Virus record (IMG/VR): IMGVR_UViG_3300044701_003953
Location: 62,001-126,000 of that record
Strand: one strand, 5' to 3'
Length of the DNA: 64,000 nucleotides
Positions 1 through 64,000 of this stretch are shown piece after piece. Numbering within the stretch: the first letter of the stretch is position 1; each line of letters opens with the position of its first letter. The translations under genes and the position numbers were made by a program. The notes under the pieces are model-generated. The model worked only from the letters and a program-made list of their open reading frames with translations. It was not told the DNA's origin and ran no database searches.

Positions 1-367
1 TGGATTCTAAGACTTGGTGTCGGAATTGTTCTCTTGCTTCGATGTAACTGCATTCGGCCTTGCTGTAACAGTAATAGAGTATCTCCCTGGTAAAGTTTTC
101 GGGACCTAGCGTTTCTACATCTCGGTTTAGTTCGTCGTTTGAGCCATAATAAGTCTGCCAGTCTGAATCGATTTTTGATTTGATGCGTTTTTTCTTTTTA
201 GTGCCATTCTTCAGTTTAACAGTTCGATAAGTGGTTTTTGAGAATTTTGCCAGTTTTTTGCCTATGTATTTCCTACCTGATACTCGATTCGTGATGAGAT
301 AGACGAAGCCTACACAATCGTCGGGCAAAGATTCTACGGGTGAGTTCTCGAAAAGCCACATGGACAT
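1..367 (-). CDS. GIY-YIG-family nuclease-like protein, conserved in T4-like phages (partial, runs off window start)
   Basis: Not in the ORF track. Manual translation from ATG at 367 (or 361): MSMWLFENSPVESLPDDCVGFVYLITNRVSGRKYIGKKLAKFSK...DSDWQTYYGSNDEL...FTREILYYC; GFVY...YIG motif; frame open to the edge. Confidence 0.75.
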   Translation of the reverse strand, partial: MSMWLFENSPVESLPDDCVGFVYLITNRVSGRKYIGKKLAKFSKTTYRTVKLKNGTKKKKRIKSKIDSDWQTYYGSNDELNRDVETLGPENFTREILYYCYSKAECSYIEAREQFRHQVLES

Positions 368-391
368 CCATAGTTATCGTTTTATCGTTGA

Positions 392-862
392 TCATAGATT
401 TTTTTCGTAGATCCAGCCAAGATGTTCGGTTTCGTGTATCCAGGTGTAGATGGGAAACGTCACGGGCAACACCCATTCTCCGTTCCAACCTAGGTAATCA
501 CCGCGGATCGCGGGTTCTAACACTATGCCTTGCTGTTCGCAGGTTCTGCGATATGCTTCAGGATAACGCGGATAGTATAAGGCCTGCTGACGGAAACTGT
601 CAAAATTCATGCCTTCGAACCCGATACCTTCTATGATCACGGCCTTGTCGAGATCCTGTTCGACTACTGTATCGCCGTCCCTTTTGTTGTAGAACTCCAC
701 GACCAAGAGATGGTCTCCATGTCCTCCGGAGACATCAAAAGTCTTGACGTGGTGATGATCGAGCTCGCCGCGGAACAATACTTGATCGTCCCAACGGATT
801 TCGATCTCGGGATAGTCGTCCCACCATACGGGTTTTAGAGTGATATCAATGACGGTATCCAT
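392..862 (-). CDS. hypothetical phage protein
   Basis: 156-aa ORF overlapping the end of the upstream radical SAM gene; C-terminal YLGWNGEW motif; no recognised domain. Confidence 0.7.
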   Translation of the reverse strand: MDTVIDITLKPVWWDDYPEIEIRWDDQVLFRGELDHHHVKTFDVSGGHGDHLLVVEFYNKRDGDTVVEQDLDKAVIIEGIGFEGMNFDSFRQQALYYPRYPEAYRRTCEQQGIVLEPAIRGDYLGWNGEWVLPVTFPIYTWIHETEHLGWIYEKNL

Positions 863-2153
863 ATATCCTTAACCAATCTGTTGCTTCAGGTAAAAAATCT
901 TCGACGGTCTTGTCGTGGAGCTCATCCTGCTCGCTGAGCCTAGCAGCCATATCTCGGCGTAGTTCATCGGCTCCTGCCGGTTCAGGTCTCCGCAAGTGTC
1001 GTATCAACGCTTCTGCTTCGTTCTTTAATGTGATCTCGACGTTGTTGGGATTCTTGGTATTGTTGAATCTTTCACCTTGTATCTGTATGCTGTCTGCGAA
1101 ATCCTGTAAGTGCTGTATAGTATATGCTTTGAGATCCTCGGGCAAGAGATCTGACAACATCCATCTTGGACGATTTGGGTAGCTGGCATCGATGGGGATA
1201 CGACGATCCAGGGCGTGTTTCAGTAGCGTGTGGTATCTTAATACTGATAATGCTGTAGGTACTGTACGGAAAGTCCATTGTACTTCTGGCATAGCATCTC
1301 TCATATCATCCACATTACGCAGGATCTGTGTGATGTCTGCGCCTTGCCGCAGATAATCGTTGGCACGGTCTGCTGTTTCGATGCTGACGCCAATCTCTAC
1401 TCGTTTGAAGATACGCAAGAGATCATGATATTTTGAGTAGTTGATACTACCGTTGGTAGTGAACGACAAGTTTAACCAAGTCATCTTTTTGTCGGCAAAC
1501 ATCTTCAGCAGATCTCGGAAACGCTCAATGAGTTCAGGTTCTCCGCCGATGATGTGTACTACACGAACCGACTCGTAATTTACATCGAACCAGTCAACGA
1601 AACGCTGCCAAGCCACCGGATCCTGCGTCCATGGCTCTAACTTGTAGTCGATAGGAATCCATCCCATCTTCCGTTGATCTTGTGCCACACGGCTAGATGC
1701 TTCGGGCGGACAAAACTTACAGCTGAAATTACAAGTGGTACCGATGTTGAGATGTAGGCTGGCTATGCGGGTAACAGTCTCTCCGTCGTTGTTGGCGCTG
1801 TAATCAAAATACCCTTTGTGCGGACTCTGCTCAAAACTACGGTCAAACTGTCGCTGGAAGATCACCGACTTGAGATTTTCTTTCTGTCTCGCAGATGTAT
1901 AACCGGCAGCATCTTTCATCTGGCACATGCGGCACATAGGATCCACGGTATCACCTAATTTGATCCTGCGCTTTTCCCGCATGCGACTGCTGTTCCAATA
2001 GTCATCGATGCCGATGCGTTTGATATTCCACTCCCGTCCTTCGCTGGTCATGATGATTTTGTCATTCTGGCACCCGCAGAGATCGTAACTGCCATCGTGA
2101 TTGATGTTCAGTTCGAACCACGGTATGTTACAGAATATATCTTTATTTGCCAT
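846..2153 (-). CDS. radical SAM protein with N-terminal twitch-like Fe-S domain
   Basis: CNFSCKFC (CxxxCxxC), GGEP, TTNGS; N-terminal FCNIPW...CGC...CRMC. Confidence 0.9.
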   Translation of the reverse strand: MANKDIFCNIPWFELNINHDGSYDLCGCQNDKIIMTSEGREWNIKRIGIDDYWNSSRMREKRRIKLGDTVDPMCRMCQMKDAAGYTSARQKENLKSVIFQRQFDRSFEQSPHKGYFDYSANNDGETVTRIASLHLNIGTTCNFSCKFCPPEASSRVAQDQRKMGWIPIDYKLEPWTQDPVAWQRFVDWFDVNYESVRVVHIIGGEPELIERFRDLLKMFADKKMTWLNLSFTTNGSINYSKYHDLLRIFKRVEIGVSIETADRANDYLRQGADITQILRNVDDMRDAMPEVQWTFRTVPTALSVLRYHTLLKHALDRRIPIDASYPNRPRWMLSDLLPEDLKAYTIQHLQDFADSIQIQGERFNNTKNPNNVEITLKNEAEALIRHLRRPEPAGADELRRDMAARLSEQDELHDKTVEDFLPEATDWLRIYGYRH

Positions 2154-3114
2154 GTTTGCTACATTTAAATTTACAGATAGGAGGCGGAAACATCTCCCAC
2201 CGCATCTTTAGTTCGTCCCAACAAGGATCGCTTAACACCGCATCAAATCCGCGAGTGCGCACATTGATACGGTCTTGATATTTTTCCAAGAAATCGTTTT
2301 CCATGTAGCCCGATCCAAACCAAGCACAAGGGAAAAACCTTCCGTCGGCACTGACGAATGGCATCTGTATACCATTGAGACATGCCTGTGGAGCATCGGT
2401 ATCTCTCTTCACTGGGGGAAGATGATATTTCCTGCCAAGCACTAGATTAGATCTACTGTACACACGATCTTCTTTGTAATTGTCGGGCTCTAGTGTATCA
2501 ACGCCTTGGTCATTGAGGTATCTAGGATCGTTGCTACCAAATTTCATGCTACGGACCAGATCAAATTGGTCCACGCCTAAATCACTGGCTAGTTTCCTGA
2601 TCTCCTCGGCACGATGGGCGTTGAATCGGAACAGTATCGTGCTCCAACGTATGTTGACGTCAGAGGAACCGCTAAGTGTCTTCAGTCCCGTGATGATAGA
2701 ATCCCAATCGCTGTTGACGCGATATATCTTGTTGCTGGCATCGTCCCAGCCATCTACGCTAAACGTCACGCGATCTTTTTCGTTTAGGAACGAACCCAGC
2801 TCTCGCCACCACTCGGGCTTTTTGTAACTACCGTTCGTGACTATGTTGACTTGTGTCTCGGGAGAAACAGTTTTGACATATCCAACGATCTCCAAGAAAT
2901 CTGTGGCATAGATGGGATCGCCGATGTCTCCGCAGAAGCTGAGGTATTTTATCTTTGACAGCACATCTTGTGTGAAGATCTGTTGGAATTCTGTGAGGCT
3001 ATAATCCCTGTTGATCTGCGGATGATCATCTTTTAATTCCGTGCGAGGACAGCGGGGACATTTGAGCACACATTTGGAACTGACTTCCAAATGCAAATGC
3101 GTGATGTCAAACAC
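2143..3114 (-). CDS. radical SAM protein with C-terminal SPASM/twitch domain
   Basis: CVLKCPRC, GDIGDP, VTNGS, FSVDG; C-terminal ACLNG...DGRFFPCAW...ICKFKC. Confidence 0.9.
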   Translation of the reverse strand: MFDITHLHLEVSSKCVLKCPRCPRTELKDDHPQINRDYSLTEFQQIFTQDVLSKIKYLSFCGDIGDPIYATDFLEIVGYVKTVSPETQVNIVTNGSYKKPEWWRELGSFLNEKDRVTFSVDGWDDASNKIYRVNSDWDSIITGLKTLSGSSDVNIRWSTILFRFNAHRAEEIRKLASDLGVDQFDLVRSMKFGSNDPRYLNDQGVDTLEPDNYKEDRVYSRSNLVLGRKYHLPPVKRDTDAPQACLNGIQMPFVSADGRFFPCAWFGSGYMENDFLEKYQDRINVRTRGFDAVLSDPCWDELKMRWEMFPPPICKFKCSKHGK

Positions 3115-4882
3115 CCGCGACCTCTACGTCGGTGTTGTAAGTGGTGAATCCGTTTTCTTTGACCACGTGCATGATGTTGTTCACTCGCCCTGCTAGTTCA
3201 TCTTTGTGCGATACTAGCCATACGCTACGATTCACGTCGCGGCTCATCTTCTTCAAGATAGCGAGTGCGTTCTCTACACCCGACGAGTCCATGCCCGAAT
3301 CTACTAGCTCGTCGATGAACAACAAGTTGATAGGCTGATACAGTCCTTCCCAGACATCTCGGAACGCCCAAGACAGTGAAAGGATCAAGCGATTGCGCTC
3401 ACCGCGTGATAAGTTGTCAAAGTCTAAGTCGCGCCCTAGCTCAGTGATCTCCACTGTGAGATCGTTCTGGAACTTCACTGTATGTGGGAGTCCGATACGA
3501 TCTAGATAGTAACTGAGTCGCTGGTTCAAGTAAGCGAGGTTCTGATCGATGATGCGTTTGCGCACGAACGAGTCCTTGCTGGTCAATAGTTTCAGCAAGA
3601 AGTCTTGGTGATCTCGCACTCGCGCGATCTCGTTGATAGTATCGTAGTTGACTTCTTCTACCGCCGCTTCTTCCATCTCACGGATCTGCTCGCTGTAGGG
3701 ATCATGTTCGGCTTCACGTGTGACCAGATTGGTCTTGAGTGTTTCCAGCGTATTGCGATGATTGAGGGCATCTTCCAGCGTGTCATAGAACACCACAGGA
3801 GGATGTCGCAAGTCGCCTAAATCTAGCAAAGCAGACTTGATAGCTTCCACTTCTTCGCCGATGGCCTTGGCTTGATCTTGTGCTTCAGTCAACGATGATT
3901 GTTTGCTATTCAGTATCTCGTCTTGCTTGGCATCGTGTATGTCTTGTCCACAAGCATAGCACTTGTGTTCTTTGAGAGACACGATTTCTTTTTCTAGTTT
4001 GGATGCTAGTTTAGTCAGACGATCTAGCTCGGCTTCGCTTTGACGCTGTGCTTTGGCCAAGTCAGATCGTGTTTTTTGTTCTTCGTTGAACGATACCAGA
4101 TCTCTGTGTGCTTGGATCTCGGCTTCGATGTCGATCTTTTCTAGTTCGGCGATACCTGCCCGCATCTTGTCGCAGTCTTCGTCTTGCTTGGCCACCCACA
4201 GTCGCTGGCGTTTGCGCAGGCTTTCGATCTGTTCTTCGATGCGCCGATTGGCGTCTTGGACGGCTTTGATGCGAGCTTCTTCTTGCGTGATGGCATCTTT
4301 AGTGGCTTTGATCTGCTCTTTGAGACGATCTGCTTTTTCCGATAGTAGAGTGATGCCCAGCAGTTGTTCGATGATGGTACGTTGATCGTTGGCTCGTAAA
4401 GCTAAGAATGGTTCTGTGTAAGTGTTGAGTGCTACTACATGCTTGAACATCTCGTGTTCCATGCCCAACATGCGTTCGATGTCGGCTTGTGTTTCTCTGC
4501 TGTCGCCTTGTGCGTCGTCGGTGATCTCTTGCTCGTCACCTGCCACCCAGAACTTCATGACATTGGGCTTGCGTCCGCGTTCGATGCGATAGTCTATGCC
4601 ATCTTTCTCAAACTCGATAGTGACCAACATGTTCTTGCCATTGGTCTTGTTGATGAGGTTGTCTTTTTTGATGTTGGTCAGCGCATTGCCATATAACGCA
4701 TAGCTGAGGGCGTTGATGATGGTAGTCTTGCCTGTGCCGTTACGGGCACCAGAATCGTCACCGCCGAGATCCAAGTTCTCACCTAAGACTAGCGTGAGAT
4801 CTTTTCGATCGAAATTCACAGCCTGCGTGGCGTTACCCACGCTCATGAAGTTTTTAACAGTCAGGGTTTTGATCTTGAACAT
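3107..4882 (-). CDS. gp46: recombination endonuclease ATPase subunit, T4 gp46-like (Rad50/SbcC)
   Basis: Walker A GARNGTGKT, coiled coils, zinc hook CYAC, signature LSRGE, Walker B LLFIDE, VSH. Confidence 0.93.
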   Translation of the reverse strand: MFKIKTLTVKNFMSVGNATQAVNFDRKDLTLVLGENLDLGGDDSGARNGTGKTTIINALSYALYGNALTNIKKDNLINKTNGKNMLVTIEFEKDGIDYRIERGRKPNVMKFWVAGDEQEITDDAQGDSRETQADIERMLGMEHEMFKHVVALNTYTEPFLALRANDQRTIIEQLLGITLLSEKADRLKEQIKATKDAITQEEARIKAVQDANRRIEEQIESLRKRQRLWVAKQDEDCDKMRAGIAELEKIDIEAEIQAHRDLVSFNEEQKTRSDLAKAQRQSEAELDRLTKLASKLEKEIVSLKEHKCYACGQDIHDAKQDEILNSKQSSLTEAQDQAKAIGEEVEAIKSALLDLGDLRHPPVVFYDTLEDALNHRNTLETLKTNLVTREAEHDPYSEQIREMEEAAVEEVNYDTINEIARVRDHQDFLLKLLTSKDSFVRKRIIDQNLAYLNQRLSYYLDRIGLPHTVKFQNDLTVEITELGRDLDFDNLSRGERNRLILSLSWAFRDVWEGLYQPINLLFIDELVDSGMDSSGVENALAILKKMSRDVNRSVWLVSHKDELAGRVNNIMHVVKENGFTTYNTDVEVAGV

Positions 4883-4895
4883 AATCTTTGATATT

Positions 4896-6497
4896 TTACA
4901 CTAGTCCCAGTGCTTTCGCGACCTCGGGATGTGCTTTGGCAAAACTTTCTCCTCGCACAGAATCGAGTTGATTCATATAGTTGACGAATGGGATGTTTTC
5001 TGTATGCTTGGATTTTTCCAATATACCTAAAACTGTTTCGATGAAAGGTCGTGTGCGTTCGTTGAACGAATGGCTCTTAAGTTTTTCTATGCTGAGTTCG
5101 GCCGCTTTCTTTGGGATCTTTGACAAGCTCAGATGATCGGGGTTGTATAGTATGCTGAAGTATAGATCTTCGAATCCCGCACTCTCGATCCAATCACACA
5201 ATTCCGGGAGATAATGTACATTCATGACGCTTACTACACAATGTATGTTCAATATCACGTTATTGGTTTTATGTTCTTTGATGTATCGCACATTTTGTTC
5301 GACTGTGCTCCAACCAAATTTCTCGCCACCTGGGCGTTGTATATCGAATCGATCACCGATATCGTCGATACTGATAGCTAAGTCGATTTTTTTAAAGTGA
5401 CGCCATAGATCTAGTAGATGGTCATTGATGATCGAGCCATTGGTATTATAATGTATCGAAACATCGCCGGCGATATTCCGTTCTACCATCGATTCTAATG
5501 CTCGTAGATGATTCTTATCTAATAGCGGTTCGCCTCCGGCAAAGTCAAAATATTTTATCTGTGGGTTATCGATCACGCTATCCCATAGAGTCTGACCGTC
5601 ATGTATCCATTTGCCTTTTTCGATCGCTTGCCATGCTCGGTGTGTCTTTTTTTCTTTTGTAGACAAAGGTGCTAAAATCTCTCCAGCGATCTTGCTACTG
5701 CTTTTTTCGGAACAGATACGACATTTGAAATTACATACGTTCCCAAACGCCACAGAGACCATCTTGAGATTTTTTAGATCATCTTCTTCCCAATTGATAG
5801 ATCTGCTGTCGTCACCGAATCTTAAGGCATATAACTGTCTTTTACTGACAGCACCGCTTTCTTCCTCTTTCCAACAACGAGAACATGCTTGTAGTCTGAC
5901 ACCTTCGCGGAATAGTCTACGTAGCTTTTTCATGTAATTGCTATTATAGACTTCCTCCAATGAATCGACGGTTGGGTCAAACAAAGTACCGTTGTCTCTG
6001 GTGGCTCCGCCTTGATAAAAGCAACAAGGAGCGAATGTGCCGATTGGGCTGATATCTAGAGAATTCCAAGGCAAAGGGCACACAGTCGCTGGCATACCAA
6101 ACGCCGCACGACTTTCAGTTATTTCTGTGGGTTGATGGTGATTCCCGTCTGTCTGCTCATCGATGAGCACCGTGGGAGGTGAATCTACCCCGACCGCTTG
6201 GTAACATCGTGTCGCGATGTCGTGTTCCCTATCGCCGGGTAACACCAATACTATGAAAAAATTTGGGACATCGACGACTTTTAGTTGTTGGAAAAAGTCT
6301 TTGAAAAATCTTTCTAATAGATCGTCGCTGACAGTATCGCGGAGGTAAAACACCAGACGTTCATCGTCTCGGTACTCTTCTCTCTTCAGTGATTTGAGAT
6401 GTAGATAGAAATCGCCCCAAGACATAGAAAAGAAATCTCCGATGTCTTGGCATACGATGACAGAGTACTCTTCTTGTAGATTTTCTAATAGGGTCAT
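4896..6497 (-). CDS. radical SAM protein with N-terminal twitch-like domain and ~135-aa N-terminal extension
   Basis: VCPLPW...PCC...CSRC, then CNFKCRIC, GGEP, YNTNGS, ISIDD. Confidence 0.9.
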   Translation of the reverse strand: MTLLENLQEEYSVIVCQDIGDFFSMSWGDFYLHLKSLKREEYRDDERLVFYLRDTVSDDLLERFFKDFFQQLKVVDVPNFFIVLVLPGDREHDIATRCYQAVGVDSPPTVLIDEQTDGNHHQPTEITESRAAFGMPATVCPLPWNSLDISPIGTFAPCCFYQGGATRDNGTLFDPTVDSLEEVYNSNYMKKLRRLFREGVRLQACSRCWKEEESGAVSKRQLYALRFGDDSRSINWEEDDLKNLKMVSVAFGNVCNFKCRICSEKSSSKIAGEILAPLSTKEKKTHRAWQAIEKGKWIHDGQTLWDSVIDNPQIKYFDFAGGEPLLDKNHLRALESMVERNIAGDVSIHYNTNGSIINDHLLDLWRHFKKIDLAISIDDIGDRFDIQRPGGEKFGWSTVEQNVRYIKEHKTNNVILNIHCVVSVMNVHYLPELCDWIESAGFEDLYFSILYNPDHLSLSKIPKKAAELSIEKLKSHSFNERTRPFIETVLGILEKSKHTENIPFVNYMNQLDSVRGESFAKAHPEVAKALGLV

Positions 6498-7510
6498 AGA
6501 TTCTGGTAGATGTTCAGCAACATGCCACGATCATACTGCTCGCTTTCGATGTTGGTGATCTGATCCGCCACGATCTGGTCTACGCTCTCAAACGCGATCT
6601 GCGCAGAGGAACCTCCGTCGGTGACGTCGGAGTTCTTGGCCGGGATCAGCGTGAACTCACGTAAGCCATATTGCCCCATGAATGTTTCTTTGAGGAACGA
6701 AGCTTCTTCGTAGGAGATGTCAACATCGATGTTGACACGGGCATGTAGCCCTTTGAACAACAGTGAATCGGTGTTTTTGAGTATGTTGGAAAGTTGATAC
6801 ACACGATAACGGGGTTGGTCGGGCCAAGCATGGAACACGGGATCTTTGCCCCATTCCAGGACCATCATGCCGCGTTCGTCGTCACCGGCATCAGCATAGT
6901 TATGCGGAAAGCAGTTTCCGATGTAAGTGATATTGTTATTGGATTGGCGTTTATGGAAATGTCCAGTAAACACCTGATCGAATCCGTGGAAGGCGTTGGC
7001 GTTGATCTCCCCGTGGTCGGGCATCTGTACCATGGCGTTCATGAAGTAGCCAGGTAACTCAAAGTGCCCAAACATGTATTTGCCTTTGAGCTTGGGTACC
7101 TTCTTGTGATCTTCTCCTACCAGCCAAGGTGCGATGACCACATCGCCTTCGTTGAACCAATCGTTACAGATGTGTACGTTTGGTAGATGCCGCGCCCACT
7201 CGACGCTTTGTACGTCACGGCGGTCTCTGTAGTAGAGATCGTGGTTGCCAGGGATGAAGAACACATTGTCAAAGTTCTCATTGAGGTGCTCTAGTGCCCG
7301 GAGGCTGTAAGTCAGTGTCACGATATTGATGGACGCACGATTGTTGTGCCAGTCGCCCAAGAACATCGCCGTCTCGCAACCTTCTTCTCGGGCTTTGGCA
7401 GTGGCCCATTTGACGAATGCTAGACAATCGTCGTTGTGTAATTGGCTGTTGGATTTAAGCCCAAAGTGGATGTCGGTGAACACCGCAGCCTTGCGGAACA
7501 GATTCGCCAT
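6494..7510 (-). CDS. gp47: recombination endonuclease nuclease subunit, T4 gp47-like (Mre11/SbcD)
   Basis: Metallophosphoesterase motifs TDIHFG, GDWH, GNHD, GHFE, GHFH; lies between the gp55-like and gp46-like genes. Confidence 0.93.
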   Translation of the reverse strand: MANLFRKAAVFTDIHFGLKSNSQLHNDDCLAFVKWATAKAREEGCETAMFLGDWHNNRASINIVTLTYSLRALEHLNENFDNVFFIPGNHDLYYRDRRDVQSVEWARHLPNVHICNDWFNEGDVVIAPWLVGEDHKKVPKLKGKYMFGHFELPGYFMNAMVQMPDHGEINANAFHGFDQVFTGHFHKRQSNNNITYIGNCFPHNYADAGDDERGMMVLEWGKDPVFHAWPDQPRYRVYQLSNILKNTDSLLFKGLHARVNIDVDISYEEASFLKETFMGQYGLREFTLIPAKNSDVTDGGSSAQIAFESVDQIVADQITNIESEQYDRGMLLNIYQNL

Positions 7511-7516
7511 GTTTGA

Positions 7517-8413
7517 TTATTCCTCTACCGGTGATCCACTACCACCGCCACCGCCCCAAGTAGTTCCTTGGGCCTGTCGTGTGTAGCTAGGGGTGAGTCC
7601 GTTCATTTCTAAGATGTCGTCGCGTAAGTTCTGATTACGTTTTTCGATGTTTAACACACGAGTGAAACTATTAGTGATAGCGGCAGTATAATACGCAAAA
7701 GGGTTCTGCGATTTTGATTCGTCAAATTGGAGTCCGATCTGGCTGAGCTGTAAGAGTGCTTGGCTTCGCATTTCGTCATTGTAAGTGTATCCTCTCCAGT
7801 TTGAACGCATGGCATAACGCTCACAGAGTTTTAAAAACATGTGTGCGAGTTTATTGGTCATCGCACCGTGGTCCCGGGAAAATTCGCCGGTGTCAAGGTC
7901 GCCCCGCCAGTGGCTTTTGCCCACGCAAAAAGGTTCCCCATCTTCTGTGACACGGAAATGCTGGAACGGCGGGAAATTGACTTTCATGTATTTGGTAGGG
8001 GCACCAGCGGCCGGCTCCTCTAGATCGTCGTACTCACTGAGCACCGGCTCTTCGTCAAATAGCAGGGGTGCTTTTTGGTTCTTGGGTTTCTTCTTGGATG
8101 TGTCAATAGGAATATGGTCCCAGGTCATCACACGGAACACTACGTCTGTGTCGGGTACGTCTTTGAGTTTGATCTCAAATTCATCCAATTTCCTTTTGAC
8201 ACCATCCACTGAAGCGGCTTCGTGGGCCAATTTGGCCAGGCGCTCGGCACGATTCCTCCGTGCTTCGAGTATGTTCTTTTTGTTTATCTTTTTGATATCT
8301 GGCAAGATCATGTCGTAATCCTTGTCGCTGGGATCACGGAAACTACAGTAAGTAGTCTTGCTCTTGTGTATTTCTTTAAGGATATCTTTGTTGTTAAGGT
8401 AATTGTGTTTCAT
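7517..8413 (-). CDS. gp55: late transcription sigma factor, T4 gp55-like, with internal insertion
   Basis: N-terminal HNYLNNKD and C-terminal NWRGYTYNDEM...FDESKSQNPFAYYT match gp55 motifs; gp55-gp47-gp46 synteny. Start moved to ATG 8413 (298 aa). Confidence 0.8.
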   Translation of the reverse strand: MKHNYLNNKDILKEIHKSKTTYCSFRDPSDKDYDMILPDIKKINKKNILEARRNRAERLAKLAHEAASVDGVKRKLDEFEIKLKDVPDTDVVFRVMTWDHIPIDTSKKKPKNQKAPLLFDEEPVLSEYDDLEEPAAGAPTKYMKVNFPPFQHFRVTEDGEPFCVGKSHWRGDLDTGEFSRDHGAMTNKLAHMFLKLCERYAMRSNWRGYTYNDEMRSQALLQLSQIGLQFDESKSQNPFAYYTAAITNSFTRVLNIEKRNQNLRDDILEMNGLTPSYTRQAQGTTWGGGGGSGSPVEE

Positions 8414-8438
8414 GGAGTTCCTATAATATGACCACTTT

Positions 8439-8467
8439 ATATTAAGCGATAAATATTCAAAAAGCAA
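8439..8467 (-). promoter_or_regulatory. putative sigma70-type promoter for the gp55-gp47-gp46 operon
   Basis: Minus strand TTGCTT (8467-8462), 17 nt, TAATAT (8444-8439), upstream of AGGA and ATG 8413. Confidence 0.4.
8448..8455 (+). promoter_or_regulatory. putative late promoter (GATAAATA)
   Basis: Resembles the T4 late promoter TATAAATA; sits upstream of the first structural gene; same core recurs before other structural genes. Confidence 0.6.
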
Positions 8468-8483
8468 GAGGAAATATCACCAA

Positions 8484-9359
8484 ATGGGTATCTTAGACAC
8501 GGTCAGTGGATTTTTTAATAAATCACCAAACACCACGCCAACCTTTGGCACCGAAGACTTTGTCCCCGGTGTGACCGACGCACAACCGTCGGGATTCAAG
8601 ATGCCCGGCATCGTTGATACCGCCCTAAACATATTTGATCCTAGTAATGCTCGGAGAACTATCTCGGGTTTGCTCAAAGGGGGCGCCTCGTCGAGACCTG
8701 CCATGAGTGTGGTCGGATTTAATAGCGCCGGTAGTGTAGGAGAAAGCGACTGGCGTGTTCGTATCAGCCTAGCTGACCAGTCCGATTACTTTTACAATGA
8801 TTCTATCAAAGGTGTCATGTCTCCGTTGTTTAATGGCACCGGCGAAAGTGGGGTAGTTTTTCCTTACACTCCTAGCATACAGGTACAACATACTGCTCGC
8901 TACGGAAATCAAAAACTCACACACAGTAATTATGACGCTTATTTCTACGAAGGGTCAGAAGTGCAAGCCATAACCATATCTGGAGAATTTACAGCACAAA
9001 ACGAACTAGAGGCAAGATATGTGTTGGCTACCATTTATTTTTTCCGGGCCTGTACTAAGATGTGGTTTGGACAGGGATCAAGAGCAGGTAATCCTCCTCC
9101 TGTGGTCTATCTTGACGGATACGGAGATCATTACTTTCCGCATGTGTCTTGCGTAATAACAAACTTTTCGCACACAATGCCGCAGGACACCGACTATATC
9201 GAAACATATCCTATGCCCGGACAAAAAACACGGATTCCAACCACTAGCACGGTATCGGTGACCTTACAGCCTGTGGTCAGTCGACGTAAAGCAATCGGGT
9301 TTGATCTTGATGAGTTTGCCCGAGGCGATTTATTAAAAGGACGAGGGGGTTTCCTGTAA
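8484..9359 (+). CDS. baseplate/tail tube initiator-like structural protein
   Basis: FPYTP..., AITISGEF, GNPPPVVYLDGYG, CVITNFSHTMP pattern typical of tube-initiator (gp48/gp54/gpU-like) proteins; first gene of the baseplate cluster. Confidence 0.6.
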   Translation: MGILDTVSGFFNKSPNTTPTFGTEDFVPGVTDAQPSGFKMPGIVDTALNIFDPSNARRTISGLLKGGASSRPAMSVVGFNSAGSVGESDWRVRISLADQSDYFYNDSIKGVMSPLFNGTGESGVVFPYTPSIQVQHTARYGNQKLTHSNYDAYFYEGSEVQAITISGEFTAQNELEARYVLATIYFFRACTKMWFGQGSRAGNPPPVVYLDGYGDHYFPHVSCVITNFSHTMPQDTDYIETYPMPGQKTRIPTTSTVSVTLQPVVSRRKAIGFDLDEFARGDLLKGRGGFL

Positions 9360-9362
9360 GCC

Positions 9363-9662
9363 ATGGCCACTTATAACAAAAATAGTCCATACTATGATAC
9401 TAAAATCTACAGCGGATTTTTAGATATCATGCAGACTCGCACATTCCGTAAGCTGGCATCCGATGTAGTCTATCGTATAGATCGCATCTATCAATATCGT
9501 CCCGATTTGCTGGCACATGATATCTATGGCGACTCGGGCCTTTGGTGGGTTTTCTCTGCACGAAACCCCAATGTAATCAAAGATCCTGTGTTTGATTTCC
9601 GTCCAGGTGTGTCTATATACATTCCCAAGAAAGAAACACTGATCGCAGACCTGGGGCTCTAG
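9363..9662 (+). CDS. baseplate wedge subunit, gp53-like (LysM-like)
   Basis: RPDLLAHDIYGDSGLWWVF..RN motif; position. Confidence 0.75.
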   Translation: MATYNKNSPYYDTKIYSGFLDIMQTRTFRKLASDVVYRIDRIYQYRPDLLAHDIYGDSGLWWVFSARNPNVIKDPVFDFRPGVSIYIPKKETLIADLGL

Positions 9663-9665
9663 TAG

Positions 9666-12600
9666 ATGGCCTACGATCCAAAAAAAGCCGCGGCCTTTAA
9701 TGCAGCCATTTCCCAAGGCCTCAGCGAAGACGAAGCACTAAAAACGGCTGGCATCAGCGACAATGAGGTTAGTAATTATTCCATCGACGAAGTTGGAAGC
9801 CAAAATCCCCAAGACCGTGACTACAACCCTAACTATGGTCAATTAACAAACTCCAGCATAGCCAGCCCGGTTAATACCGGAGGGACTCTTGTTACTACTC
9901 GGCCCGAAACGGTTGGCCCCACAGCCAGCGGGACTCCTTTGTCGGGAGTACCCACCGATGGTATACAAAACAGCAGCAATCGAGAACTCACACTGACTAG
10001 TACGCGACGAGCCGATCGAGAAGCCCAAGAAAGGGCCGCGGCCGAAGCAGCACAATCAGCCAATACAGCCACCGCACAAGAAAAACAATCAGCATCATCA
10101 GAAACGGCTGCAGATATAGTCAAGTCTGAAGAAAGAACAGACTTTACCGGCACCGATACACCAGTGGATGAGGAGGCCGGCGAGGAGGATGTACTTAGCG
10201 AAGAAGAACAGCAAAATCTTGATAACCCCACTGATTTTGAGTCCTTTGGCGAACAAACTGATCCCGGGGAAGCTACAGATACTCTGAGCTCGATAACTAG
10301 CAATGATCCCGGAGAATCACCTGATACCACAGAAAGTCTTGCTTCAATAACCGGCGAGGATCCTGGTTATGTGCCCGGCGAGACAGAAACTTTGCCTGAG
10401 GTAGTAGTAACAGCTAGTCGCATACCTTCCTATGTACCAGTGGAAAATCCTTTGCACGACTATGCCACTTATACCTACAACATCAGTTTGTTTGCCCTCA
10501 GCAGCGACGAATACAATCAAGCAGTAACAAACGAAGTTCGCTGGGATCGTGTTGGAAAATGTTTGATAGGTGGCGCCGGCAGATTCAATGATAACTCTAG
10601 TCGCCATCCTGCTTTCCGAGACGATTTTTACTTTGACGGTCTGAGACTTAATACTATAGTGGGCATGAACGCTAGAACTAAGGCTAGTAACGCCATAGAA
10701 ATCACATTTAATATCGTTGAGCCGTACGGCCTCACTTTGCTGGATCGTATCATTGATCTCGCCGCCACAATCAAACCATCTTGCAGGAACTATCTTGAAT
10801 TGCCTTATGCTTTGCGTATAGATTTTTTTGGCGCTACCGATGAAGGGGAAATGCCAAATCCTATACCTAATATGACCAAGTGGTTCCCGGTCAAGCTTCT
10901 AGAACTAAAGATGAAAGTGGGGACCAAAGGCACAGAATATTCTATCCGAGCCGTGCCCTACAATCATCAGGCACTCCAAGAAAGTACTGCTACCACTCCT
11001 ATTAATCTCGAAATAGATGCCAAAACAGTACAAGATTTCTTTGACGAAGGAGAAGCTGTCGTAGCCGAAACCGACGAGTTAGCAGCCTTTCGTGAAGCAG
11101 TTAAGCTAGATACAGTAAGAAACGATTCCGAGGCACTCCAGGCCTATCAAGCCCGCATCAAAGAATTAGAAAAAGGACTCAAGGTCAAATCTTCTAGTTA
11201 TACAGCCGGGGTCAATGCATGGTACCAATATCAAATTGAAACCGGTGCGAGAGAGTATACCGACCGTATAAGATTCGTAGTCGACAAAGAAATAGCCGAC
11301 TCTGCGATCGTGTTGCCAGATCGTACAGACCCCAGCAAGACTCCTGTTCCCGATCCTGGCACAGCCAAATCACGAGTGGCTAATGCACCAAACGCAGTCG
11401 GTCCAGATTTTAAAGCCACGGCTTTCAGTGTTAGTGCCGGCACCTCTGTACCTAGATTAGTTGACATGGTTATGCGGAACAGCAGTTATATACTGGATCA
11501 AGTTTCGGACCCGGCTACTAAGAGCCCCGAAGAAATAGCTAACAAGCGTGGTAAGCCCTTAAACTGGTACAAGATCATCCCTTCCATTAAACTAGATAAG
11601 TTTGATATAAAAACAAATCGTTGGGCCAGGACTATAACCTATCATATCAAACCCTATGTAGTTTACAACAGCAAGCATCCAATGGGTCCACAGAGTCGCC
11701 CTGAGGGGTTTGTGAAGATCTACAATTACATGTATACTGGACTCAACAGTGATATAATCGACTTCTCTATCGATTTTGACACTCTTTTCTACACAGCCAT
11801 CGAAGTCAACAGAGCAAGTTATCAGACCACTTCGGGTGCAGCTCGTACTACTACGCAGAATAAACCCAACGAAGTAGAAAATCCCAGCCAGGCTGGATCA
11901 ATCCAGCAGGTACAATATCTTCCTATCCCCGACAATCCTGGTGCCAGCGCAGCATTAGATGGCAACAGAGATCCTACTACCAAGACTGCCGCCAGTATAC
12001 AGAACAGTATCTATTCGGGTGCCCGAGGCGATATGTTGAACCTCAGATTAAAGATCATCGGAGATCCACATTTTATCAAACAGGACGACGTGTTGATCAA
12101 TCCAGCAGATCCCGAGTACGATGCTAAAATTTTCAATCAATTTAGTGAAAATGGCAGCTTGATCATGGATGCCGGCGAAATCTATGCTAGAGTCAATTTC
12201 CGCACTCCAGTTGACATCGACGACAAAACAGGATTAGTAAGATCTGATGGCAGGTACGTTGAAAGCAAATTTTCGGGACTTTATCGTATATTAAAAGTTG
12301 AAAGCGAATTCCGTTCGGGGCGATTTGAGCAAACCCTCGACATGATCAGGATATTTGATGACATATTAGAAGCAGCCACCACTGAAGATTCTCGCGAGAT
12401 AGAAGAAGATCCTGAAGGCGGAGCCGTTAGCGTCGACGTCGCCGGCGAAAATAGTTCAGGCGTAGTAGTCGAAGACACATCAGATGATGAAAATCAACAA
12501 GATGACGATCCAGCAGACACAAACACCAACGGGTGGGGCGAAGAAAATGAACCGTGGGATCCTGATTCGGAGTCCGCGCCGCCATCGGATTTTGACGAAG

Positions 12601-13031
12601 ACCCCGATCTAGAAGATATATCAGATCAAGACGAGGACATTGACATCGAAGACGATCGCGACGAAATGTCGTTAGAACCAGAGTCTTTCCCGGTGACGTC
12701 TTTTAGTCAACAAGAACAAATACAGGCGCAGGCAGATATCAATCCCGGGGTCAATGATCCGGTGACGGGCCCGGTGACTACCAATTCCGAAATAACTCAA
12801 ACAGTTTCTACTGTAGAAACTACTGGCGGTGGTGTCACTACACGAACAGCAGATACTTCGCCACCTCCGCAGACACAAGAGCAGTTGACTAAAGATCTCG
12901 AGTACGACATCATGTCAACTAAGAGAAGTCTTTCTTTCTATGAGCGTCGTGGAAACACCGCTAAAGTAGCAGAACTCAATTCAAAATTGTCCTCACTAGA
13001 ATCACAACTGGCGTCGGCACAAGGAAATTAA
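9666..13031 (+). CDS. baseplate hub-like structural protein with long acidic, low-complexity N- and C-terminal arms
   Basis: Between gp53-like and gp5-like genes; core ends in LRLKIIGDPHFI...FSGLYRILKVESEFRSGRFEQTL, typical of hub (gp27-like) proteins. Confidence 0.6.
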   Translation: MAYDPKKAAAFNAAISQGLSEDEALKTAGISDNEVSNYSIDEVGSQNPQDRDYNPNYGQLTNSSIASPVNTGGTLVTTRPETVGPTASGTPLSGVPTDGIQNSSNRELTLTSTRRADREAQERAAAEAAQSANTATAQEKQSASSETAADIVKSEERTDFTGTDTPVDEEAGEEDVLSEEEQQNLDNPTDFESFGEQTDPGEATDTLSSITSNDPGESPDTTESLASITGEDPGYVPGETETLPEVVVTASRIPSYVPVENPLHDYATYTYNISLFALSSDEYNQAVTNEVRWDRVGKCLIGGAGRFNDNSSRHPAFRDDFYFDGLRLNTIVGMNARTKASNAIEITFNIVEPYGLTLLDRIIDLAATIKPSCRNYLELPYALRIDFFGATDEGEMPNPIPNMTKWFPVKLLELKMKVGTKGTEYSIRAVPYNHQALQESTATTPINLEIDAKTVQDFFDEGEAVVAETDELAAFREAVKLDTVRNDSEALQAYQARIKELEKGLKVKSSSYTAGVNAWYQYQIETGAREYTDRIRFVVDKEIADSAIVLPDRTDPSKTPVPDPGTAKSRVANAPNAVGPDFKATAFSVSAGTSVPRLVDMVMRNSSYILDQVSDPATKSPEEIANKRGKPLNWYKIIPSIKLDKFDIKTNRWARTITYHIKPYVVYNSKHPMGPQSRPEGFVKIYNYMYTGLNSDIIDFSIDFDTLFYTAIEVNRASYQTTSGAARTTTQNKPNEVENPSQAGSIQQVQYLPIPDNPGASAALDGNRDPTTKTAASIQNSIYSGARGDMLNLRLKIIGDPHFIKQDDVLINPADPEYDAKIFNQFSENGSLIMDAGEIYARVNFRTPVDIDDKTGLVRSDGRYVESKFSGLYRILKVESEFRSGRFEQTLDMIRIFDDILEAATTEDSREIEEDPEGGAVSVDVAGENSSGVVVEDTSDDENQQDDDPADTNTNGWGEENEPWDPDSESAPPSDFDEDPDLEDISDQDEDIDIEDDRDEMSLEPESFPVTSFSQQEQIQAQADINPGVNDPVTGPVTTNSEITQTVSTVETTGGGVTTRTADTSPPPQTQEQLTKDLEYDIMSTKRSLSFYERRGNTAKVAELNSKLSSLESQLASAQGN

Positions 13032-13034
13032 ATA
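13027..13034 (+). promoter_or_regulatory. putative late promoter (ATTAAATA)
   Basis: TAAATA core 20 nt before the gp5-like ATG; includes the upstream stop codon, so it may be coincidental. Confidence 0.4.
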
Positions 13035-13054
13035 TCTAATGGAAATAATCAACT

Positions 13055-15175
13055 ATGTCTACTGATCGACGATTAGGAAACAAACTACCATATTGGGCCG
13101 ATAAAAATACCTCTACGGGTATCAAACTTGATCCGGGTCCGTTCGTTGGAGTTATAAAAAATAACGTGGATCCCACCAATAGTGGGCGTCTGCAAGTATA
13201 CATACCCGATCTGGGTGGCGACGAAAACAATGTACAAAATTGGCGCACTGTGGTCTACGCCAGTCCTTTCTTTGGCGCGACCAATCAGCCCGAAGCTACA
13301 AAAAATACTGAATTTGAAAAAGTCCTGCATACCTACGGTATGTGGATGGTACCGCCCGATGTGGGTAACGAAGTCTTGTGTACATTCGTCAACGGAGACC
13401 CCGGCCGGGGTTACTGGTTCGCTTGCGTTAATAAAAATCTCAGTCACGTCATGCTACCGGCCATTGGAACTTCTGGCCCATTTGATACAGATCGAGTCAA
13501 GAGTGAAAAAGTAAAAAATTCTCTGGCACAGAAATTCAGTCCGGTGCTCCCCGCGGCAGAATTCAATGAAAACGATCCAGCCAACATCACCGACTCATAT
13601 AGATCCAATAAAAAAGCCATCCATGAGTATCAAGCTGAGGTATTGATCGATCAAGGGCTCGACAAAGACCCCACACGTGGTGCCATAACGTCGTCGAGCC
13701 AGAGAGAAACTCCCAGCCAGGTATTTGGTATATCTACCCCGGGACGCCCTATCAATGACCCCGCCGACGATCCTAACTATGGTTTCTTGTTAGCATCGGG
13801 AGAGATTGAAGAAGAAAAATATGCAGTAAGAAGTCGAAAAGGTGGTCATAGTTTTGTTATGGACGATGGCGCCATTGACAGTGGCCGGGACCAATTGATA
13901 CGATTGCGTACCGCAGGTGGGCACCAGATACTCATGCATGATACAGATCGTATCCTATATGTGGCCAACAGCGACGGATCCGTATGGATGGAATTTACTG
14001 GATCGGGTCATCTTAACGTCTATTCGGCCGGTGGCATCAATATACGGACTGAAGGTGACCTCAACATGCATTCGGCAGGAAATATGAGATTTCATTCTGA
14101 GGGATCCTTTAATGTTCGGGCCAACAAAGGAATAAATCTCGACACAAGCAATTTAGTCCTTAAGGCGAGCGAGGACATTACCAGTTATGCAGTAGGTAAA
14201 ATCAAGATTGGCAGTGCCGGTGATATTGTGTTGGATGCCGGCAGCAAAGGAGAATTTACTAGCCAGGGCGATATGAGGTTTCAGGGATCTAGGATTGATC
14301 TCAATAACGGACCCGGACAAAAAGTCAACGATCCTGGCAATATACCTCTTTTATTACACCCTGACGTTGTGAGGGAAAGTGAATTGCACCCTTGGATATC
14401 TAAAGCCAATCAAGTCACTTCTATTGCCACGATTGCCCCTGGACACGAGCCATGGCCTAGGAACAAAGGTTATCAACAGAAACAACCAACACAAGGTGGT
14501 GAAAACATTGCTGCTCAACCTGCGCCATCAAAGGCGCCCGAGCCTCCTGGGACTTATTCACGTGACCCAGGCCCGGATGGTGCGCTAGGCAAAGCTCCAT
14601 TAAAACCAATTGATCCAAGTTGGCTAGATCGACCCGACGCACCTAATCCACCGGGCGGTGTGGGCAATCTCAGTCAATTTGAGACCAAGGCCCTTATGGC
14701 GCAGATCGCTTACAGTGAAAGTTCGTGGAATTATCGTGCCAAAAACAGCCTTAACTATGTAGGAAGATATCAGACTGGTGCCGCAGTGCTTTCCGATCAG
14801 GGTTATATCAAACAAGAATTTTACAAGCAATATCGTAACGGAGCAGTCAATTACCCTTCTGCATGGACTGGCAAAGATGGTATCAATAGCTTAGATGACT
14901 ATTTCAACAACAAAGGCGTACAAGAGAGAGTAATGTATGAGCTTATGCAAAGCAACTATAAAACCATGGTCAGGATAGGCGCTATAAAAAGTGGCGATGA
15001 CAAACAGACCGTGGCTGGGATGTTGCAGGTGGCGCATTTGTTAGGTGCCGGCGGAGCAAAAACTTGGCGTAATACTGGCGGCGGTGCTGATGCAAATGGT
15101 ACGTCAGGAGAAGCATATTTTAATAAGGGTCGTTATGCAGTAAACACACTAGCCGGCGGTTCTGCCGCGGCGTAA
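13055..15175 (+). CDS. baseplate central spike, gp5/VgrG-like, with C-terminal lysozyme-like domain
   Basis: OB-fold motifs (NNVDPTNSGRLQVYIP, GMWMVPPDVGNEVLCTF), beta-helix region (GHSFVMDD, IRLRTAGGHQILMHD), Pro-rich linker, C-terminal SESSWNY...GRYQ...AHLLGAGG. Confidence 0.82.
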   Translation: MSTDRRLGNKLPYWADKNTSTGIKLDPGPFVGVIKNNVDPTNSGRLQVYIPDLGGDENNVQNWRTVVYASPFFGATNQPEATKNTEFEKVLHTYGMWMVPPDVGNEVLCTFVNGDPGRGYWFACVNKNLSHVMLPAIGTSGPFDTDRVKSEKVKNSLAQKFSPVLPAAEFNENDPANITDSYRSNKKAIHEYQAEVLIDQGLDKDPTRGAITSSSQRETPSQVFGISTPGRPINDPADDPNYGFLLASGEIEEEKYAVRSRKGGHSFVMDDGAIDSGRDQLIRLRTAGGHQILMHDTDRILYVANSDGSVWMEFTGSGHLNVYSAGGINIRTEGDLNMHSAGNMRFHSEGSFNVRANKGINLDTSNLVLKASEDITSYAVGKIKIGSAGDIVLDAGSKGEFTSQGDMRFQGSRIDLNNGPGQKVNDPGNIPLLLHPDVVRESELHPWISKANQVTSIATIAPGHEPWPRNKGYQQKQPTQGGENIAAQPAPSKAPEPPGTYSRDPGPDGALGKAPLKPIDPSWLDRPDAPNPPGGVGNLSQFETKALMAQIAYSESSWNYRAKNSLNYVGRYQTGAAVLSDQGYIKQEFYKQYRNGAVNYPSAWTGKDGINSLDDYFNNKGVQERVMYELMQSNYKTMVRIGAIKSGDDKQTVAGMLQVAHLLGAGGAKTWRNTGGGADANGTSGEAYFNKGRYAVNTLAGGSAAA

Positions 15176-15178
15176 ATA
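15171..15178 (+). promoter_or_regulatory. putative late promoter (CGTAAATA), near-leaderless
   Basis: TAAATA ends 7 nt before ATG 15186; no Shine-Dalgarno in between. Confidence 0.45.
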
Positions 15179-15185
15179 CATTATT

Positions 15186-15563
15186 ATGCCAATACTTTAT
15201 CGTGGATTCAGCACACAAACTAACAGCAAAAAGTTTCGCCTCGCGGACTTTGATTTAGTGAGACAAGACCTCATCAATCACTTCGGTATACGAAAAGGGG
15301 AAAAGTTGATGAACCCCGAGTTTGGGACCATAATATGGAATATGCTGTTTGATCCACTGACACCAGAGGTCAGAAAAGTCATTATCGACGACATCAAACA
15401 AATCATTGGATATGATCCACGACTAGCGGTAGACCAAGTGATACTCGATGAGTATGAACATGGATTGCAAATAGAAATCGACCTTAGATACGTGACCACA
15501 GACCAACGAAACATCCTGAAATTAAGGTTTGATCGAGAGCGACAAACCATGATGGCAGCTTAA
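15186..15563 (+). CDS. gp25: baseplate wedge subunit gp25-like
   Basis: LINHFGIRKGEKLMNPEFGTIIWNMLFDP...YDPRL; directly before the gp6-like gene. Confidence 0.88.
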   Translation: MPILYRGFSTQTNSKKFRLADFDLVRQDLINHFGIRKGEKLMNPEFGTIIWNMLFDPLTPEVRKVIIDDIKQIIGYDPRLAVDQVILDEYEHGLQIEIDLRYVTTDQRNILKLRFDRERQTMMAA

Positions 15564-15584
15564 TATTAGCCGTTTATAAAAAGC

Positions 15585-15592
15585 GGTAAATA
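15585..15592 (+). promoter_or_regulatory. putative late promoter (GGTAAATA)
   Basis: Intergenic TAAATA core 18 nt before the gp6-like ATG. Confidence 0.5.
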
Positions 15593-15610
15593 ACGAAAAC
15601 GGTAGATATT

Positions 15611-18600
15611 ATGGCGCTGACTACAAGACAAACCAATTTACTCGTCCAGCAAGACTGGACTAAGATCTATCAGACCTTCAAAGAAGCTGACTTCCAGAGT
15701 TACGACTTTGAAACTCTGCGCAAGACGATGATCGATTACTTGCGCACTTATTACCCTGAAGATTTCAACGACTTCATTGAAAGTTCAGAATATATAGCTC
15801 TGATCGACCTGATAGCATTCCTAGGTCAAAGCCTGGCGTTCCGTGCCGACCTGAATGCTCGAGAAAATTTTATCGACACGGCTGAGCGCAGAGATAGCGT
15901 CCTGAAATTGGCACGCATGATCAACTATACGCCCAAACGTAATATTCCTGCGTCGGGCTTGTTGAAAATCGATTCTATATCAACTACTGAAAGCGTCACT
16001 GACAGCAACGGCATTAATCTTGCTAATCTTATCATTTCCTGGAATGATTCTACCAATGACAATTGGCAAGAACAATTTAATGCAATCATGAATTCGGCTC
16101 TGGTCAACAGCCAAATCATTGGCAAGCCCGGTAATACACAACTCATTAACAATATACGAACAGATGAATATTCTGTTAGCATCGAGCCCGGGGTGGTACC
16201 AATCTATAGATTTACCTCAACAGTAGAAGGCGCTTCGATGAATTTTGAAGCGGTATCGGCTACTACCGCAGGTCAGGCCTATATCTATGAGATTGAACCA
16301 AAACCTTCGTCAAAATTTAACGTACTTTACCGCAACGACAATCTAGGAAATTCTTCGAATAGCACTGGCTACTTTGTTTACTTTAAACAAGGGCAGATTT
16401 CTAGCGCCGATTTTTCTGTCAATGAAAGCCTACCTAATCGTGTAGTGGCCATGAACTTTGACAATATCAACAACAATGATGTCTGGTTATATAGCGTAAG
16501 CAGCCAGGGAATCTTGTCAACATCATGGAAACGTATTCCTGCGGTAGCCGGCATCAATGTAGTTTATAATAAAAGCGAAGATCGTAATCTTTATCAAGTC
16601 AACAGCCGTGTCAGTGATCAAGTTGACCTTGTGTTTGGTGACGGTGCATTTGCTAACATACCTCGCGGAAATTTCCGTTTTTATTATCGCCAGAGCAATG
16701 GCCTTACTTACAAAATTACTCCCGACGAAATGCAAAACATCTCGATACCTATCGAGTATGTGAGCCGCAAAGGTCGTACGGAAACACTGACACTTCGGGT
16801 AAGCCTGAACTATACCATAGCTAATGCTACCGCTCGAGAAACCCTCGACGAAATACGAACGAAAGCACCTCAACAGTTCTACACGCAGAACCGTATGATC
16901 ACCGGCGAAGACTACAACATCTTCCCATACACAGCCTTTTCTACTGTACTCAAGGCCAAAGCAGTGAACCGCACCAGTTCCGGAGTGAGTCGATTCCTTG
17001 ATGTACTTGATGTTACCGGCAAATACAGTTCCACAAATATCTATGCCAGCGACGGCATAATATATCGAGATGAATATGTAAAGAGTTTACAGTTTGACTA
17101 TCAAACCGACAATGAAATTTATTCAGTGGTCTACAATCAAATCAATCCTATAATTTCAGGCAAGAGCATGCAGCATTTCCATTATTCTCAAGTGAAGAGA
17201 TTGCCGATATCAGGCGTCACATGGAAATCTCTGCGCATCGCTACCAATGCCAATGTTGGTCAGTTAGTCGACGAGAATGGCGATGCTGTTTCTTCTGGGA
17301 CAACTGCATCTGATAATAAAAGATACATAGTCCCTTATGCGATGTTGAGATTTTCGGCCGGCCCCGGAAAATATTTTACTGGCAGCGGAAAGATAGTCTC
17401 GGGACAGCCTACAAAAGACAGTGATCGTCGCTACATCTATGCCGCTGTCATCACCAGCGACATCGATAGTAAACAGTTGACTCTTAATCAGTTAGTTCCA
17501 ACTGGAGCTATTGTTGACGAAATCATACCGGTATTTAAAAATTCCATCAGCGACGATTTTGTAAAAACCGTTGTTGGATATATCAAGGTCTACAAAGACT
17601 TTGGTCTGAGATACGACATAGAAACCGCGAGTTGGAAAATCATCGAAAAAGAGTATCTAGGCGGCGAGGAGTATTCGGACGAGTATGCCGGGTCAACAAA
17701 TCCAGGGTCCGACAGTAGTTGGCTAGTTAAGTTCCGATACAACGGAAATCAGTATGTGGTTGATTATCGTGGTTTAGATTACTACTTTGAAAGCGTGACC
17801 GAAACTAAATTTTATTTTGACGATCGCTTAAAAATATTTGACAGCAAGACCGGCAGAACTGTCAATGACTATATCAATGTGCTAAGATTTAATACCGAAC
17901 CCGATAGTTCGTTGCCATTGACTAACAATTTAATTTGGTATGTTTATAAAAATGTTGTTGAGCCCGACGGTTATGTCAACAATAATAAAATACTTCTGAC
18001 TTTCCCTGATTCTGACAACGACGGAGTACCCGACAATCCTGATCTCTTTGAACTAATCGTGTCACCCGAGGTTAACCCCACAGAAAAGCTCGTTTATTTC
18101 CAAGTTGATTCGTCTTCAAATTCGTTCGTTGAGTATCATGCCATTGATGGCTCCAATATTGTTTCTCAATATTCTGTGCGCAATGAAATTTTAGATAACT
18201 TAAATTCTTACGCTGTTGGGCAAGTATTTTATGCTTATCAAGAAAAAAGATTTTATTTTTATAGTCCTGTCCTATTCCGATTAGTTGAGACAACAGATTA
18301 TCTTGCCAAGCAAGGAAGATCGGGAATTAATTTTCAGTATAGACACAATAGCCCTAACCAGCGCCGGATCGATCCAAGTCCCAATAATATCATGGACTTG
18401 TTTATCTTGACGAAAACTTATACCACAGATTATCTTGCTTGGATCAAGGATACATCAAATACCGTAGAAGAACCAACGGAGCCTACAAGCGAAGAACTCA
18501 AGTTGGAGTATGGTATCCTTGAAAATTACAAAGCAATGAGCGACACGATCATTTATAACTCGGCAAAATTTAAACCAATCTTTGGAAGCCGTGCTGAGTC

Positions 18601-18961
18601 TAATCTGCGTGCCAAATTTAAAGTGGTTAAAAACCCCAATCTACTCATTAGCGACAGCGATATCAAAACATCATTGATCGCGGCCGTAAATTCTTATTTT
18701 GATGTCAACAACTGGGACTTCGGCGAAACATTTTATTTCTCTGAGCTCAGCGCATATCTACACAATCGTCTTAGCCCCGACATAGCGTCGGTAATCATCG
18801 TGTCTGAGAATAGTAATATTCCATTTGGGAACCTTTATCAAATCAACGCCGAGCCAGACGAAATTATTATTTCTGCCGCCACCGTCAATGATGTTGAAAT
18901 TATTTCGTCGATTACCGCTTCACAAATCAACCAGATTTCTGCAGGCTTAAATATTACATAA
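15611..18961 (+). CDS. gp6: baseplate wedge subunit gp6-like (extended, 1116 aa)
   Basis: DFETLRKTMIDYL, ENFIDTAERRDSVLKLARMINYTP, FGDG, ETLDEIRTKAP...QNRMITGEDY, C-terminal DFGETFYFSEL. Confidence 0.88.
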   Translation: MALTTRQTNLLVQQDWTKIYQTFKEADFQSYDFETLRKTMIDYLRTYYPEDFNDFIESSEYIALIDLIAFLGQSLAFRADLNARENFIDTAERRDSVLKLARMINYTPKRNIPASGLLKIDSISTTESVTDSNGINLANLIISWNDSTNDNWQEQFNAIMNSALVNSQIIGKPGNTQLINNIRTDEYSVSIEPGVVPIYRFTSTVEGASMNFEAVSATTAGQAYIYEIEPKPSSKFNVLYRNDNLGNSSNSTGYFVYFKQGQISSADFSVNESLPNRVVAMNFDNINNNDVWLYSVSSQGILSTSWKRIPAVAGINVVYNKSEDRNLYQVNSRVSDQVDLVFGDGAFANIPRGNFRFYYRQSNGLTYKITPDEMQNISIPIEYVSRKGRTETLTLRVSLNYTIANATARETLDEIRTKAPQQFYTQNRMITGEDYNIFPYTAFSTVLKAKAVNRTSSGVSRFLDVLDVTGKYSSTNIYASDGIIYRDEYVKSLQFDYQTDNEIYSVVYNQINPIISGKSMQHFHYSQVKRLPISGVTWKSLRIATNANVGQLVDENGDAVSSGTTASDNKRYIVPYAMLRFSAGPGKYFTGSGKIVSGQPTKDSDRRYIYAAVITSDIDSKQLTLNQLVPTGAIVDEIIPVFKNSISDDFVKTVVGYIKVYKDFGLRYDIETASWKIIEKEYLGGEEYSDEYAGSTNPGSDSSWLVKFRYNGNQYVVDYRGLDYYFESVTETKFYFDDRLKIFDSKTGRTVNDYINVLRFNTEPDSSLPLTNNLIWYVYKNVVEPDGYVNNNKILLTFPDSDNDGVPDNPDLFELIVSPEVNPTEKLVYFQVDSSSNSFVEYHAIDGSNIVSQYSVRNEILDNLNSYAVGQVFYAYQEKRFYFYSPVLFRLVETTDYLAKQGRSGINFQYRHNSPNQRRIDPSPNNIMDLFILTKTYTTDYLAWIKDTSNTVEEPTEPTSEELKLEYGILENYKAMSDTIIYNSAKFKPIFGSRAESNLRAKFKVVKNPNLLISDSDIKTSLIAAVNSYFDVNNWDFGETFYFSELSAYLHNRLSPDIASVIIVSENSNIPFGNLYQINAEPDEIIISAATVNDVEIISSITASQINQISAGLNIT

Positions 18962-18975
18962 ACATTGGGTGACAC

Positions 18976-21900
18976 ATGGCATCGTCTAAGACTTTGAATT
19001 TTTTACCAGAGATTTTTCGCACTGATGCGAACAAAAAATTCTTGTCGGCTACCGTCGATCAGCTGATCAGCGAACCTAATTTCAAAAGAATAAATGGTTA
19101 CATCGGAAGACGTGTTGCCCCAACATTTAAACCTTCTGACAATTACATTTTAGAAGATGACAAGGCTCGACAGAATTATCAACTTGAGCCTTGTGTAGTA
19201 TCACAAAATTCCTTTACTGATAAGATTGAATTTTTTTCATCCTACAGAGATCTCCTGCAAAAGATATCTTATTACGGTGGGAATGTATCAGATCATAATC
19301 GCCTTTTTGAAAACGAATACTACACCTTCGATGGATGTTTTGATCTCGACAAATTTATCAACTTCAACAATTACTATTGGGTTCCTGAGGGACCCGAAGC
19401 TGTTGATATTTTTGCTGGCGAAGTAGACAGCGAAGGTGAATACACTGTCACACGCAACATAGCATCGAATGGTCTCACTTTCAGTGGTCGTGGACAAGAA
19501 GTCAACCCAACATTGACTCTTGCTCGTGGCGGAACTTATGTATTCCGTTTAGATCAGCCAGGTCGTAAGTTCTGGATACAAACAGAGCCCGGCGTCAATG
19601 GAGTCAAATCAGCACAAGCAAATATCTCTACTAGAGAAGTGGTGGGGGTTATCAATAACGGAAACGATCAAGGAACAGTGACGTTCCGTGTTCCTTTGTC
19701 AACTGCTCAAGAGAGATTTACATCAATGACGTTGGCCGCGGTTTCGGACTTTGCGGTCGAAACCAAATACGTCGACATACACAATCACGGTCTACGAGAG
19801 TTTATAAAAACAAATCCCAAAGGATTTGATGGATACCGAGACCCCATTGACATTGATGGAAAATATTTAATTTTTATCAACCAAGACGATAGCGATGTAT
19901 CGTGGACCAACGACGAAATATTTGATTATCATCCCTATGATATAGTAGTCACCGAAACAGTCCCACCGGCGATTAGAAGAAATCTCTGGAGGATACAACT
20001 GGTGCCTAGCGATAACGATTATATAATTAATCTGGTCCCAGCTACTGGTATTTTGCCCAACCAAAAAGTTTTTATTAGAAAAGGCATCGATAATGCCACA
20101 CAGGAATTCTTTATTGACTATGATGGGTTCTACAAGAGAGTTCCTATAATAACGGCTAACCTAGACCGGCTCTATTATCAAGACGAATCGGATCCCAGCT
20201 TTGTTGGAGAGATAAGATTAGTCGACGCTGGTAATGTTTTCATTAATGTTGAAACAGATATCGTTGGGAAAATAAACTATACCAGCCCCAATGGCGTAAT
20301 TTTTACCAACGGTCTGAAAGTCAGATTTAATTCACAAGTAAATCCTGAAAAATATCGTCAACGAGAATACTACATCGAAGGAGTTGGCAAAGCCATACAA
20401 CTGATAGACGTATCCTTGTTAGTCAACCCGGGATATTTTGACGAGCAATTAAAAAATCTAGATTACATAACGATCAACCGGGGAAGTACCGATCTCAATG
20501 CATGGACACGCAGTAATCGTTGGTTCCATATCGATGTACTTAAATCGGCCGCGGCCTATAATAAAACTGTCGATCTACCCGACAACCAATATCGAGCCAA
20601 GCGACCCATCATTGAGTTTGAACCAAATCTCCAACTCTACAACTTCGGGCGCGAAGGTTTAGGCAAAGTCGATTATCTAGATTTTTACATCGACGATGCG
20701 TTTTCGCAAGTTGAAGGATTTGGTAAACCCTATGATTCGTTAGAGCATTATGCTAAGGATGATGTGGTACTAGTAGCGAACCAAGTGTACCGTGCCAAGA
20801 TTGACTTACAGCAACCGCCCGATAATACCAGTAACTGGCAGGATTATGGATTCGTATATGATTTTGAATTGACACGAGTTTATACTATCGGTCAGCTAAC
20901 GAAATATCAGAACGCCATCTATCGAGCCATTGGTACTACCGCAGAAAATTTACCTACGAACATCAGTTACTGGACGCCGGTCGCCTACGACAGAAATTCT
21001 GCTGTCGTTTTTAACACTGATACCAGCTATCAAATTGGTGATTTAGTTTCGTTTGAAAACAAATATTATATTTGTACCTCTGCCGCTCAAGGTATATCTC
21101 CCGCTGAGTCGGAACTAACATGGAGTCTCTCAGACACTTACGTAGATTATGATGTTGCTATCGCTAACACCATACTCAAAGGCCAGTATTCTATCTACCA
21201 AGGAAGATTGTATCTTGCACTAATGAATATTGTGCAACCACCAATTGGTAATGCCTACTGGGAAGAAATATTAGAAATACAAGATGGCAAAACAGTAATT
21301 TTCGCCGGTGATCAAGATACGCAGATACGCAATTCTATCTATGTCATGACTATGGAAGAAATTGGCGGAGTCGAAGTGCCACACCTTACACCGATCCTAG
21401 AGTCGGGGATAAAGCAGTATCATACCGTGGCAATCAGTTCTGGCGAGAACCGTGGTAAAAATTTCTGGTATGATGGAACAAGCTGGCATCAAGGCAAGAT
21501 CAAAACATCAGTGAATCAAACACCGTTGTTCGAAGTGATTGATCACGATGGTATCAGTTTTGGCGATACTGAAAGATATTACAATTCTAACTTTGTTGGA
21601 ACACCTATCTTTTCCTATAAGCAAGGAACAGGTAAAAATGACACCATCCTTGGGTATCCACTCAGTTACAGAAATTTTGGCAATGTCGGGGACATTGAGT
21701 TCAGCAATGATTTTAATAATTCGGTAGTGACATACCTTGAAGGCACTAAAGAACTAACTAAGAAAATTGATCTCGGGTATCTTATTTCTTATTCGGATCG
21801 AGAAAATATCTCTCTGAAAAATGTTTGGAAAAAAGCCAGCGAGAAATCTCATCAGTATCAGATAATTTCTCATGTATTTGACGGAACTACTAATTATTTT

Positions 21901-24900
21901 GAAATAGATATAGATCCAGCGGCCGGAGAAAAGCAGATACCTTATATCAAAGTTTTTGTCGATAACCGCTTGCTAAAACGATCACAGTTTAAACTCGAGA
22001 CTATTGGCGCGAAAAAAGTAGTAAGAATCGTATCTAGCGCATTGCCTAAAGACAGCAATATAGATATATTGATTTATTCTGAAACTCCTAGCGAAATAGG
22101 CTATTATGAGATTCCACCCAACTTGGACTTTAATCCATTAAACCAAGACTTTGAGTATCTCACACTGGGACAAATCAAGAATCACTTTTTTAAATTATCC
22201 GAAAACACCAAGGTAGCTAACGAAACCGTTGGCAATTATGCCGGGTATCGAGATGTACAGTATAAGCAAAACGGGGGACTGATACTACAACAGTCATCTC
22301 CGATGATTTACAGTAATCTGTTTTTACAAGATAGTGTAGTAAATTTTGTCGACTCCATTGATTTCGCTTCAAAAGAGTATACTAAATTTAAAAATAAATT
22401 TTTAGAAATCGCAGAAACACTTGCGTTGACCGACATTTCGCGTGTGCCTTCTGCAGTTGATGAAATATTAAAAAACATCAACTTCTCCAAAAACCAATCA
22501 TCGCCGTGGTATTATTCAGACATGGTCCCTTGTGGAGACAATCGTCGAGAGTATGTTGATACGGTCATCAATCCTCTACTCAGACAATTTGATCTACCTA
22601 CCGTTTTTAATGATCGTGTGCTCAGCAATCGCGCGGTCCTGGTCTATGTCAATGATCAACAGTTAGTCAAAGACAGAGATTACTATTTCCCCCAAGATCG
22701 CACAGCGGTAATTATCAATGATTCGTATAATTTAAACGCCGGCGACATAGTCAAGATTGTTGATTATTTCAACACCGATGGATGTTATATTCCTGAAACT
22801 CCAAGTAAATTGGGGCTATATCCAAAGTTTGTTCCTTACAAGCATCGAGACGATTCGTATCGCCAACCTATTGATGTTATACAAGGCCATGATGGTTCGA
22901 TCACTCCGGCATTTGGTGATCTTCGAGACGAGTTATTGATCGAACTTGAAAAACGAATTTATAACAATATCAAGGTTGGTTACAGCGAAAATATAATCAA
23001 TATACATGATTTTATCCCAGGAAAATTCCGAGATGTGAAATATTCCTTGCAAGAATTTGAAAGAGTTCTCGCAAAAAGTTTCTTGAGATGGGCGGGGGGA
23101 AATCGAGTTGATTTTTCTACTAATAGCACGTTCCTTGCCAATGACCCTTGGACCTGGAATTACTGGAAATACCGTGACTCCATCGACGGAGAAGCCCTTC
23201 CTGGTACCTGGAGAGCTATCTACAAGTATTTTTACGATACAGTTAGACCTAACACACACCCATGGGAAATGTTGGGATTCAGTGAGGAACCTGAATGGTG
23301 GCAAGATCGTTATGGTCCTGCGCCATATACTGGCGGAAACTTGTTACTATGGACCGATCTCAGCGAAGGTTACATACATGCTGGCCCCCGTGCAGGCTAT
23401 GATGCCCGATTCGCTCGCCCCGAACTTTTAAAGATCATCCCGGTTGATGATTATGGAACTCTGCGCTCGCCTAACGCCTTTGCAGTCTCAAACTTTAATA
23501 GCAAGGATGCAAGTCGTAGTTTTGTTGTAGGGAACCAAGGGCCTGCTGAATATGCATGGCGCCAGAGCAGCGATTATGCGTTTGCGGTACAAAAAGCGAT
23601 AGCACTAACACGACCTGCTTTCTACTTCGGAAGTCTCATGAACGTCATGAGATACAACCGAAATATCAAACTCGATCAGTTGGTATTAACTGACAGTCTG
23701 AAACGCATCTCACCAACCGACATAATAATAAATGGCAAAATCAATGACGACGGATCAGTGTCGAGAGTGTCGGGCTACCTCAACTGGATACGAGATTACA
23801 TCATTAATCTTGGAAGAGACCCCATCGATTTCATCGAAACTCGACTAAAAAACATATCGGTGCAATTGGCTTATCAGGTCGCCGGTTATACTGACAAAAA
23901 TTACATCAAGGTCCTAGCAGAGCAAAGTTCGCCGACTTCGATCAACGATTCTGTAGTCGTTCCCGAAGAAAATTTTTACATACATCTAAGCAAATCTAGT
24001 CCAATCAAGAAATTAGTCTACAGTGCAGTCATAGTCGAAAAAACACCCAATGGCTACACAGTATCTGGTTACGATTTAGCGAGTCCTTATTTTACTATCA
24101 TCCCAGGTCTGGCCAACAATAATGCCTATGCCATCGAAGTTGGTGAACAAAGAGGAATAATTTATAAAGACTATCAGAGCAAAAAGATAACGGTGCCCTA
24201 TGGATACGAGTTTACGAGCCGTCAACAGGTTGTAGACTTTTTAGTCAGTTATGGTAGATTTTTAACCGGTCAGGGTTTCCGCTTCGTTGACAACGATAAT
24301 GTTCTAAACGCAAGAAAAGACTGGATACTGAGCGCCAGGGAATTCCTGCATTGGAGCCAGCAAGGGTGGTCTACAGGTAATCTGATCATACTGAGTCCCG
24401 TGGGAAGTTCGTTGCGTGTAAACTCTCCAACTGGGGTAGTGGATCATGTAAAAAATACCATCAACGGTAGTAAACTGCTGGACCAGCAATTTTCTACTAT
24501 TAAAAGCAATCAGTTTTCAGTTCTAAGAGGCAACGGCGAATTCAAAGTTTCGACACTCAATGAATCGATGATTTCTTTAGCTGAACTCGAGGTGGTGCAG
24601 TACGAACATGCTATCATTTTTGATAATACTACAGTCTTCAATGATATAATCTACAAACCCGAACTCGGCAATCGACAGTATCGACTCAAGTTGGTTGGAA
24701 GTAAAACTGGCAACTGGGCAGGAGAGTTAAATCCACCAGGATTTATCTACAACAGCGAATACGTCGACGACTGGCAAGCCGGCAGAGACTACAAAAAAGG
24801 ATCTGTGATAAAATTCAAAGAGCAGTATTATACTGCATTAGTTGATATAATCGCCACCGACGAATTCGTGCAATCTCAATGGTCACAAATCGATCGGTCG

Positions 24901-27900
24901 TCGATCAAGACCGGGTTGTTGCCTAACTTTGCCTTTAATGCGCAAAAATTTGAAAATATCTACGACATCGACAATTCGCCCACCGATATGGACTTGTTAG
25001 AATACAGCGCCGGGTTGATTGGATTCAGAGAAAGATCATATCTCACTGACTTCGGCCTAGATCCGTTAAGTCAGGTAAAATTCTATCAGGGATTTATCAA
25101 AGATAAAGGCACTCACAACTCGATCGAAACACTAGCCAGCGCGAAGTTAAACAACATTTCGAGCGAAATTAACTATTTTGAAGAGTGGGCTTTGCGCATC
25201 GGCGAATATGGTTCTATCGAAAGCGATGCGCAAATTGAAATCATACTCGACGAAACAGAAATCACCAATGACCCAGCGGTAATTGAATTCCTTGACATAA
25301 ATGATACCCCTAGCCCTGCTGTAGTTGGCATCCATGTTAACGATGTTTACCGGAAAACATCAAGTTATAAAAAAGACATTTTTATCGATCGCAGCGACGA
25401 CACAGATTTATCCAATGACATATTGACCGCCGGCTATGTTCACGTCAATGATGTTGATGCCACAGTATTTGATATAAGAGATCAAGTTGATTTCGACCAA
25501 TATCTTTCCTACGCCGGAAGAGGAACAAAAATTTGGGTAGCCAAAGATTTTGATAATGATTGGAATGTGTATCGAGTCAATGAAACCGATAACAACATAT
25601 CCGGTGCAAGATATGATCTTGACGAAAATATCATGTTCTTTTTTGAGAAACCACATAATCTCAGTGCCGGGGAAGTTTTTATCGTCAAGGGTCTCGATAA
25701 GGCTGTAGATGGTTTTTACAAAGTCAATGAAATAGTTGATATTTTCAAGATATCTTCGACCATTTATAAAAACTCCGAGGACATTAAGAAAATACGTAAT
25801 TTCAACGGCCATGGCGTGTTTCTTAAAACCAAGTCTATGCGTGTTGATGAACCCACTGATATCGGAAGAATATCTCCTCCGTACGGTTGGGTAGCCGGAG
25901 ATCGAGTATGGGTCGAAAGAAATGACCAACAAGAGAGGTGGGCGGTTTACGAAAAATCCCAGGTATGGGACTATAGCAAAGCTATAGAAGCACAGTCCTC
26001 TGAATTTTTAGGCGAAGATCAATTTGGCTATGCTGTGAAAATGAATAGTCAGCAGGATTTGATAGCGGTGTCGTCACCGTTTACTGAATCAGGAAATGTT
26101 AAGACATTCGTAAAGTTGATTTCGGGTGAGTTTAAACAAAGCTCGACACTGAAGCCCACACAGACATCAGATGTCGCGGGTTTTGGTAAATCATTGGATC
26201 TAGCAGATTATACCGCAGTAGTCGGCGCCCCCGACAGCAAGTCCGGGAAAGGTCTGGTCTACATTTATAATTTCCGTAGAGAAGAAAATCTACGGAGCCC
26301 ACAGGTACTGGTAAATGTCGACAGCAACCCTGGTGATAATTTTGGACATTCGGTGTGCATCAGCGAAAACACCAATTGGATATATGTGAGTTCACCGGGC
26401 GCTGCCAAGGTATTCGCGTACTATAAGGACATCGGAATAATCGCTCGCAACCAATCGGTTGACCTCGTCGAAGGAGTCAGCAGATATGACATACCCTTCG
26501 TCGATGAATTAGCCCTTGGATCAGAAGATTTTGAAATGATGCAACTTTCGATCGGGTCAACGGTGTTGACGCCCGGAATCGATTACACGGTTGATCAAGA
26601 AAACTATCAGGTTGTTGTTAATGTTGAATCATTCCAAGGTGAGGAAATAAACTTTAGTGTCGCCCCAGGATATCGTTACGCATTCACTATCTCCAATGAG
26701 ATGGCCGATAGCAAATTTGGCCACGTAGTTAAAACTAATTACGACGGTTCTCGTATTTTCGTCAGTGCTCCTAATCATGATCTTACAAAATATCAGCGAG
26801 ATGAAAACGGGGATCTCGTACTCGACGATCAAGGAAATCCCATACCCGACGAGTTCCGTCGTGACGATAATAAAAATTTACTACTAGATTCCCAAGGAAA
26901 TCCTATCCCGATATACCGTAGAGAATCTGGGGCAATGTATATCTATCAACGACGAGTCGAATCGAGATTAATAAAATCAAATCAAATCTTGTATGAACCA
27001 AGTTCCCAGGCATCAGATATCGTCGCCTTGAGACTTGGCGAAACATTGATCAATCCGCGGACTGGATACACTATCAACTCTCGATATCAGGTGATCGCAA
27101 TCTCTGATGAATCGGTAGTTGGCAGTTTCCAGTACACATATGGTGATGACCTCGAAGAGAAATTTGCGGAGTTCTTAACAGACAATGATATATCTTTGTT
27201 AGATATCGCCGATTATTCTTATACTCCGATATCGAATAGTATAGAATTGTCCAGAGGCAACGAGTCCGGACAGATTTTAAGAATAGACACCAAAGCATTC
27301 GATCTGGCACAATTTATAACATCGCCGGATCAGATCGATTACAATCACTTTGGTCATAGTTTCGATATAGACATAAGATCAAAGTATCTTTATGTTGGTG
27401 CCCCCGACTATAGAGATTCCAGTTACTCAAGAGGTAAAGTTTATAAATTTATTGACCAGGGCCAGGCGCTTGGTCAATTGAAGATTTCTCCGGCTATAGA
27501 TCTATCTGAAGTGGAATCTATTTTTGTCAATCAAACGTCGGTGTCCTTGACTACACAGGATGCTAGCCTAGAAACACTGGCCAACGACATTAATTTAGCA
27601 AACATACCTGGAGTGATGGCTGAGATCGTTGGTAGTGATTTGATAATAAAAGATATATCGTCGAAGAAATCGGGTATAGAAGTCTACGAAAATTCAGGCA
27701 ACGAAATTCCATCGCTGTCGGTTGAAACTTTCTTTTTAGATCAGGAAATCCTTGAACCCGACGAAAATGTTGGGTCGTTTGGAACAAACATAAGACTTGA
27801 TCGATCAGGAGAAAATCTATTGATCAGCAGTACCGACGCTGATCTACAACAAAATGTTGACTTTGATCTCTCCCGCAAAGACTTCCAAACACGGTTTGAT

Positions 27901-30900
27901 AACGGTACCACTCGATTCATTAATGTTGTTAAAGGAAGCGGCGCCGCTTATCTCTACCAATTGATGTCTAATCCTTCTACTGGTGTTAGCAACGCAGGAT
28001 ACATGATATTCGCCGAAAAACTCAGTTTGAAAGATGCTTATACTGGCGACGGATTCGGCCATGGCACCGACATCAATAGAGATTTCATGCTGGTGTCGTC
28101 ACCAAAGTTTGATCCAGTTCCTGCTCGATCAGAATACGACATCAAAGTCGATAATCTCCGAGAGTTGTCTTTTATTGACACTAGTATCCTACCCAATGGA
28201 ACGAGAATATTAGTACTGTCGGATTTGAACGAACAAGGAAGATGGTCGATGTGGCGTGTTTCTACTGGTTCATTGACTAAGATATTTTCTTCTCTGTTAT
28301 CAAATATCGGAAGCCTGCATCTTTATGTAAACCCCACTAGAAGAAAGCCCTGGGACATATCAAGAATACAACAACCTCGTGTTGACTTGTCATCGATAAA
28401 TCGTTTGATGATTTATAACAGAAATACCAACACGATAATCGCCAACCTCGATTTCATTGACCCAGTTAAAGGAAAAATACTAGGGGCTGCTGAGCAAGAT
28501 ATTGATTTTAAAACAGAGATCGACCCAGCAATTTATACAGATGCCATTGACGGATTATCAGTTGATTCCAACCTACGTTGGGGCGAACAACAAGTCGGGT
28601 TAATTTGGTGGAATCTTTCTAAAGTCAGATTCCTTGATTATGAACAAAGTGATCTGCAATATAGATCTGCGAATTGGGGCTCAATGTTCCCGGGTTCAGA
28701 GATTGAAGTTTGCGAGTGGGTATCTAGTTCTGTGCCACCTTCCCAGTATGTATCCCGTGGCGGCACCGGAGTTCCGATGTACGACGGCCAGGCCTATGTA
28801 GTCGACACGGTAGTTGATTCGCAATCGGGGATAGTAAATCCGCGCTATTATTTCTGGGTATCGGGCAAAGAGGAAACATTTACTGGTAAAAAGAAAAGCA
28901 GTGCCGCATCAATAGCAAACATAATTTCGCAACCGACCATCCAGGGTATAGCCTATGCTGGCATACTCAAATCAAATGCTATCGCGCTGTTCGGTGTTAA
29001 TCCTTATCTGTCGGGACAGAACATTGTTTTAAAAATAGATTATGCCAATCTGCCTAACGAAAATACTGTACATAGTGAATTTGAACTCGTGCAGGAAAAT
29101 CGTGGCGATAGTCAGATTCCTGGAAAAATATTAGACAAATTAGTCGATAGTCTGGCCGGTGTAGATCGAGTAGGAAATATAGTACCAGATCCTCGCCTAT
29201 CGGATAGCGAGCGTGTGGGAATATCGTATCGACCGAGACAAAACATGTTTGTTGATCGAGCTCGGGCGCTGAAGAGCGTGTTAGAATATGTCAACAGGAC
29301 ATTTAAAACGCTACCAATGGCCCGGCAATTTAATATCGATATTTTCCGATCACAGGATCCTGTACCAACACCTAGTGGGTATGATCGTAAAGTCAATTCT
29401 GTTGAGGATTTAGATTACATAGACCGGAAAGAAATCTCAGTCGGATATCGAGTACTAATCGAGGAAGACGCCAGCAATGACGGGCTGTGGACCGTGTGGA
29501 CTTACAACGGTACGAAATTTAATCTTTCAAGGATACAGGTTTATAAATCAGATCTTTACTGGGAATTCGTCGATTGGCAAGATGAAGGATTCGACCTCAG
29601 GTCAGAAGTAGATTTTACTGTTGACTATGCCAAAGATATTGCAACGCTAATTACATCGCCGGGCGACTTGATCCGTGTTCGTTATGATCAAGAAGATAAA
29701 TTTGGAATTTATCAGGTCGGTGATGATGGTCGATTGATATTAAAGGGACTCGAAAAAGGTACTATTAGACTGCTCCCGGATCTCTATGATCTAGATATTG
29801 GGGGTATGGGGTTTGATGCAGCTAACTTTGATAATGTTAGATATGATAAAACACCTGGTATAGAAATAAGAGAAATAGTAGGAGCCATACGAAACACAAT
29901 ATTTGTAGGAGAATTCAAAGAGTATTTCAATAAAATGTTCTTTGTCGCAGTCAATTATCTCCTTAGCGAACAAAAACATAATGATTGGATATTTAAAACC
30001 AGCTTTATCAACATCGTACATCGACTAAGAAAACTCGATCAGTACCCTAGCTTTGTTCGCGACAATCAAGATTATTACATTGACTATATCAATGAAGTTA
30101 AACCTTATCGCACACAAATAAGAGAGTATCTGTTAAACTACAACGGCGATGAGATTTTCTATGGTAATCTCACCGACTTTGATCTTTCTCCATACTATGA
30201 TAGATCGACGAATCAGTATCGTAGTCCCAATGGCGAGCGGCCTAATGATGCCGTTGTACAAGATAGACACGAGTACAGAGACTGGAAAGAAAATCATACA
30301 TTTATCATTGACCGTATAGAAATACAAAACCCCGGTTCGGGCTATACAGTAGTACCAGTCATCACCGTTGAAGGCGGCGGCGGGTCTGGGGCGGTGTTAA
30401 GAGCCAGAACTAACTATGACGAAATAGTGTCGATCGAAGTAATCAATCCGGGTAAAGGGTATACATCGACTCCTCGTATATTGATCAATGGCAACGGTAC
30501 TGGCGCCAAGGCCTATGCAGTTCTGCGCAACTTTAGTGGAAACCAGAGCACAGGTTATAATCTAGTTAGATCTTTAGACACACATATCAAATTTGATAGA
30601 ACAACGTATGAAATTTCCATCCCCGAATGGAAGCCTAATGTTACTCCGGGAATTTATTCTGACATCATAAGTTACAATAGCCAAGTCTATCGGTATAACA
30701 TTAAAAATATATTTGCTGTTCCCATAATGATGTCGGCGATTGAAACAGCAACAGTTGAATTAATCAATTCTTTTGAAGTCACTGAAACAACATTGACCGA
30801 AGACACAGCGGTGTTCATTGTTGGGACCGATGGTGGCCGTACCCGTATTTCTTTAAATGTAGATTATTCGATCGATGTCGACACCAACGTATTGACCGTA

Positions 30901-33126
30901 TTCAGGCCCGAACTCGAAAGAGTGATATCTGTACGATATATTGGTGACCAGGGCAACGACGAGTATCAAAATTTCGAAATAATCAAAAAAACGTCATACC
31001 AGTTTGAAAAATATCCTACGGATTTTTCAAACAACGGATCTGGTCAGTATAAAGTACTCGTTGGAGATGTGATAAAAACTCCCGACACAGATTACACTAT
31101 TGACGGAAAAATATTAACCGTTAATGCGGATATCATCGAAGAAGGCCAACAGATCAAAATCTATGTGGAGTCCGACACGATTTCAACAGTCGATCCTGAA
31201 CTGATCGAAAATTCATATTATGACGAGGAAGCAAACAAGTGGGCAGTTGATGTCAATGGACAACGCATACATCTTGATGGACTATCGTCGATAAACGTCG
31301 GGCAGCGTGTACGCGGCTCGGGAGTCAACAACTTCAATAATGTTGTCACAGTTGCAGAAATACGCGAAGACAGCAACGAAATAGTTTTAACGAGCCAAGA
31401 TAAAAACAAAATGGAATTCAAAGAAGTGATAAGAGAGAACGATAGTCTATCGTTCTCCCGAGGCCTTTTATCGGATCCCAAAACACAAATTTATTTTGAC
31501 AAAGATAAAAATGTAGCTGACCCACGCAGATACAGAATCGACGAAGAATCTAATTCATTGACTTTAGTTAACCCGTCGTTGCTCGATGACGATTTAAAAG
31601 AATTGTCATTGCCAAGTTGGATCAAAGTGGTGTTTACTTATAACGACCCGGCAATTTTAGTATCGGGTAAAAGTGCGATTGAGATCCTGTATTTTATTTC
31701 TCCCATCGAAACAGAGGAAAATTTTGACTATCGTTTATTTTCGGTCGTTCCTGGAGATCAAATCGACAATGCCATTGACAGGATCGGTTCCTATTACGTG
31801 GCGTCCGAGGGAAGCGCAGGACAAGACCCTAGTCAAATCGTTAAAGGACTCAGATATCCTGGCGTAAACGTACAAGGCCTGCCTTACGCCGAGGACGAGG
31901 AAACACAGGCCGCAGCCGATTTGATCGACACACATATTTCTAGTCGATATCAAGATACCGAACTTGGAACTCGTCCCGAAGATATCACCATTGACGGTGG
32001 AAAATATGTTGACAAGTTCAGCAGCCACGCCCCCGAAGAATTAGTGCCAGGGATAATCTTTGACAGTGTCAACATGCAAGTTTTCACTCGTCCCATCCGA
32101 CCATGGGCAGAGCCACCAATCGACGAAACGCCCTTTACTATAGTTGATCGTCAACAAACTGACTATCGACTGACAAAATACACAGTCAACGAAACCATTG
32201 GTACATTAGTCTACGACGGAAAAGTATTGGTCAATGGAAGAGATTACGAAATAATTTCCGACGGCGAAGCTATAAGATTTTTAATAAGAGAAGGAGACAA
32301 AAACGTAGATTCCTTCTTTGATCAGCCACCAGAACCGGGATCGACCTTTAGAGTGTACGGCTACGAAGTCATTGGCGATCATTACGGACACCGCTTATTC
32401 CACGGAATGGCCGAAGATCGTAATTACTATAGGATATCCGCCGAGGCATCTACAAGACTAGCACAAGACTTGGATCTATTCGACACAGAAATACATGTCG
32501 GAGACGCATCTCGCCTGTCATCGGCAACATTGAGTGATCCTGGAAAAATAGTTATCAATGGCGAAATGATCACTTATCTGCGAAATTATGCCCGCGAGTC
32601 TAAGATAGACTGGAGCAGTGAAGATAAACCGTTGGTTGTGTTAAAAGATGCGATAGTGTTATATCAAGACAAATATTATTTGGTACAAGAAGATATCAAC
32701 TCTTCAGGGGATATAATAGAATATATCAGTGCGGGGATAGTCAAAGAAATCGATATCAACACACTGGCCAGGATACGTCGCGGAACCAATGGTACCGGTG
32801 CACCGTTGAAGCATAGAATTTCAACACGGGTAGTTGATGTCAGTGACGCACAACTGTTGCCTGGCAACGCCGACGGCAATGACTGGATGAACTCCGCCGC
32901 CGAGTTTGGCTACAAGGAAGTCGGTGACTTTGACATGTTTGGGTATGATGCTTCAGATGCCGAAGGAACAGTTCCGCCAGAAACAACAGCAGAAGAGGTG
33001 TTGGCTCGCCCACTTGCTTCCCGCACCGGGGCCAAATTTGACAGTTTACAGCCTGTAAACAGCGCCGAAGTAATACCGTCGGAACAAGCTCGATTCCTGA
33101 GCAAGAGCCCCAGTTTTAGCCCTTGA
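18976..33126 (+). CDS. giant (4716 aa) multidomain baseplate/virion protein (gp7 position) with CBM-like repeats, FG-GAP propeller and GSGY repeats
   Basis: Uninterrupted 14.1-kb ORF after gp6; repeats Y..G..V.Y....Y.A......P....W; seven FG.....V.AP-type repeats; IEIQNPGSGY/IEVINPGKGY repeats. Confidence 0.8.
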   Translation: MASSKTLNFLPEIFRTDANKKFLSATVDQLISEPNFKRINGYIGRRVAPTFKPSDNYILEDDKARQNYQLEPCVVSQNSFTDKIEFFSSYRDLLQKISYYGGNVSDHNRLFENEYYTFDGCFDLDKFINFNNYYWVPEGPEAVDIFAGEVDSEGEYTVTRNIASNGLTFSGRGQEVNPTLTLARGGTYVFRLDQPGRKFWIQTEPGVNGVKSAQANISTREVVGVINNGNDQGTVTFRVPLSTAQERFTSMTLAAVSDFAVETKYVDIHNHGLREFIKTNPKGFDGYRDPIDIDGKYLIFINQDDSDVSWTNDEIFDYHPYDIVVTETVPPAIRRNLWRIQLVPSDNDYIINLVPATGILPNQKVFIRKGIDNATQEFFIDYDGFYKRVPIITANLDRLYYQDESDPSFVGEIRLVDAGNVFINVETDIVGKINYTSPNGVIFTNGLKVRFNSQVNPEKYRQREYYIEGVGKAIQLIDVSLLVNPGYFDEQLKNLDYITINRGSTDLNAWTRSNRWFHIDVLKSAAAYNKTVDLPDNQYRAKRPIIEFEPNLQLYNFGREGLGKVDYLDFYIDDAFSQVEGFGKPYDSLEHYAKDDVVLVANQVYRAKIDLQQPPDNTSNWQDYGFVYDFELTRVYTIGQLTKYQNAIYRAIGTTAENLPTNISYWTPVAYDRNSAVVFNTDTSYQIGDLVSFENKYYICTSAAQGISPAESELTWSLSDTYVDYDVAIANTILKGQYSIYQGRLYLALMNIVQPPIGNAYWEEILEIQDGKTVIFAGDQDTQIRNSIYVMTMEEIGGVEVPHLTPILESGIKQYHTVAISSGENRGKNFWYDGTSWHQGKIKTSVNQTPLFEVIDHDGISFGDTERYYNSNFVGTPIFSYKQGTGKNDTILGYPLSYRNFGNVGDIEFSNDFNNSVVTYLEGTKELTKKIDLGYLISYSDRENISLKNVWKKASEKSHQYQIISHVFDGTTNYFEIDIDPAAGEKQIPYIKVFVDNRLLKRSQFKLETIGAKKVVRIVSSALPKDSNIDILIYSETPSEIGYYEIPPNLDFNPLNQDFEYLTLGQIKNHFFKLSENTKVANETVGNYAGYRDVQYKQNGGLILQQSSPMIYSNLFLQDSVVNFVDSIDFASKEYTKFKNKFLEIAETLALTDISRVPSAVDEILKNINFSKNQSSPWYYSDMVPCGDNRREYVDTVINPLLRQFDLPTVFNDRVLSNRAVLVYVNDQQLVKDRDYYFPQDRTAVIINDSYNLNAGDIVKIVDYFNTDGCYIPETPSKLGLYPKFVPYKHRDDSYRQPIDVIQGHDGSITPAFGDLRDELLIELEKRIYNNIKVGYSENIINIHDFIPGKFRDVKYSLQEFERVLAKSFLRWAGGNRVDFSTNSTFLANDPWTWNYWKYRDSIDGEALPGTWRAIYKYFYDTVRPNTHPWEMLGFSEEPEWWQDRYGPAPYTGGNLLLWTDLSEGYIHAGPRAGYDARFARPELLKIIPVDDYGTLRSPNAFAVSNFNSKDASRSFVVGNQGPAEYAWRQSSDYAFAVQKAIALTRPAFYFGSLMNVMRYNRNIKLDQLVLTDSLKRISPTDIIINGKINDDGSVSRVSGYLNWIRDYIINLGRDPIDFIETRLKNISVQLAYQVAGYTDKNYIKVLAEQSSPTSINDSVVVPEENFYIHLSKSSPIKKLVYSAVIVEKTPNGYTVSGYDLASPYFTIIPGLANNNAYAIEVGEQRGIIYKDYQSKKITVPYGYEFTSRQQVVDFLVSYGRFLTGQGFRFVDNDNVLNARKDWILSAREFLHWSQQGWSTGNLIILSPVGSSLRVNSPTGVVDHVKNTINGSKLLDQQFSTIKSNQFSVLRGNGEFKVSTLNESMISLAELEVVQYEHAIIFDNTTVFNDIIYKPELGNRQYRLKLVGSKTGNWAGELNPPGFIYNSEYVDDWQAGRDYKKGSVIKFKEQYYTALVDIIATDEFVQSQWSQIDRSSIKTGLLPNFAFNAQKFENIYDIDNSPTDMDLLEYSAGLIGFRERSYLTDFGLDPLSQVKFYQGFIKDKGTHNSIETLASAKLNNISSEINYFEEWALRIGEYGSIESDAQIEIILDETEITNDPAVIEFLDINDTPSPAVVGIHVNDVYRKTSSYKKDIFIDRSDDTDLSNDILTAGYVHVNDVDATVFDIRDQVDFDQYLSYAGRGTKIWVAKDFDNDWNVYRVNETDNNISGARYDLDENIMFFFEKPHNLSAGEVFIVKGLDKAVDGFYKVNEIVDIFKISSTIYKNSEDIKKIRNFNGHGVFLKTKSMRVDEPTDIGRISPPYGWVAGDRVWVERNDQQERWAVYEKSQVWDYSKAIEAQSSEFLGEDQFGYAVKMNSQQDLIAVSSPFTESGNVKTFVKLISGEFKQSSTLKPTQTSDVAGFGKSLDLADYTAVVGAPDSKSGKGLVYIYNFRREENLRSPQVLVNVDSNPGDNFGHSVCISENTNWIYVSSPGAAKVFAYYKDIGIIARNQSVDLVEGVSRYDIPFVDELALGSEDFEMMQLSIGSTVLTPGIDYTVDQENYQVVVNVESFQGEEINFSVAPGYRYAFTISNEMADSKFGHVVKTNYDGSRIFVSAPNHDLTKYQRDENGDLVLDDQGNPIPDEFRRDDNKNLLLDSQGNPIPIYRRESGAMYIYQRRVESRLIKSNQILYEPSSQASDIVALRLGETLINPRTGYTINSRYQVIAISDESVVGSFQYTYGDDLEEKFAEFLTDNDISLLDIADYSYTPISNSIELSRGNESGQILRIDTKAFDLAQFITSPDQIDYNHFGHSFDIDIRSKYLYVGAPDYRDSSYSRGKVYKFIDQGQALGQLKISPAIDLSEVESIFVNQTSVSLTTQDASLETLANDINLANIPGVMAEIVGSDLIIKDISSKKSGIEVYENSGNEIPSLSVETFFLDQEILEPDENVGSFGTNIRLDRSGENLLISSTDADLQQNVDFDLSRKDFQTRFDNGTTRFINVVKGSGAAYLYQLMSNPSTGVSNAGYMIFAEKLSLKDAYTGDGFGHGTDINRDFMLVSSPKFDPVPARSEYDIKVDNLRELSFIDTSILPNGTRILVLSDLNEQGRWSMWRVSTGSLTKIFSSLLSNIGSLHLYVNPTRRKPWDISRIQQPRVDLSSINRLMIYNRNTNTIIANLDFIDPVKGKILGAAEQDIDFKTEIDPAIYTDAIDGLSVDSNLRWGEQQVGLIWWNLSKVRFLDYEQSDLQYRSANWGSMFPGSEIEVCEWVSSSVPPSQYVSRGGTGVPMYDGQAYVVDTVVDSQSGIVNPRYYFWVSGKEETFTGKKKSSAASIANIISQPTIQGIAYAGILKSNAIALFGVNPYLSGQNIVLKIDYANLPNENTVHSEFELVQENRGDSQIPGKILDKLVDSLAGVDRVGNIVPDPRLSDSERVGISYRPRQNMFVDRARALKSVLEYVNRTFKTLPMARQFNIDIFRSQDPVPTPSGYDRKVNSVEDLDYIDRKEISVGYRVLIEEDASNDGLWTVWTYNGTKFNLSRIQVYKSDLYWEFVDWQDEGFDLRSEVDFTVDYAKDIATLITSPGDLIRVRYDQEDKFGIYQVGDDGRLILKGLEKGTIRLLPDLYDLDIGGMGFDAANFDNVRYDKTPGIEIREIVGAIRNTIFVGEFKEYFNKMFFVAVNYLLSEQKHNDWIFKTSFINIVHRLRKLDQYPSFVRDNQDYYIDYINEVKPYRTQIREYLLNYNGDEIFYGNLTDFDLSPYYDRSTNQYRSPNGERPNDAVVQDRHEYRDWKENHTFIIDRIEIQNPGSGYTVVPVITVEGGGGSGAVLRARTNYDEIVSIEVINPGKGYTSTPRILINGNGTGAKAYAVLRNFSGNQSTGYNLVRSLDTHIKFDRTTYEISIPEWKPNVTPGIYSDIISYNSQVYRYNIKNIFAVPIMMSAIETATVELINSFEVTETTLTEDTAVFIVGTDGGRTRISLNVDYSIDVDTNVLTVFRPELERVISVRYIGDQGNDEYQNFEIIKKTSYQFEKYPTDFSNNGSGQYKVLVGDVIKTPDTDYTIDGKILTVNADIIEEGQQIKIYVESDTISTVDPELIENSYYDEEANKWAVDVNGQRIHLDGLSSINVGQRVRGSGVNNFNNVVTVAEIREDSNEIVLTSQDKNKMEFKEVIRENDSLSFSRGLLSDPKTQIYFDKDKNVADPRRYRIDEESNSLTLVNPSLLDDDLKELSLPSWIKVVFTYNDPAILVSGKSAIEILYFISPIETEENFDYRLFSVVPGDQIDNAIDRIGSYYVASEGSAGQDPSQIVKGLRYPGVNVQGLPYAEDEETQAAADLIDTHISSRYQDTELGTRPEDITIDGGKYVDKFSSHAPEELVPGIIFDSVNMQVFTRPIRPWAEPPIDETPFTIVDRQQTDYRLTKYTVNETIGTLVYDGKVLVNGRDYEIISDGEAIRFLIREGDKNVDSFFDQPPEPGSTFRVYGYEVIGDHYGHRLFHGMAEDRNYYRISAEASTRLAQDLDLFDTEIHVGDASRLSSATLSDPGKIVINGEMITYLRNYARESKIDWSSEDKPLVVLKDAIVLYQDKYYLVQEDINSSGDIIEYISAGIVKEIDINTLARIRRGTNGTGAPLKHRISTRVVDVSDAQLLPGNADGNDWMNSAAEFGYKEVGDFDMFGYDASDAEGTVPPETTAEEVLARPLASRTGAKFDSLQPVNSAEVIPSEQARFLSKSPSFSP
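26797..26910 (+). repeat. tandem peptide duplication inside the giant protein
   Basis: RDENGDLVLDDQGNPIP followed by RDDNKNLLLDSQGNPIP. Confidence 0.8.
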
Positions 33127-33132
33127 TAAATA
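33125..33132 (+). promoter_or_regulatory. putative late promoter (GATAAATA), near-leaderless
   Basis: Identical 8-mer to 8448 and 37811; ends 5 nt before ATG 33138. Confidence 0.55.
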
Positions 33133-33137
33133 ACACT

Positions 33138-33839
33138 ATGGAACATAATCAGCCAGAAGATGAGAAAAAAATGGATCAGATAATCGAGGAAAACAAACGC
33201 AAGCCCGACGACGTTGGTGGAGTCCACGTGCAGGGCCACATCAAAATACACGATCCCGAAACGGGAGAGATTTTCATCGATAAGCGCAATGCCATACACT
33301 ATGAAAATATCTCAGAAGCTATTGCCTATAATTTAGCCAACAAAGGTCGCGGCTTTATATATCGCATGCATTTTGGTAACGGTGGTACAACAGTCAACGA
33401 GACCGGGGTGATCACTTATAACCCTGCTAATACCAATGCACAAAACAGTAGCTTGTATAATGCGACTTACAGTAAAGTCGTCGACGACACATCGGTGGCT
33501 AACCCCGATCCATTAAGAAACAAAATGGAAGTCCGTCACACGCCCGGTACACCTTATACTGACATATTGGTCACTTGTTTATTGGATTATGGCGAACCCA
33601 ATGACCAGGCAGCATTCGACTCGACACAAGACCTTTCGGGTGCCTATGTATTTGACGAATTGGGACTAGTGGCAAAGAGTATCAATGAAACCGACGATGT
33701 TGATGGTGGTCTGGGATCCGCAGGAAAATTGTTGACGCATGTGGTTTTCCACCCGGTACAAAAATCATTGAATCGTTTGATACAAATAGATTACACCATA
33801 CGTATACAGACACTTACAAATTTAAGTTCGATAGGGTAA
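33138..33839 (+). CDS. putative baseplate/tail-collar structural protein
   Basis: GHIKIHD...NAIHYEN, FGNGG, YVFDELGL, LLTHVVFHPVQKS...IDYTIRI; between the giant protein and the fibres; ATG 33138 preferred over TTG 33123. Confidence 0.6.
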   Translation: MEHNQPEDEKKMDQIIEENKRKPDDVGGVHVQGHIKIHDPETGEIFIDKRNAIHYENISEAIAYNLANKGRGFIYRMHFGNGGTTVNETGVITYNPANTNAQNSSLYNATYSKVVDDTSVANPDPLRNKMEVRHTPGTPYTDILVTCLLDYGEPNDQAAFDSTQDLSGAYVFDELGLVAKSINETDDVDGGLGSAGKLLTHVVFHPVQKSLNRLIQIDYTIRIQTLTNLSSIG

Positions 33840-33845
33840 TAGATA

Positions 33846-36170
33846 ATGTCGTACATCCTACATAAAACCAATGGAGAAATACTAGTTGCTCTGCCCGATG
33901 GAACACTAGATACCAGCCTGGGAATAAATCTCATGGGCCGGAATTATGTGGGTTACGGTGAATTACAACAAGAAAACTTCGTCAAGATTTTAGAAAATTT
34001 CGCCGACGATACTCGCCCAGATAATCCATTGGTGGGACAGATATGGTACGATACCGGCACGCAGACGCTGAAATATTACAATGGTTCGGTTTTTAAACCT
34101 GTGCCTAGTGTCGCCACATCGTCGTCGACACCTATTGATGTCGGCGAAGGCGACGGTTGGTGGGACACAGATAATAAACAATTAAAAGTTTGGAATGGGT
34201 CAAATTGGTCAACCATTGGTCCCGTAGATTTATCCTCTTTATCGGCCATACGTATTTTAGGAAATTTTGAATTTCCGAGCCAACTTCCAGAGCAAAACAA
34301 TACCTCCGGCGATGGATACATCATTGATGGCGACTTATGGATATGGTCTCTGGGCCAGTGGACCAACGTAGGTAACATCAAAGGGCCAAGAGGAGATATC
34401 GGACCGATGGGTCCCCGAGGAGATCGAGGATTGACGGGCCCGGCTGGTATACAGGGGCCGCAAGGCCCGGTTGGCCCGCAAGGAACGCAAGGCGAAAGAG
34501 GATCTCAGGGCCCAGTGGGACCTGCAGGTCCACAAGGTCCGGAGGGCCCACAAGGCCCACAGGGTGAGCGAGGCACCAGCATTCAATTAAAAGGTGCTGT
34601 TGACACTGTCAACGATCTACCACAGCAAAACGCAGAAACTCCACCAGAGCCCGGCGATGTCTATCTTGTGATAGCAAATGGTAATGGATATGTTTGGGAC
34701 GGATCTAATTGGGTCGACGCCGGGCAACTACGTGGACCCGAAGGTCCGCAAGGCCCACAAGGTATCCAAGGTCCGGTTGGCCCGCAAGGAGCCACAGGCG
34801 CCACAGGTGCCACTGGCCCAAGAGGACTTGCTGGTGCTACTGGTGCTACTGGTGCTACTGGTGCTACGGGACCCACTGGTCCACAAGGTCCAGTTGGCCC
34901 CACGGGAGCTACCGGTACACAAGGCCCACAAGGAGTAGTGGGCCCACAAGGTCCAATCGGCGTCGGAATATCGATAGTTAACGTCAATAATGACGGTGAT
35001 CTCATTGTCACTCGCACCGATTCCACAGTAATAAATGCAGGCAACGTCATTGGTCCCGAAGGACCTCCGGGAACAACTTCCTGGGAAGATCTCATTGATA
35101 AACCCACATTTGCTGCGGTGGCTACTAGTGGAAGTTACAATGATTTGTCTGGTAAGCCCACGTCGGTCAGCAGTTTTTCTAACGATGCTAATTATATCAC
35201 TCAATCTGGTGCAAGATCCTCGATATCAGTAACAGGCGCTGCTACTTATAATAGTGCCACCGGCGTAATCGATGTAGTTGGTGGAGTCAGTAGCGTCAAT
35301 GGAAAGACCGGAAACGTAGTTGTTAACACTGATGAAGTCAACGAAGGATCGACCAATCTTTATTTTAATAATGCCCGGGCACGATCAGCATTGAGCTTTG
35401 TTGCAGGCTCTGGTGCTTATAACTCAAGCACTGGCGTGATCACTATTCCTACTAACAACAATCAACTTACCAACGGTGCAGGGTTCGTGACTTCTTCGGG
35501 CGCGAGAACATCAATCAGTGCCGGTACAGGAATTTCATACGACAATACCACCGGCGTTATTACATTGAACATATCAGCAGGAACAGGAGTCACTGTATCC
35601 TCAAACACGATATCGATAGGTCAAGCAGTGGGTACTACCAGCACACCAACATTTGCGGGTATCACCGTTCCATCTTTGTCTAAGAGCGGTACTACTGGCG
35701 TGGGAAATATTGGATCAACCACAAACAGATTTGATACCGTTTACGCGAATGTGTTTTCGGGTACTTCTACTACTGCCCAATACGCCGACGTAGCCGAACG
35801 TTTTGCTGCAGATCAAGAGTATGCACCTGGGACCGTAGTCGAATTAGGCGGCCCAGCAGAAATCACAGTTGCTACCAACGAAGGTAGCGAAGAAGTATTC
35901 GGGGTCATTTCTACACGCCCTGCGCATCTAATGAACGCCGGTGCCGGTACAGATCGCACACACCCTGCTGTAGCCATCAGTGGACGAGTTCCTGTGCGAG
36001 TAATCGGTAAAGTGAAAAAAGGACAGAGATTGATCAGCGCCGGCAACGGCCTAGCAAAGGGTGCCCAAAAAGAAGAAATCACTAGCCTCAATGTAATTGG
36101 CCGTAGCCTTGAAAACAAAGATACTGATTCAGAAGGAATCATCGAGGCGATAGTTAGACTTAATTCTTAA
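33846..36170 (+). CDS. tail fibre with collagen-like segments and C-terminal intramolecular chaperone (peptidase G2-like) domain
   Basis: Two G-X-Y runs; N-terminus shared with the next two genes (GYG...ENF...GQxWxD); C-terminal YADVAE...GVIST...GRVPVRV. Confidence 0.82.
34833..34868 (+). repeat. 9-bp tandem repeat (GGTGCTACT x4, last copy imperfect) encoding (GAT)4 collagen triplets
   Basis: Read directly from the sequence. Confidence 0.9.
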
Positions 36171-36203
36171 AGGCAATCGGGAAAAAAAGAAGAGAATTAA
36201 ACC

Positions 36204-37784
36204 ATGGATATATTCAAGACTAACGGAATCAAACTGACAAGTATCGCCGACGGAACGATTGATAGTCAAGCGTCTCCTTTGAGCTTGCCAGCAAGAAATG
36301 TATCCGGGTATGGTAAAATACTAAACGAAAACCTAGTCAGGTTACTAGAAAATTTTGCAGACATTACGCCTCCTACCAATGGGTTGCTAGGACAATTATG
36401 GTTCGACGTCGACGATAATCAACTATATGTCAATACTGACCGCGGCTATCAACCACTGACTGTATCTTATAAAACATCGTCGGAGCCAGAAAATCCTGCT
36501 ATCGGAGACATCTGGTGGGATTCGGGAAAAAAACAATTAAAAGTGTTTGATGGTAACAAATGGATGGTGATTGGCCCCGATTACGAAAGTAGTTGGGGAG
36601 AGACTGGTTTATTCTCAAACATCGTTCGCGACGAGTCGGGCATAGATCATTTGATCACACGATTCAAACTTGGCGGCCAAGACCGGTTGATCATTAACAC
36701 TGATCCTGAGTTCGTTCCTTTAGAGCCCATCTCCGGATTCCCAACGATCAAGCCTGGTATCACTGTATCAAATCGCGTACCAAATTTTCTTTATAACTCC
36801 ACAGTCGAAAATAGTAATAGACTTGGGAATATTCCGGCATCGACTTATCTACGAAAAGATCAAGATTCCTTCATCGATGGAAAGTTGACATCTACGACCG
36901 TAGCCATTGGCGTCGACGGCCCTGCTGTTTTTTCTATAGTCGGCGATGACAAGGACCTAGTCATAGCAAATGAATCACTGGGTTCTTCTATCAATTTTGA
37001 TCTCTTTGTCGACGGAGATAAAACCACAGTTCTGTCATTGGATTCCTCGGGACAAGTGATATTGTCAGCTGACCCATCGAATCCTCAGTCTGCAACAAGA
37101 AAAAGTTATGTTGACGGAAAGTTCGACGAAAATAAGAATTACATCGACAGTAAGTTTAATGCCAGTGGATTACTGCCCATCGAAACCGGTGGTACAGCAG
37201 CGAACACCATCGAGGGAGCCCGAGCGAATCTTCGTGTTCCTTCAGTCAACGGAATAGGAGCTACTGGCCGATGGGACATAGATATCACCGGATCAGCTGA
37301 TGATGCGAAGAATCTCAATGGATTTGTTGAATCAACAAATCCTGTGCCCGACACTATAGCACGTAGGGACAGCTCAGGGGATCTAAAAGCCACTGAATTT
37401 ATCGGGGTAGCGACTAGTGCTCGTTATGCCGACTTAGCTGAAAAATATCTGACAGACAAAGTATACGAGTATGGAACAGTTGTCATGGTCGGAGGGGAAA
37501 AAGAAGTGACATCGTGTATTCCGGGTTCGAGAGCCATTGGTGCGATATCGGAATTTCCGGCCTACAAGATGAATAGTGAACTGACACACGGACAGTATGT
37601 GGCCCTCAAAGGGCGGTTAAAAATTAAAGTCGTAGGACCAGCGAAAAAAGGCGATATGCTAGTAGCCGATGATCACGGTGCTGCAAAATCTGTGCAAAAT
37701 AATGATGTTTTTGGGATTTTTGCTGTAGTCCTAGAAAACAACGAGGACCCTGGTACTAAATTAGTGGAGTGCTTGATACTCTAG
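36204..37784 (+). CDS. tail fibre paralogue 2 with C-terminal chaperone domain
   Basis: Shared N-terminal ENF/GQLWFD module; ATRKSYVD; C-terminal YADLAE...GR. Confidence 0.8.
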   Translation: MDIFKTNGIKLTSIADGTIDSQASPLSLPARNVSGYGKILNENLVRLLENFADITPPTNGLLGQLWFDVDDNQLYVNTDRGYQPLTVSYKTSSEPENPAIGDIWWDSGKKQLKVFDGNKWMVIGPDYESSWGETGLFSNIVRDESGIDHLITRFKLGGQDRLIINTDPEFVPLEPISGFPTIKPGITVSNRVPNFLYNSTVENSNRLGNIPASTYLRKDQDSFIDGKLTSTTVAIGVDGPAVFSIVGDDKDLVIANESLGSSINFDLFVDGDKTTVLSLDSSGQVILSADPSNPQSATRKSYVDGKFDENKNYIDSKFNASGLLPIETGGTAANTIEGARANLRVPSVNGIGATGRWDIDITGSADDAKNLNGFVESTNPVPDTIARRDSSGDLKATEFIGVATSARYADLAEKYLTDKVYEYGTVVMVGGEKEVTSCIPGSRAIGAISEFPAYKMNSELTHGQYVALKGRLKIKVVGPAKKGDMLVADDHGAAKSVQNNDVFGIFAVVLENNEDPGTKLVECLIL

Positions 37785-37810
37785 TCAATTTAAAAGCCAA
37801 TATAATACGA

Positions 37811-37818
37811 GATAAATA
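37811..37818 (+). promoter_or_regulatory. putative late promoter (GATAAATA)
   Basis: Intergenic, upstream of a GGAG Shine-Dalgarno and ATG 37845. Confidence 0.6.
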
Positions 37819-37844
37819 AACACAATATCGGAGATTTGTAGAAA

Positions 37845-39386
37845 ATGCCCTACTCGGTTACCAAAACAAACGGAACTGCCATTACAGTTGAGGATGGTAG
37901 TACTAATACATCCAGCACCAGTCTCACGCTGATAGGTAAAAACTATCCGGGATATGGTGTATTTTTAAACCAAAACTTCGTGCGTCTGCTGGAAAATTTC
38001 AGCAACAGCGCCAGCCCCGACACAGTCACAGGTAGTCCTGCAGTACAGGGACAACTGTGGTGGGATAGCAATAACAAATTGCTCAAAGTTTACGAAGGCA
38101 CAGCATGGAAAGTGATTTCCAGCTCGATGAGTTCAGAATTTGAACCCGATGGTGCGGTTGTTGGAGATCTATGGTGGGATACCCGCAACAGTCAACTTAA
38201 AGTCTACCCAGGTGGCCCCACTGGAACACCTTGGGTAACCATCGGTCCCGCATTTACTACAGCCACAGGTCAGACTGGTGCGCTGGCGGACATTATCGCT
38301 GACAATAGTCAGTCGCAAACAGTCCACTCGGTTATCAAATTTTACGTAGACAACGATCTAGTATCAATATTGAGCCAGGATCCTGAGTTTACTCCTGCTA
38401 CCACAGATCTTCCCGGCTTCCCTGCTATCAAACCTGGCTTCAACCTCGCAACAAACATCGCCAACCTGAAATACAATGGAACTGCCACTTCTGCAGATAC
38501 ACTAGCTGGTGGAAGCATACAAGCTGGCGACTTGGCGAGATTGAGTGTCACAAACACTTTTACAAGACAACAAGAAATCAGAAACGATGCTGGTTTGGTG
38601 ATCGGTAATAACAAATTGCAGTTATTGGTCTCTGGCACCAATGGCGTCATCACAACTAACGATGCCAGCTTTGGACTAGCGATTGGCACCACTGGTAACG
38701 TGGGGCAGATCACACTGAGAAATAACGGTAATATCACTTTAGGACTGACTGGCGCCATCGTTGAAGTAGCACAAGATCCCAGCACCAGCCGCGGCATCGC
38801 AACCAAAGGTTATGTTGATGGTTTAATCGCCGGAACACAAGCCGGACAAGTTGCACTACTAAAAAGAGACGGTAGTGTGACTCTAACAGGTGCATTAAGA
38901 CCTGATACTAATGCCGGAACAGATTTAGGAACATCTAGTCTTAGATTTAACAACGTATACGCCAATACTTTTACAGGAACGTCATCTCGTGCCTTATATG
39001 CTGACTTAGCTGAAAGATTCGAAGCAGATTCATCATATCAGCCAGGCACTGTGGTTGAGCTTGGCGGTACTGCCGAAATCACTAAAGTTGGGCAGGAACT
39101 AAGCGAATCTGTGTTTGGCGTGATAAGTACAAGAGCAGCTTATCTCATGAATGCGGGCGCGGGCGAAGATGCTACACATCCTCCGGTTGCTATCAGTGGT
39201 CGAGTACCCGTGCGTGTAATCGGAAAAGTCCGCAAAGGTGATCGTTTAGTTTCGGCAGGAAATGGCTTAGCGAGATCAGCATCGAGAGATGAAATGACTC
39301 CTTGGAATGTTATCGGCCGTGCTCTACAAAATAAAGAAACAACCGGCGAAGGCACAGTTGAAGCCATCGTCAAATTGAATTCGTAA
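37845..39386 (+). CDS. tail fibre paralogue 3 with C-terminal chaperone domain
   Basis: Shared N-terminal module; ATKGYVD; C-terminal domain closely similar to that of 33846..36170. Confidence 0.8.
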   Translation: MPYSVTKTNGTAITVEDGSTNTSSTSLTLIGKNYPGYGVFLNQNFVRLLENFSNSASPDTVTGSPAVQGQLWWDSNNKLLKVYEGTAWKVISSSMSSEFEPDGAVVGDLWWDTRNSQLKVYPGGPTGTPWVTIGPAFTTATGQTGALADIIADNSQSQTVHSVIKFYVDNDLVSILSQDPEFTPATTDLPGFPAIKPGFNLATNIANLKYNGTATSADTLAGGSIQAGDLARLSVTNTFTRQQEIRNDAGLVIGNNKLQLLVSGTNGVITTNDASFGLAIGTTGNVGQITLRNNGNITLGLTGAIVEVAQDPSTSRGIATKGYVDGLIAGTQAGQVALLKRDGSVTLTGALRPDTNAGTDLGTSSLRFNNVYANTFTGTSSRALYADLAERFEADSSYQPGTVVELGGTAEITKVGQELSESVFGVISTRAAYLMNAGAGEDATHPPVAISGRVPVRVIGKVRKGDRLVSAGNGLARSASRDEMTPWNVIGRALQNKETTGEGTVEAIVKLNS

Positions 39387-39400
39387 GGGAACATACAAAA

Positions 39401-40396
39401 ATGACATACTCGTCCGGCGGACTTATACAAGCATTAGATTACAATACCTTTGTACAGGGTGGCGCTTCAGTAGATCACTCAACAGCAAATATCAACACCT
39501 TGTGGGGAGTTGGTTCAGGAGATAAAGGGTATGGTCAGAGCACAACTTTGTCTACAGTCACAGGTGGCAATGATCAAGTCACTGCTACACAATGGGCCAC
39601 ATTAATCTCTAGATTAAATTCTATGCTCACACACCAGAGTGGCGGCGGATCCGGCATCACCGCTCCTACAGCTGGTACTACAATCGCATATCTTTCAGCT
39701 CTCGCTGGAAAAATCACCGATGCTAGTAACAATCGTTTATTAGCTAGTGCCAATGGCACAGACGTTACAAGTCAAGGTTCTTCGACTAGCACTTGGAACA
39801 CTTCCACTCCTACTACACATAGTTTCAGCCGTACTATCACTTTCAACTCGGCCGATAAAGCTAGATACTTCTTCAACGCTGGCGGCAAGATCATCATCAA
39901 CTTTGCCGTGACCAACACACTGGGTAACAGCAAAGGCACCGACTGGAAAACATTCTTTGAAAGCAAAGTGGCCAGCATCGTTGTAGGTTCGACCACAAAC
40001 GGTCGCACAGGTACAGGCGGTGGTTCCACAACATTAGCTACTGCTTACGGTTATTGGAACGTGGGAACAAGTAATCGTACCATCCTGGCACTGACTTCAA
40101 ACTCGGGCACAGCAGACTACGGTGGCAACACCTTGTCAGTGGGACTCAAGACCAATGGTGTACAGGGCTCAAATGGCGACGTTGGAACAGCACTGACTTT
40201 CCAAATCGATCTAAACGACGTGGCCGCTGATACCAATACTGCGCCTACCAATCCAAACCAGCCAGGTGGATCGGCACCAGTACAAGGTAACTTCGAAGAC
40301 CAGATCAACATTGGTATCACTACCACTTTCACGATCCGTCCTCCATCAACTGCCAACCTCGCAGATACATGGGGTTCGTCTTATACTTACAGTTAA
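39401..40396 (+). CDS. putative virion structural protein (G/T/S/N-rich)
   Basis: Last gene before the terminator; beta-rich composition; ARYFFNAGGKI motif. Confidence 0.6.
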   Translation: MTYSSGGLIQALDYNTFVQGGASVDHSTANINTLWGVGSGDKGYGQSTTLSTVTGGNDQVTATQWATLISRLNSMLTHQSGGGSGITAPTAGTTIAYLSALAGKITDASNNRLLASANGTDVTSQGSSTSTWNTSTPTTHSFSRTITFNSADKARYFFNAGGKIIINFAVTNTLGNSKGTDWKTFFESKVASIVVGSTTNGRTGTGGGSTTLATAYGYWNVGTSNRTILALTSNSGTADYGGNTLSVGLKTNGVQGSNGDVGTALTFQIDLNDVAADTNTAPTNPNQPGGSAPVQGNFEDQINIGITTTFTIRPPSTANLADTWGSSYTYS

Positions 40397-40414
40397 TCGA
40401 TTTAACCAAAAAAC

Positions 40415-40443
40415 CAAAAAAAGCGGCCAGGCCGCTTTTTTTG
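40415..40443. terminator. rho-independent terminator, potentially bidirectional
   Basis: CAAAAAAAGCGGC-CAG-GCCGCTTTTTTTG: perfect inverted repeat with an A-tract before and a T-tract after; ends the structural block. Confidence 0.88.
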
Positions 40444-40455
40444 TGATCTCTTTCC

Positions 40456-40464
40456 TGCTATAAT
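40456..40464 (+). promoter_or_regulatory. extended -10 promoter (TGcTATAAT), probably leaderless
   Basis: Perfect TGnTATAAT, 6 nt (AGAAAA) before ATG 40471; no Shine-Dalgarno. Confidence 0.65.
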
Positions 40465-40470
40465 AGAAAA

Positions 40471-40785
40471 ATGAACGACGTCGACAAACTGATTGGAACC
40501 ATCCGCCAGGCCACTGATTACCAAACGAATCGTAAGATACTCAGGGAGAAGATACAGACTGAATTACATATCACCTACAATGGTGGTATGTTTTTAGTGA
40601 CCAGAGATCTCTTGAGCTTCCTAGCGACTTGGCCAGAACCTACACTTTATCTCGAAGACATATATGAGAACCCCATTGAGATCAACAGAGACGAATTACT
40701 GTATCAATGCCGCCAGAGGTATCAAGCAGTGATGAATTCCTGGCATCAACAACATGCTGAACTACGGAAAATCAGAAAAATCTAG
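40471..40785 (+). CDS. hypothetical protein
   Basis: 104-aa ORF at the head of the accessory operon, overlapping the next gene. Confidence 0.7.
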   Translation: MNDVDKLIGTIRQATDYQTNRKILREKIQTELHITYNGGMFLVTRDLLSFLATWPEPTLYLEDIYENPIEINRDELLYQCRQRYQAVMNSWHQQHAELRKIRKI

Positions 40786-41536
40786 AGGCGCGGTAATATT
40801 CGCCAACAATACCGAAACAGTAGATTATCTTTCTATAGCACAAGCCAATGCTCGATTGATAGATCGATACTTAGGTCTACCTACGACCATACTGACAACA
40901 ACCGATGATACAAAAACGAATCGTCGTTACGATGTTACTAACCAGCAAGTCGTTGAATGGAAAAACTTTGGCAGATCGAAAGCGTTCGATCTCAGCCCAT
41001 ACGATGAGACGTTACTGGTCGACTCGGATTATCTGATCATGGATGATGCGTTTAGTAAAGTCTTTGATGTAATAAACGATTACATGTTGCCGGATAAAAA
41101 TCTCTACGCCACCAACATCGACGTACAAGAGACCATGGGGGAATACAGTCTGCCTTTTGTCTGGGCCACGGCGATATTTTTTAAAAAGACAGATCGTAGT
41201 CGGCAATTATTCGATTTCGTTAAAATGATAGAAAAAAATTATTCTTACTATCGTGCTCTGTACAACATCAAAGATGGTAATTATCGAAACGACTATGCTT
41301 TCGCTATCGCACATTATGTGATCAACGGATACACTATATCTCAACGAGAATTCCTTCCGTGGCCTATCGTGACTGTTCCGGGGGTGTTAGATTCTCTCGT
41401 GTTGGATGATAATAAGTTGACGATCAGGACTCCTGACCGCGCCTATGTTTCTCCTAAACAGAGCATCCACATACTAAGCAAGCACTACCTACAGACACAA
41501 GATTTCCGAGACTTAGTAGAGGCCGCTCTTGCGTAA
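40754..41536 (+). CDS. putative GT-A fold glycosyltransferase (GT8-like)
   Basis: LSPYDETLLVDSDYL (DxD after a hydrophobic strand), RNDYAFAIA. Confidence 0.6.
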   Translation: MLNYGKSEKSRGAVIFANNTETVDYLSIAQANARLIDRYLGLPTTILTTTDDTKTNRRYDVTNQQVVEWKNFGRSKAFDLSPYDETLLVDSDYLIMDDAFSKVFDVINDYMLPDKNLYATNIDVQETMGEYSLPFVWATAIFFKKTDRSRQLFDFVKMIEKNYSYYRALYNIKDGNYRNDYAFAIAHYVINGYTISQREFLPWPIVTVPGVLDSLVLDDNKLTIRTPDRAYVSPKQSIHILSKHYLQTQDFRDLVEAALA

Positions 41537-42404
41537 ACAGCCACATCAAGCACAGGCAGGATTCCTGACATTCGCGCAGAATACCGCGGACGTCGACTAC
41601 TTGCGACTGGCCTATTTGCAGGCGCTAAATATAAAATCAACACAGCGAAACAACCAGTTCGCGATCATAGTCGATTCACAAACAGAAAAAGAAATCACAG
41701 AAAAACAGCGTCGGATATTTGACTTTGTCGTAGTATTAGACGAAGACCACGCACAAGAAGATACTTGGAAGCTCTCTAACGAATGGCAGGCATTTTGGCT
41801 AACCCCATTCAAGGAGACAGTGAAATTAGAATCCGATCTATTGTTCACTCGTAGCATTGATCATTGGTGGCATGCTTTAAGAACACGAGAATTAGTCTTG
41901 AGCCATGGATGTAAAAATTATCTACAGAAAACTTCATTGAATCGTAGATATCGCCGGACGTTCGACGAAACAGGATTACCCGATGTCTATAATGGACTCA
42001 TGTATTTCCGTTTTTCTCGCACAGCATCCACATTCTTCGCCTATGCTCGCGACATATTCCGGAACTGGGATTCAGTGAGAGATCAATGTTTGAAGAATTG
42101 CCGCGACGAAAAGCCTACAACAGACATCGTCTATGCGTTAGCGGCAGAGATCGTGGGTCGAGAAAATTGTACGATACCTAGTCTGGATTTCGTGAATTTC
42201 GTACACATGAAACCATCCATACAAAATTGGCATGGTGATAATGATTGGCAAGACTGTGTAGTATCAGAATTTGATTCTGGAATGATACGAATCAATAATA
42301 TAAATCAGTATCATCCGTTACATTATCAAGATAAGACTTTCCCCACTGATGGAATGATTGATTATTATGAACGACGAATTACCGGCACTGCTGGAAGTAT
42401 TTAA
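41529..42404 (+). CDS. putative GT-A fold glycosyltransferase, paralogue of the upstream gene
   Basis: TTG start with upstream GAGG; LTPFKETVKLESDLL, YNGLMYF, TTDIVYALA, FVHMK. Confidence 0.6.
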   Translation: MRKQPHQAQAGFLTFAQNTADVDYLRLAYLQALNIKSTQRNNQFAIIVDSQTEKEITEKQRRIFDFVVVLDEDHAQEDTWKLSNEWQAFWLTPFKETVKLESDLLFTRSIDHWWHALRTRELVLSHGCKNYLQKTSLNRRYRRTFDETGLPDVYNGLMYFRFSRTASTFFAYARDIFRNWDSVRDQCLKNCRDEKPTTDIVYALAAEIVGRENCTIPSLDFVNFVHMKPSIQNWHGDNDWQDCVVSEFDSGMIRINNINQYHPLHYQDKTFPTDGMIDYYERRITGTAGSI

Positions 42405-42726
42405 AAACCTTCCCGAACTTGTCGAGTCGGAAGTGGAATATCGTCTTTATTACAACGAGGACGGTACTGTTTTATCAATGAGCTCGGGTGATTTTCCTGT
42501 TGAAGGAAAATATATAAAGATCGATAAAGAGATTTACGATCGGCCCAATTATTCGACAATGCGGGTGATCAATGGGAAACTAACCATACTTGAAAATGTT
42601 TCACATCATCGCAATGATCTATATCGCGGAGGCGATAGATTCCTCGTAGTCAAAGGACATGCCAACATATTAGTAGATGACACATACCAAGGAGAAACAG
42701 AAACATATGGCTTCAAGAATCATTGA
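42367..42726 (+). CDS. hypothetical protein
   Basis: 119 aa from ATG 42367; YRLYYNEDG motif; overlaps both neighbours. Confidence 0.65.
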   Translation: MNDELPALLEVFKNLPELVESEVEYRLYYNEDGTVLSMSSGDFPVEGKYIKIDKEIYDRPNYSTMRVINGKLTILENVSHHRNDLYRGGDRFLVVKGHANILVDDTYQGETETYGFKNH

Positions 42727-43639
42727 TGTCGCAGACATAGATTGCATCTATCTCAGTTACGACGAGCCACAGAAGGAAGCGTTCTGGATCAAGATACAGA
42801 ACATGGTACCCTGGGCCAAGCGAGTGGATGGCGTCAAAGGATCCGACGCCGCACACAAGGCCGCCGCTGCCAAGTCTGACACAGAATTTTTCGTGCTCAT
42901 TGACGGAGACAACTTGCCCGACGGTGACTTCTTTAATCTACAACTGGCAGTAGGCGAAGACGAAGCTGATGCTGCCTGGCGCTGGAAAGCCCGCAATCAC
43001 ATCAACGGACTCATGTATGGCAACGGTGGCATGAGTGTGTGGAGCAAGCGGTTTGTGGAAGACATGAAAACCCACGAAGCATCGGATGGCAGCGATCGCA
43101 CAGCAGTGGAGTTCTGTTTCGAACCCAAATACTTTGCCATGCACAACTGCTACTCGACCACTTACCCCAATGGTAGCCCTTACCAAGCATGGCGTGCTGG
43201 ATTCCGTGAAGGCGTCAAGATGTGTCTGGACAAAGGCCGCAAGCCCACGCTACAAGAGTTTGATGACTCAGTGCAACGGCGCAACTTTGACAACCTCTGC
43301 ATCTGGCAGACCGTGGGTCGTGATGTAGAAAACGGTATATGGGCCATCGCAGGAGCACGCCTAGGTACCACTATGACAATGATACATGATTGGGATCACA
43401 GGAACGTACAAGACTTTGATGAGCTTAAAAAGATCTGGGAAGATTGCGTCAAAGATCTAGATCCCGAAGAATTAGCTGCCAAAGAAGGGCAACTGTTACG
43501 CAGTCGACTAGGTATGCCCATCGCAGAGTTTGACGCAGAGCAAAGCAAATTTTTTAAACATCATTACTCTACGGGGCACAAGAACCTAGACATGATGACC
43601 AAAGAGATCGATGTGATCCGTCGTATCGAAGGATGGTGA
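42707..43639 (+). CDS. putative glycosyltransferase (GT-A-like, SYDEP type)
   Basis: DCIYLSYDEP, KRVDGVKG...AHKAAA, FVLIDGDN (DxD), INGLMYGNGG, AWRAGFREGVK; GGAG upstream of ATG 42707. Confidence 0.6.
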   Translation: MASRIIDVADIDCIYLSYDEPQKEAFWIKIQNMVPWAKRVDGVKGSDAAHKAAAAKSDTEFFVLIDGDNLPDGDFFNLQLAVGEDEADAAWRWKARNHINGLMYGNGGMSVWSKRFVEDMKTHEASDGSDRTAVEFCFEPKYFAMHNCYSTTYPNGSPYQAWRAGFREGVKMCLDKGRKPTLQEFDDSVQRRNFDNLCIWQTVGRDVENGIWAIAGARLGTTMTMIHDWDHRNVQDFDELKKIWEDCVKDLDPEELAAKEGQLLRSRLGMPIAEFDAEQSKFFKHHYSTGHKNLDMMTKEIDVIRRIEGW

Positions 43640-45045
43640 TGAATAAAGGCGACGAAGCAGTAGGCAACAAAAGCAAGTTCATGGCTTCAGCCGAGTGGAT
43701 GAAAGAACACCTCGGCGAAGGGTTCTGCTTGGCCAAATGGAAGCAGGTCAGCCTACACTTGCCCACAGGACTCAACAACTCCTGCTACCATCCTCCCTTG
43801 CACCACATCGATCCTGCGCCACTCAAAGATAATCCCGGCGCATTGCACAACACCGAGCACAAGAAACAACAGCGTGTTATCATGCTGAAAAACGAGCGTC
43901 CTGGTGAATGCCAATACTGCTGGAACATCGAAGACACCGGCAATCTCAGCGACAGACATTATCGCAGTGGCGAACCCTGGGCAGCCGAGGACTATGAAGC
44001 CATCCGTGCCTCCGCAGGCACCGAAGACTGGATTCCCAGTTATGTAGAAGTCAACTTCAATCATGCTTGTAATCTGGCCTGCTCGTATTGTAGCCCACAG
44101 TTTTCGTCGACCTGGCAATCGGAAGTAGACAAGTGGGGAGCCTGGCCTACGTCAACTCCACACAACGCACCCGAGCACTTCCAAGGTCGCAATCGTCCCA
44201 TCCCGCACAGCCAAGAGAATCCCTATGTGGATGCTTTCTGGGAATGGTGGCCACAACTGTATCCCAAGTTGAAACATTTCCGCATGACTGGCGGTGAACC
44301 ACTCATGGATCGAAATACCTACAAGGTGTTTGACTATGTGTTAGCCCTGCCCAACCCTGAGCTACATCTCAATGTCACTTCTAACTTCTCTGTGGAACCT
44401 AAACTGTTTGAGAAATATCTCGACTATGTGAAACGCTTGTGTAACACACAGATCGAACACTTCATGCAATATGTGAGCCTAGACACCGGCGAACCTCAGC
44501 ATGCCGAATACATCAGGCATGGGCTCAACTTCCGTCGCATGTGGGATTATGTACATCGCTATCTCGACGAGATCCCGTATCGCAACAGCCTCACATTCAT
44601 TATCACCATGAACAATCTGTCGGTCCTGGGCATACAACGACAACTGGAGTGGATCCTGGATCTGCGGCGCATGTATTCCAAGACCTATCAGCGTGTGTGG
44701 TTTGATACTCCATTGTTGCGCCAGCCTAAATGGCAGAGCCTACAGATACTTCCGCCAGTGTATGCTGACCGACTCGAGCGTGTGGCAGACTGGATGGAAC
44801 TAAACTTAGAAACGCCCGAGGATCCCTTCCACGGTTTCAAAGACTATGAAGTGCAACGCATCCGGCGCGACATCGCGTGGATGCGTGAAGGACAGAAACT
44901 GGATCACGACTACATAGTTGGACAACGTGCCGACTTCTATCGTTTCTTCAATGAACACGACAAGCGTCGTGGCACTGATTTTGAAAGGACTTTCCCTGAG
45001 ATGCGGGAATTTTGGCAGGAGTGCAGATACCATGCCCAACGATAA
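43633..45045 (+). CDS. radical SAM protein with N-terminal twitch-like domain (AKW subtype)
   Basis: FCLAKW...SCYHP...CQYC; CNLACSYC; TGGEP. Confidence 0.9.
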   Translation: MVMNKGDEAVGNKSKFMASAEWMKEHLGEGFCLAKWKQVSLHLPTGLNNSCYHPPLHHIDPAPLKDNPGALHNTEHKKQQRVIMLKNERPGECQYCWNIEDTGNLSDRHYRSGEPWAAEDYEAIRASAGTEDWIPSYVEVNFNHACNLACSYCSPQFSSTWQSEVDKWGAWPTSTPHNAPEHFQGRNRPIPHSQENPYVDAFWEWWPQLYPKLKHFRMTGGEPLMDRNTYKVFDYVLALPNPELHLNVTSNFSVEPKLFEKYLDYVKRLCNTQIEHFMQYVSLDTGEPQHAEYIRHGLNFRRMWDYVHRYLDEIPYRNSLTFIITMNNLSVLGIQRQLEWILDLRRMYSKTYQRVWFDTPLLRQPKWQSLQILPPVYADRLERVADWMELNLETPEDPFHGFKDYEVQRIRRDIAWMREGQKLDHDYIVGQRADFYRFFNEHDKRRGTDFERTFPEMREFWQECRYHAQR

Positions 45046-46117
45046 GTTTTGTGTTCGTCCTTTCATGCACAGTCTTGTTGACACCGAAGGGCGATTCAAA
45101 CCTTGTTGCCGTAGTCAAGTTGACACTGGATTTAATATCAAGTCACATACTGTTGAAGAATGGTGGAACAGCGAATATCTCAATGATTTCCGTGACAGGA
45201 TCAAAAGAAACGAATACAGCAAAGAATGTGACAGGTGCTATCGACAGGAACAGCAAGGATCAAAGAGCTTCCGCGAATACAGCAACGAACGGTGGCCAGA
45301 TGTCAAAACTACTAGAGAAAGACCAATCGATTGGGAGATACAGTTATCAAATCTTTGCAATTTGAAATGTTTGATGTGTAACCCACAATCCAGTAGCCAG
45401 TTCTTAGTAGAAGAAAATAAGCTATTTGGAAAAAAGTGGGATCAAACCAAATACGATTGGGATGCCAAAGACAACAGCAAGATACTCGAGATAATGCAAC
45501 AAAGCGAGAGTTTCATCCTACGAGGCGGAGAACCGTTTATGTTGCCGTGGGTAAAGGACATCATCTCATCGTTAGCAGATCGAAAAGAAATAATGATAGC
45601 TACCAACGGCACTCGGTTCGATCAAAGTTGGCTTGACGTCCTTTCGGGGCACGACATCAAGATTTGTCTGAGCCTTGACGGGCACGGAAAACTCAATCAT
45701 TACATACGCTATCCTAGTAAATGGAATGACATACTGGATAACATCAAATTGATGCGGAAGATCCCAGGTGTGAATCTTTTCGTGAACACCGTAGTCCAAA
45801 ATCTCAACGTGTTACACATCGACCGATTGTTAGACTGGACCAAGGGCGAAGAGTTATTTGTGCAATTCGATATACTAACTAAACCTAAATATCTAGAACC
45901 GTCGTGCTTACCTGCCGAGTTGGCTAAACTCGCACAAGACCGTCTGGGCAGAGTTGATCACCAATCTCAGAATGGGCTCGAAGGGATAATCAATACTTTA
46001 GATAATGCCACAGATGAGTATTGGGAAGAATTCGTGGAAACTATAACTATCAGAGATAGACATCGTGGCGTAGATATAGTAAACTATATACCCGAGATGG
46101 AGCCATACTTTGCCTAG
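45032..46117 (+). CDS. radical SAM protein with N-terminal twitch-like domain
   Basis: Start reassigned to ATG 45032 (AGGAG upstream); FCVRPF...PCC...CDRC; CNLKCLMC; GGEP; ATNGT; LSLDG. Confidence 0.9.
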   Translation: MPNDKFCVRPFMHSLVDTEGRFKPCCRSQVDTGFNIKSHTVEEWWNSEYLNDFRDRIKRNEYSKECDRCYRQEQQGSKSFREYSNERWPDVKTTRERPIDWEIQLSNLCNLKCLMCNPQSSSQFLVEENKLFGKKWDQTKYDWDAKDNSKILEIMQQSESFILRGGEPFMLPWVKDIISSLADRKEIMIATNGTRFDQSWLDVLSGHDIKICLSLDGHGKLNHYIRYPSKWNDILDNIKLMRKIPGVNLFVNTVVQNLNVLHIDRLLDWTKGEELFVQFDILTKPKYLEPSCLPAELAKLAQDRLGRVDHQSQNGLEGIINTLDNATDEYWEEFVETITIRDRHRGVDIVNYIPEMEPYFA

Positions 46118-47462
46118 ACTACATAATGAAACTGACCTAGAATTCCGGAAACGTGTGCTCGATTCTAAGAGTGCTAGTTTCTGTGGAGCCAAATGGTACA
46201 ACGCTACCATATGGTTAGGCTCCGGCATGACCACATCCTGTCATCACCCTCCTGCGCATTTCGTGCCAGTGGAGGCCATCCAACGTAACCCCAAGGCGCT
46301 ACATAACAGCGACGAAAAGAAAAACGACCGCGCCATGATGCAACGTGGCGAACGTCCACCCGGTTGTGAGTATTGCTGGAAGATCGAAGACATGGGTCGT
46401 GATGCTGTTTCAGACCGTGTCTATAAAAGCGTGATCTACACCGACGAGGAACTCAATGAAGCTTATCTATTACCCACCGCTGAGGACGCAAATCTACGCA
46501 CTCTCGAAATCAGTTTCGATCGTACTTGCCAATTGGCTTGTAGCTACTGTAATCCTGCTTTCTCTTCTACATGGGTTAAGGACATTAAAACCCGAGGGCC
46601 TTATATCGAGTTGGTTAGTGATGGTAGGAATCACTTCACTCATGATCACGCTAGTGCTCAACTTTATCGATACGGTGAAGTCAATCCGTATGTTGAGGCA
46701 TTTTTCCGCTGGTGGGAAACCGACCTACATAAGACGCTTAGAGAGTTACGGATCACCGGAGGAGAACCACTCATGTCCGGCTACACCTGGCAACTCATCG
46801 ACTGGTTCAAACAAAACCGCGGCAAGTCAAACACACGCCTAGCCATCAACTCCAACTTGGCTATGCCGTCGGATCGTATACAAGAACTCCTAGATGCTTG
46901 CGAGGGTATCGAACTGGATATCTATACTTCCAACGAAGCACTACATTCGCAGGCCGAATACATCAGAGACGGGCTCCAATGGCAACAATGGCAAACCAAC
47001 ATGCGTTTGTTGGCCTCCAGTGGTAGGCTACGGGGCTTACACAACATGTGTACTATCAACGCATTGTGTCTCGAATCATTGCCTGAGTTCTTGGATTTCT
47101 TGGTAGAGATGAAACGAGAGTTTGGCAGAGATTTCCCCAACTTCACGCTAAACATCCTGCGTTTTCCGTCGTTCCAAAGCCCTTTGGTGTTGCCTGATGA
47201 CATACGTGAACACCACAAGCAGAGACTAGTTGAGTGGATGGTCAAGCACAAAGGCCACAGCTATCTACATCAGCATGAGATAAACCATGTGCTAAGATTG
47301 ATAGATTATCTAGATGTAGTCAAGACTCCGCACCGCGAGACTTTTGAGCGTCCAGCCCTACACAACGACTTCCGTAAATTCTACGAACAATACGATCAGC
47401 GTAGGGGTAAAAATTTCCCCGAAACATTTCCTGGCCTAGCCGACTGGTATTCCACACTATGA
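46110..47462 (+). CDS. radical SAM protein with N-terminal twitch-like domain (AKW subtype)
   Basis: TTG start with GGAG; FCGAKW...SCHHP...CEYC; CQLACSYC; TGGEP. Confidence 0.9.
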   Translation: MPRLHNETDLEFRKRVLDSKSASFCGAKWYNATIWLGSGMTTSCHHPPAHFVPVEAIQRNPKALHNSDEKKNDRAMMQRGERPPGCEYCWKIEDMGRDAVSDRVYKSVIYTDEELNEAYLLPTAEDANLRTLEISFDRTCQLACSYCNPAFSSTWVKDIKTRGPYIELVSDGRNHFTHDHASAQLYRYGEVNPYVEAFFRWWETDLHKTLRELRITGGEPLMSGYTWQLIDWFKQNRGKSNTRLAINSNLAMPSDRIQELLDACEGIELDIYTSNEALHSQAEYIRDGLQWQQWQTNMRLLASSGRLRGLHNMCTINALCLESLPEFLDFLVEMKREFGRDFPNFTLNILRFPSFQSPLVLPDDIREHHKQRLVEWMVKHKGHSYLHQHEINHVLRLIDYLDVVKTPHRETFERPALHNDFRKFYEQYDQRRGKNFPETFPGLADWYSTL

Positions 47463-48790
47463 GTGATACAAAAGATTTCTACAACAAGGGCTACGACTAC
47501 AATAGTCGGGCACCTTATTTCGTCGAGCGCAAAGACTTGACACCCGAGCAGTGGCGCAAGCTCACGGAGAGCGATACCTTCTGTATGTTACCTTGGATGC
47601 ACATGCACGCCTTCCCAGATGGTCGTGCTTATCCCTGCTGTCTCAGCGAATACTTCCACCCCGTAGGCGATCTGCGCAAACACACCATGGAAGAAGTATG
47701 GAACCAAGAAAAGTATCGCACCATGCGTCAGAACATGCTCACGGATAAGCCATGTAAAGAATGTACTAAGTGCTATGAGCAAGAGAAGGCTGGATTCTTT
47801 TCTATGCGCAATGATGCCAACAGGAACTACGGGCATCATATCTCAGACATACATAAGACACAACCAGATGGAACACACCCCGACTTCAAGATCCGTTATT
47901 GGGACGTACGATTCAGCAATCTCTGTAACATGAGATGTCGTAGCTGTGGCCCTATCTTTTCGTCGAACTGGTTCAATGACCATGTCAAGATGTATGGCGT
48001 AGTGCCCGATGTACTCAAACGACCCATGGCCAGGGTAGAATATACTACCGGCGACGAGGATGGCATGTTGGCACAGATGGAGCCACATATCCCTTATCTC
48101 GAACAAGTCTACTTCGCAGGTGGCGAACCGCTGATCATGAAAGAGCACTACTACATGCTGGAGAAGTTGATCGAAGCCGGCAAGACTGATGTGCGACTGA
48201 TCTACAACACCAATTTCTCAGAACTGCGCTACAAAGACAAACATGTGTTTGAGTTCTGGAAACACTTCAAAACAGTGAATGTGGGCGCCAGCCTAGATGC
48301 TTCGGGCGCCCGGGCCGAGCTCATGCGCAAAGGCACTGAGTGGACGCAGACCGTGGACAACCGCCGCAGGATGATGGAGGAAGTGCCGCATGTGGACTTC
48401 TATGTCAGCGCCACGGTATCCTCGATGAATGTGCTACATGTGTTAGACTTCCATCGCGAATGGAGCGAACTGGGCCTGATCCGCCCCAAGGACTTCAATG
48501 TCAATATCTGCCAAAGTCCTGAATGGTACAGGATCGACATCTTCCCCGAAGCGTTCAAGCGAGAAGTCATCGAACCTGCTTACCGTAGACACATCGAGTG
48601 GCTTGATCCGCAGGACACGCTACGCCGTGCTACCACTGGATTCGAAAGCGCCATCAACTTCATGATGAGCACAGACAACAGCCATCTCTTGCCACGCTGG
48701 AGAGAAGAGACCGCCAAGTTGGATCGCGTGAGGGACGAAGACTTTTGGAAGACCTTCACAGAATTGGAGACACTACGTGACTCTGCCTAA
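47459..48790 (+). CDS. radical SAM protein with N-terminal twitch-like domain
   Basis: FCMLPW...PCC...CTKC; CNMRCRSC; AGGEP; YNTN; ASLD. Confidence 0.9.
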   Translation: MSDTKDFYNKGYDYNSRAPYFVERKDLTPEQWRKLTESDTFCMLPWMHMHAFPDGRAYPCCLSEYFHPVGDLRKHTMEEVWNQEKYRTMRQNMLTDKPCKECTKCYEQEKAGFFSMRNDANRNYGHHISDIHKTQPDGTHPDFKIRYWDVRFSNLCNMRCRSCGPIFSSNWFNDHVKMYGVVPDVLKRPMARVEYTTGDEDGMLAQMEPHIPYLEQVYFAGGEPLIMKEHYYMLEKLIEAGKTDVRLIYNTNFSELRYKDKHVFEFWKHFKTVNVGASLDASGARAELMRKGTEWTQTVDNRRRMMEEVPHVDFYVSATVSSMNVLHVLDFHREWSELGLIRPKDFNVNICQSPEWYRIDIFPEAFKREVIEPAYRRHIEWLDPQDTLRRATTGFESAINFMMSTDNSHLLPRWREETAKLDRVRDEDFWKTFTELETLRDSA

Positions 48791-49991
48791 GACCATCTGT
48801 ATGCTACCATGGATGAGCATCGAGACTTCGCCAATGGGTACAGCTCGGCCTTGCTGTCTTGCTGACGAAGAGATCACTGATGCCAATGGTGTCAAATATG
48901 ATCTCAATGTCAGCACACTGCGCGAAGTCTATGACAGCGAATACATGCAGGAACTGAGACGTCAATTCCGTCGAGGTGAAAAACCCAAGACATGTAATCG
49001 TTGCTGGGAAGAGGAAGCCGCTGGAAGGACCAGCAAGCGTATACACAGCCGTGTACGACTCAAAGAACTCTATGCCCAAGTGGACTGGGAAAATGATCGA
49101 CCTGACCAACTCTGGTTCGTAGATCTCAAACTAGGTAACATTTGTAATCTCAAATGCCGTATCTGCGGATCCTGGAGTTCCAGCAAGTGGGCTGAAGAAG
49201 AGATGAACTACTTGCCCAAGACCGTGGACAAGAAAACACACATCGCTTACACCTGGCTCAAGCAAGGACAATGGCCCCGCAAGACCGAGACCTTCTGGGA
49301 TGACCTGCGCGGACTCTTGCCCAACATTCGCTACTTTGAATTCACTGGTGGCGAACCCTGGTTGATCCAAGAGCACATCGACCTGCTCAAGTTCGCTGTG
49401 GAGACCGGCGACAGTCATCACATCGACATACACTACAACACCAATGCCACACAATGGCCCGACGATCTGGTAGAGATCTGGAAAGACTTCGGACGGGTGG
49501 ACATCGCCTTTAGCATCGACAATGTGGGAGAGCGTTTCGAGTTTGAGCGTTTCCCTGCCGACTGGAACAAAGCCAATGAGATCGTGGATGCCGTTCATGC
49601 GTTACAAAAGACGCACACCAACATCACTACCCAACTGTGCTTCACGCTCAACATACAGAATGTTTACTACCTCGATGAGTTGCTGGCCTGGGCAGACACC
49701 AAAGGCTTTGACAACATCTACTTCAACATGCTACATAGTCCCAGCCGCATGAGCATACAGTCCATGACGCCAGTGGCGCAAGAGTTGGTAGTTGGTAAAC
49801 TACGCAACACCGATTGGCGCACTGAATACCAACGCGAAGTTGATAATGTCATCAACTTCATTGAGAACGGTGCAGGTAGCGACGGGCGTGAGTTTTGCCG
49901 TCTCATGAAGCAGACTGACGCTTACCGTAAGCAAGACTTCGCCACCACACACCCTGAGATAGCAAAGGCCATGGGATATGAACAAACCTGA
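48777..49991 (+). CDS. radical SAM protein with N-terminal twitch-like domain
   Basis: GTG start with GGAG; ICMLPW...PCC...CNRC; CNLKCRIC; TGGEP; YNTN; FSID. Confidence 0.9.
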   Translation: MTLPKTICMLPWMSIETSPMGTARPCCLADEEITDANGVKYDLNVSTLREVYDSEYMQELRRQFRRGEKPKTCNRCWEEEAAGRTSKRIHSRVRLKELYAQVDWENDRPDQLWFVDLKLGNICNLKCRICGSWSSSKWAEEEMNYLPKTVDKKTHIAYTWLKQGQWPRKTETFWDDLRGLLPNIRYFEFTGGEPWLIQEHIDLLKFAVETGDSHHIDIHYNTNATQWPDDLVEIWKDFGRVDIAFSIDNVGERFEFERFPADWNKANEIVDAVHALQKTHTNITTQLCFTLNIQNVYYLDELLAWADTKGFDNIYFNMLHSPSRMSIQSMTPVAQELVVGKLRNTDWRTEYQREVDNVINFIENGAGSDGREFCRLMKQTDAYRKQDFATTHPEIAKAMGYEQT

Positions 49992-51282
49992 ACATCGTCC
50001 CGCGACACTTTGTATGGCACCGTGGACTCACACATATCTGAGTCCACAGACTGAGCGCCGGATGTGCTGTGCTAGTCGTGAACCTGCACAGAACTTCCAG
50101 CAGTATATTGATACAGCTGCTGGTACAGGAAAATATATTCCCATTACCTTGGACGAGCATTGGAACGGCGAGCACATGAAGAGTGTGAGACGCCGAATGA
50201 TGACCGGCGAGACTTTGCCCGAATGCGATGTGTGTAACAGCAAGCTCTTGAACACAGACGTTTACCGTAGTTATTTTAACCATCTTTTCGGACATAAGTA
50301 TAATAGCATATGGGACTCTACTGACGAGACCGGAAATACTACTATGCAGCCAGTGAGTTGGGATTACAGGTTTTCCAACTTGTGTAACTTCAAATGCAGA
50401 ACCTGTGGAGACATGTTAAGCAGTGCTTGGGAGTCTGAGCAACGCCAACACAACATGATCGACTGGACCAATCCCAAGAATCAGTGGATGGTCCCTGAAA
50501 TCAAAAAGCAAATTGAAGGTTTTCAAAATGAACAGGTAGAGGCCGAGTTTTCACAGGCCGTTGAGGAGCACCGAGTCGAAGAAGTCTACTGGGTTGGCGG
50601 CGAGCCACTCATGTACGAACAGCATTGGCGATACATGAAACGTATCGTTGACTTGGGAGATGGACAAAATGTTTACGCTAGATACAACACAAATCTTAGT
50701 AGGATTGATTATAGAGGTATTAATCTTTATCGGGATATTCTTAGTAGGTTACGGGATTGGCAAATCTGTGCAAGCATCGACGGATCGGGCCGAATTGGTG
50801 AATATATTCGAACAGGTCTCGATTTTAGTCGGTGGCTTGAGAACTTCAAACAAGGAGTTGAAATCAGTACTCATAAACGCCAGATGCGTATTGACTTCAC
50901 TCTTACACTCCCGGGTCTCTTCGAAGTTCGACAGATGACCCAGCTCGGGCAGGAACTGGGTGTTGACACATTAGCCAAAGTCATATTCAGTTTCTCGCCC
51001 GACATCATACTCAGTCCATTGGCCTTGCCAAGGGAGTTACTAGAACCCTGGTTAGACGAACTCATACCCGATACACATGGCGCCATGCAGGATATTTTGG
51101 TACAACTCAAAGCACGACCTACGTTCCAAGAACAGTGGCCCGATCAGTGGCAAGCGGGTCTTGCGAAAGGCAAGGCTCGTGTGTTAAAATTAGAACAGAT
51201 CAGAAATGACGATTACACCATGGACGACATATTAAGCCAGCGTCCAGAGGTACATAAATGGTGGAGAAACATCGATGCTTGA
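49978..51282 (+). CDS. radical SAM protein with N-terminal twitch-like domain
   Basis: LCMAPW...MCC...CDVC; CNFKCRTC; VGGEP; YNTN; ASIDG. Confidence 0.9.
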   Translation: MNKPEHRPATLCMAPWTHTYLSPQTERRMCCASREPAQNFQQYIDTAAGTGKYIPITLDEHWNGEHMKSVRRRMMTGETLPECDVCNSKLLNTDVYRSYFNHLFGHKYNSIWDSTDETGNTTMQPVSWDYRFSNLCNFKCRTCGDMLSSAWESEQRQHNMIDWTNPKNQWMVPEIKKQIEGFQNEQVEAEFSQAVEEHRVEEVYWVGGEPLMYEQHWRYMKRIVDLGDGQNVYARYNTNLSRIDYRGINLYRDILSRLRDWQICASIDGSGRIGEYIRTGLDFSRWLENFKQGVEISTHKRQMRIDFTLTLPGLFEVRQMTQLGQELGVDTLAKVIFSFSPDIILSPLALPRELLEPWLDELIPDTHGAMQDILVQLKARPTFQEQWPDQWQAGLAKGKARVLKLEQIRNDDYTMDDILSQRPEVHKWWRNIDA

Positions 51283-51463
51283 AAGTCTAAAACAATTATG
51301 GGACCGCGTAGTCCACAATGCTTCTAATTCCAGCACCGGTGACTGGTTACTGATATTAGGCATGTTTGTGGTTTGGGGGATATTCGCTTATTTCCATTTC
51401 CGAGACTATAGCAGGAACCCCGAGAAGTATAAAGACGCTGATAAATTCATACCTCCTTATTAA
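51275..51463 (+). CDS. small single-pass membrane protein
   Basis: 62 aa; hydrophobic WLLILGMFVVWGIFAYF; fills the gap between flanking genes exactly; GGAG upstream. Confidence 0.65.
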   Translation: MLESLKQLWDRVVHNASNSSTGDWLLILGMFVVWGIFAYFHFRDYSRNPEKYKDADKFIPPY

Positions 51464-52531
51464 ATGAAAAAAGTCAAGATAGTACTGAGAGATCCTCTCA
51501 ACAAGCAGGATCAGATCGATTACGACATCGAAGTCGAAGATCATGAAATGGCCGTGCGCTGGCACGATGCTTTATGTGATCTGCTTCGTAACGACAATTA
51601 CTTAGAAAAGAATTTTTGTTTTTTGGGCTTTCCTAACACAGCTAGGAATCTCGATTTCCTTTGCCGCGAGCTAGACTGGGCCAAGACGAAGATAAATTCT
51701 TTCTTCGACGATTATCGTATAGAAGAAGAATACCGTCCTGATACGCTGAGACATGGCCTCGATCCCAATCAGGATCTGATGAACTTGTTACACAATCATT
51801 TTGAAGTGTTACAAGGAACAGTATGGGGACTCAGCGAATACTACAAGAGAGCCGACTACGAAACCAAGTTTGCTATCCGCCAACTCAACAACATCTGCCA
51901 CGAAGCAGAAAGCCTAATGTTGAGCCAACGCAAACAAGTAGAAGCACCCGAGTGGGTGCGTCCTAGCCAGATAACTACGTTCTTAAACGCACCTCGTTTC
52001 GAGTATCCTCGAGAGTATAAACGTACATTCAACGAAACACGTTACGACCGTACCTTTGGTACAGTATATCAGCATTGGACACAGATCGGCAAGACCTTGT
52101 ACGAAGTCTATATCGACGAGAACGGTGCCGATATCGATCAAGCCACCTGCGAGGCCATCACGCACCTGCGATACTATTCGGGAGAATTTGATATCGAATG
52201 GGCACGTGATGTCACACACGGTGGCGAGTATCCGTGGCATACCAAACGTATGACTGGATTCCGCGAGTGGCTAGTCCGCAACGGGTTTGATCTCGACGAT
52301 GTGGAATACAACTACGGGTATCACTCAGTGGGGCAAGTCGATCTGCGTGGTGGCTTTGGCACGGATGACTATCAGACGATATGGAATACATTAGGACAGC
52401 ATCTCGACATAGTAAAGATCGAAACCGCTGGATTTTCGTCTACTTACGATTACTGCTGGACCGACGAAGATTATTATCAACAACAGATCGATAGATTGAA
52501 ACCTGGTTATGATTATAGTAGCAGGCGGTGA
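51464..52531 (+). CDS. hypothetical protein
   Basis: 355 aa abutting the previous stop; LHNHFE and QLNNICHEAE motifs; no confident domain. Confidence 0.7.
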   Translation: MKKVKIVLRDPLNKQDQIDYDIEVEDHEMAVRWHDALCDLLRNDNYLEKNFCFLGFPNTARNLDFLCRELDWAKTKINSFFDDYRIEEEYRPDTLRHGLDPNQDLMNLLHNHFEVLQGTVWGLSEYYKRADYETKFAIRQLNNICHEAESLMLSQRKQVEAPEWVRPSQITTFLNAPRFEYPREYKRTFNETRYDRTFGTVYQHWTQIGKTLYEVYIDENGADIDQATCEAITHLRYYSGEFDIEWARDVTHGGEYPWHTKRMTGFREWLVRNGFDLDDVEYNYGYHSVGQVDLRGGFGTDDYQTIWNTLGQHLDIVKIETAGFSSTYDYCWTDEDYYQQQIDRLKPGYDYSSRR

Positions 52532-53078
52532 CAGTTTCGTCTGGGGCAGCGAACTCCCAGATAGCCCGCACGGTGGGCCTAATGGATACAGTAGATCTAC
52601 TTTTCCTGCGCTACTGGCCCGCGGTTACAGTTATACCTGCTTGGCCTATCCCGGTATTGGTAACAAAGAAATCTCACAGAGAGTGCGGGATTTTTTATCA
52701 TCTTCAGAAGTCAACGATTTGATAATGATAGTCTGTTGGACATGGCCCACACGAGATGGAGTATTGGATAGCGACGAGGATATATTGGCATTACAACAGG
52801 CACTCGAAGATCGTGGAATACCTTATATTTTTACTTGCGCGGATAACTGTATAAAGACCGAGAACAAAGCGATAAAATGGGATGAATGGTTTTGGTTCCC
52901 GCCTGCGCATATCACTGAGCTATATGGGACTCACAGCCCAAGAGGTTTTTACCAGTGGGCGAGAGAAAATAAATATTCAGTAGGACCCGAGTGCCATCCA
53001 TTAGTTGACGCACATCAAGATGCCGCAAAGTTAATCCAAGGAAAATTCGATGAACTGGTTAAAAAGATTGATCAATAA
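52509..53078 (+). CDS. SGNH/GDSL-like hydrolase or acyltransferase
   Basis: GGDSF near the N-terminus, PGIGN, C-terminal HPLVDAH. Confidence 0.65.
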   Translation: MIIVAGGDSFVWGSELPDSPHGGPNGYSRSTFPALLARGYSYTCLAYPGIGNKEISQRVRDFLSSSEVNDLIMIVCWTWPTRDGVLDSDEDILALQQALEDRGIPYIFTCADNCIKTENKAIKWDEWFWFPPAHITELYGTHSPRGFYQWARENKYSVGPECHPLVDAHQDAAKLIQGKFDELVKKIDQ

Positions 53079-53151
53079 GATCCGATCAGAAATACAATAC
53101 CGTAAAAAACTCAAAGAAATGCGAAAGCGCGATCCTTTCATTTATAAATGA
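53050..53151 (+). CDS. 33-aa basic microprotein (not in ORF track)
   Basis: MNWLKRLINKIRSEIQYRKKLKEMRKRDPFIYK*; AAGGA upstream; ATGA overlap with the next gene. Confidence 0.65.
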   Translation: MNWLKRLINKIRSEIQYRKKLKEMRKRDPFIYK

Positions 53152-53702
53152 TATTAGTAAATGGCGATAGTTTCACTGCCGGAGAAGAAAGCACTGTAGC
53201 ATGGCCGGACCTTGTGCCCGATACCGTGAACATAGCGGTGTCTGGAGCTGGCAACGATCATATCGTCACTAGCACGATCGTCCACGTCGAAACGCACGAT
53301 GACGTCGATCATGCTATAATAGCATGGACCACACCACATAGGATAACGATCAGTGGAAAACATCTTACTCCCACTAGCCAGAGGAAATACGGAAAGTTAG
53401 TAGACGAGGTATTCCGTGACTGGGACGAAGATTGGGCCTGGAGGAAATTCCGAGCCGAAGTGGCCGCATTACATGGTTATCTCGAACACAAAGGTATCCC
53501 ACATGTGTTTGTGAGCACATTTGGGATACCCTCTAATACTATACCTGACTGCTTGTACTGGCTGGGGTGGGGAACAGAAGGCATGGTGGAATGGATGGGC
53601 GATTGCCCCAAAGGCCCAGGTGGGCATCCTTTAGAACTTGGACATCAAAGAATAGCAGGAAAAATCAATGAACATATTAGGAATATCGGCTGGATTTCAT
53701 GA
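53148..53702 (+). CDS. SGNH/GDSL-like hydrolase or acyltransferase
   Basis: NGDSF, NIAVSGAGN, GHPLELGHQRIA. Confidence 0.7.
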   Translation: MILVNGDSFTAGEESTVAWPDLVPDTVNIAVSGAGNDHIVTSTIVHVETHDDVDHAIIAWTTPHRITISGKHLTPTSQRKYGKLVDEVFRDWDEDWAWRKFRAEVAALHGYLEHKGIPHVFVSTFGIPSNTIPDCLYWLGWGTEGMVEWMGDCPKGPGGHPLELGHQRIAGKINEHIRNIGWIS

Positions 53703-55197
53703 CGCTGCCGCGAGTCTAGTAGACAAAGACGGCAATATCATGTTCGCTGGCCACAGTGAACGTTACAGCAAGAGCAAGAACGATGCCAACATCTGTCCTG
53801 GGCTGCTGACTGATATTCCTGTCAAAGTGGATCATATCGCTTATTACGAAAAGCCATGGCTGAAACAAACACGTCAATTATATTCAGGACAAGGTATCGA
53901 GTGGGGTAAACTGACCACCGATGGTATATTGGTAGATCAACTCGGGGACTGGATCTATCAACAAAACCCCGGGTTTAATCCTCATCGAGAAGTGTATTGG
54001 GATTGTGGTTTGCCTGAGATCAGTAGCTACCGCCATCACCTTAGTCATGCTGCCGCAGGATTCCAGACCAGCCCCTATCAAGAAGCCACGGTGGTAGTGT
54101 GTGACGCTATCGGCGAATGGGACACAGCTTCGATCTATCATGCTTGGTATGACGATAAAGGTCGTGCCCGATACAAGAAACTATGGGGCCAACGCTATCC
54201 GCATAGCCTAGGCATGTTCTACTCGGCGTTCACTAAGCGCCTAGGATTGAAGCCAATGGACGAAGAATACATACTCATGGGCATGGCTGGTTGGGGCAAA
54301 AGTACCTGGTTCAATCGTATCTTTGATGAACAAGTGGACGACATCGCGGAATTAACATTCAAAAACAATCTACATCTAGGCCTAGACGACAATTACCTGG
54401 ATGCGGCCCGCGACGAAGACCTAGCAGCCAGCGTACAAGAGATCACTGAGTGGGCGGTGTGCAGACTCATGGAACGTGCTCGTATGTTAGGTAGTAGCGA
54501 CAATCTCGTTTACATGGGCGGTGTGGCGCTCAACTGCTTGGCTAATCGTTTGCTAGGCAAATACTATTCTAACATCTGGATCATGCCAAACCCAGGTGAT
54601 GCTGGCAGCAGCCTTGGTGCCGCTGCTCTTGCCTATGGCAAAAAATTAAACTGGCAAGACGCTTATCTAGGACATGTGATACCAGGACCTTATCCAGTAA
54701 AAGACTTGCTAGATGAGTTACTAACTAATAAAATAGCGGGTGTGGCATCAGGTGCCGCAGAATTTGGTCCACGTGCTTTAGGTAATCGTAGCCTACTAGC
54801 AGACCCGCGTGGAGAAGATATAAAGGATCGTGTCAATGAAATTAAGCGACGTCAAAAATTTAGACCCTTTGCCCCAGTCATACTGGCCGAGATGGTCGGT
54901 GACTACTTTGATATGCCACCTGGCTGGACTGACAGCGATTATATGCAAGTCGTCGCTAAGTGTCGCCGTCCTGATCTTTTTCCTGCTATATGTCATATTG
55001 ATGGCACCAGCAGAGTACAGACAGTTCCGAAAGATTCGAGATCGGGAATCCGTCAACTCTTAGAGCAATGGTATGTGATGACAGGATGTCCTATGTTGTT
55101 GAATACCAGCCTCAACATCCGTGGAGAGCCAATGGTCAACGATCGCGACGACGCCGATCGTTTTGAAAATTTATATAAAGTGAGAGTTTGTTCATGA
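53668..55197 (+). CDS. O-carbamoyltransferase, NodU/CmcH/TobZ family
   Basis: HDAAA, HHLSHAA, DAIGE, GGVALNC, PGDAG, EFGPRALGNRS, FRPFAP, HIDGTSRVQTV, LLNTSLN. Confidence 0.93.
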   Translation: MNILGISAGFHDAAASLVDKDGNIMFAGHSERYSKSKNDANICPGLLTDIPVKVDHIAYYEKPWLKQTRQLYSGQGIEWGKLTTDGILVDQLGDWIYQQNPGFNPHREVYWDCGLPEISSYRHHLSHAAAGFQTSPYQEATVVVCDAIGEWDTASIYHAWYDDKGRARYKKLWGQRYPHSLGMFYSAFTKRLGLKPMDEEYILMGMAGWGKSTWFNRIFDEQVDDIAELTFKNNLHLGLDDNYLDAARDEDLAASVQEITEWAVCRLMERARMLGSSDNLVYMGGVALNCLANRLLGKYYSNIWIMPNPGDAGSSLGAAALAYGKKLNWQDAYLGHVIPGPYPVKDLLDELLTNKIAGVASGAAEFGPRALGNRSLLADPRGEDIKDRVNEIKRRQKFRPFAPVILAEMVGDYFDMPPGWTDSDYMQVVAKCRRPDLFPAICHIDGTSRVQTVPKDSRSGIRQLLEQWYVMTGCPMLLNTSLNIRGEPMVNDRDDADRFENLYKVRVCS

Positions 55198-55622
55198 TCA
55201 AAAAAATATTGATAATGGGATTACCCGGATCAGGTAAAAGCACATTAGCTGAACCCTTCGCCAAGCTCATCGGTGGGGTATGGCTCAATGCCGACGCAGT
55301 CCGCACCGAATACGACGATTGGGATTTCTCTCCCGAAGGCCGCATGAGGCAAGCCATGAGGATGCGATATCTCGCCGACGGTGTCGCCAAGGCAGGTAAG
55401 ATAGCAGTGGCCGACTTTGTATGTCCTACAGAAAAAGCTCGTGCTGAGTTTGGAGCAGATTATGTGATCTGGATGGACACTATCAAAGAAGGACGCTTCG
55501 AAGACACCAACAAGATGTTTGAACCGCCATCAAGATTCGATTATCATGTTGAAAGTTGGTTCACAGACACGCACGAACAACTAGCTAAGGTAGTAACCAA
55601 ATATATCGGAGATATCAAATGA
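55194..55622 (+). CDS. adenylylsulfate (APS) kinase-like P-loop kinase
   Basis: GLPGSGKST, LNADAVR, DFSPEGR, ADFVCP, FEPP resemble CysC; ATGA coupling to the carbamoyltransferase. Confidence 0.72.
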   Translation: MIKKILIMGLPGSGKSTLAEPFAKLIGGVWLNADAVRTEYDDWDFSPEGRMRQAMRMRYLADGVAKAGKIAVADFVCPTEKARAEFGADYVIWMDTIKEGRFEDTNKMFEPPSRFDYHVESWFTDTHEQLAKVVTKYIGDIK

Positions 55623-56032
55623 GTTTCAATCCACAAAAACCCACTACGCAGATGCTCGGAAGGTGGCAACCGTGGCATCCTGGCCATACTGCCTTGTTCA
55701 AGAAAGCCTTGCTAGAGACTGGGCAGGTATGTATACAGATCCGTGATGTAGGAGGCATCGTTGGAGCAGATGCCGGCGGTGGCCGCACAGTAGCACAAAC
55801 AGACAATCCTTTTGATTACGACACAGTGGTCGCTAACATCAAGACAGCGTTAGCCGCTGAGGGATTTGACTACGGCGAAGAGTATATCATCATGCAAGTT
55901 CCAAACATCGTGGACATCAGTTATGGACGTGGTGTGGGCTACACGTTCACACAGCATGACCTCGGCGAAGAGATCCACGCGATCAGTGCCACACAGATAC
56001 GAGCACAGTTGAGGGCCGAAGGTAAGTTGTAA
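55619..56032 (+). CDS. small HxGH nucleotidyltransferase (cytidylyltransferase-like)
   Basis: GRWQPWHPGH, NPF, ISATQIR. Confidence 0.8.
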   Translation: MSFNPQKPTTQMLGRWQPWHPGHTALFKKALLETGQVCIQIRDVGGIVGADAGGGRTVAQTDNPFDYDTVVANIKTALAAEGFDYGEEYIIMQVPNIVDISYGRGVGYTFTQHDLGEEIHAISATQIRAQLRAEGKL

Positions 56033-56244
56033 TGGATTCAGCAAAACGTAGTCTAGCTAAAACGATCAGTTGGCGCGTCACTGGAAGTGGCGCTACGTTC
56101 TTGATCACTTTTTTAGTTTCCGGCGATTTGAAAATCGCCGGGTCAGTGGCATTGATACAGATAACCGCTAACACCCTGCTTTATTTTTTACACGAACGTG
56201 TCTGGAATAGCATCACTTGGGGACGGAAGTTACCGCCATCGTGA
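56032..56244 (+). CDS. DUF2061-like small membrane protein
   Basis: RSLAKTISWR...LYFLHERVWNSITWG. Confidence 0.78.
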   Translation: MDSAKRSLAKTISWRVTGSGATFLITFLVSGDLKIAGSVALIQITANTLLYFLHERVWNSITWGRKLPPS

Positions 56245-57355
56245 GATTTTCTTTCAGTTCTTTCCAACCATGATGTAGCAATCTTCCGCTACTGATTAGA
56301 TCGTTGTTGTGTGCTAATGTATCCCGCATCTCCAACAACATATCTTTTAGTTCTTCTAAAGACTTAGATGAAATATATTTCACGATTTCTGATACCTCTT
56401 GTAGACGTTTGATCGGATCCTCGATGGAATCGTAACTTTCGTCCCACCACTTGTCGAAGGTTTCAAATCCATAGCTTTTTAGATACTTTAGATTGTTTAC
56501 GCATCCTACTAGAACAAATGGTTGTTGTAGCATCACAGGCTTGAAGATTTTTTCTGTTAAATGAGATTTTTTATCCCAGAAACAAGTTTCGGTCACGACA
56601 TGCAAGAAACTTTCCATGTTTTCTTTCATTGACCCTAGAGTCATGCTTCCATTTGGTATATATTTGTCGTCTGTGGAATCGATGCGTAACGGGAATTTTA
56701 TTTTATCCAGGGTTCGTATAGTCTCTTCAGCATAGTCTGGAAGGATATCGTATCTTGATATTGACTCTAATATATTTTCTCTGTAATGACCATATATCGG
56801 ACAGTCGTGGCTGTAACTGATGTGCCCTTGCTCGATAAGATCTCTTTTCGCTAATTCCGATACTAGGAATGAGCGGTATACTCGAGCTCCTCCGGTCAAT
56901 CTGTTAAACGTGATAAACTTTTTAGTGATAGTACGATCTTCAATTGGCATCAGGCTTTCATCAAATTCGTAACCACGATACCAGTCCGAAACCGCGAAGA
57001 TATGGAAAAAAGAATATGCTTCCCTGAATTTGAATTTTTCTAATAGGATATTTTTTTCTTGACTTTCGAGTTCTGTATTAAGTAAAATAATCCTATCGGG
57101 ATCTGTTATGTTTGTAAACTCCATGACATGGGAAAACAATCTTTCGTTGAATCCAGATATCAATGGTTCTTGATCGTAGCAAAGCAATAAAGGTCCTCGG
57201 TCATCGGGACCAAGATCCGGCCGATCATCTGCTAGTATTTCAAGGTTTTCTGGTTCGGTTGTTCCAAATGGATGTAAGTATGCGACGCGAGGGTCGTCGC
57301 ATATAGTCTTAGCGAAGTTCCAGACATTCTGGTAGTGCTTATGGATATTATACAT
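56213..57355 (-). CDS. putative glycosyltransferase-like protein (GT-B C-terminal-type motif)
   Basis: FLHVVTET...LTEKIFKP...PFVLVG...GFETF..WWDESYD, reminiscent of the E-N-S...TEK motif of GT10-type enzymes; opposite strand to its neighbours; looks AT-rich. Confidence 0.5.
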   Translation of the reverse strand: MYNIHKHYQNVWNFAKTICDDPRVAYLHPFGTTEPENLEILADDRPDLGPDDRGPLLLCYDQEPLISGFNERLFSHVMEFTNITDPDRIILLNTELESQEKNILLEKFKFREAYSFFHIFAVSDWYRGYEFDESLMPIEDRTITKKFITFNRLTGGARVYRSFLVSELAKRDLIEQGHISYSHDCPIYGHYRENILESISRYDILPDYAEETIRTLDKIKFPLRIDSTDDKYIPNGSMTLGSMKENMESFLHVVTETCFWDKKSHLTEKIFKPVMLQQPFVLVGCVNNLKYLKSYGFETFDKWWDESYDSIEDPIKRLQEVSEIVKYISSKSLEELKDMLLEMRDTLAHNNDLISSGRLLHHGWKELKENLTMAVTSVPK

Positions 57356-59783
57356 GTTTGATGTGTTTTATTTTGGCGAAAAGCCAAATCTATTTGAGTT
57401 TGAAAAACCTGCTGAGTCTATAGCAGATGCCGCTGGCATGAGTCGAACTCGTCTGTGCTGGTATATTTATGGGTCTAATGATTACACCAAATTTGATTTC
57501 TCATGGCAACCGGCACCGTGGGACGAAGGATACATCAATGTGTTTGGAAGCCAATGGCAGAAAAACAGCGGTGTCTATTTGTTGAACCCCGCCACCGTAC
57601 AAAATAATCAATTGAAATTCGTCGATGAACAGACGGCACCGCGTTTGATACACGACACAGATTTATGGTTCATCCCCGATCACATCGAAACGTCAACGGT
57701 AGATCAGACATGGCATCCCGACCCACTGGATCCTCCTTACATCTATCACTTCCCCAGCCAACATCAAAGTTCGTCGGGAGTGACTTATACTGTGCCCGGT
57801 GCGACACATATCAAATTAGTTAGTGACTTTGTAGTTACCTCTATCGCACAATCTGAACGCTGGACGGTGCCCGAAGAGATTGATGCCACCAAAGTGGACT
57901 TTACCTGGCATCCTAGCGCACTAGACCCTCCTTACGTCTATCACTTCCCCAGCGAATGGCAGGAGAGTTCGGGCCTGGAATATCACACACCCGGCGCCAC
58001 TGAGATCAAGATAGCCACAGACTCGCCTTACTTCGAAGAAGCCGTGAGCCGTGTGTTGGATATCTTCTTCGTAGATCACTACAATAATCAAAGTGCCCAA
58101 CGCTGGGAGAAGTTAGTAGCACGTTATCCACACGCACAAAAGATACGATTCGCTAACACTGAAATAGATACTATACGACGTTGCTGTAACAGATCCACTA
58201 CTAATCGTTTCTGGGTGGTATCTAGCGAATGCGTATACGACGACTTTGATTTCGCTTGGCATCCTGAGTCATGGCAGCGTTTCATGACACATGTGTTTGG
58301 TAGCCAATGGCAGAAATGGTCTGCTACATACCTGATCAACAAGTCAGAGTTTGATCGTAACGCCAAGTGGGCGAAATCCCTGGAAGAGTTTCCCAACCTC
58401 AACTTCGTGCGCAACCAACCTGTCGTCATCCCCGACGACTTATATGACATCTATTACGTCGACCACGGCAATCAAGAAAGTCGGGATCAGTTCAATCGAC
58501 TACGAGAAGATCATCCCGATATGCGTACTACACGATTCGTGGACAACTATCTCGATACATTGAAACGTATCATGAGCACAGCCGAGACGGAATATGTGTG
58601 GGTGATAAGTTCCATCTGCGATTACTCAGTGTTTGATTTCTCTTGGCAACCCGAACCCTGGCAAGCCGAAATGATCCATGTGTTTCCCAGCAATTCAGAA
58701 AAGCGCGGCGACACGTTCTACATACATGTGGAGTCTTTTAAGCGACAGATGGCCGATCTTGAAATCCTGGATTGGTTCAATGTCATCAACTACACCAACG
58801 AACAATGGGTACAGCGTTTCCCCGTGCCCACCGTGACCTATGACGGTGACAGCCTAGTGGATGTAGTGCGTGATCATGACTTTGGTTCCGATATCTATGT
58901 CAAGTTCCGTTACTCGAAAAATGGTGACATAGACTATACACCCTGTATCTGGCGTGCCAAAGATCGAGCTGTACATAGCCTCAGCGTCAACAATGCTACG
59001 GCACTCGTGCCCAGGGATGTCAAGCAGTATCCCTTGGTCCAGATGTATGACTATCCAGAAATCGACAAGACCAAACGCACCATGTTGTTGGGCAGGCCGT
59101 TAGACGTGATATTCATCAGCAACGGTGAAACAGAAGCCGAGCGGTGGTATAAACACCTAGAAGACACACTTTTTGACAAGTATCTAGGCGAAATAACAGC
59201 CAAGCGAGTCATGAATGTTGACGGGCGTACTCGCGCCTATCAAGCAGCCGCAGAAGCTTCAGAAACAGACTGGTTTTTCGCTGTGTTCGCTAAACTAGAA
59301 GTTGTGCCCACTTTCGATTGGTTTTGGCAACCCGATTATTTCCAGGAAGCCAAACACTACATCTTCAATGCCCGCAATCCCGTCAATGGCCTGGAATATG
59401 GACACATGGGCGTGATCGCTTACAACAAGAGATTGGTGCTAGAAACCAATGACCCGGGACTTGACTTTACATTGAGCCGTGCGCATGAAGTAGTGCCAGT
59501 ATTGTCAGCGATCTCACACTTCAACTCTGATCCTTGGATGACTTGGAGGACCGCGTTCCGTGAGGTGCTTAAACTACGTCACTATCTCGACATCAATCCT
59601 ACATTAGAGACCGAGCATAGGCTAGAGATTTGGTGTACTCGCGCCGAGGGAGAAAATGCCGAATGGAGCTTGCGTGGAGCTAACGACGCTATCAGCTACT
59701 ATGAGGAAGTGAGAGGACATCTACCAGATCTTATGAAGAGCTTCGATTGGGCCTGGCTTCGCGACATGTATCAACGAAGATAG
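57354..59783 (+). CDS. multi-repeat glycosyltransferase-like protein
   Basis: Recurrent FDFxWxPxxW units; C-terminal domain aligns with 42707..43639 (AKRV, ARNxxNGLxYG, WRxxFRE). Confidence 0.6.
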   Translation: MFDVFYFGEKPNLFEFEKPAESIADAAGMSRTRLCWYIYGSNDYTKFDFSWQPAPWDEGYINVFGSQWQKNSGVYLLNPATVQNNQLKFVDEQTAPRLIHDTDLWFIPDHIETSTVDQTWHPDPLDPPYIYHFPSQHQSSSGVTYTVPGATHIKLVSDFVVTSIAQSERWTVPEEIDATKVDFTWHPSALDPPYVYHFPSEWQESSGLEYHTPGATEIKIATDSPYFEEAVSRVLDIFFVDHYNNQSAQRWEKLVARYPHAQKIRFANTEIDTIRRCCNRSTTNRFWVVSSECVYDDFDFAWHPESWQRFMTHVFGSQWQKWSATYLINKSEFDRNAKWAKSLEEFPNLNFVRNQPVVIPDDLYDIYYVDHGNQESRDQFNRLREDHPDMRTTRFVDNYLDTLKRIMSTAETEYVWVISSICDYSVFDFSWQPEPWQAEMIHVFPSNSEKRGDTFYIHVESFKRQMADLEILDWFNVINYTNEQWVQRFPVPTVTYDGDSLVDVVRDHDFGSDIYVKFRYSKNGDIDYTPCIWRAKDRAVHSLSVNNATALVPRDVKQYPLVQMYDYPEIDKTKRTMLLGRPLDVIFISNGETEAERWYKHLEDTLFDKYLGEITAKRVMNVDGRTRAYQAAAEASETDWFFAVFAKLEVVPTFDWFWQPDYFQEAKHYIFNARNPVNGLEYGHMGVIAYNKRLVLETNDPGLDFTLSRAHEVVPVLSAISHFNSDPWMTWRTAFREVLKLRHYLDINPTLETEHRLEIWCTRAEGENAEWSLRGANDAISYYEEVRGHLPDLMKSFDWAWLRDMYQRR
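57666..58015 (+). repeat. ~65-aa (195-nt period) internal duplication
   Basis: VDQTWHPDPLDPPYIYHFPSQHQSSSGVTYTVPGATHIK versus VDFTWHPSALDPPYVYHFPSEWQESSGLEYHTPGATEIK. Confidence 0.85.
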
Positions 59784-60877
59784 TCTTGGATACTATAAGC
59801 GACGTGCTCAACTTCTGCGTCAGTCATCTCGGGATAGATGGGAAGGCTTAGTGCTTCCGCGGAGTGGGCATGACCCACGCGGAATATCTCGGTGGCATAG
59901 TTGACGAAATCTTGCGCCACTGGGTAATCATATAAGGGTGTTTCGTAGTGTATCCTGGTCTCGATCCCTTGTGTTTCTAGATATTCTTTCAACTTATTTC
60001 GTTCTATAGTCCGGATCACATACTTGTGCCACGACGACTCTGTGTGGCGATCTGGTAATATGGGGTCCACCCAATCCATGAGTTCCTGTGTGTAGAACTC
60101 GGCGATCTCTTTCCTGCGACGTTGCCACCGATCGAAATGCTTGAGCTTGACTAGCAGTTGGGCGCATTCAGCTTCACTCATCTTGGAGTTAGTGCCTGTG
60201 CTGTAGAATCCGTCGGGCTTGCCGTTGTCTCTTAAGCCCATTAGTCGCACATAAACGCCAGCATCGTCGGTGAGTATCATGCCACCAGATCCATATGCTG
60301 GCAAGTTCTTGGTGGGATCAAAACTCAACACACTGATGTCGCCCATCTTACCTGATGGCACACCATCGCGACTGGCACCGAAACTCTGTGCGGCGTCTTC
60401 GATGATGGGGATGTCTTCGTTGAAGAAGTTGGTCTCTACTCGGAGTTTGTCGTAGTCTAGACAGTTGCCGAATATGTTCACATACATGACACCGCCTACA
60501 CCCGTGCCTTTGAGGGCATAGTCCAGGCTTTCGAAATCCAGCAAGGCACGATCATCTACATCACAGAAGCGTGGTTCGTTGTTGGCCATGAACACGGAAT
60601 TCAGTGTGGCCACGAAACTCACTGTAGGGATAAGGATGCGTGTCTGTTGTAAGCCCAAGGCCATCTGTGCGAATATGAGTCCTTGGCTACACGAGTTCAC
60701 TGCTACGGCGAACTTGCGTTCGCATCTCATAGCGATAGCACGCTCGAATTTTTCCGTGTAAGGTCCATCTAGCACACGACCCGAACTCCATACCGAGTCA
60801 GCGGCGTCTAGTAGTTCTTCGCGTAGATCAGAGTATTGTCGTTGGAGACCAAAAAACGGAATCTTTGAGCCAGTCAT
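59771..60877 (-). CDS. DegT/DnrJ/EryC1/StrS PLP-dependent sugar aminotransferase
   Basis: KIPFFGL, EDAAQSFG, SFDPTKNL (PLP lysine), LSLPIYPEM; start set at ATG 60877. Confidence 0.92.
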   Translation of the reverse strand: MTGSKIPFFGLQRQYSDLREELLDAADSVWSSGRVLDGPYTEKFERAIAMRCERKFAVAVNSCSQGLIFAQMALGLQQTRILIPTVSFVATLNSVFMANNEPRFCDVDDRALLDFESLDYALKGTGVGGVMYVNIFGNCLDYDKLRVETNFFNEDIPIIEDAAQSFGASRDGVPSGKMGDISVLSFDPTKNLPAYGSGGMILTDDAGVYVRLMGLRDNGKPDGFYSTGTNSKMSEAECAQLLVKLKHFDRWQRRRKEIAEFYTQELMDWVDPILPDRHTESSWHKYVIRTIERNKLKEYLETQGIETRIHYETPLYDYPVAQDFVNYATEIFRVGHAHSAEALSLPIYPEMTDAEVEHVAYSIQDYLR

Positions 60878-61799
60878 AATAGATCTGGAACCCTTCGTCG
60901 ATGTCGACCTTGGGGTCGAACCCAAAGTCATTGCGGGCCGCATCGATGTTCAATGCTCCGCGGCTGGGGAAATCCGCGTCACGATCGCGCACATCGATCG
61001 TGCCCGAACCTGCGATAGTGACTGCGAGTTCTGCGGCTTCTAATAGAGTCTTTGAATGACTCTTGGTGATGTTATAAGTCTTGTTGACAGCGGCTTCGCT
61101 TTGTGCGGCATCGGTGATACCACGTGCGGCGTCAACCACATAAGTGAAATCTAGTGTTTCGCCAGCGCCGTTGACTGTGATAGTCTCGCCACGCATGGCC
61201 TTGATAAGGAACTTGGCGATCACACGGTCGCCGACATCTAGTGGTCCATACACAGCACTGGGACGGATGATGGTGTAGGTCATGCCACTCTTGCGGCAGT
61301 AGTCTTTGACCAACATTTCTCCCATGAGCTTCCAGATACCATATTGACCTTGTGGGCGGCACACAGCATCTTCACGCACATCGTCCTTGAAGTCACCGTA
61401 GACCATGGAAGAACTGACATAGACGAAACGCTGGACACCAGCGGCCACGGCACTTTCCAACATGTTGGTGAGTCCTTCGCACATCACACGGCAAGCGTGA
61501 TAAGGATTGGCGTTGACGGCTTTCTGTCTAGGGTAGCTGGCTAAGTGGATCACCGCCTCTGGATGGAATCCACGGATGGCGTCATCTAGTGGCCCGGTCT
61601 GTAAGATGTCGATCCTTGATACGGAAGTCTTGAACTTCGAGATGCGCTCGTTGGCCAAGTAGATCATCTCCGAGTGTGGCACCGATCCCGAGTAATCGGT
61701 AAACGAATCGATAGCCTTTAACTCATGTCCTTGTGATTCGAGCATGCCCATCACATTGTGGCCGATGAGTCCGGCCGCGCCAGTTACTAATATTTTCAT
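60828..61799 (-). CDS. NAD-dependent NDP-sugar epimerase/dehydratase
   Basis: GAAGLIG, SSSMVYG, YGIWK (YxxxK), RPSAVYGP, DFTYVVD. Confidence 0.92.
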   Translation of the reverse strand: MKILVTGAAGLIGHNVMGMLESQGHELKAIDSFTDYSGSVPHSEMIYLANERISKFKTSVSRIDILQTGPLDDAIRGFHPEAVIHLASYPRQKAVNANPYHACRVMCEGLTNMLESAVAAGVQRFVYVSSSMVYGDFKDDVREDAVCRPQGQYGIWKLMGEMLVKDYCRKSGMTYTIIRPSAVYGPLDVGDRVIAKFLIKAMRGETITVNGAGETLDFTYVVDAARGITDAAQSEAAVNKTYNITKSHSKTLLEAAELAVTIAGSGTIDVRDRDADFPSRGALNIDAARNDFGFDPKVDIDEGFQIYYDWLKDSVFWSPTTIL

Positions 61800-62707
61800 A
61801 CTGCCATTTCCGCTTTTATAGGTCGGTGACTTTCATAACCCACTAATTTTACATCCTCCATGGTGAACTTGTCAATGGATTTGATGTCTGGATTGAGCCA
61901 GAGCTGTGGGAGAGGGAGTGGTTCACGGGAGAGTTGTTCTCGCACCTGATCCACATGGTTTAGATAGATGTGAGCATCGCCCAGGGTGTGTACGAACTCG
62001 CCGACACCAAATCCGCACACTTGAGCAATCATGTGCGTGAACAGGCTGTAACTGGCTATGTTAAAAGGTACGCCCAGGAACATGTCACAACTGCGTTGAT
62101 ACATCTGGCAACTGAGTTCATGGTTCTTGTTTACATAGAACTGCGCAAAGGCATGGCAAGGAGGTAGCGCCATGCTATCTAGTTCGCCAGGATTCCATGT
62201 TGTGAGTATGTGACGCCGGCCGAATGGATCCTGCTTCAATCCTTCGATCAAAACTTTTAGTTGATCTGTTTCTTTGATGTGTAATGTGCCCTGGCGATTG
62301 TATATGCTTCCAAAATCGTCTTTGAATGTTTCCGCTTTGTGTATGACAGGAGTGCGCCACTTGCGCCATTGTACTCCATATACCCTGCCCAAGTCGCCTT
62401 CGTATTGTGCCTTTGGTTTCCAGTAAGGCGCTAATGCGTTTGGAGTCCAGATAGTAACTGGGCCTTCCCGTGTGCCGTGTGTAATTTCTGCTAGGCGACG
62501 TTCGTCTCCCGACCCTTCAATGAACCAAAGCAGTTCGCCAACACATGCTTTCCATGCTAGTCGCTTGGTAGTGACTGCCGGGAAGCCTTGTCGTAGATCG
62601 TATCTTTGTTGGAGCCCGAAAAGGGAGATCGTTCCTACTCCAGTGCGGTCATCTCTGACCTCACCATCATTCAATACTTGGGAGAGGGCGTTTAAATATG
62701 CTTTCAT
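61796..62707 (-). CDS. thyA: thymidylate synthase
   Basis: DRTGVGT, ELLWF, YGVQWR, LPPCH, YQRSCD, PFNIASY, GDAHIY. Confidence 0.96.
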   Translation of the reverse strand: MKAYLNALSQVLNDGEVRDDRTGVGTISLFGLQQRYDLRQGFPAVTTKRLAWKACVGELLWFIEGSGDERRLAEITHGTREGPVTIWTPNALAPYWKPKAQYEGDLGRVYGVQWRKWRTPVIHKAETFKDDFGSIYNRQGTLHIKETDQLKVLIEGLKQDPFGRRHILTTWNPGELDSMALPPCHAFAQFYVNKNHELSCQMYQRSCDMFLGVPFNIASYSLFTHMIAQVCGFGVGEFVHTLGDAHIYLNHVDQVREQLSREPLPLPQLWLNPDIKSIDKFTMEDVKLVGYESHRPIKAEMAV

Positions 62708-63185
62708 ATTTCAAGAAGCTACATTGGAAATCGGGACTGGTGTCACAGCGTTTGACTTGGAATCCAGACAAGAACTCTTTGAGCTGTATACGGACATCGG
62801 CTCTATGAGATCCCCTGAACACCGTCATATAGATATAGTCTAGGTAGCCTTGCATCTCCATCAGCAGGGCTGGCCCGCCGATGATGAATATCTTTTGATT
62901 CTTATGTGCCTTCGCTACATTGGCCACCGCGGTTGGAAGGTCGCCCGAGATGGGTCTCCCATATAGCGGCAATGTCTGTGGTCTGTGCGTGTACACATAG
63001 CAGATCCGTCCTGGCAACGGTTTTGGAAATGTAGGATCGTCCCATGTTTTTCTTCCCATGACGAGCACATGCCCCATCGTCATCGATTGGAACCATTCCA
63101 TGTCGTACTTATTTTTTGGCCATGGTAACGTGCCAGCGTTGCCCATGGCACCGTTCATGTCGGTTGCGATTATAGCGTTTATCAT
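62667..63185 (-). CDS. folA: dihydrofolate reductase
   Basis: GNAGTLPW, VMGRKTW, PLPGR, FIIGG; adjacent to thyA; start at ATG 63185. Confidence 0.92.
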   Translation of the reverse strand: MINAIIATDMNGAMGNAGTLPWPKNKYDMEWFQSMTMGHVLVMGRKTWDDPTFPKPLPGRICYVYTHRPQTLPLYGRPISGDLPTAVANVAKAHKNQKIFIIGGPALLMEMQGYLDYIYMTVFRGSHRADVRIQLKEFLSGFQVKRCDTSPDFQCSFLKYESIFKRPLPSIE

Positions 63186-63186
63186 A

Positions 63187-63531
63187 TCAGAGATTTTTGA
63201 GTAATCTGTCAGTATAAGGTTGTACAGTCTTAGCAACCTTTTCTACACTGATCATAAAATCAACATCGTCGATAATTTCGTCCATTGCCTCGAGCCGATC
63301 ATTGATAGCCATCTCGAGATATTCCGGTTCATTGCCTTCGGAAAGTAACTGTTCTATATCAAGTACGACCTCTGTCCCGTCAGTGAGATTGATCCTGATT
63401 TTATCGATACAATGTAAGGGAACTTCACTTTTTTCTACGTCTTTAAGTATGCGTTCCCAGATCTGTTTGCGGGTATGGTTAAGCCGCTGCCTTTTGTTTT
63501 TTGGTGGTTGTTTTTTTGGTGGTGCGGGCAT
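63187..63531 (-). CDS. hypothetical phage protein
   Basis: 114-aa ORF filling the space upstream of DHFR. Confidence 0.7.
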   Translation of the reverse strand: MPAPPKKQPPKNKRQRLNHTRKQIWERILKDVEKSEVPLHCIDKIRINLTDGTEVVLDIEQLLSEGNEPEYLEMAINDRLEAMDEIIDDVDFMISVEKVAKTVQPYTDRLLKNL

Positions 63532-64000
63532 TTTTTGGTGACAGCGACATCGCTTCTTTCTCTAGTCGATTGGCTTCTTCTAAAAGTCTTTTTGCTTCGG
63601 CCTTCATCTGCGCGGCCTGTTTTTTCTGCGACTCGGCAAGGTCTCGATCGCTGAGCACACTGACATTTTCTACGATGCTAGGTTCTCCTAGGTCTTTCCC
63701 CATTGGTTCTCCGCTAGAGATTTTGTTCACCAAATCATTGAGTTTGTCTAGCTGGATATCGTTAGCACGATCAGTAGTTGGGGTCACCATCACGGAATTA
63801 GTTGGTACCTTGATCATATACCCGCCTGCGTGTAGACTGGTCAAGATGCTGTTTCCATCAGCCATGATGGTACGGAAAAATACTTCGTTGATGCTGTTGC
63901 TCTGTTGTCCACTAGGACTCTCTAAACAAGCCATCATTTCGTCGTGCAGTAGGCTAGGTAGTTTTTCGGGATAAACTATCAAGGCCTGATCGGATTCCCC
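63479..64000 (-). CDS. hypothetical phage protein (partial, start beyond window end)
   Basis: Frame stays open to the edge (..GESDQALIVYPEKL..); C-terminal coiled coil and basic tail. Confidence 0.7.
   Translation of the reverse strand, partial: GESDQALIVYPEKLPSLLHDEMMACLESPSGQQSNSINEVFFRTIMADGNSILTSLHAGGYMIKVPTNSVMVTPTTDRANDIQLDKLNDLVNKISSGEPMGKDLGEPSIVENVSVLSDRDLAESQKKQAAQMKAEAKRLLEEANRLEKEAMSLSPKNARTTKKTTTKKQKAAA

Follow-up and report, generated by a model that had tools for sequence, protein, structure and literature searches.

A TonB-box-like motif beside the predicted central tail hub of a huge freshwater phage and its recurrence in other phage proteins

Background

TonB-dependent transporters of the bacterial outer membrane, such as FhuA and BtuB, are gripped by the TonB motor through a short peptide, the TonB box, which is a flexible segment lying 10–20 residues before the first strand of a domain that plugs a channel. 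The box consists of an acidic or polar residue followed by a beta-strand run ending in V-[TS]-[AG], and its function depends on tonB, exbB, exbD and proton-motive force and is abolished by proline or charge substitutions in it. Some of these transporters, including FecA and FpvA, also have an N-terminal domain and linker before the box (PMC11658791). Group B colicins carry a TonB box of their own in a disordered N-terminal region in order to exploit the host Ton motor; they thread through a transporter or TolC after receptor binding, and they carry a toxic domain. Phage infection is also linked to the Ton system in the case of T1 and phi80, although in those phages the dependence is ascribed to the receptor FhuA. 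A comparable parasitism of the Tol system is seen in filamentous phages, in which a folded domain of the virion protein g3p binds TolA, a periplasm-spanning energy-transducing protein, to cross the envelope. In contractile tails, the central hub is represented by T4 gp27, Mu gp44, VgrG of the T6SS and the hubs of PVC and pyocins.

Here we examine a 64,000-nt stretch of DNA (the window; positions 62,001 to 126,000 of IMG/VR record IMGVR_UViG_3300044701_003953, from a freshwater metagenome) in which a peptide identical to a TonB box is encoded next to the fold of a putative baseplate hub. A sequence-only reading had proposed that residues 241–252 of this protein form a TonB-box-like motif where an acidic, low-complexity arm meets the folded core, and that a hub driven into the periplasm on tail contraction could engage host TonB to power or anchor injection, in a colicin-like mimicry.

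Results

The hub gene and its neighbourhood

The motif lies in an ORF of 1121 aa (protein P0001) within a cluster of baseplate genes. The features of the region are as follows.

7517–8467 (-), gp55-like late sigma factor, marking the start of the conserved synteny block (phrog_12791, E 2.5e-82)
8484–9359 (+), virion structural protein of phrog_12050 (E 4e-42), judged by eye from its sequence to be tube cap/initiator (gp48/54)-like
9363–9662 (+), gp53-like baseplate wedge protein, 99 aa (phrog_7145, E 8e-27; Pfam Phage_gp53)
9666–13031 (+), gene for the 1121-aa central baseplate hub protein (phrog_11190, "virion structural protein")
9666–9785 (+), residues 1–40, small, confidently predicted helical N-terminal domain
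9786–10385 (+), residues 41–240, predicted disordered, acidic, low-complexity arm
10386–10421 (+), residues 241–252, ETLPEVVVTASR, the TonB-box-like motif
10422–10439 (+), residues 253–258, IPSYVP, a [VI]PxYxP element linking the motif to the core
10446–12365 (+), residues 261–900, predicted gp27/VgrG-type folded hub core
12366–12875 (+), residues 901–1070, second predicted disordered, very acidic arm at the C-terminal side
12876–13028 (+), residues 1071–1121, confidently predicted C-terminal helical hairpin
13055–15175 (+), gp5-like spike with a lysozyme-like C-terminal part (phrog_27932 and phrog_13211, "baseplate hub subunit and tail lysozyme"; PF04717 OB domain)
15186–15563 (+), gp25-like wedge protein (PF04965; phrog_43 and phrog_261)
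15611–18961 (+), gp6-like baseplate wedge protein, 1116 aa (phrog_10646, E 0; phrog_219)

The hub family comprises 3263 cluster representatives. The AlphaFold2 model of the core matches the gp27, VgrG and Mu gp44 hubs (Foldseek E 7e-9 to 2e-6, prob 1.0), with 52 PDB hits at E <= 1e-3 led by eCIS, PVC and AFP hubs, VgrG1, T4 gp27, Mu gp44 and the phiKZ central baseplate; these hits include 7b5h_AJ, 4mtk_A, 1k28_D, 1wru and 9xph_A. There is no detectable sequence similarity to gp27 families in Pfam. The core is about 640 residues, roughly twice the size of gp27, and the protein also has a 250-residue N-terminal arm and a 220-residue C-terminal arm, which the solved hubs lack. Phages PA5oct and Atu_ph07, cultured relatives with the same gene order, have hubs with no arms and no motif. 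The syntenic PA5oct homologue, gp349, is annotated as detected in virions by ESI-MS/MS.

The motif lies where the disordered arm meets the fold

The observation made from the sequence is correct: residue 241 starts at nt 10386, residues 241–252 read ETLPEVVVTASR, and ENPLHDYATYTY follows eight residues later. In the AlphaFold2 model, residues 1–40 have a pLDDT of 77–93 with helices at 5–16 and 21–28, while pLDDT is below 50 for residues 41–113, 130–177 and 187–250. The block 241–250 averages 43 and shows no secondary structure, the block 251–260, in which IPSYVP lies, averages 83, and the first core helix and strand run from 262 to 277. The motif is therefore predicted to be the end of a disordered arm and not a buried core strand, a possibility that would have counted against the proposal. 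The core is mostly at pLDDT 85–95, residues 903–1066 fall below 50, and the C-terminal helices at 1071–1095 and 1098–1120 reach 93–96. In the 207.5-kb genome record, the extended pattern (...[VI]T[AS]x[RK]) occurs in only one credible ORF, which is this one.

The octapeptide is a canonical TonB-box sequence

A DNA pattern for EVVVTAxR gave 120 stretches in bacterial genomes, of which 111 were open in frame, and in 85 of these a Plug domain of a TonB-dependent receptor (PF07715) follows immediately. Some of these transporters even have LP or MP in front of the box, as is the case here (hit L048, ELLPEVVVTAAR, and hits L017, L032 and L060; L numbers denote hits of the pattern scans). A hydrophobic residue at -2, which the pattern does not force, is shared by transporter and phage contexts (30 of 35 versus 39 of 74, with Leu in 25 of the 74). 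The contexts also differ, in that phage sequences have Pro at -1 (22 of 74, versus 2 of 35 in transporters) and at +7, and no Arg at +9. Unlike a transporter, the hub protein has no 22-strand barrel, signal peptide or Plug domain. A search of the phage record for PF07715 and PF03544 found neither and gave no transporter loci, and no TonB_C-like domain is encoded in the 59% of the phage genome examined.

The motif in homologues

About 10% of 196 homologues carry a box-like motif. The five-residue core pattern occurs 19 times in the 40 residues before the core (7,840 aa), at -12 to -21 from the core anchor, and 21 times in the remaining 191,702 aa, giving an odds ratio of 22 and a Fisher p of 1e-16, although these homologues are related and so are not independent samples. 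Their flanks are unrelated (LPTVTVTASK, MPEVVVTASR, DEVVVTAKR, MGEITVTAKK, LQTVTITASR, LGTITVTASP), and the variant TITVTA is identical to the E. coli FhuA box. On a tree of 194 core sequences, the 22 rows that match a slightly looser pattern within 60 residues of the anchor need 17 state changes, the motif lying in lineages scattered over the tree. It recurs at one fixed slot in the otherwise unalignable arms of distant homologues. One homologue with only 25% identity aligns from exactly the motif onward, EDVGEIVVTAPR.

Among the aligned homologues P0002 to P0006, the N-terminal domain is conserved as MAYDPKKAAA... in P0002 and P0004–6, while the arm, in which Pfam finds no domain in P0001, diverges strongly among close relatives. 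P0001–4 keep LP[ED]VVVTA[SK]RIPxYVPV although the preceding 40 residues diverge, whereas P0005 and P0006 have homologous arms but read ...ASVKSKTIP and SVGSKTLP at that spot, so that the fold does not need the motif. The motif is absent from about 90% of homologues, including relatives 72–75% identical in the core, and is a patchy, labile feature rather than a family-wide one. The [VI]PxYxP element occurs at exactly -8 from the core anchor in 29 of 196 homologues, against 1 occurrence elsewhere in them. A different short motif, [QTKS][VI]G[GAN], is also enriched at the same slot in other lineages (odds ratio 8.8).

Pfam analysis of 150 N-terminal arms found almost no domains, with Phage_lysozyme2 in two; other annotations of the homologues add LysM, GH19 and two more lysozymes. 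The presence of LysM, phage tail lysozyme or GH19 domains on some homologues' arms suggests that these arms work in the periplasm. A profile of 21 motif segments searched against PDB sequences gave only weak beta-galactosidase hits (E about 0.1), but a 20-column profile is too short for HMMER and this search was uninformative.

Recurrence in other phages

In other viral contigs, in-frame hits to EVVVTAxR and EIVVTAxR fall in proteins that enter the periplasm or line the tube. These are tape measures (L197, L171, L229, L194, L239, L349, L249 and L271), hubs (L146, L134 and L279), a gp5-like spike (L274), a gp48-like tube cap (L139), tube-like proteins (L155 and L169), a member of phrog_12050 carrying EIVVTASR (L277), a DNA-transfer/transglycosylase protein (L214) and lysins (L211, L173 and L258). 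Copies are often in tandem (three in L315 and L252, two in L336 and L309) and often lie in Pro/Ala/Thr-rich linkers. A permuted control peptide, TVEVAVxR, gave almost only wrong-frame artefacts, with no tail bias and no repeats. A tblastn search of GenBank phages with the L214, L250, L239 and L139 proteins found relatives in Gram-negative hosts, but the matches did not cover the motif segments, and no cultured test case was identified. In phage T1, a scan of the tail proteins and of the six-frame genome found no E. coli-type box, only an unrelated TSITA in the J-like protein.

Discussion

The ORF at 9666–13031 is best read as encoding the trimer-type central hub, equivalent to gp27, of a roughly 340-kb freshwater myovirus. 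Together with the gp5-like spike, this hub would close the tip of the tail tube and be driven through the outer membrane when the sheath contracts. The last residues of its flexible arm, about 15–20 residues before the first strand of the hub fold, read as a canonical TonB box (LPEVVVTASR). We propose, by inference, that once the hub is in the periplasm this exposed strand pairs with the C-terminal domain of host TonB by beta-augmentation, as the boxes of TonB-dependent transporters and group B colicins do. If so, the ExbBD-TonB motor, driven by proton-motive force, would anchor the tail tip to the inner-membrane side, or would pull on the hub and help dislodge this plug from the tube end so that the tape measure and DNA can exit. 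In this view the layout of N-domain, linker, TonB box, 10–20 residues and plug copies that of the transporters. Our analysis demonstrates the sequence identity with real TonB boxes, the predicted disorder and hub fold, the fixed slot, and the recurrence both in scattered lineages and in tail-tip and ejection proteins of other phages, while exposure of the arm (which may lie in the tube lumen or outside it) in the periplasm, binding to TonB and any use of force remain inferences. A single complex prediction of E. coli TonB residues 150–239 with P0001 residues 226–262 scored 0.02, below the mark, in a run without controls, and is taken as evidence neither for nor against binding. We found no literature on this. 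The interpretation offered from the sequence alone is thus supported only in part, its hub assignment, disordered position and box identity having held while the motif is not family-wide, and we favour a TonB-box mimic only tentatively. Against this reading stand the lack of the motif in about 90% of family members, the second motif enriched at the same slot, the differences between phage and transporter contexts, and the lack of an E. coli-type box in the tail proteins of T1, the classical TonB-dependent phage.

Comparison with described systems places the box on the phage's own protein, rather than on a receptor as in T1 and phi80. The resemblance to colicins includes the colicin M box, ETLTV, which begins with the same ETL (PMC11658791), but here entry would be mechanical, by a contractile tail, and the box adjoins a structural hub. 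Pfam and PHROGs searches found no receptor-binding or toxin domain, so the protein may work like a colicin arm but is not a group B colicin or pyocin. In comparison with g3p, the motor would be Ton rather than Tol, and the proposed binder is a linear box rather than a folded domain, on a tailed rather than a non-tailed phage.

Two other explanations are unlikely but survive about equally well. The segment could be an assembly strand that adds to a beta-sheet of a neighbour in the virion, such as another hub subunit, the gp48/54-like tube cap, the tape measure or the gp5-like spike, its likeness to a TonB box reflecting only the general make-up of an edge strand. The fixed slot, the conserved [VI]PxYxP that follows it and the alternative motif at the same slot are consistent with a structural or assembly contact that tolerates several sequences, the octapeptide sits just before tube-fold domains in L139, L155, L169 and L146, and a monomer model cannot show inter-subunit strands. 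However, close relatives with homologous arms lack the motif, the hubs of isolates have no arm at all, the match to transporter boxes extends to the unforced -2 position, and folded contacts do not explain its occurrence in tape measures, a DNA-transfer protein and lysins, or as tandem copies in low-complexity linkers.

Alternatively, the segment may be a functional short linear motif whose partner is not TonB but another periplasmic or envelope protein that binds extended strands, such as TolA or TolB, a chaperone or a protease, or a phage-encoded partner; it could equally act as a decoy that blocks TonB-dependent uptake or superinfection rather than as a handle for force. The evidence for selection (enrichment, recurrence and tandem copies) says nothing about the partner, phage contexts have their own flavour in the prolines at -1 and +7, and Ff phage g3p and group A colicins use TolA, whose C-terminal domain resembles that of TonB (PMC7391070). 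Against this, the only known binder of exactly this sequence class is TonB, the sequences are identical to working boxes, and no TonB_C-like domain was found in the part of the phage genome examined. Chance is very unlikely: although the motif is short, most homologues lack it and the sequence-only reading had many motifs to choose from, this is disfavoured by the 22-fold enrichment, the fixed position, the conservation in P0001–4 against diverged flanks, the recurrence at 25% identity and the different behaviour of the permuted control.

It is also possible, though less likely than not, that TonB-box mimicry is a general and so far undescribed strategy of tailed phages of Gram-negative bacteria, in which hubs, spikes, tube caps, tape measures, ejection proteins and virion lysins carry canonical boxes, often in tandem, in flexible linkers. 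The host's TonB-ExbBD motor would then grip these proteins in the periplasm and use proton-motive force to unplug the tail tube, or to pull the tape measure and ejection proteins towards the inner membrane.

How a tail tip crosses the periplasm, how the hub-spike plug leaves the tube and why genome delivery often needs an energised membrane are long-standing gaps in phage biology. A TonB box on the hub, and on tape-measure and ejection proteins of many other phages, gives a concrete hypothesis, namely that the phage borrows the host's force-transducing motor as group B colicins do. If this is true, a new host factor for infection would be defined, as would a new route to phage resistance and its trade-offs with iron uptake, and a sequence marker would be available for proteins that phages deliver into the periplasm.

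Identity of the gene product

The ORF that carries the motif lies on a 207.5-kb IMG/VR virus record judged to be about 59% complete, bases 62001-126000 of which form the window considered here, and the same gene is also found on a 338-kb JGI contig. Sequencing runs that hold the gene come from freshwater metagenomes. The ORF encodes 1121 residues, and residues 241-252 read ETLPEVVVTASR, with ENPLHDYATYTY following eight residues later; no alternative genetic code was used. The position and the reading of the motif given by the sequence-only reading, which had described a TonB-box-like peptide at the end of a disordered arm of a baseplate hub-like protein, are therefore correct. The features of the region considered here are as follows.

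4896-6497 (-) and 43633-51282 (+): seven paralogous radical-SAM-like ORFs
8484-9359: phrog_12050 structural protein
9666-13031 (+): the 1121-residue protein, designated P0001
9666-9785: residues 1-40, small helical module predicted at the N-terminus
10386-10421: residues 241-252, the TonB-box-like motif
12876-13028: helical hairpin predicted at the C-terminus
18976-33126 (+): 4716-aa virion protein

Sequence libraries identify P0001 only as a "virion structural protein" (phrog_11190), and a Pfam search returned no match. The family is large, with 3263 cluster representatives at E <= 1e-3, found mostly on contigs of up to 350 kb. An AlphaFold2 model built on 116 homologues shows a small, confidently predicted helical domain at residues 1-40, a largely disordered stretch at residues 41-250 (with pLDDT below 50 for 41-113, 130-177 and 187-250), a well-predicted core at about residues 251-900, a second disordered, acidic stretch at residues 903-1066 and a confidently predicted helical hairpin at residues 1071-1120. 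The two small helical modules at the extreme ends of the protein are each joined to the core by a long, acidic, disordered linker, and might dock on the tape measure or the tube. A Foldseek search against the PDB places the modelled core among central baseplate hubs, with hits to eCIS, PVC and AFP hubs, VgrG1, T4 gp27 (1k28_D), Mu gp44 (1wru), the pyocin R2 hub and the phiKZ central baseplate at E 7e-9 to 1e-5 and probability 1.0.

The gene order agrees with this identification. A late sigma factor on the minus strand is followed by the phrog_12050 structural protein, which we read by eye as gp48/54-like, a gp53-like wedge protein, the hub, a gp5-like spike and lysozyme, gp25-like and gp6-like wedge proteins, and a 4716-aa virion protein, then fibres. 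The 4716-aa protein is encoded by a single ORF that matches phrog_10938, "virion structural protein", and its residues 3773-3858 resemble the C-terminal part of gp5-type spikes. The same gene order occurs in the isolates PA5oct and Atu_ph07, and the PA5oct homologue of the hub is annotated as detected in virions by mass spectrometry. The designation "baseplate hub" is therefore right. Elsewhere in the region, six of the seven radical-SAM-like ORFs form a tight tandem array and the seventh lies beside the SbcCD genes, with pairwise identities of 20-37% (E 1e-5 to 5e-99).

Comparison of the motif with TonB boxes

In order to test whether the motif resembles a TonB box by sequence, we scanned one genome per prokaryotic species for DNA encoding E-V-V-V-T-A-x-R. 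Of a sample of 120 stretches, 111 were open for at least 60 codons downstream, and in 85 of these 111 a TonB-dependent-receptor Plug domain starts about 13 residues after the motif. The remainder were mostly wrong-frame hits in high-GC genomes, together with a few unrelated enzymes. Several of the transporters carry LP or MP before the box, as does P0001. E. coli FhuA reads EDTITVTAAPAPQ, and its box hexapeptide, TITVTA, is identical to the variant found in several homologues of this hub. A review states that the box binds TonB as a parallel strand on beta3, that activity depends more on local secondary structure than on individual side chains, and that colicin M carries its box (ETLTV) in an unstructured N-terminal domain (PMC11658791).

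In the AlphaFold2 model, residues 241-250 have a mean pLDDT of 43 and no secondary structure, while the mean for residues 251-260 rises to 83 and the first core helix and strand run from 262 to 277. The motif is therefore not predicted to be a buried core strand, an outcome that had been named beforehand as one that would count against the TonB-box reading, although a monomer model cannot exclude that the segment becomes ordered against a neighbour in the virion.

Conservation among hub homologues

Among the nearest relatives, P0001 to P0004 keep LP[ED]VVVTA[SK]RIPxYVPV exactly or nearly so, while the 40 residues before it diverge. P0005 and P0006 have clearly homologous arms but read ...QPASVKSKTIP and ...SVGSKTLP at that spot, and P0007 to P0009 read EVADQASSIP. 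The box is thus an island of conservation in some lineages, and the fold can do without it. Across 196 homologues with a recognisable core anchor, the five-residue core pattern occurs 19 times in the 40 residues before the core, every occurrence lying at -12 to -21, and 21 times in the other 191,702 residues (odds ratio 22, Fisher p 1e-16), though the sequences are related and this p-value overstates their independence. The flanks differ between lineages (LPTVTVTASK, MPEVVVTASR, DEVVVTAKR, MGEITVTAKK, LQTVTITASR, LGTITVTASP, LAPEVSVTAKR and LDDIDVTAARL). On a FastTree of 194 core sequences, the 22 rows that match a slightly looser pattern within 60 residues of the anchor need 17 changes of state, and the trait is therefore labile, or repeatedly gained, or moved by arm exchange. 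A homologue that was found independently on a viral contig (L279, 25% identity, E 7e-42) aligns with P0001 starting exactly at the motif, EDVGEIVVTAPR. About 90% of the members lack the motif, however, and the cultured relatives have no arms at all. Some homologues (P0059, P0094, P0096, P0118 and P0114) carry LysM, phage tail lysozyme (PF18013) or GH19 domains; PF18013 was confirmed within two N-terminal arms, while the positions of the LysM and GH19 domains come from whole-protein annotation only.

The same slot is also enriched for a second, different short motif, [QTKS][VI]G[GAN] (e.g. QVGGP, TIGGS and KVGAN), which lies at -13 to -16 from the core anchor (the equivalent of positions ~10395-10410) in about 11% of homologues that lack the TonB-box-like motif (22 against 61 occurrences, odds ratio 8.8 against the rest of the proteins). 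In addition, a [VI]PxYxP element sits at exactly -8 in 29 members. The arm-core junction is therefore a constrained slot that accepts alternative short motifs, which fits a slot for exchangeable partner-binding peptides but also fits a structural contact that tolerates several sequences.

Occurrence in other phage proteins

We also scanned IMG/VR contigs for EVVVTAxR (110 stretches) and for the independent variant EIVVTAxR (at least 119 stretches). After removal of wrong-frame hits and a few true transporters, the hits, designated by the prefix L, were classified with PHROGs.

Classes of viral-contig proteins carrying EVVVTAxR or EIVVTAxR
Tape-measure proteins: L197/L125, L171, L229, L194, L239/L292, L349/L242, L249/L306, L271/L266
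Hubs: L146 (phrog_196), and L134/L221 and L279 of the present family
gp5-like spike: L274
gp48-like tube cap: L139, with the motif at residue 18
Tube-like proteins: L155, L169
phrog_12050: L277, the same family as the gene at 8484-9359
DNA-transfer/transglycosylase protein: L214, with relatives in podophages of Shigella, Ralstonia, Pseudomonas and Roseobacter
Lysin-domain proteins: L211, L173, L258

Hits outside these classes were few. PHROGs assigned one portal protein (L136) and one baseplate wedge (J-like) protein (L176), and by eye we read a second portal protein (L151) and a DnaB-like helicase (L199). Some proteins carry two or three copies of the motif 13-20 residues apart in Pro/Thr/Ala-rich linkers (L315, L252/L310/L324, L336, L329 and L309). 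These include the proteins at L315:8287-12168 (-), L252:2105-3466 (-), L336:5742-8354 (+) and L309:2347-4443 (-), examples of the repeats being EIVVTADRPTSEIPEIVVTADRPVVNDAGEIVITADRP, and EIVVTAKRE...SLPEVKVTAQRETDSLPEVKVTGER. A 178-aa protein at L289:9519-10052 (+) and L312:6327-6860 (+) appears, by eye alone, to have a lipoprotein-type signal (...FTVSC), then EIVVTAQR, then what looks like a SleB-like cell-wall hydrolase, which would put a TonB-box-like motif on a secreted phage lysin. Contigs L236, L245, L246, L264, L273, L283, L319-L321, L325, L327 and L345, although filed as viral, appear by eye to carry one near-identical full-length TonB-dependent transporter (signal peptide, then EIVVTALRTPTNI...), which could be a phage-borne transporter gene or host DNA.

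A permuted control peptide, TVEVAVxR, gave almost only Arg-rich wrong-frame artefacts, with about six proteins that looked plausible, no tail bias and no repeats; the totals of two of the three scans are lower bounds, so the counts are only roughly comparable. Transporter and phage contexts share one unforced feature, a hydrophobic residue (mostly Leu) at -2, but differ at three positions: at -1 transporters favour Glu and phages favour Pro, at +7 phages favour Pro, and at +9 transporters have Arg, which belongs to the plug.

Possible role of the motif

TonB-box parasitism itself is established for group B colicins and pyocins. A full-text literature search, in a collection that does not cover all journals, found no paper describing TonB boxes in phage tail, tape-measure or ejection proteins.

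The sequence-only reading had suggested that the hub could engage host TonB to power or anchor injection, and our results support this suggestion in part. The analysis itself shows a sequence identical to that of true TonB boxes in a segment predicted to be flexible, while the further steps, that the segment is exposed in the periplasm, binds TonB there and transmits force, are inferences. Other possibilities remain, namely that the segment is an assembly strand, or that it serves another partner or a decoy function; chance is the least likely of these alternatives.

All the phage protein classes that carry the box either plug or line the tail tube, or are expelled through it, and these would be the proteins that reach the periplasm first. 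The only known reader of this exact sequence class is the TonB C-terminal domain. The predicted architecture of the hub mirrors that of a transporter with an N-terminal extension, with a small N-domain, a long linker, the box, 15-20 residues, and then the first strand of the domain that closes the tube. In transporters, TonB pulls on the box to unplug the barrel. We therefore consider a TonB-box mimic to be the best explanation, though only tentatively, and such a mimic would let the host Ton motor anchor the hub or help to remove it.

Follow-up and report, generated by a model that had tools for sequence, protein, structure and literature searches.

The window analyzed here is a stretch of 64,000 nucleotides from a large environmental phage (positions 62,001 to 126,000 of IMG/VR record IMGVR_UViG_3300044701_003953). 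Within this window, positions 40471 to 61799 hold a densely packed 21-kb block of genes whose families point to the making, transfer, and decoration of sugars, built around six intact copies of an uncharacterized radical SAM (rSAM) enzyme family (Table 1). The block starts just after a strong terminator hairpin that closes the tail-fiber genes. From 40471 to 56244, 19 plus-strand genes follow one another, and 16 of the 18 junctions overlap, one is flush, and the only gap is of 69 nt (53078-53148). Genes further upstream are tail-fiber-like by PHROGs and Pfam. These results confirmed the initial annotation of the region as a tightly coupled island behind the tail-fiber module.

Table 1. Features of the island and its upstream border, in window coordinates, with supporting results
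Position	Strand	Feature	Supporting results
18976..33126		ORF of 4716 aa upstream of the island	
39401..40396		Last fiber gene before the island	
40415..40443	.	Bidirectional intrinsic-terminator-like hairpin; left border of the island	13-bp stem with 6 GC pairs and T-runs on both strands
40471..40785	+	Conserved 104-aa protein of unknown function; first gene of the island	Present in all covered relatives and in RsoM2USA ORF354; no Pfam, PHROG or PDB match
40754..41536	+	GT8-like (glycogenin-like) GT-A protein, paralogue a	hhalign to the 41529 family: probability 98.8, E=8e-17; D90 and D92 invariant
41529..42404	+	GT8-like (glycogenin-like) GT-A protein, paralogue b	Family profile hits glycogenin-1 in the PDB at E=1.7e-6 over the nucleotide-binding half; D103 invariant
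42358..42726	+	Conserved 122-aa protein of unknown function	Syntenic in relatives; no family or PDB match
42677..43639	+	Divergent protein with a predicted GT-A fold and a DGDN motif; best-conserved partner among the non-rSAM genes	AlphaFold pLDDT 87; Foldseek top 50 are glycosyltransferases and sugar-nucleotidyltransferases sharing the GT-A-type fold, E from 2.5e-4, TM about 0.3; G77, D78 and N79 invariant; homologues next to N_Twi rSAMs in Bdellovibrionales
43633..45045	+	rSAM1, N-terminal twitch family, clade A, backbone gene	NF033640 306 bits; clade A support 100/99; RsoM2USA ORF349 orthologue E=2e-121
45032..46117	+	rSAM2, accessory copy found only in the closest relatives	NF033640 281 bits; orthologues only in relatives L002 and L032; ATG at 45032 overlaps the rSAM1 stop
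46110..47462	+	rSAM3, clade A, backbone gene	NF033640 300 bits; RsoM2USA ORF202 orthologue E=1e-190, flanked by SGNH-like genes and a carbamoyltransferase
47459..48790	+	rSAM4, clade B, backbone gene	NF033640 396 bits; 5,896 clusters at 50% identity match at E<=1e-10; fused to an rSAM5-type domain in P0121, P0124 and P0127
48777..49991	+	rSAM5, clade C, backbone gene	NF033640 338 bits; clade C support 95/95 together with Bdellovibrionota members that sit next to clade B copies
49978..51282	+	rSAM6, backbone gene	NF033640 287 bits; orthologues 61-92% identical in relatives
51275..51463	+	62-aa protein with one predicted membrane helix	Found only in the closest relatives
51464..52531	+	Conserved 355-aa protein with a predicted fold known only from uncharacterized phage proteins	pLDDT 88; no PDB match; BFVD matches only to uncharacterized phage proteins, including one from Atu_ph07; weak homologues near bacterial rSAM arrays
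52509..53078	+	SGNH/GDSL-like protein	No Pfam hit; joint family profile hits 4rsh, a GDSL protein, at E=1e-4; S, N and H invariant
53148..53702	+	SGNH/GDSL-like protein	No Pfam hit; same profile; three copies flank the rSAM3 orthologue in RsoM2USA
53668..55197	+	NodU/CmcH-family carbamoyltransferase	Pfam Carbam_trans_C 164 bits, Carbam_trans_N 130 bits; below the NodU equivalog cut-off
55188..55622	+	Small P-loop kinase, weakly APS-kinase-like	Pfam APS_kinase 34 bits; PHROG 10255 'kinase' E=1e-34; all NCBIfam matches far below cut-offs
55619..56032	+	Small nucleotidyltransferase-like protein, weakly NMNAT- or cytidylyltransferase-like	Fused to the kinase in relative L002
56032..56244	+	DUF2061 small membrane protein	Pfam 76 bits
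56213..57355	-	380-aa protein of unknown family (Y)	No match in Pfam, NCBIfam or PDB; in relatives, copies interleaved between the rSAM genes
57354..59783	+	809-aa protein with five N-terminal W-x-P repeats; C-terminal domain (residues 581-780) homologous to the 42677 GT-A fold but lacking the DxD motif	hhalign probability 99.3, E=9e-21; repeats read from the sequence
59771..60943	-	DegT/DnrJ/EryC1 sugar aminotransferase; likely true start is the internal ATG at 60877	Pfam 258 bits; best NCBIfam matches PseC, ArnB, WecE and DesI, all below equivalog cut-offs
60828..61799	-	Extended SDR NDP-sugar dehydratase/epimerase	Pfam Epimerase 151 bits; best NCBIfam match dTDP-glucose 4,6-dehydratase at 114 bits, below cut-off

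All six rSAM genes belong to NCBIfam NF033640, the twitch domain-containing radical SAM proteins (N_Twi_rSAM), and exceed its cut-off of 170 bits over the full model length. They carry the four auxiliary-cluster (twitch) cysteines at the N-terminus and keep an intact CX3CX2C motif about 100 residues later. The initial annotation listed up to five glycosyltransferase-like proteins, and four of them are supported by profile or structure comparisons. The fifth candidate, Y, has no detectable family and is unsupported as a glycosyltransferase. The remaining gene content was as described there, although the similarities of the kinase and nucleotidyltransferase are weak and a sulfation role is not indicated.

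Gene order in the island is kept in more than 40 related IMG/VR contigs. In these contigs, which carry five to seven rSAM copies, extra rSAM, SGNH-like, and Y-like genes are inserted between the five backbone rSAM genes. The rSAM and GT-A genes are better conserved than the fiber genes. However, synteny within one phage lineage may be inherited order rather than functional coupling. Parts of the island also recur in the cultured Ralstonia jumbo phage RsoM2USA, a very distant phage. There, a fiber-like gene, a homologue of the 40471 gene, two GT8 genes, a 184-aa ORF with no detected match (in the 42358 position), the GT-A gene, and rSAM1 follow directly after virion genes confirmed by MS, while a module of rSAM3, three SGNH-like genes, and a carbamoyltransferase lies elsewhere in the genome.

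Independent links between this rSAM family and sugar enzymes were found outside the phage lineage, in the rSAM3, SGNH-like, and carbamoyltransferase module of RsoM2USA and in Bdellovibrionota. In the latter, first, a carbamoyltransferase–N_Twi rSAM fusion lies beside GT4, DegT, and an ABC-2 exporter pair in a Bacteriovoracaceae MAG. Second, two PMT_2 GT-C genes and a Wzt-like ATPase accompany the family at another locus, two GT2 genes do so in a Bdellovibrio isolate, and DegT lies next to a five-rSAM array. Third, a homologue of the 42677 GT-A protein is adjacent to an rSAM gene in four Bdellovibrionales loci. The association in bacteria is nevertheless moderate, as only 23 of 72 loci showed a sugar gene nearby, and the sugar-gene panel was 2.2-fold denser within 5 kb of bacterial arrays than further out (p about 0.01). 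Furthermore, single copies in Flavobacteriales sit beside what look by eye like a hemE and ABC-F genes.

Collectively, these results favor sugar editing over peptide maturation or DNA modification, and the island probably makes an unusual, heavily edited glycan. With moderate confidence, we propose that it is a cytoplasmic pathway that builds and then chemically edits a sugar or short glycan. In this view, the SDR enzyme and the DegT aminotransferase would convert a host NDP-hexose into an NDP-4-amino-4,6-dideoxyhexose, and the kinase and nucleotidyltransferase pair would activate a second building block, a step that is only weakly supported. The two glycogenin-like GT8 proteins and the divergent DxD GT-A protein would then transfer sugars to an acceptor. 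The five backbone rSAM enzymes, with their variable accessory copies, would abstract hydrogen from unactivated sugar carbons, with oxidation, epimerization, deoxygenation, or C–C bond formation as possible outcomes, and rSAM4 and rSAM5 would act as a pair. Finally, the carbamoyltransferase and the SGNH-like proteins would add or remove carbamoyl and acyl groups. What the analysis established is the glycosyltransferase fold and motif, the family membership of the rSAM proteins, their intact cluster motifs, and the pairing or fusion of rSAM4- and rSAM5-type domains; every enzymatic activity and the chemistry of the rSAM enzymes are inferred, largely from what the respective families do.

No flippase, polymerase, initiating phosphoglycosyltransferase, or exporter was found among the genes of the island, and the only predicted membrane proteins are two small ones of 62 and 70 aa, so the acceptor is probably cytoplasmic. 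A virion protein is our favored guess, for example the fiber protein with 28% Ser+Thr encoded immediately upstream, and accessory-gene turnover between relatives would then diversify the glycan. This choice rests only on position, the absence of export genes, and composition. The initial annotation proposed one pathway making a heavily decorated glycan, with virion proteins, the host surface, phage DNA, or a small aminoglycoside-like molecule as possible targets, and this interpretation is supported only in part. The gene content and its ordered co-occurrence in relatives agree with it, and it was right that sequence cannot name the target. In contrast, the DegT/SDR pair is transcribed with ThyA and DHFR on the other strand from the rSAM block, and its membership of one pathway rests on synteny only. 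The annotation's comparison with the rSAM enzymes BtrN, NeoN, AprD4, and DesII found no support in homology beyond the generic rSAM core.

Two alternatives are possible but less likely, and to a similar degree. One retains the same chemistry but places the target in the host envelope, where the enzymes would act on cytoplasmic-face lipid-linked O-antigen, capsule, or LPS-core intermediates and use the host's own flippase or exporter, changing the cell surface during infection and blocking superinfection. Bacterial relatives sit in loci with Wzm/Wzt-type exporters and GT-C enzymes, GT8 is a classic LPS-core family, and O-chain modification was proposed for GT8 genes in the same kind of region of pelagimyophages (PMC7029224). 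However, no membrane-bound seroconversion proteins, acyltransferase-3, flippase, or polymerase are present, genes placed behind the virion genes are presumably expressed late, which is a poor time for exclusion, and the module sits beside a fiber-like gene in the very distant RsoM2USA too.

In the other alternative, the rSAM enzymes would install crosslinks, epimerizations, or oxidations in virion fiber proteins or in a peptide, and the glycosyltransferases and tailoring enzymes would be a separate or only loosely linked function. Most characterized SPASM/twitch enzymes are peptide maturases, and the weak secondary NCBIfam hits are to such maturases. Elusimicrobia fuse this family to TPR repeats, which bind proteins, rSAM arrays lie beside tail-fiber genes in several phage lineages, and bacterial arrays often include further rSAM types. 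On the other hand, there is no RRE domain and no precursor-like small ORF, and the single 69-nt gap is the only intergenic space between 40471 and 56244. The adjacent fiber proteins contain no cysteine, which excludes thioether chemistry on them, and both the carbamoyltransferase fusion and the SGNH-like and Y genes interleaved between the rSAM genes argue against this reading.

It is unlikely that the region is not one system but a hypervariable region in which unrelated accessory genes have accumulated and are kept in order by descent. Such regions occur behind the fiber genes of T4-like marine phages, RsoM2USA splits the genes into two distant modules, and DegT and SDR are in another transcription unit. 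However, nearly all gene junctions overlap, the same partnerships recur independently across phyla, including gene fusions, and the rSAM and GT-A genes outlast the fiber genes in conservation. A diffusible product, either aminoglycoside-like or a modified nucleotide or nucleotide-sugar acting on the host, on competitors, or on a defense system, is about as doubtful. Dehydratase, DegT, carbamoyltransferase, and rSAM form the gene palette of aminoglycoside and nucleoside-antibiotic clusters, there are weak hits to prokaryotic viperin models, and a minimal four-gene unit of GT-A plus three rSAMs stands alone among housekeeping genes at locus L115. Against it, no cyclitol synthase, exporter, or self-resistance gene was found in the searches of the island, three or four glycosyltransferase-like proteins suggest an oligosaccharide on an acceptor, and the position beside fiber genes is conserved. 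Least likely is hypermodification of phage DNA by glycosylation or carbamoylation of a base, as, although the island adjoins ThyA and DHFR and holds a P-loop kinase and glycosyltransferase-like proteins, and jumbo phages often modify their DNA, the ThyA is a canonical thymidylate synthase (289 bits to solved TS structures) paired with DHFR, nothing points to hydroxymethyl-pyrimidine synthesis, no DNA-binding, base-flipping, or hydroxymethylase component was found, and bacterial relatives lie in envelope-glycan contexts.

Among known families, NF033640 fits the six rSAM proteins best, but it is only a sequence definition, for which our literature search found no substrate, product, enzyme activity, or paper, and the phage arrays contain at least three deep subclades of it. 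Compared to the sugar-acting enzymes BtrN, NeoN, AprD4, and DesII, the island shares the setting of rSAM enzymes working beside DegT-type aminotransferases, dehydratases, and, for tobramycin, a carbamoyltransferase. BtrN has one auxiliary twitch cluster, but the twitch domain of these enzymes is C-terminal. A PDB profile search gave nothing at E<=1e-3 and NCBIfam gave no equivalog match; a similar mode of action remains possible, whereas membership is not supported. Compared to RiPP radical SAM/SPASM maturases (for example sactipeptide, ranthipeptide, and darobactin-type), the proteins share the rSAM core plus an auxiliary Fe-S domain and the occurrence of several copies per cluster, with weak secondary hits to these models, but their auxiliary domain is N-terminal with a single cluster, there is neither an RRE nor a precursor gene or space for one, and the partners are sugar enzymes.

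Several genomic settings also resemble the island. One is the hypervariable region behind the giant VrlC-like protein and tail fibers of pelagimyophages and cyanomyophages, and marine MAG-binned contigs L043-L046 carry much of the same cassette order as the island at about 50% identity. The study of that region (PMC7029224) gives no function for the rSAM cassettes, and the phage examined here is nearer to PA5oct/XacN1/RsoM2USA-type jumbo phages. In bacterial ABC-transporter-dependent polysaccharide loci, the rSAM family lies with GT4, DegT, a carbamoyltransferase, and ABC-2 membrane and ATPase genes (locus L066) or with a Wzt-like ATPase and GT-C genes (locus L073), while the phage island has no exporter, initiating transferase, or polymerase. 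Virus-encoded glycosylation machineries, such as those for chlorovirus capsid glycans, Mimivirus fibril sugars, and glycosylated mycobacteriophage virions, provide their own nucleotide-sugar synthesis and soluble glycosyltransferases and decorate the virus's own particle in the cytoplasm. None of these is known to use radical SAM enzymes, and none is known to have five to seven of them.

The ORF map of the region agrees with that of the initial annotation, and the observation of a dense block of sugar-related genes built around six radical SAM (rSAM) genes holds. From 40471 to 56244, nineteen plus-strand genes follow each other, with nearly all junctions overlapping and a single gap of 69 nt. 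A terminator-like hairpin sits exactly between the last fibre gene and the first gene of the island, and the left border at 40471 is therefore taken to be a real transcriptional boundary. Scans of the window for T4-type late promoter TATAAATA sites found none, sigma-70-like hits were at chance level, and no tRNA or Rfam match was found. The window matches IMG/VR contig IMGVR_UViG_3300044701_003953, which is 207.5 kb long. The SbcCD-like nuclease of this phage is 51% identical to that of PA5oct-type jumbo phages. The coordinates of the features are collected in the table, and genes are referred to below by their start coordinate where they have no family name.

Features of the island and its flanks, with the supporting sequence and structure evidence
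Coordinates	Strand	Feature	Evidence
18976-33126		Single 4716-aa ORF preceding the fibre genes	Positional counterpart in Ralstonia phage RsoM2USA, ORF361 (2541 aa), is a virion protein confirmed by mass spectrometry
33846-36170		Collagen-like tail fibre, first of three paralogues	The three share an N-terminal module of about 125 aa and a C-terminal module of about 150 aa; the latter is Peptidase_G2 / intramolecular-chaperone-like and 68% identical between the first and third; the middles differ; none of the three contains a cysteine
36204-37784		Tail-fibre paralogue, second	As for 33846-36170
37845-39386		Tail-fibre paralogue, third	As for 33846-36170
39401-40396		331-aa protein, last fibre gene	28% Ser+Thr
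40415-40443		Bidirectional terminator-like hairpin	Perfect 13-bp stem, T-runs on both strands
40471	+	First gene of the island, no detectable family	
40754-41536	+	GT8-like protein, paralogue of 41529	hhalign probability 98.8; acidic residues invariant
41529-42404	+	GT8-like protein	Family profile hits glycogenin-1 (GT8) at E=1.7e-6 over about 110 residues; acidic residues invariant; Pfam Glyco_transf_8 not matched at E<=0.01
42358	+	No detectable family	
42677-43639	+	Predicted GT-A-type fold	Confident model (pLDDT 87); best 50 PDB matches by Foldseek share the GT-A-type fold (mostly glycosyltransferases, plus sugar-nucleotidyltransferases such as HddC and RmlA), E from 2.5e-4, probability 0.77-1.0, TM only about 0.3; conserved DGDN
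51464	+	No detectable family	Confident model; no PDB match by Foldseek; only uncharacterised phage relatives
52509-53078	+	SGNH/GDSL-like protein	Shares with 53148 a GDS start and invariant Ser, Asn and His (S8, N36, H160/H166); reaches a PDB GDSL structure at E=1e-4 over blocks I-II only; no Pfam match
53148-53702	+	SGNH/GDSL-like protein	As for 52509-53078
53668-55197	+	NodU/CmcH carbamoyltransferase	Both Pfam domains matched, 130 and 164 bits against cut-offs of 24 and 27; NodU equivalog not reached (136 against 1000)
55188-55622	+	Kinase, weak assignment	Fused to 55619 in a relative (L002)
55619-56032	+	Nucleotidyltransferase, weak assignment	Fused to 55188 in a relative (L002)
56213-57355	-	No detectable family	
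57354-59783	+	809-aa protein	Residues 581-780 repeat the 42677 fold (E=9e-21) but have lost the DxD motif; the N-terminal 450 residues contain five copies of a motif of the form F-D-F-x-W-x-P, followed a few residues later by V-F
59771-60943	-	DegT/DnrJ/EryC1 aminotransferase	Pfam 258 bits; no equivalog cut-off reached, so the sugar is unspecified
60828-61799	-	Extended SDR	Pfam 151 bits; no equivalog cut-off reached, so the sugar is unspecified
59771-63236	-	DegT, SDR, canonical thymidylate synthase (ThyA) and DHFR	One co-directional, overlapping run; order kept in at least 13 other contigs

All six rSAM genes match NCBIfam NF033640, 'twitch domain-containing radical SAM protein' (N_Twi_rSAM), over the whole model and above the curated cut-off of 170 bits, with scores of 306, 281, 300, 396, 338 and 287 bits for rSAM1 to rSAM6. 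The CX3CX2C motif is present in every copy, and of the four N-terminal auxiliary-cluster cysteines, C42, C60 and C105 are invariant and C102 is nearly invariant. Pfam SPASM/twitch matches lie N-terminal to the rSAM core in four of the six. Secondary matches to viperin, MoaA, AhbD, anSME and peptide maturases are weak and generic, and a profile search of the PDB found nothing at E<=1e-3. A tree separates at least three deep clades, each with both phage and bacterial members: clade A holds rSAM1, rSAM3 and RsoM2USA ORF202, clade B holds rSAM4, and clade C holds rSAM5. Clade B and clade C genes are neighbours in Bacteriovoracaceae and Oligoflexia, as they are in the window, and rSAM4-type and rSAM5-type domains are fused, in either order, into single polypeptides of about 800 aa in the metagenomic representatives P0121, P0124 and P0127 (also P0191 and P0244). 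These observations suggest that the two probably act together.

Further searches were made to assign the remaining genes and to find relatives among cultured phages. Pfam, PHROGs, NCBIfam and PDB profile searches gave nothing for 40471, 42358, 51464 and 56213. Profile comparison by hhalign was negative between the 56213 family and the GT-A family, and also between 42677 and the GT8 family. The T-E-x(n)-TEK motif in 56213 resembles GT10-type transferases, although this is no more than a lead and was supported by none of the tools used. A megablast of the whole island against 50,697 phage records gave no match, while tblastn of the rSAM, GT-A and GT8-like proteins found only RsoM2USA, three or four Vibrio phages and one marine single-virus contig. 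The Ralstonia jumbo phage RsoM2USA is the only cultured phage sharing several island genes. Vibrio phage K566 (OZ196521) has four divergent N-twitch rSAM genes in a row (ORF303-308), but none of the other island families was detected there. In addition, a 2.5-kb contig binned with a freshwater Polynucleobacter MAG carries rSAM3/rSAM4 at 77% identity; the 45% GC of the window would fit such a host, but this is only a hint.

Within the lineage, gene order is well conserved. Forty-one IMG/VR loci found with rSAM4 and twenty found with DegT show the same order from the fibre genes to DHFR. The backbone reads fibre, fibre-like, 40471, GT8-like, GT8-like, 42358, GT-A, then rSAM1, rSAM3, rSAM4, rSAM5, rSAM6, and then 51464, SGNH-like, SGNH-like, carbamoyltransferase, kinase, DUF2061, 56213. 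Extra rSAMs, extra SGNH-like genes and extra 56213-like genes are inserted between the backbone rSAMs. Complete loci have five (13 loci), six (12) or seven (3) rSAMs, and a more distant group of three loci (L036-L038) has three. rSAM2 of the window is such an accessory copy, and the closest relative (L124) has an additional rSAM2-type gene at 11192-12400, between DegT and the 809-aa gene and outside the main array. The rSAM and GT-A genes are more conserved (60-95% identity) than the fibre genes (about 30-76% in most relatives; 93-95% for 39401 in the two closest).

Because synteny within one lineage can be mere descent, evidence from outside the lineage is of particular importance. RsoM2USA carries two modules. 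First, ORF355 to ORF348 reads fibre-like, 40471-like, GT8-like, GT8-like, a 184-aa ORF with no detected match (in the 42358 position), GT-A, rSAM1 orthologue and a second GT-A-like gene, and lies directly after virion genes confirmed by mass spectrometry. Second, about 90 kb away lies SGNH-like, rSAM3 orthologue (E=1e-190), SGNH-like, SGNH-like and carbamoyltransferase (E=1e-170). In bacteria, a Bacteriovoracaceae MAG locus (L066) encodes, at 1069-3873 on its minus strand, a 934-aa protein in which a carbamoyltransferase is fused to an N-twitch rSAM domain, beside GT4, DegT, an amidohydrolase and an ABC-2 exporter pair. Another bacterial locus (L073) has two PMT_2 (GT-C) genes and a Wzt-like ATPase, a Bdellovibrio isolate (L111) has two GT2 genes, a further locus (L068) has DegT and a methyltransferase next to five rSAMs, and four loci (L115 and L117-L119) pair a 42677-like GT-A with the rSAM. 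A panel of twelve sugar-pathway queries hit 0.58 genes per 10 kb within 5 kb of bacterial arrays, against 0.26 further out; this covers 23 of 72 loci, with binomial p about 0.01. However, counter-examples exist. Five tandem genes in an Elusimicrobia MAG (L055:46-13548) each fuse long TPR arrays to an N-twitch rSAM domain, and several arrays include other rSAM types. Single-copy members in Flavobacteriales loci (L084, L092, L094 and others) sit beside a gene that looks by eye, from motif reading alone, like hemE and beside ABC-F ATPase genes, with no sugar genes nearby, and this subgroup may have a different role.

Collectively, these results are best explained by a cytoplasmic sugar-building and sugar-editing pathway in which the rSAMs act on sugars, and the proposal of the initial annotation, that the genes form one pathway making a heavily decorated glycan, is partly supported. 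The fusion to a carbamoyltransferase, the recurrent GT, DegT and exporter neighbours, and the interleaving with SGNH-like genes all point that way. What the analysis establishes is the gene content and order, the family matches and motifs, and the fusions and associations outside the lineage; the glycosyltransferase activity of the GT-A protein, any dependence of SAM cleavage on a sugar or aminocyclitol, the reactions of the rSAMs and the nature of the acceptor are inferred. Among all ORFs from 40471 to 61799, no initiating transferase, flippase, exporter or polymerase is present and no multi-pass membrane protein is predicted, so the island is not a self-contained surface-polysaccharide locus of the Wzx/Wzy or ABC type. 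A cytoplasmic acceptor is therefore favored, most simply a virion protein, although this step is an inference from position and composition only.

Among the alternatives, remodelling of host envelope precursors remains a serious rival to a virion acceptor. The peptide-maturase alternative, in which the island would be a RiPP rSAM/SPASM system, is weakened on several counts. First, there is no precursor gene or room for one, as the gene junctions overlap, the only gap is 69 nt, and the small ORFs are a 62-aa and a 70-aa membrane protein. Second, no RRE or PqqD-type hit was found and the auxiliary domain is N-terminal rather than C-terminal. Third, the neighbouring fibres have no cysteine, and thioether crosslinking of them was rejected on this ground. 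DNA hypermodification is weakened by ThyA, which matches canonical TS structures full-length at 289 bits and is followed by DHFR, by the lack of any DNA-directed domain among the ORFs searched, and by the envelope-glycan contexts in bacteria; a hydroxymethyl-pyrimidine pathway was rejected, as ThyA is a canonical TS.

A more far-reaching possibility, which the evidence does not rule out but which is considered unlikely, is that NF033640 enzymes are a new class of glycan-editing radical enzymes. In this view, a fixed set of five, including an obligate rSAM4-rSAM5 pair, plus swappable accessory copies would rewrite sugars of a glycan attached to the phage's own fibre proteins. This would give related phages different particle 'serotypes', and the same chemistry would decorate the envelopes of predatory Bdellovibrionota.

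The scale of the family adds to the significance of these observations. At E<=1e-10, rSAM4 matches about 5,900 clusters at 50% identity, and more than 7,000 close relatives at 90% identity occur in metagenomes. Phages that carry five to seven copies commit about 8 kb of genome to them, and each copy should hold two iron-sulfur clusters, so that the iron investment is heavy, which implies a strong pay-off. If the sugar-editing reading is right, it would add radical chemistry to the known ways in which viruses build glycans, and it would open a large enzyme family for carbohydrate chemistry. Two cultured phage lineages, RsoM2USA and Vibrio phage K566 with its close relative K567, carry parts of the system, so it can be tested.

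The NF033640 family is catalogued but, as far as the searchable literature shows, has no assigned function; literature searches for a function of N-terminal-twitch rSAMs, or of phage rSAM arrays, returned nothing specific. Compared to the sugar-acting rSAMs BtrN, NeoN, AprD4 and DesII, no specific sequence relationship was found, either in the PDB profile search at E<=1e-3 or among the NCBIfam hits. rSAM cassettes near tail fibres have been remarked on, without explanation, in pelagimyophages (PMC7029224) and in an Aeromonas jumbo phage, 332-Vera (PQ474292), with eight such genes, called 'highly unusual' by its authors (PMC12390700), which may or may not belong to the same family. The sugar-editing reading, if right, would explain such cassettes in marine and jumbo phages. 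As the rSAM chemistry is so far only inferred, the island is best regarded not as a categorically new system but as virus-encoded glycan machinery whose parts, other than the rSAMs, are familiar.

What the first reader, a model, noticed from the sequence alone, without database searches (positions are those of the whole stretch)
43633..51282. Six consecutive, translationally coupled radical SAM paralogues with inverted architecture
Seen: each has C-x2-(P/K)-(W/F)...C(C/H/Y)...CxxC before the CxxxCxxC core, and each overlaps the next by 4-14 nt. Two more of this type lie at 846 and 4896, so 8 of the 9 radical SAM genes in the window share it. Known: SPASM/twitch auxiliary-cluster domains are normally C-terminal; as I recall, an N-terminal-twitch family of unknown function exists in NCBIfam. 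Inference: keeping so many divergent, intact, Fe-S-costly enzymes implies distinct sequential reactions or a hetero-oligomer, not redundancy.
Basis: partly seen in the sequence, partly recalled or inferred. Interest (0 to 1): 0.8.

Follow-up and report, generated by a model that had tools for sequence, protein, structure and literature searches.

The report
Phage array of sugar-tailoring radical enzymes
A large freshwater phage carries six back-to-back, very different copies of an uncharacterised iron-sulfur "radical SAM" enzyme inside a sugar-chain-building gene island, and related phages keep five of them, which points to a multi-step radical chemistry for making unusual sugars that nobody has yet studied.

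Summary
Six overlapping + strand genes (43633-51282), plus two more at 846 and 4896, all pass NCBIfam NF033640 (N-terminal-twitch radical SAM) at 228-396 bits against a cut-off of 170. They share only 17-37% identity.

In about 30 distinct related viral contigs, R1, R3, R4, R5 and R6 each form a one-per-genome clade in fixed order. Their dN/dS is 0.03-0.07. R2 sits in a variable slot.

In other lineages neighbouring types are fused in array order (R4+R5, R5+R6, R1+R3). So the copies are non-redundant and functionally coupled.

The N-terminal domain's only PDB sequence match is the C-terminal twitch of BtrN, a radical carbohydrate dehydrogenase, with all four cysteines aligned.

The array follows three glycosyltransferase-like genes without any intergenic gap. 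Downstream lie SGNH-like genes, a carbamoyltransferase, and sugar aminotransferase and epimerase genes. Relatives insert nucleotide-sugar enzymes between the rSAM genes. Cellular homologues sit in O-antigen-type clusters, and some are fused to GT4 glycosyltransferases.

Best reading (about 0.55): a phage-encoded glycan island in which each paralogue does a distinct BtrN-like radical step on a sugar. The chemistry, the substrate and the glycan's destination are not shown. The family is catalogued but uncharacterised.

The parts
40415..40443 (.). Strong bidirectional intrinsic-terminator-like hairpin that separates the tail-fibre-like genes from the island
   Evidence: 13-bp stem with 6 GC pairs and T runs on both strands
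40471..40785 (+). Small ORF (104 aa), first gene of the gap-free block; function unknown
   Evidence: ORF list; no Pfam hit
40754..41536 (+). up3: GT8-like glycosyltransferase paralogue with invariant D90 and D92
   Evidence: hhalign against up2: probability 98.8%, E 6.5e-17; syntenic in relatives; invariant columns
41529..42404 (+). up2: GT8 (glycogenin-like) glycosyltransferase-like protein
   Evidence: Orthologue profile hits glycogenin-1 in the PDB at E 7e-6; syntenic
42358..42726 (+). up1b: small conserved ORF (about 120 aa) with no cysteines; function unknown
   Evidence: tblastn synteny; gene called in a public contig
42677..43639 (+). up1: GT-A-fold (GT2-like) glycosyltransferase-like protein with an invariant D-G-D; overlaps R1 by 7 nt
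   Evidence: AF2 model, pLDDT 77; all top Foldseek PDB hits are GT-A glycosyltransferases at weak E of about 1e-3; invariant D76, G77, D78; 46% identical even in the distant lineage L036
43633..45045 (+). R1: N-terminal-twitch radical SAM; conserved positional lineage, sister to R3
   Evidence: NF033640 at 305.7 bits; clade support 100; dN/dS 0.03
45032..46117 (+). R2: N-terminal-twitch radical SAM in a variable slot; found only in the closest relatives
   Evidence: NF033640 at 281.9 bits; present in L002 and L032 only, plus a distant L031 copy; a co-occurring variant contig departs from the window across R2
46110..47462 (+). R3: N-terminal-twitch radical SAM; conserved positional lineage
   Evidence: NF033640 at 299.5 bits; clade 100; dN/dS 0.05-0.07
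47459..48790 (+). R4: N-terminal-twitch radical SAM; conserved positional lineage
   Evidence: NF033640 at 395.9 bits; AF2 pLDDT 94.3; clade 100; dN/dS 0.03-0.04
48777..49991 (+). R5: N-terminal-twitch radical SAM; conserved positional lineage, with Rb as its nearest paralogue
   Evidence: NF033640 at 338.1 bits; 37% identical to Rb; the 28-row R5 clade has SH-aLRT 97, and that clade plus Rb has 100
49978..51282 (+). R6: N-terminal-twitch radical SAM; conserved positional lineage
   Evidence: NF033640 at 287.3 bits; clade 100; dN/dS 0.06-0.07
51464..52531 (+). dn1: conserved protein of unknown function that always follows R6
   Evidence: Synteny; no Pfam, NCBIfam, PDB-profile or Atlas match
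52509..53078 (+). dn2: SGNH/GDSL-like protein with an N-terminal GDSF motif; paralogue of dn3
   Evidence: BLASTP against dn3 at E 3e-5; only sub-threshold DUF6071 hits in its orthologues
53148..53702 (+). dn3: SGNH/GDSL-like (DUF6071) protein
   Evidence: Orthologues hit PF19547 at 38-43 bits (cut-off 27) and Lipase_GDSL_2 below its cut-off
53668..55197 (+). NodU/CmcH-type carbamoyltransferase
   Evidence: Pfam Carbam_trans_N and Carbam_trans_C, E 1e-37 to 1e-48
55188..55622 (+). Small P-loop kinase, APS-kinase-like
   Evidence: PF01583 at 33.8 bits, cut-off 21.1
55619..56032 (+). Possible small nucleotidyltransferase (weak evidence)
   Evidence: NCBIfam nicotinamide-nucleotide adenylyltransferase at E 3.9e-5, far below its cut-off
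59771..60943 (-). DegT/DnrJ/EryC1 sugar aminotransferase
   Evidence: PF01041 at E 2.7e-76
60828..61799 (-). NAD-dependent sugar epimerase/dehydratase
   Evidence: PF01370 at E 5.8e-44
846..2153 (-). Ra: seventh N-terminal-twitch radical SAM, downstream of the gp46 homologue
   Evidence: NF033640 at 228.4 bits
4896..6497 (-). Rb: eighth N-terminal-twitch radical SAM, with a ~130-aa N-terminal extension, inserted between the gp47 and gp46 homologues
   Evidence: NF033640 at 321.4 bits; flanking genes hit Metallophos and AAA_23/SMC_N
2143..3114 (-). Rc: ninth radical SAM, without the N-terminal twitch
   Evidence: Pfam Radical_SAM only; NF033640 at 41 bits, below its cut-off

Best explanation
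The six genes are non-redundant members of the N-terminal-twitch radical SAM family (NF033640). They are encoded in a glycan-building and glycan-tailoring island of a large freshwater T4-superfamily myovirus.

What each enzyme is (shown by sequence): each has a canonical CX3CX2C site for SAM cleavage. Each also has a BtrN-type twitch domain with four cysteine ligands, moved to the N-terminus. Four ligands imply one fully ligated auxiliary [4Fe-4S] cluster that would act as an electron conduit (inferred).

What the enzymes do (inferred):
- Each paralogue abstracts a hydrogen from a different carbon, or a different sugar, of a nucleotide-activated or carrier-linked sugar.
- The most likely reaction is a BtrN-like oxidation of a secondary alcohol to a ketone, or a related dehydration or epimerisation.
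- This creates handles for the co-encoded aminotransferase, carbamoyltransferase, SGNH-type acyl enzymes and kinase.
- The three upstream glycosyltransferase-like proteins assemble or transfer the product.

How the enzymes relate to each other: the five conserved enzymes (R1, R3, R4, R5, R6) work as one pathway and probably associate physically. R2 and the other slot genes are swappable extras that vary the final sugar.

Where the glycan ends up is not shown. I favour the phage's own virion proteins (fibres) over the host envelope.
For: Shown by tools:
- Family membership of all eight copies.
- Four conserved N-terminal Cys.
- The profile of the N-terminal domain has one meaningful PDB hit, BtrN residues 169-239. 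That is BtrN's C-terminal twitch, and all four Cys align.
- Divergence of 17-37% identity.
- One-per-genome positional clades in fixed order across about 30 distinct loci.
- dN/dS of 0.03-0.07.
- Fusions join R4-like+R5-like, R5-like+R6-like and R1-like+R3-like modules in array order. Other fusion clusters (R1+R3-like P0127, P0132, P0134) recur in several independent contigs.

Sugar context in the window:
- There is no intergenic gap from 40471 to 51282. The block begins after a strong terminator.
- up2 and up3 are GT8-like. up1 has a GT-A fold with an invariant D-G-D.
- Carbamoyltransferase, APS-kinase-like kinase, DegT aminotransferase and NAD epimerase/dehydratase are present.
- SGNH-like dn2 and dn3 are present.

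Sugar context in relatives: genes inserted between the rSAM genes include an epimerase/dehydratase, a UDP-glucose dehydrogenase, DegT and class-III aminotransferases, a hexapeptide acyltransferase and further rSAMs.

Sugar context in cellular organisms:
- Homologues are fused to GT4 glycosyltransferase or CBM_4_9 domains.
- All seven neighbourhoods inspected hold at least one glycosyltransferase, Wzm/Wzt-type ABC exporter, NDP-sugar enzyme or UbiA prenyltransferase gene; five of them hold glycosyltransferases.
- They include arrays of two and four N-twitch rSAMs, a carbamoyltransferase and a GDSL gene.

From my own knowledge: in butirosin biosynthesis the BtrN keto product is transaminated by a DegT-family enzyme. 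That is the same pairing of enzyme types seen here.
Against: - No member of NF033640 has a reported activity in the searched literature.
- The sugar assignment is guilt by association plus domain fusions.
- The BtrN match is marginal (E 0.014) and covers only the twitch domain. BtrN is not among the top 50 fold matches to the whole R4 model. Those matches are generic rSAM cores with TM at or below 0.37, and they include peptide maturases.
- The glycosyltransferase calls for up1, up2 and up3 rest on weak or partial matches.
- Ra and Rb lie in the recombination module next to gp46/gp47, not in the island.
- No expression data could be found.
- Nothing in the window shows which molecule receives the glycan.
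Confidence: 0.55

Rival explanations
1. The enzymes are protein or peptide maturases, as most SPASM/twitch rSAMs are. They would install cross-links, epimerisations or oxidations on virion proteins such as the neighbouring fibre proteins or the 4716-aa structural protein, or on a small precursor peptide.
For: The best whole-model fold matches include the sactipeptide, streptide and sulfatase maturases CteB, SuiB and anSME. Weak NCBIfam hits to many peptide maturases were found, especially for R2 and Rb. The array lies a few kb downstream of fibre-like genes. Small unexplained ORFs (40471, up1b) are in the same block.
Against: No RRE/PqqD-type recognition domain was found, and no maturase model comes near its cut-off. 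Cellular homologues are fused to GT4/CBM domains and sit in polysaccharide clusters, not RiPP clusters. Genes interleaved in the array are NDP-sugar enzymes. A strong terminator separates the block from the fibre genes. up1b has no Cys, and no repeat or leader-core pattern was evident in its sequence.
Confidence: 0.15
2. The enzymes act on nucleotides or on phage DNA. They would either make hypermodified, sugar-decorated bases, or viperin-like modified nucleotides used in conflict with the host.
For: Every paralogue gives a weak hit to the prokaryotic viperin model, and viperin structures are among the fold matches. Glycosyltransferases in T4-type phages classically glycosylate DNA (own knowledge). 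Rb and Ra sit beside the recombination genes gp46/gp47. Thymidylate synthase and DHFR border the island.
Against: Viperin-model scores are 16-45 bits against a cut-off of 180. Viperins have no auxiliary cluster (own knowledge). The ThyA-DHFR pair is the ordinary T4 td-frd arrangement (own knowledge). The cellular contexts are surface-polysaccharide clusters with exporters (not applicable; see 99-102). No DNA-base-modifying enzyme was identified in the block.
Confidence: 0.1
3. The real substrate is a polyprenyl or other lipid carrier, or a lipid-linked sugar, rather than a soluble NDP-sugar. The enzymes would remodel a glycolipid that the host then exports, changing the host surface, for example to exclude other phages.
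For: UbiA prenyltransferase and/or a polyprenyl synthetase accompany the family in four of seven cellular contexts, together with ABC exporters. The top fold hit is the lipid-modifying GDGT-MAS. The pelagimyophage literature proposes host O-chain remodelling for glycosyltransferases in the equivalent region (PMC7029224).
Against: No UbiA, flippase, exporter or membrane protein was recognised in the phage island. GDGT-MAS matches only the core, at TM 0.28. This rival overlaps the main explanation: it keeps the chemistry and changes the carrier and the destination.
Confidence: 0.12
4. The copies are redundant or decaying duplicates with no distinct roles.
For: None beyond the multiplicity itself.
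Against: Identity is 17-37%. All frames are intact with all seven cluster cysteines. dN/dS is 0.03-0.07. One orthologue of each of the five types is retained in about 30 distinct loci.
Confidence: 0.02

Closest known systems
BtrN (butirosin 2-deoxy-scyllo-inosamine dehydrogenase), the founding twitch radical SAM enzyme; PDB 4M7S/4M7T
   Same: The twitch domain aligns over about 70 residues, with all four auxiliary-cluster cysteines in register. BtrN is the only meaningful PDB sequence hit of the N-terminal domain profile. BtrN acts on a carbohydrate-like substrate, and its pathway uses a DegT-type aminotransferase (own knowledge).
   Different: In BtrN the twitch follows the core, whereas here it precedes it. 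The proteins here are 360-530 aa against about 250 aa for BtrN. No whole-protein sequence hit was found, and BtrN is not among the top 50 fold matches. The activity here is unknown.
NCBIfam NF033640 'twitch domain-containing radical SAM protein': cellular members in bacteria and archaea
   Same: All eight window proteins pass the curated cut-off. Architecture and cysteine pattern are the same. Cellular members also occur in tandem arrays of two to four and next to carbamoyltransferase, GDSL and glycosyltransferase genes.
   Different: Cellular members are about 20-25% identical to the phage copies. They carry C-terminal extensions or GT4/CBM fusions and sit with UbiA, AsnB and ABC exporters, which are absent from the phage island. 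The family has no characterised member in the searched literature.
C-terminal SPASM/twitch radical SAM enzymes (anSME, CteB, SuiB, MoaA, BlsE)
   Same: They share the partial TIM-barrel rSAM core plus a cysteine-rich auxiliary Fe-S domain. The Pfam SPASM model matches the N-terminal domain end to end in R2, R4 and R5. These enzymes are the best fold matches.
   Different: The domain order is permuted. There are only four auxiliary cysteines (one cluster, i.e. twitch rather than SPASM). There is no RRE. Fold similarity is limited to TM at or below 0.37.
Radical SAM cassettes in the 'host recognition cluster' of marine T4-like myophages (PMC7029224), and the T4-like environmental genome with 12 radical SAM genes (PMC5332604)
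   Same: In those phages too, rSAM genes accumulate with glycosyltransferases between the giant baseplate/virion protein and the rest of the structural module. Their multiplicity was noted.
   Different: Those papers only mention the genes. They give no family assignment, orthology, selection analysis, fusion evidence or mechanism. The phage here is from freshwater, and its baseplate protein is nearest to those of jumbo myoviruses.
Virus-encoded glycan pathways that decorate virions (chloroviruses, mimivirus fibrils, mycobacteriophage capsids); from my own knowledge, not tested here
   Same: A virus carries its own sugar-nucleotide tailoring enzymes and glycosyltransferases next to structural genes.
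   Different: As far as I know, none of those systems uses arrays of radical SAM enzymes. Whether the glycan here goes onto the virion is unknown.

Membership tests
NCBIfam NF033640 (N_Twi_rSAM) | Whole-protein HMM score at or above the curated cut-off of 170 bits | tested here: met
   R1 305.7, R2 281.9, R3 299.5, R4 395.9, R5 338.1, R6 287.3 bits; Ra 228.4, Rb 321.4 bits. Rc scores 41 bits and is not a member.
NCBIfam NF033640 (N_Twi_rSAM) | Cysteine-rich twitch domain placed N-terminal to the CX3CX2C core | tested here: met
   Cysteine positions. Pfam SPASM matches residues of about 6-105, ahead of Radical_SAM. The domain aligns to BtrN's twitch.
Radical SAM superfamily | CX3CX2C motif plus the GGEP SAM-binding motif in a partial TIM barrel | tested here: met
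   Motifs are present in all eight. GGE is invariant and P nearly so in 110 sequences. The R4 model has pLDDT 94 and matches rSAM cores.
Radical SAM superfamily | Binds [4Fe-4S] clusters and reductively cleaves SAM | not testable with these tools
   This needs anaerobic purification, Fe/S analysis, EPR and 5'-deoxyadenosine assays.
Twitch subclass (one auxiliary cluster), as opposed to SPASM (two) | Four conserved auxiliary cysteines rather than seven or eight | tested here: met
   Only C42, C61, C102 and C105 (R4 numbering) are conserved outside the core motif.
Canonical SPASM/twitch architecture | Auxiliary-cluster domain C-terminal to the core | tested here: not met
   The domain is N-terminal in all eight. 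No conserved C-terminal cysteines were found.
BtrN-type carbohydrate dehydrogenase | Homology of the whole enzyme and the same reaction | tested here: inconclusive
   The twitch domain matches at E 0.014. The core gives no sequence hit, and BtrN is absent from the top 50 fold hits. The reaction is untested.
RiPP-maturing rSAM/SPASM enzymes | RRE (PqqD-like) domain or score above an equivalog cut-off, with an adjacent precursor peptide | tested here: not met
   No RRE hit was found. Maturase models score 18-45 bits against cut-offs of 265-650. No recognisable precursor gene is present.
Viperin family (NF038283) | Score at or above 180 bits | tested here: not met
   Scores are 16-45 bits.

The most novel reading that the evidence does not exclude
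The five conserved paralogues would form a heteromeric radical 'assembly line'. Natural two- and three-module fusions in the same order hint at this. The assembly line would carry out several successive C-H activations on one sugar or glycan, producing a heavily tailored glycan class unknown from cellular biochemistry. Large aquatic phages would use it to coat their fibres or virions. This would define the function of a family with thousands of sequence clusters that appears to be expanded mainly in phages.
Probability: 0.3. Interest if true: 0.85.

Novelty: new variant of a known kind. Interest (0 to 1): 0.68.

Why it matters
NF033640 is a large family. A profile of the eight window paralogues finds 7,788 clusters (at 50% identity) at E<=1e-30. 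No activity has been reported for it in the searched literature. The clusters nearest to the phage copies are almost all viral.

This work shows four things:
- Phages keep five distinct lineages of the family together under strong purifying selection.
- In other lineages, neighbouring types are fused in array order.
- In phages and cells alike, the family is embedded in sugar-nucleotide and glycosyltransferase contexts.
- The N-terminal domain is a permuted BtrN-type twitch.

Together these turn an anonymous annotation into a testable hypothesis about radical carbohydrate chemistry. They also offer an explanation for the unexplained 'many radical SAM genes' noted in marine T4-like phage genomes.

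If the glycan decorates virions or host surfaces, it bears on host recognition and phage competition in freshwater and marine systems. It would also add new reactions to the toolbox for making rare sugars.

Tried and rejected
- **Cultured-phage match.** Megablast of the array against 50,697 GenBank phage records found nothing. tblastn of R4 found only four distant phage records at 21-23% identity: Ralstonia RsoM2USA, Vibrio K566 and K567, and a marine SAG virus. Their annotations are uninformative.
- **Scan of bacterial genomes.** The genome-contig scan was therefore never run. Cellular contexts came instead from a plasmid tblastn hit and seven look-ups by exact protein.
- **R4 against solved structures.** phmmer of R4 against the PDB found no hit. 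Foldseek gave only generic rSAM cores.
- **Neighbouring unknowns.** The Atlas was uninformative for up1 and dn1. PDB profiles of dn1 and up3 found nothing.
- **Literature.** Searches for an N-terminal twitch or SPASM, or for rSAM in O-antigen or fibre contexts, found no characterisation.
- **Expression.** No RNA run was listed for R4, so expression and operon structure could not be checked with reads.
- **Promoters.** The T4 late-promoter motif TATAAATA does not occur in the window, against 2.7 expected by chance. Sigma-70-like sites are at chance level.
- **tRNAs.** None were found that could hint at the host.
- **Cysteine-dependent epimerase.** I rejected this as a common mechanism. No extra cysteine is conserved across the paralogues beyond the seven cluster ligands.
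- **Model geometry.** I could not measure the distance between the two predicted cluster sites.

Full report
**What is in the sequence**

The region 43633-51282 holds six + strand ORFs of 361-470 aa. I call them R1 to R6. Taking the ATG at 45032 for R2, successive genes overlap by 14, 8, 4, 14 and 14 nt.

R3 starts at a TTG and R5 at a GTG. Both starts are needed to include the first conserved cysteine. Both, like R2, have a GGAG 8-11 nt upstream. A public gene caller chose later starts for R3, R5 and R6 that would cut off the N-terminal domain. The exact overlaps therefore depend on start choice, but the frames are contiguous either way.

Each protein has, in order:
- C-x2-(P/K)-(W/F)
- a C(C/H/Y) pair 18 residues later
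- a CxxC about 40 residues after that
- the CX3CX2C radical SAM motif
- GGEP

Runs from two freshwater samples of different studies contain contigs identical to the window across all five junctions. One of these samples may be the source of the window.

**Family**

All six score 282-396 bits on NCBIfam NF033640, 'twitch domain-containing radical SAM protein', whose cut-off is 170. The genes at 846-2153(-) and 4896-6497(-), which I call Ra and Rb, score 228 and 321 bits.

Pfam places its SPASM model end to end on the N-terminal 65-80 residues of R2, R4, R5, Ra and Rb, ahead of Radical_SAM.

A motif scan finds nine CX3CX2C radical SAM ORFs in the window. The ninth, Rc (2143-3114, -), lacks the N-terminal domain.

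**The N-terminal domain is a permuted BtrN-type twitch**

I built a profile from the eight N-terminal domains. It has a single meaningful hit among 177,635 PDB sequences: BtrN residues 169-239 (E 0.014). That segment is BtrN's C-terminal twitch. All four cysteines and the W-N...R...G signature are in register.

Outside the core motif, only four cysteines are conserved across the eight paralogues and across a 110-sequence family alignment. This fits one fully ligated auxiliary cluster, meaning twitch rather than SPASM.

The R4 AlphaFold model is very confident (pLDDT 94.3, pTM 0.91). It matches solved structures only as a generic rSAM core. The hits are GDGT-MAS, CteB, BlsE, viperin, anSME and DesII, with TM at or below 0.37 and E 1e-5 to 1e-3. 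No close structure has been solved.

**The copies are not redundant**

- The paralogues share 17-37% identity. R1 is closest to R3 (30%) and R5 to Rb (37%).
- A scan of IMG/VR with R4 returned 41 loci. The window itself is IMGVR_UViG_3300044701_003953, 207.5 kb.
- Mapping all window proteins onto these loci shows a conserved order: up3-up2-up1b-up1-R1-[slot]-R3-R4-[slot]-R5-[slot]-R6-dn1-dn2-dn3-carbamoyltransferase.
- There are five to seven N-twitch rSAM genes per locus, and three in a distant lineage (L036-L038).
- I built a maximum-likelihood tree of 156 such proteins from 26 non-duplicate loci. R1, R3, R4 and R6 each form an SH-aLRT 100 clade with one member per locus; the R5 clade has 97, and 100 with Rb attached. 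R1 and R3 fall together in one weakly supported group (SH-aLRT 88) that also holds a third small clade; that fork is unresolved. Rb attaches to the R5 clade.
- R2 occurs only in the two closest relatives, plus one distant copy. It occupies a variable slot. A co-occurring variant contig in the same samples departs from the window exactly across R2.
- Where synonymous sites are not saturated, dN/dS between the window and L002 or L032 is 0.03-0.07 for R1, R3, R4, R5 and R6. That is as low as for up1 and the carbamoyltransferase.

**Coupling between neighbours**

A profile of the eight paralogues, searched against 1.84 billion cluster representatives, finds 7,788 clusters at E<=1e-30. The top of the list is dominated by proteins with two or three complete modules.

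I split these and compared each module with the window paralogues. The fusions follow the array order:
- R4-like then R5-like: P0121 (56% and 48% identity), P0122, P0125, P0128, P0130, P0139
- R5-like then R6-like: P0124
- R1-like then R3-like: P0127, P0204

Several fusion clusters recur in independent assemblies. P0127 has four full-length members. P0132 is seen on 26 contigs. P0121 is one uninterrupted ORF on its contig.

This is Rosetta-stone evidence that neighbouring enzymes act together. It does not tell a stable complex from a pathway.

**The surroundings are a glycan island**

The left side of the window holds:
- a gp55-like late sigma factor
- gp47 and gp46 homologues, with Rb inserted between them
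- baseplate hub, gp25-like and gp6-like proteins
- a 4716-aa virion protein
- a collagen-like fibre and two fibre-like proteins

A strong bidirectional terminator lies at 40415-40443. After it, genes run without any intergenic gap from 40471 to the end of R6.

| Gene or group | Assignment | Evidence |
|---|---|---|
| up2 | GT8-like (profile hits glycogenin at E 7e-6) | |
| up3 | paralogue of up2 (hhalign 98.8%) | |
| up1 | GT-A fold; every top PDB hit is a GT-A glycosyltransferase (RmlT, BcsA, SunS, hyaluronan synthase, TarP) but at weak E of about 1e-3; invariant D-G-D | |
| dn1 | conserved, no recognisable relative | |
| dn2, dn3 | SGNH/GDSL-like paralogues | |
| 53668-55197 | NodU/CmcH-type carbamoyltransferase | |
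| 55188-55622 | APS-kinase-like P-loop kinase | |
| 55619-56032 | possible small nucleotidyltransferase (weak) | |
| 59771-60943 (-) | DegT/DnrJ/EryC1 aminotransferase | |
| 60828-61799 (-) | NAD-dependent sugar epimerase/dehydratase | |

I also looked at 75 ORFs that relatives carry in the variable slots between the conserved genes. Seventeen are further rSAMs. The others with a Pfam match are nucleotide-sugar enzymes: an epimerase/dehydratase, a UDP-glucose/GDP-mannose dehydrogenase, DegT and class-III aminotransferases, a hexapeptide acyltransferase and a B12-rSAM.

**Cellular relatives point the same way**

A Methylomagnum plasmid gene, annotated 'twitch domain-containing radical SAM protein', lies among GT39, GT2 and GT4 glycosyltransferases, a polyprenyl synthetase, AsnB, UbiA and an ABC transporter.

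Its homologues come from Bacteroidota, Bdellovibrionales, Vicinamibacteria and archaea. They include fusions to GT4 glycosyltransferase domains and to the CBM_4_9 carbohydrate-binding module.

| Locus | Neighbouring genes |
|---|---|
| L048 | Wzm/Wzt exporter, many glycosyltransferases, polysaccharide deacetylases |
| L049 | GT2 plus a dTDP-sugar pathway |
| L053 | GT4, AsnB, UbiA, GDSL and two tandem N-twitch rSAMs |
| L054 | UbiA, glycosyltransferases and four N-twitch rSAMs in a row |
| L055 | ABC exporter, carbamoyltransferase, B12-rSAM |
| L056 | UbiA, AsnB, epimerase |

Arrays of paralogues are therefore not unique to phages. However, the clusters nearest to the phage copies are almost entirely viral.

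**Mechanism proposed**

Shown here:
- membership of an rSAM family with a permuted, four-cysteine, BtrN-like twitch
- non-redundancy and co-inheritance of five lineages
- fusion of neighbouring types in array order
- embedding among sugar-nucleotide enzymes and glycosyltransferases, in phages and in cells

Inferred:
- Each enzyme uses the 5'-deoxyadenosyl radical to abstract a hydrogen from a particular sugar carbon.
- The auxiliary cluster relays the second electron, as proposed for BtrN (own knowledge).
- This gives keto-sugars, or related dehydrated or epimerised products.
- The island's aminotransferase, carbamoyltransferase, SGNH enzymes and kinase then elaborate these products. The GT8-like and GT-A-like proteins transfer them.
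- The pairing of an rSAM dehydrogenase with a DegT-family aminotransferase has a precedent in butirosin biosynthesis (own knowledge).

The destination of the glycan is open. The position next to structural genes suggests virion decoration. So do known cases of virus-encoded virion glycosylation (own knowledge). The pelagimyophage literature favours host O-chain remodelling (PMC7029224).

I put about 0.55 on the sugar-tailing reading overall, meaning sugar tailoring by these enzymes. Peptide or protein maturation, nucleotide or DNA modification, and lipid-linked substrates remain as rivals.

**Relation to what is known**

The family is catalogued (NF033640), but I found no paper on its activity or on an N-terminal twitch.

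Two genomics papers mention in passing that marine T4-like phages carry many rSAM genes. One reports 12 in a single genome (PMC5332604). The other notes rSAM cassettes in the 'host recognition cluster' (PMC7029224).

The phage here is from freshwater. The same locus sits on contigs of 207 kb and 338 kb. Its gp6-like baseplate protein is nearest, at 35-37%, to those of jumbo myoviruses such as Erwinia pEa_SNUABM_47, Agrobacterium Atu_ph07 and Serratia BF.

I rate the finding as a new variant of a known kind. It is a twitch-type radical SAM carbohydrate-tailoring system, but with permuted architecture, deployed as a conserved multi-paralogue array in phages.

**Limits**

- No expression data were found.
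- No model coordinates were available to measure the distance between cluster sites.
- The glycosyltransferase assignments rest on weak or partial matches.
- The BtrN alignment is statistically marginal, although it is specific.

Noticed in passing
window 3107-7510 (-): An N-twitch rSAM with a ~130-aa N-terminal extension (Rb, 4896-6497) is inserted between the gp47-like (6494-7510) and gp46-like (3107-4882) recombination nuclease genes, overlapping gp47 by 4 nt. Two further rSAMs (Rc 2143-3114, Ra 846-2153) follow gp46. A viral-contig scan with Rb found only one other locus, at 69% identity.
   Followed up: partly
window 18976-33126 (+): A single 4716-aa ORF matches a virion structural protein family (phrog_10938, 1104 bits) just after the gp6-like baseplate gene. 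It coincides with the lowest-GC stretch of the window (0.40-0.42 against 0.45-0.51 elsewhere). It may be the VrlC-type giant baseplate protein described for marine T4-like phages; I did not test this.
   Followed up: no
window 45032-46117; read laying joint 45039->46179: In both freshwater samples that hold the phage, a second, less abundant contig skips from the end of R1 to the start of R3. This suggests that R2 is present, absent or replaced among co-occurring strains. What lies between the two ends in that contig is not known.
   Followed up: partly
P0121-P0163 (metagenomic proteins); L050:1807-4224: Dozens of cluster representatives are single polypeptides holding two or three complete N-twitch rSAM modules. 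One is a 1203-aa three-module protein (P0123) from an NCBI record.
   Followed up: partly
window 51464-52531 (+): dn1 is a 355-aa protein that always follows R6. It has many invariant residues (His, Cys, Glu, Trp) but no match in Pfam, NCBIfam, PHROGs, a PDB profile search or the ESM Atlas.
   Followed up: partly
whole window: A gp55-like late sigma factor is encoded at 7517-8467 (-), yet the T4 late-promoter motif TATAAATA does not occur once in 64 kb, against 2.7 expected by chance. The late promoters of this phage group probably differ from T4's.
   Followed up: no
L001 / L042 (contigs holding the window): The identical locus lies on a 207,520-bp IMG/VR contig and on a 337,740-bp JGI contig. 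Relatives lie on contigs of up to 366 kb. Either this is a jumbo phage or one of the assemblies is chimeric or concatenated.
   Followed up: no
L054:8001-13851 and L053:6354-9605: Bacterial genomes also hold tandem arrays of four and of two N-twitch rSAM genes. They recur with UbiA prenyltransferase, an AsnB-like amidotransferase and glycosyltransferases. This gene set is not present in the phage island.
   Followed up: partly
window 55188-56032 (+): A 144-aa APS-kinase-like P-loop kinase is followed, with a 4-nt overlap, by a 137-aa ORF with weak nucleotidyltransferase similarity. This pair could activate a sugar phosphate.
   Followed up: no

Follow-up and report, generated by a model that had tools for sequence, protein, structure and literature searches.

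A marine jumbo phage carries three tightly coupled small genes, encoding a shortened APS-kinase-like protein, a 137-residue nucleotidyltransferase (NTase) and a small DUF2061 membrane protein, that most likely form a minimal module for synthesis of the sulfate donor PAPS, although the sulfurylase step is inferred from gene context and the kinase reaction is predicted from homology. The same kinase-NTase pair is common in SAR11 bacteria and may be their missing ATP sulfurylase. The genes lie in a 64,000-nucleotide stretch of a phage record, which we refer to as the window; complete relatives are about 342 kb. The genes and their upstream neighbour are as follows.

53668-55197, plus strand: NodU/CmcH-type carbamoyltransferase (509 aa), regarded as context for the module and not as part of the sulfate-activation core.
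55194-55622, plus strand: miniature APS-kinase-like P-loop kinase (142 aa from the ATG at 55194; 144 aa from the TTG at 55188), predicted reaction APS + ATP -> PAPS + ADP.
55619-56032, plus strand: minimal HxGH / ISxTxxR nucleotidyltransferase (137 aa), derived from NadM-type NMN adenylyltransferases (NMNATs), inferred reaction ATP + sulfate -> APS + PPi.
56032-56244, plus strand: DUF2061 small membrane protein (70 aa), an accessory third member with an inferred role as membrane partner or anchor of the APS kinase.

The kinase ORF was called from the TTG at 55188 but the ATG at 55194 matches the N-termini of homologues. Read directly from the DNA, the junctions are ATGA for carbamoyltransferase/kinase, ATGA for kinase/NTase and TAATG for NTase/DUF2061, so that four genes are translationally coupled. 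The arrangement is far more than chance. The kinase is adjacent to the NTase in 72 of 80 related viral loci and in 65 of 80 bacterial loci, and the two are fused in 80 of 80 loci of another phage group and in 7 bacterial loci. The NTase has 6819 relatives by word search and 905 representative clusters, and the window protein matches the C-terminal half of PHROG 10255, whose N-terminal half is the kinase. The carbamoyltransferase is assigned by profile matches (Pfam Carbam_trans_N 1.8e-37, Carbam_trans_C 3e-48; PHROG 1601 at 2e-89) and a homologue lies within the locus in about 20 of 80 related viral loci. A near-identity DNA search of the phage collection found nothing.

The identity of the kinase is well supported by homology. 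Pfam APS_kinase (PF01583) scores 33.8 bits against a cutoff of 21.1, but the match covers only profile positions 5-91 of 152, and the score against the NCBIfam equivalog TIGR00455 is far below its cutoff (25.9 against 138.7). In a family-profile search of the PDB the ~26 hits at E <= 2e-7 (5e-16 to 2e-7) are, but for two large multi-domain proteins, APS kinases or APS-kinase(-like) domains of sulfurylase fusions. The AlphaFold model (pLDDT 92.7) has a predicted APS-kinase fold over the whole chain: the top 17 Foldseek ranks are all APS kinases with TM 0.79-0.84 and E about 1e-8, while the next family, gluconate kinase, scores TM 0.60-0.72. Within the family the motifs GxxGxGK[ST], NxDxxR, FSxEGR and DFxCP are invariant. 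In the window protein GLPGSGKST is present, and LNADAVR, DFSPEGR and DFVCP align to LDGDxxR, FSxEDR and SFISP of canonical CysC; the second Asp, both Arg and the Phe are invariant in the family, while the first Asp of DGD is Asn and the Ser of FISP is Cys. The motifs aligned by HMMER match over the first ~85 residues, whereas the C-terminal third does not align by sequence. At 136-145 aa the kinase is 30-60 residues shorter than solved APS kinases, from which we infer a shortened lid.

The origin of the NTase is different. The preliminary description had proposed that the small enzyme may be a minimal ATP sulfurylase, by comparison with the ~400-aa Sat enzymes, but it is not a shrunken Sat. 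The window protein, which carries GRWQPWHPGH and ISATQIR motifs, has no Pfam hit, no ATP sulfurylase appears among the PDB profile hits up to E = 10, and a PF01747 search of 45 genomes that carry the NTase does not pick it up. It is a single minimal domain without the PUA-like N-domain of Sat. Instead the family profile matches the NMNAT MJ0541 (1f9a) at 2e-11 and Francisella NadM (2qjt) at 5e-10, and the GRxQPxHxGH, NPF and IS[AG]TxIR motifs are shared with these enzymes and the NadR NMNAT domain. The NCBIfam archaeal NMNAT match (3.9e-5) is nevertheless far below cutoff (PRK01153 23.3 bits against 127; TIGR01527 17.3 against 181.2). Profile positions 77-92 (16 residues) stand opposite residues 68-108 (41 residues) of 1f9a, so that about 25 residues of the ~165-180-aa core between strand 3 and the C-terminal SGTxxR motif are missing, and the model (pLDDT 91.2) has only three beta-strands. 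The family also has its own invariant residues, R42 in VRD and Y102-G103-R104 in the motif YGR[DG]VGY. Foldseek gave no hit for this model below E = 0.001. A wider structural search with VIA-align placed NadM first (Z 10.5), followed by PPAT (Z 9.5) and the Thermus ATP sulfurylase 1v47 (Z 8.4 over 119 residues), with other ATP sulfurylases at Z 5.5-6.4. The structure, including H20-P-G-H23, is thus compatible with sulfurylase chemistry but shows a shared HUP superfamily only and cannot discriminate the acceptor, since NMNAT, PPAT and ATP sulfurylase all score Z 8-10. No sulfate-binding residues could be assigned. Sulfurylase activity would therefore be a case of analogy and remains inferred.

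The descent of the NTase raises the possibility of a NadR-like NAD+ salvage or reconstitution module, in which the kinase would phosphorylate nicotinamide riboside and the NTase would act as an NMN adenylyltransferase, of use to phages against NAD+-depleting defence. JGI automatic annotation indeed names the NTase and its relatives NMNAT, and in Xylella phage Salvo and Stenotrophomonas phage DLP_6 the fused gene sits among early and DNA-metabolism genes rather than glycan genes. However, no NadR kinase domain appears among the sequence matches of the kinase or the Foldseek matches listed, part of the NMNAT core is missing, and no NAD-pathway neighbour recurs in 240 loci, whereas links to sulfotransferases, CysQ, AprBA and DUF2061/CysC do. 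A third of SAR11 genomes lack the NTase, so it is not their essential NMNAT. We consider this reading improbable.

Gene context in several separate settings points instead to APS/PAPS chemistry. In phages carrying the fused form, sulfotransferases lie beside the gene in loci L004-L008, in 29 of 80 loci by BLAST, at least 19 of them within 1.2 kb and about 8 overlapping the gene start, and in 30 of 80 loci by HMM, with Pfam confirmation. Of 50 whole records 22 have a sulfotransferase; in records of 80-177 kb the only hit lies within 5 kb, and in the complete 177-kb genome it is under 1 kb away. DLP_6 also has a Sulfotransfer_2 match (35.5 bits), but in Salvo, which carries the fused gene, none was found among the Sulfotransfer_2 and Sulfotransfer_3 families searched. 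The split form of the window's lineage has no adjacent sulfotransferase. No Sulfotransfer_1 or Sulfotransfer_3 was found in the window's record, in 39 related split-form viral records, or by HMM in 80 split-form loci. The preliminary description was right that no sulfotransferase is recognisable in the window, yet the same phage record has a Sulfotransfer_2 gene about 34 kb downstream. This match is weak (24.7 bits against a cutoff of 22) and is the only recognisable candidate consumer of PAPS. We also tested the 380-aa neighbour (56213-57355, minus strand) as a hidden sulfotransferase, but it belongs to a phage-only family with only a faint GT10-like lead and the idea was rejected. ORFs at 40754-43639, inspected by eye, showed no sulfotransferase PAPS-binding motifs and look glycosyltransferase-like, with DxD-type motifs.

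In bacteria, CysQ (TIGR01331 at 294.8 against a cutoff of 228.8) lies directly upstream of the kinase in 9 loci, and AprA (TIGR02061, 990 bits), AprB and a 265-aa protein are convergent just downstream in 7 loci, in SAR11-type genomes. Of 45 pair-carrying genomes 27 have AprA, 2 have Sat and 0 have CysD, whereas of 20 SAR11 genomes without the NTase 1 has AprA and 0 have Sat (Fisher p = 2.4e-5). This correlation is not corrected for phylogeny and many of the genomes are incomplete. The commonest SAR11 neighbourhood (enoyl-CoA hydratase, CoA-binding protein, dimethylglycine-dehydrogenase-like) is not sulfur-specific. The pair is present in 135 of 201 sampled SAR11 genomes, and the literature states that most SAR11 lack ATP sulfurylase although they have AprAB, that their sulfate pathways are incomplete, and that aprAB is under strong purifying selection. 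In SAR11 the pair probably handles the APS made by AprBA.

The adjacency and co-occurrence with aprBA also allow a dissimilatory direction, in which the NTase, in the bacterial homologues and possibly in infected hosts, would convert AprBA-made APS plus PPi to ATP plus sulfate for sulfite detoxification, with the kinase as a side branch. The phage NTase is 50-62% identical to SAR11 and SAR86 copies, and the phage copy would then be an auxiliary metabolic gene for host organosulfur catabolism rather than for sulfation. This is a variant with the same chemistry and opposite net flux rather than an exclusive alternative. We find it unlikely as the main role, since the phage contexts (sulfotransferases, carbamoyltransferase, glycan genes) point to PAPS use and no aprBA was seen in the viral loci examined.

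The DUF2061 protein matches PF09834 over the full profile (positions 1-52 of 52; 75.6 bits against a cutoff of 23.1; 4e-21) and lies within 1.2 kb of the NTase in 25 of 80 and 15 of 80 viral loci, in variable order and sometimes between the two enzymes. Interestingly, DUF2061 is also found directly upstream of canonical cysC-cysD in two Bacteroidota genomes (G437 and G421) and in a Mesorhizobium nodH-nodP-nodQ locus. The latter recalls rhizobial Nod-factor decoration by NodPQ, NodH and NodU, where sulfate activation is likewise combined with carbamoylation of a glycan, although NodPQ is of CysDN/CysC type, while here the adenylyltransferase is unrelated and the carrier is a phage.

In one locus (L171) the kinase and DUF2061 occur without the NTase, so that the sulfate link is firmest for the kinase. 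One could imagine a genuine APS kinase working on host-made APS, with DUF2061 as its partner, next to an NTase that adenylylates or cytidylylates another phospho-acceptor such as a sugar phosphate, polyol phosphate or 4'-phosphopantetheine, or a pair making another 3'-phospho-ADP-X compound by analogy with PPAT plus dephospho-CoA kinase. The structural match to PPAT, the generic HUP character of the NTase (Pfam CTP_transf_like hits in relatives), the CoA-related SAR11 neighbours and the glycan-building island of the window would fit this view. Against it, the NTase is almost never found without the kinase and is often fused to it, which suggests consecutive steps, and pair-carrying AprA-positive SAR11 lack any other ATP sulfurylase. 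The deletion of the segment that probably holds the NMN pocket in its NMNAT relatives favours a very small acceptor. No sugar kinase or sugar-phosphate context recurs, and we found no gene-context support for the sugar or polyol activation that the preliminary description gave as its alternative. This possibility appears unlikely but is the strongest of the alternatives.

Taken together, comparative genomics best supports the reading preferred in the preliminary description, that of an APS kinase with a minimal ATP-sulfurylase-like enzyme supplying PAPS, and we hold it with moderate confidence. The NTase, keeping the ATP-binding HxGH and ISxTxxR motifs, would transfer AMP from ATP to sulfate, and the kinase would phosphorylate the 3'-OH of the resulting APS, pulling the unfavourable first step forward. 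The predicted two-step chemistry is that of animal PAPS synthase (PAPSS1/2) and of other Sat-CysC fusions such as Aquifex 2gks, with a homologous kinase domain, and the kinase-first order of the fused relatives is probably also that of PAPSS. The transferase half (120-137 aa rather than about 400) is not homologous to the Sat/PAPSS sulfurylase family beyond the shared HUP fold, and in the window the two halves are separate, overlapping genes with a third membrane-protein gene. DUF2061 may place PAPS synthesis at the membrane where surface glycans are built. In this phage the PAPS would feed sulfation of a cell-surface or virion-associated glycan made by the surrounding island of carbamoyltransferase, radical-SAM enzymes, glycosyltransferase-like proteins, a DegT aminotransferase and an epimerase.

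If our hypothesis were correct the NadM-derived NTase would be a third, analogous class of ATP sulfurylase besides Sat and CysDN, and together with the lid-trimmed kinase it would form the smallest known PAPS synthase, of about 280 residues in total, attractive for in-situ PAPS regeneration in biocatalysis. It would also be the ATP sulfurylase that lets SAR11, the most abundant marine heterotroph, process the APS made by AprBA. Marine and freshwater phages would spread it widely as an auxiliary gene for sulfating surface glycans, as a self-contained module and not just as single cysC auxiliary genes, and DUF2061 would gain a first functional assignment as a dedicated membrane partner of APS kinases. 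This wider view is possible but tentative. Complex prediction for kinase and NTase gave no result (score 0.00), which is evidence neither for nor against binding. Among representative NTase architectures we also noted fusions to partial chorismate synthase, DHQS_C or UCH domains, which are likely assembly or gene-call chimeras because the partner domains are truncated.

The 207,520-bp IMG/VR virus record from which the window (bases 62001-126000) derives is rated 59% complete by CheckV, and close relatives reach 342 kb with terminal repeats, so this is a marine jumbo phage. Three small ORFs were found on the + strand at the site of interest:
55188/55194-55622 (+), a P-loop kinase
55619-56032 (+), a 137-aa nucleotidyltransferase (NTase) with GRWQPWHPGH and ISATQIR motifs
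56032-56244 (+), a 70-aa DUF2061 protein
Reading the junctions directly from the DNA showed ATGA overlaps between the upstream carbamoyltransferase and the kinase and between the kinase and the NTase, and TAATG between the NTase and DUF2061, and four genes are therefore translationally coupled. This confirms the preliminary description, which had noted three small coupled genes directly after the carbamoyltransferase. The ATG at 55194, the start given there, fits the N-termini of homologues better than the TTG at 55188.

To characterize the kinase we first compared it with family models. Pfam gives APS_kinase above threshold, but only over the first 90 residues, and the NCBIfam equivalog cutoffs are missed by a wide margin. 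A profile built from 31 family members and searched against all PDB sequences returned ~26 hits at E <= 2e-7 that are, but for two large multi-domain proteins, APS kinases or the APS-kinase(-like) domains of sulfurylase fusions (E 5e-16 to 2e-7), with other P-loop proteins following from E ~1e-4. In this alignment LNADxVR, FSxEGR and DFVCP correspond to LDGDxxR, FSxEDR and SFISP. The AlphaFold model (pLDDT 92.7) matches APS kinases at TM 0.79-0.84 in Foldseek ranks 1-17. The protein is 30-60 residues shorter than solved APS kinases and its C-terminal third does not align by sequence, which we interpret as a shortened lid, although this is an inference. Taken together we consider with good confidence that the kinase is an APS kinase.

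The NTase gave no Pfam hit. A family profile of 48 sequences found archaeal/NadM-type NMN adenylyltransferases (1f9a at 2e-11; 2qjt at 5e-10) and no ATP sulfurylase. The predicted structure (pLDDT 91.2) has only three beta-strands. Foldseek placed NMNAT first (TM 0.66), and an exhaustive VIA-align search gave NadM at Z 10.5, PPAT at 9.5, MJ NMNAT at 8.8, Thermus ATP sulfurylase at 8.4 and NadR at 8.2. By descent, then, the protein is a truncated NadM relative in which about 25 residues between strand 3 and the C-terminal ISxTxxR motif are missing. The family has its own invariant residues, notably R42 (VRD) and the YGR[DG]VGY loop. The fold fits any small HUP nucleotidyltransferase and cannot by itself name the acceptor. 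This ancestry leaves open a NadR-like NAD salvage role for the pair, which we consider improbable.

Several observations indicate that the kinase and the NTase form one functional unit. PHROG 10255 is a 230-position profile whose first half is matched by the kinase and whose second half is matched by the NTase. Among 905 representative clusters many are 250-280-aa fusions with the kinase first and the NTase second. One representative, a 395-aa protein (P0215, at positions 785-1972 of its locus L170), additionally carries a DUF4118 membrane domain, providing a second, independent link of the pair to the membrane. By HMM-based counts the kinase is adjacent to the NTase in 72 of 80 split-form viral loci, adjacent or fused in 65 of 80 bacterial loci, and fused in 80 of 80 loci of a second phage group. 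DUF2061 lies within 1.2 kb in 25, 2 and 15 of these loci, respectively, sometimes between the two enzymes and sometimes after them, as it does here. In L171, a locus from a relative of the window phage (positions 5592-6216), carbamoyltransferase, kinase and DUF2061 are followed by a dCMP deaminase with no NTase between or beside them, and the kinase and DUF2061 can therefore travel without the NTase. An alternative in which a genuine APS kinase is paired with an NTase that has another acceptor remains possible but unlikely.

We next asked whether the gene neighbourhood points to sulfur nucleotides. In T4-like contigs found through their DUF2061 genes the order is sulfotransferase(s), fused kinase-NTase, DUF2061. 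Of 80 fused-form phage loci, 29 (BLAST) or 30 (HMM) carry a sulfotransferase within 8 kb; at least 19 lie within 1.2 kb and about 8 overlap the start of the fused gene. Pfam confirms these sulfotransferases. In whole records, 22 of 50 have a Sulfotransfer_3 hit, and in the records whose coordinates were converted the hits lie within 14 kb. In records of 80-177 kb the single hit is within 5 kb, and in a complete 177-kb genome it is under 1 kb away (rough chance product 3e-6, not corrected for relatedness).

In bacteria the NTase is common in SAR11, SAR86 and other marine bacteria and is present in 135 of 201 sampled Pelagibacteraceae genomes. In 9 loci cysQ (PAP phosphatase, TIGR01331 above cutoff) lies directly upstream of the kinase, and in 7 loci aprA, aprB and a gene for a 265-aa protein lie convergent immediately downstream. 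In most SAR11 genomes (loci L110-L151), however, the pair sits between a dimethylglycine-dehydrogenase-like gene or an M24 peptidase and an enoyl-CoA hydratase plus a CoA-binding protein, and in 8 loci an SBP56-family gene is nearby. Of 45 pair-carrying genomes, 27 have AprA, 2 have Sat and 0 have CysD, while of 20 SAR11 genomes lacking the NTase 1 has AprA and 0 have Sat (Fisher p = 2.4e-5, not corrected for phylogeny). A mainly dissimilatory, reverse-sulfurylase role of the pair would be a variant of the PAPS-synthesis reading, and we consider it improbable.

DUF2061 itself is also found beside sulfate-activation genes. In Bacteroidota it is rare (7 of 121 genomes), and in 3 of the 5 genomes examined it sits on the same strand directly beside canonical sulfate-activation genes, twice as DUF2061-cysC-cysD. 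The latter arrangement was found in the Bacteroidota genomes G421 (contig C8, 43216-44691) and G437 (contig C2, 517403-519079), DUF2061 being a tandem double domain in G421 and in the genomes G089 and G409. This operon link seems not to be discussed in the papers we found. In Mesorhizobium DUF2061 lies in the nod locus with nodH, nodP and nodQ (10.1101/2022.04.26.489235). A Caulobacter copy is Fur-regulated, so not every DUF2061 need be sulfate-linked.

In the window itself, the island around the trio also encodes the carbamoyltransferase, a DegT aminotransferase and an epimerase/dehydratase, together with the following:
43633-51282 (+), six tandem radical-SAM/SPASM paralogues of 399-470 aa, in four of which the SPASM iron-sulfur domain lies N-terminal to the radical-SAM core, an unusual order
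52509-53078 and 53148-53702 (+), two small paralogous proteins without a Pfam hit that begin with a GDSF motif (GGDSF and NGDSF), which suggests GDSL/SGNH-type esterases or acyltransferases
56213-57355 (-), a 380-aa protein of a phage-only family, convergent with and overlapping the end of the DUF2061 gene by 32 nt, with only a faint GT10 (fucosyltransferase-like) lead
57354-59783 (+), an 809-aa protein of no Pfam family with about six repeats of a motif like FDFxW[QH]PxPW...HxF(P/G)S, homologues of which recur near the trio in relatives
It looks like a glycan-tailoring island. No Sulfotransfer_1 or Sulfotransfer_3 was found in the window's record, in two ~342-kb relatives, or in 39 related fragments. 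One 208-aa ORF about 34 kb downstream of the trio and outside the window (minus strand, about 150.4-151.1 kb of the same genome; L252:1108-1734 in our locus extract) just passes the Pfam Sulfotransfer_2 threshold (24.7 against 22). It carries IPKNASTYL and FAFVRDPVDRWVSGF motifs, and a relative has two homologues. The ORF lies next to a radical-SAM-like fragment and may mark a second glycan-tailoring island. Stenotrophomonas phage DLP_6 also combines a fused gene with a distant Sulfotransfer_2. In Xylella phage Salvo neither Sulfotransfer_2 nor Sulfotransfer_3 was found, in a search that did not include Sulfotransfer_1. A Salvo gene annotated as cysteine dioxygenase (gp24; 1396-2091 of locus L001) lies about 3.5 kb upstream of the fused kinase-NTase and could be another hint of sulfur metabolism.

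Several separate kinds of neighbourhood thus support that the module concerns APS/PAPS. That the NTase is the sulfate adenylyltransferase is an inference. It rests on the obligate pairing or fusion of the NTase with the kinase, in what appears to be the domain order of PAPS synthase, and on the need to pull a sulfurylase step that is likely to be unfavourable forward by immediate phosphorylation. It rests further on the loss of the acceptor-side segment of its NMNAT ancestors, which suits a very small acceptor, and on the absence of any other sulfurylase in AprA-positive SAR11 that carry the pair. Against it stand its NMNAT ancestry, the lack of assignable sulfate-binding residues, and the absence of adjacent sulfotransferases in the window's own lineage. 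We regard the full reading of the module as a mini PAPS synthase as only somewhat more likely than not. Public annotations call the parts ‘kinase’, ‘adenylylsulfate kinase’, ‘NMN adenylyltransferase’ or ‘hypothetical’. No paper describing this pair or a NadM-like ATP sulfurylase was found in the literature we could search, which is incomplete, so that prior description cannot be excluded. PAPS synthesis is itself known; on our reading it would differ here in being built from a non-orthologous, minimal transferase, with a new membrane partner.

Elsewhere in the window, at 18976-33126 (+), we noted a single 4716-aa ORF flanked by other very large ORFs of 1116-1121 aa, presumably encoding a giant structural or fibre protein of this jumbo phage.
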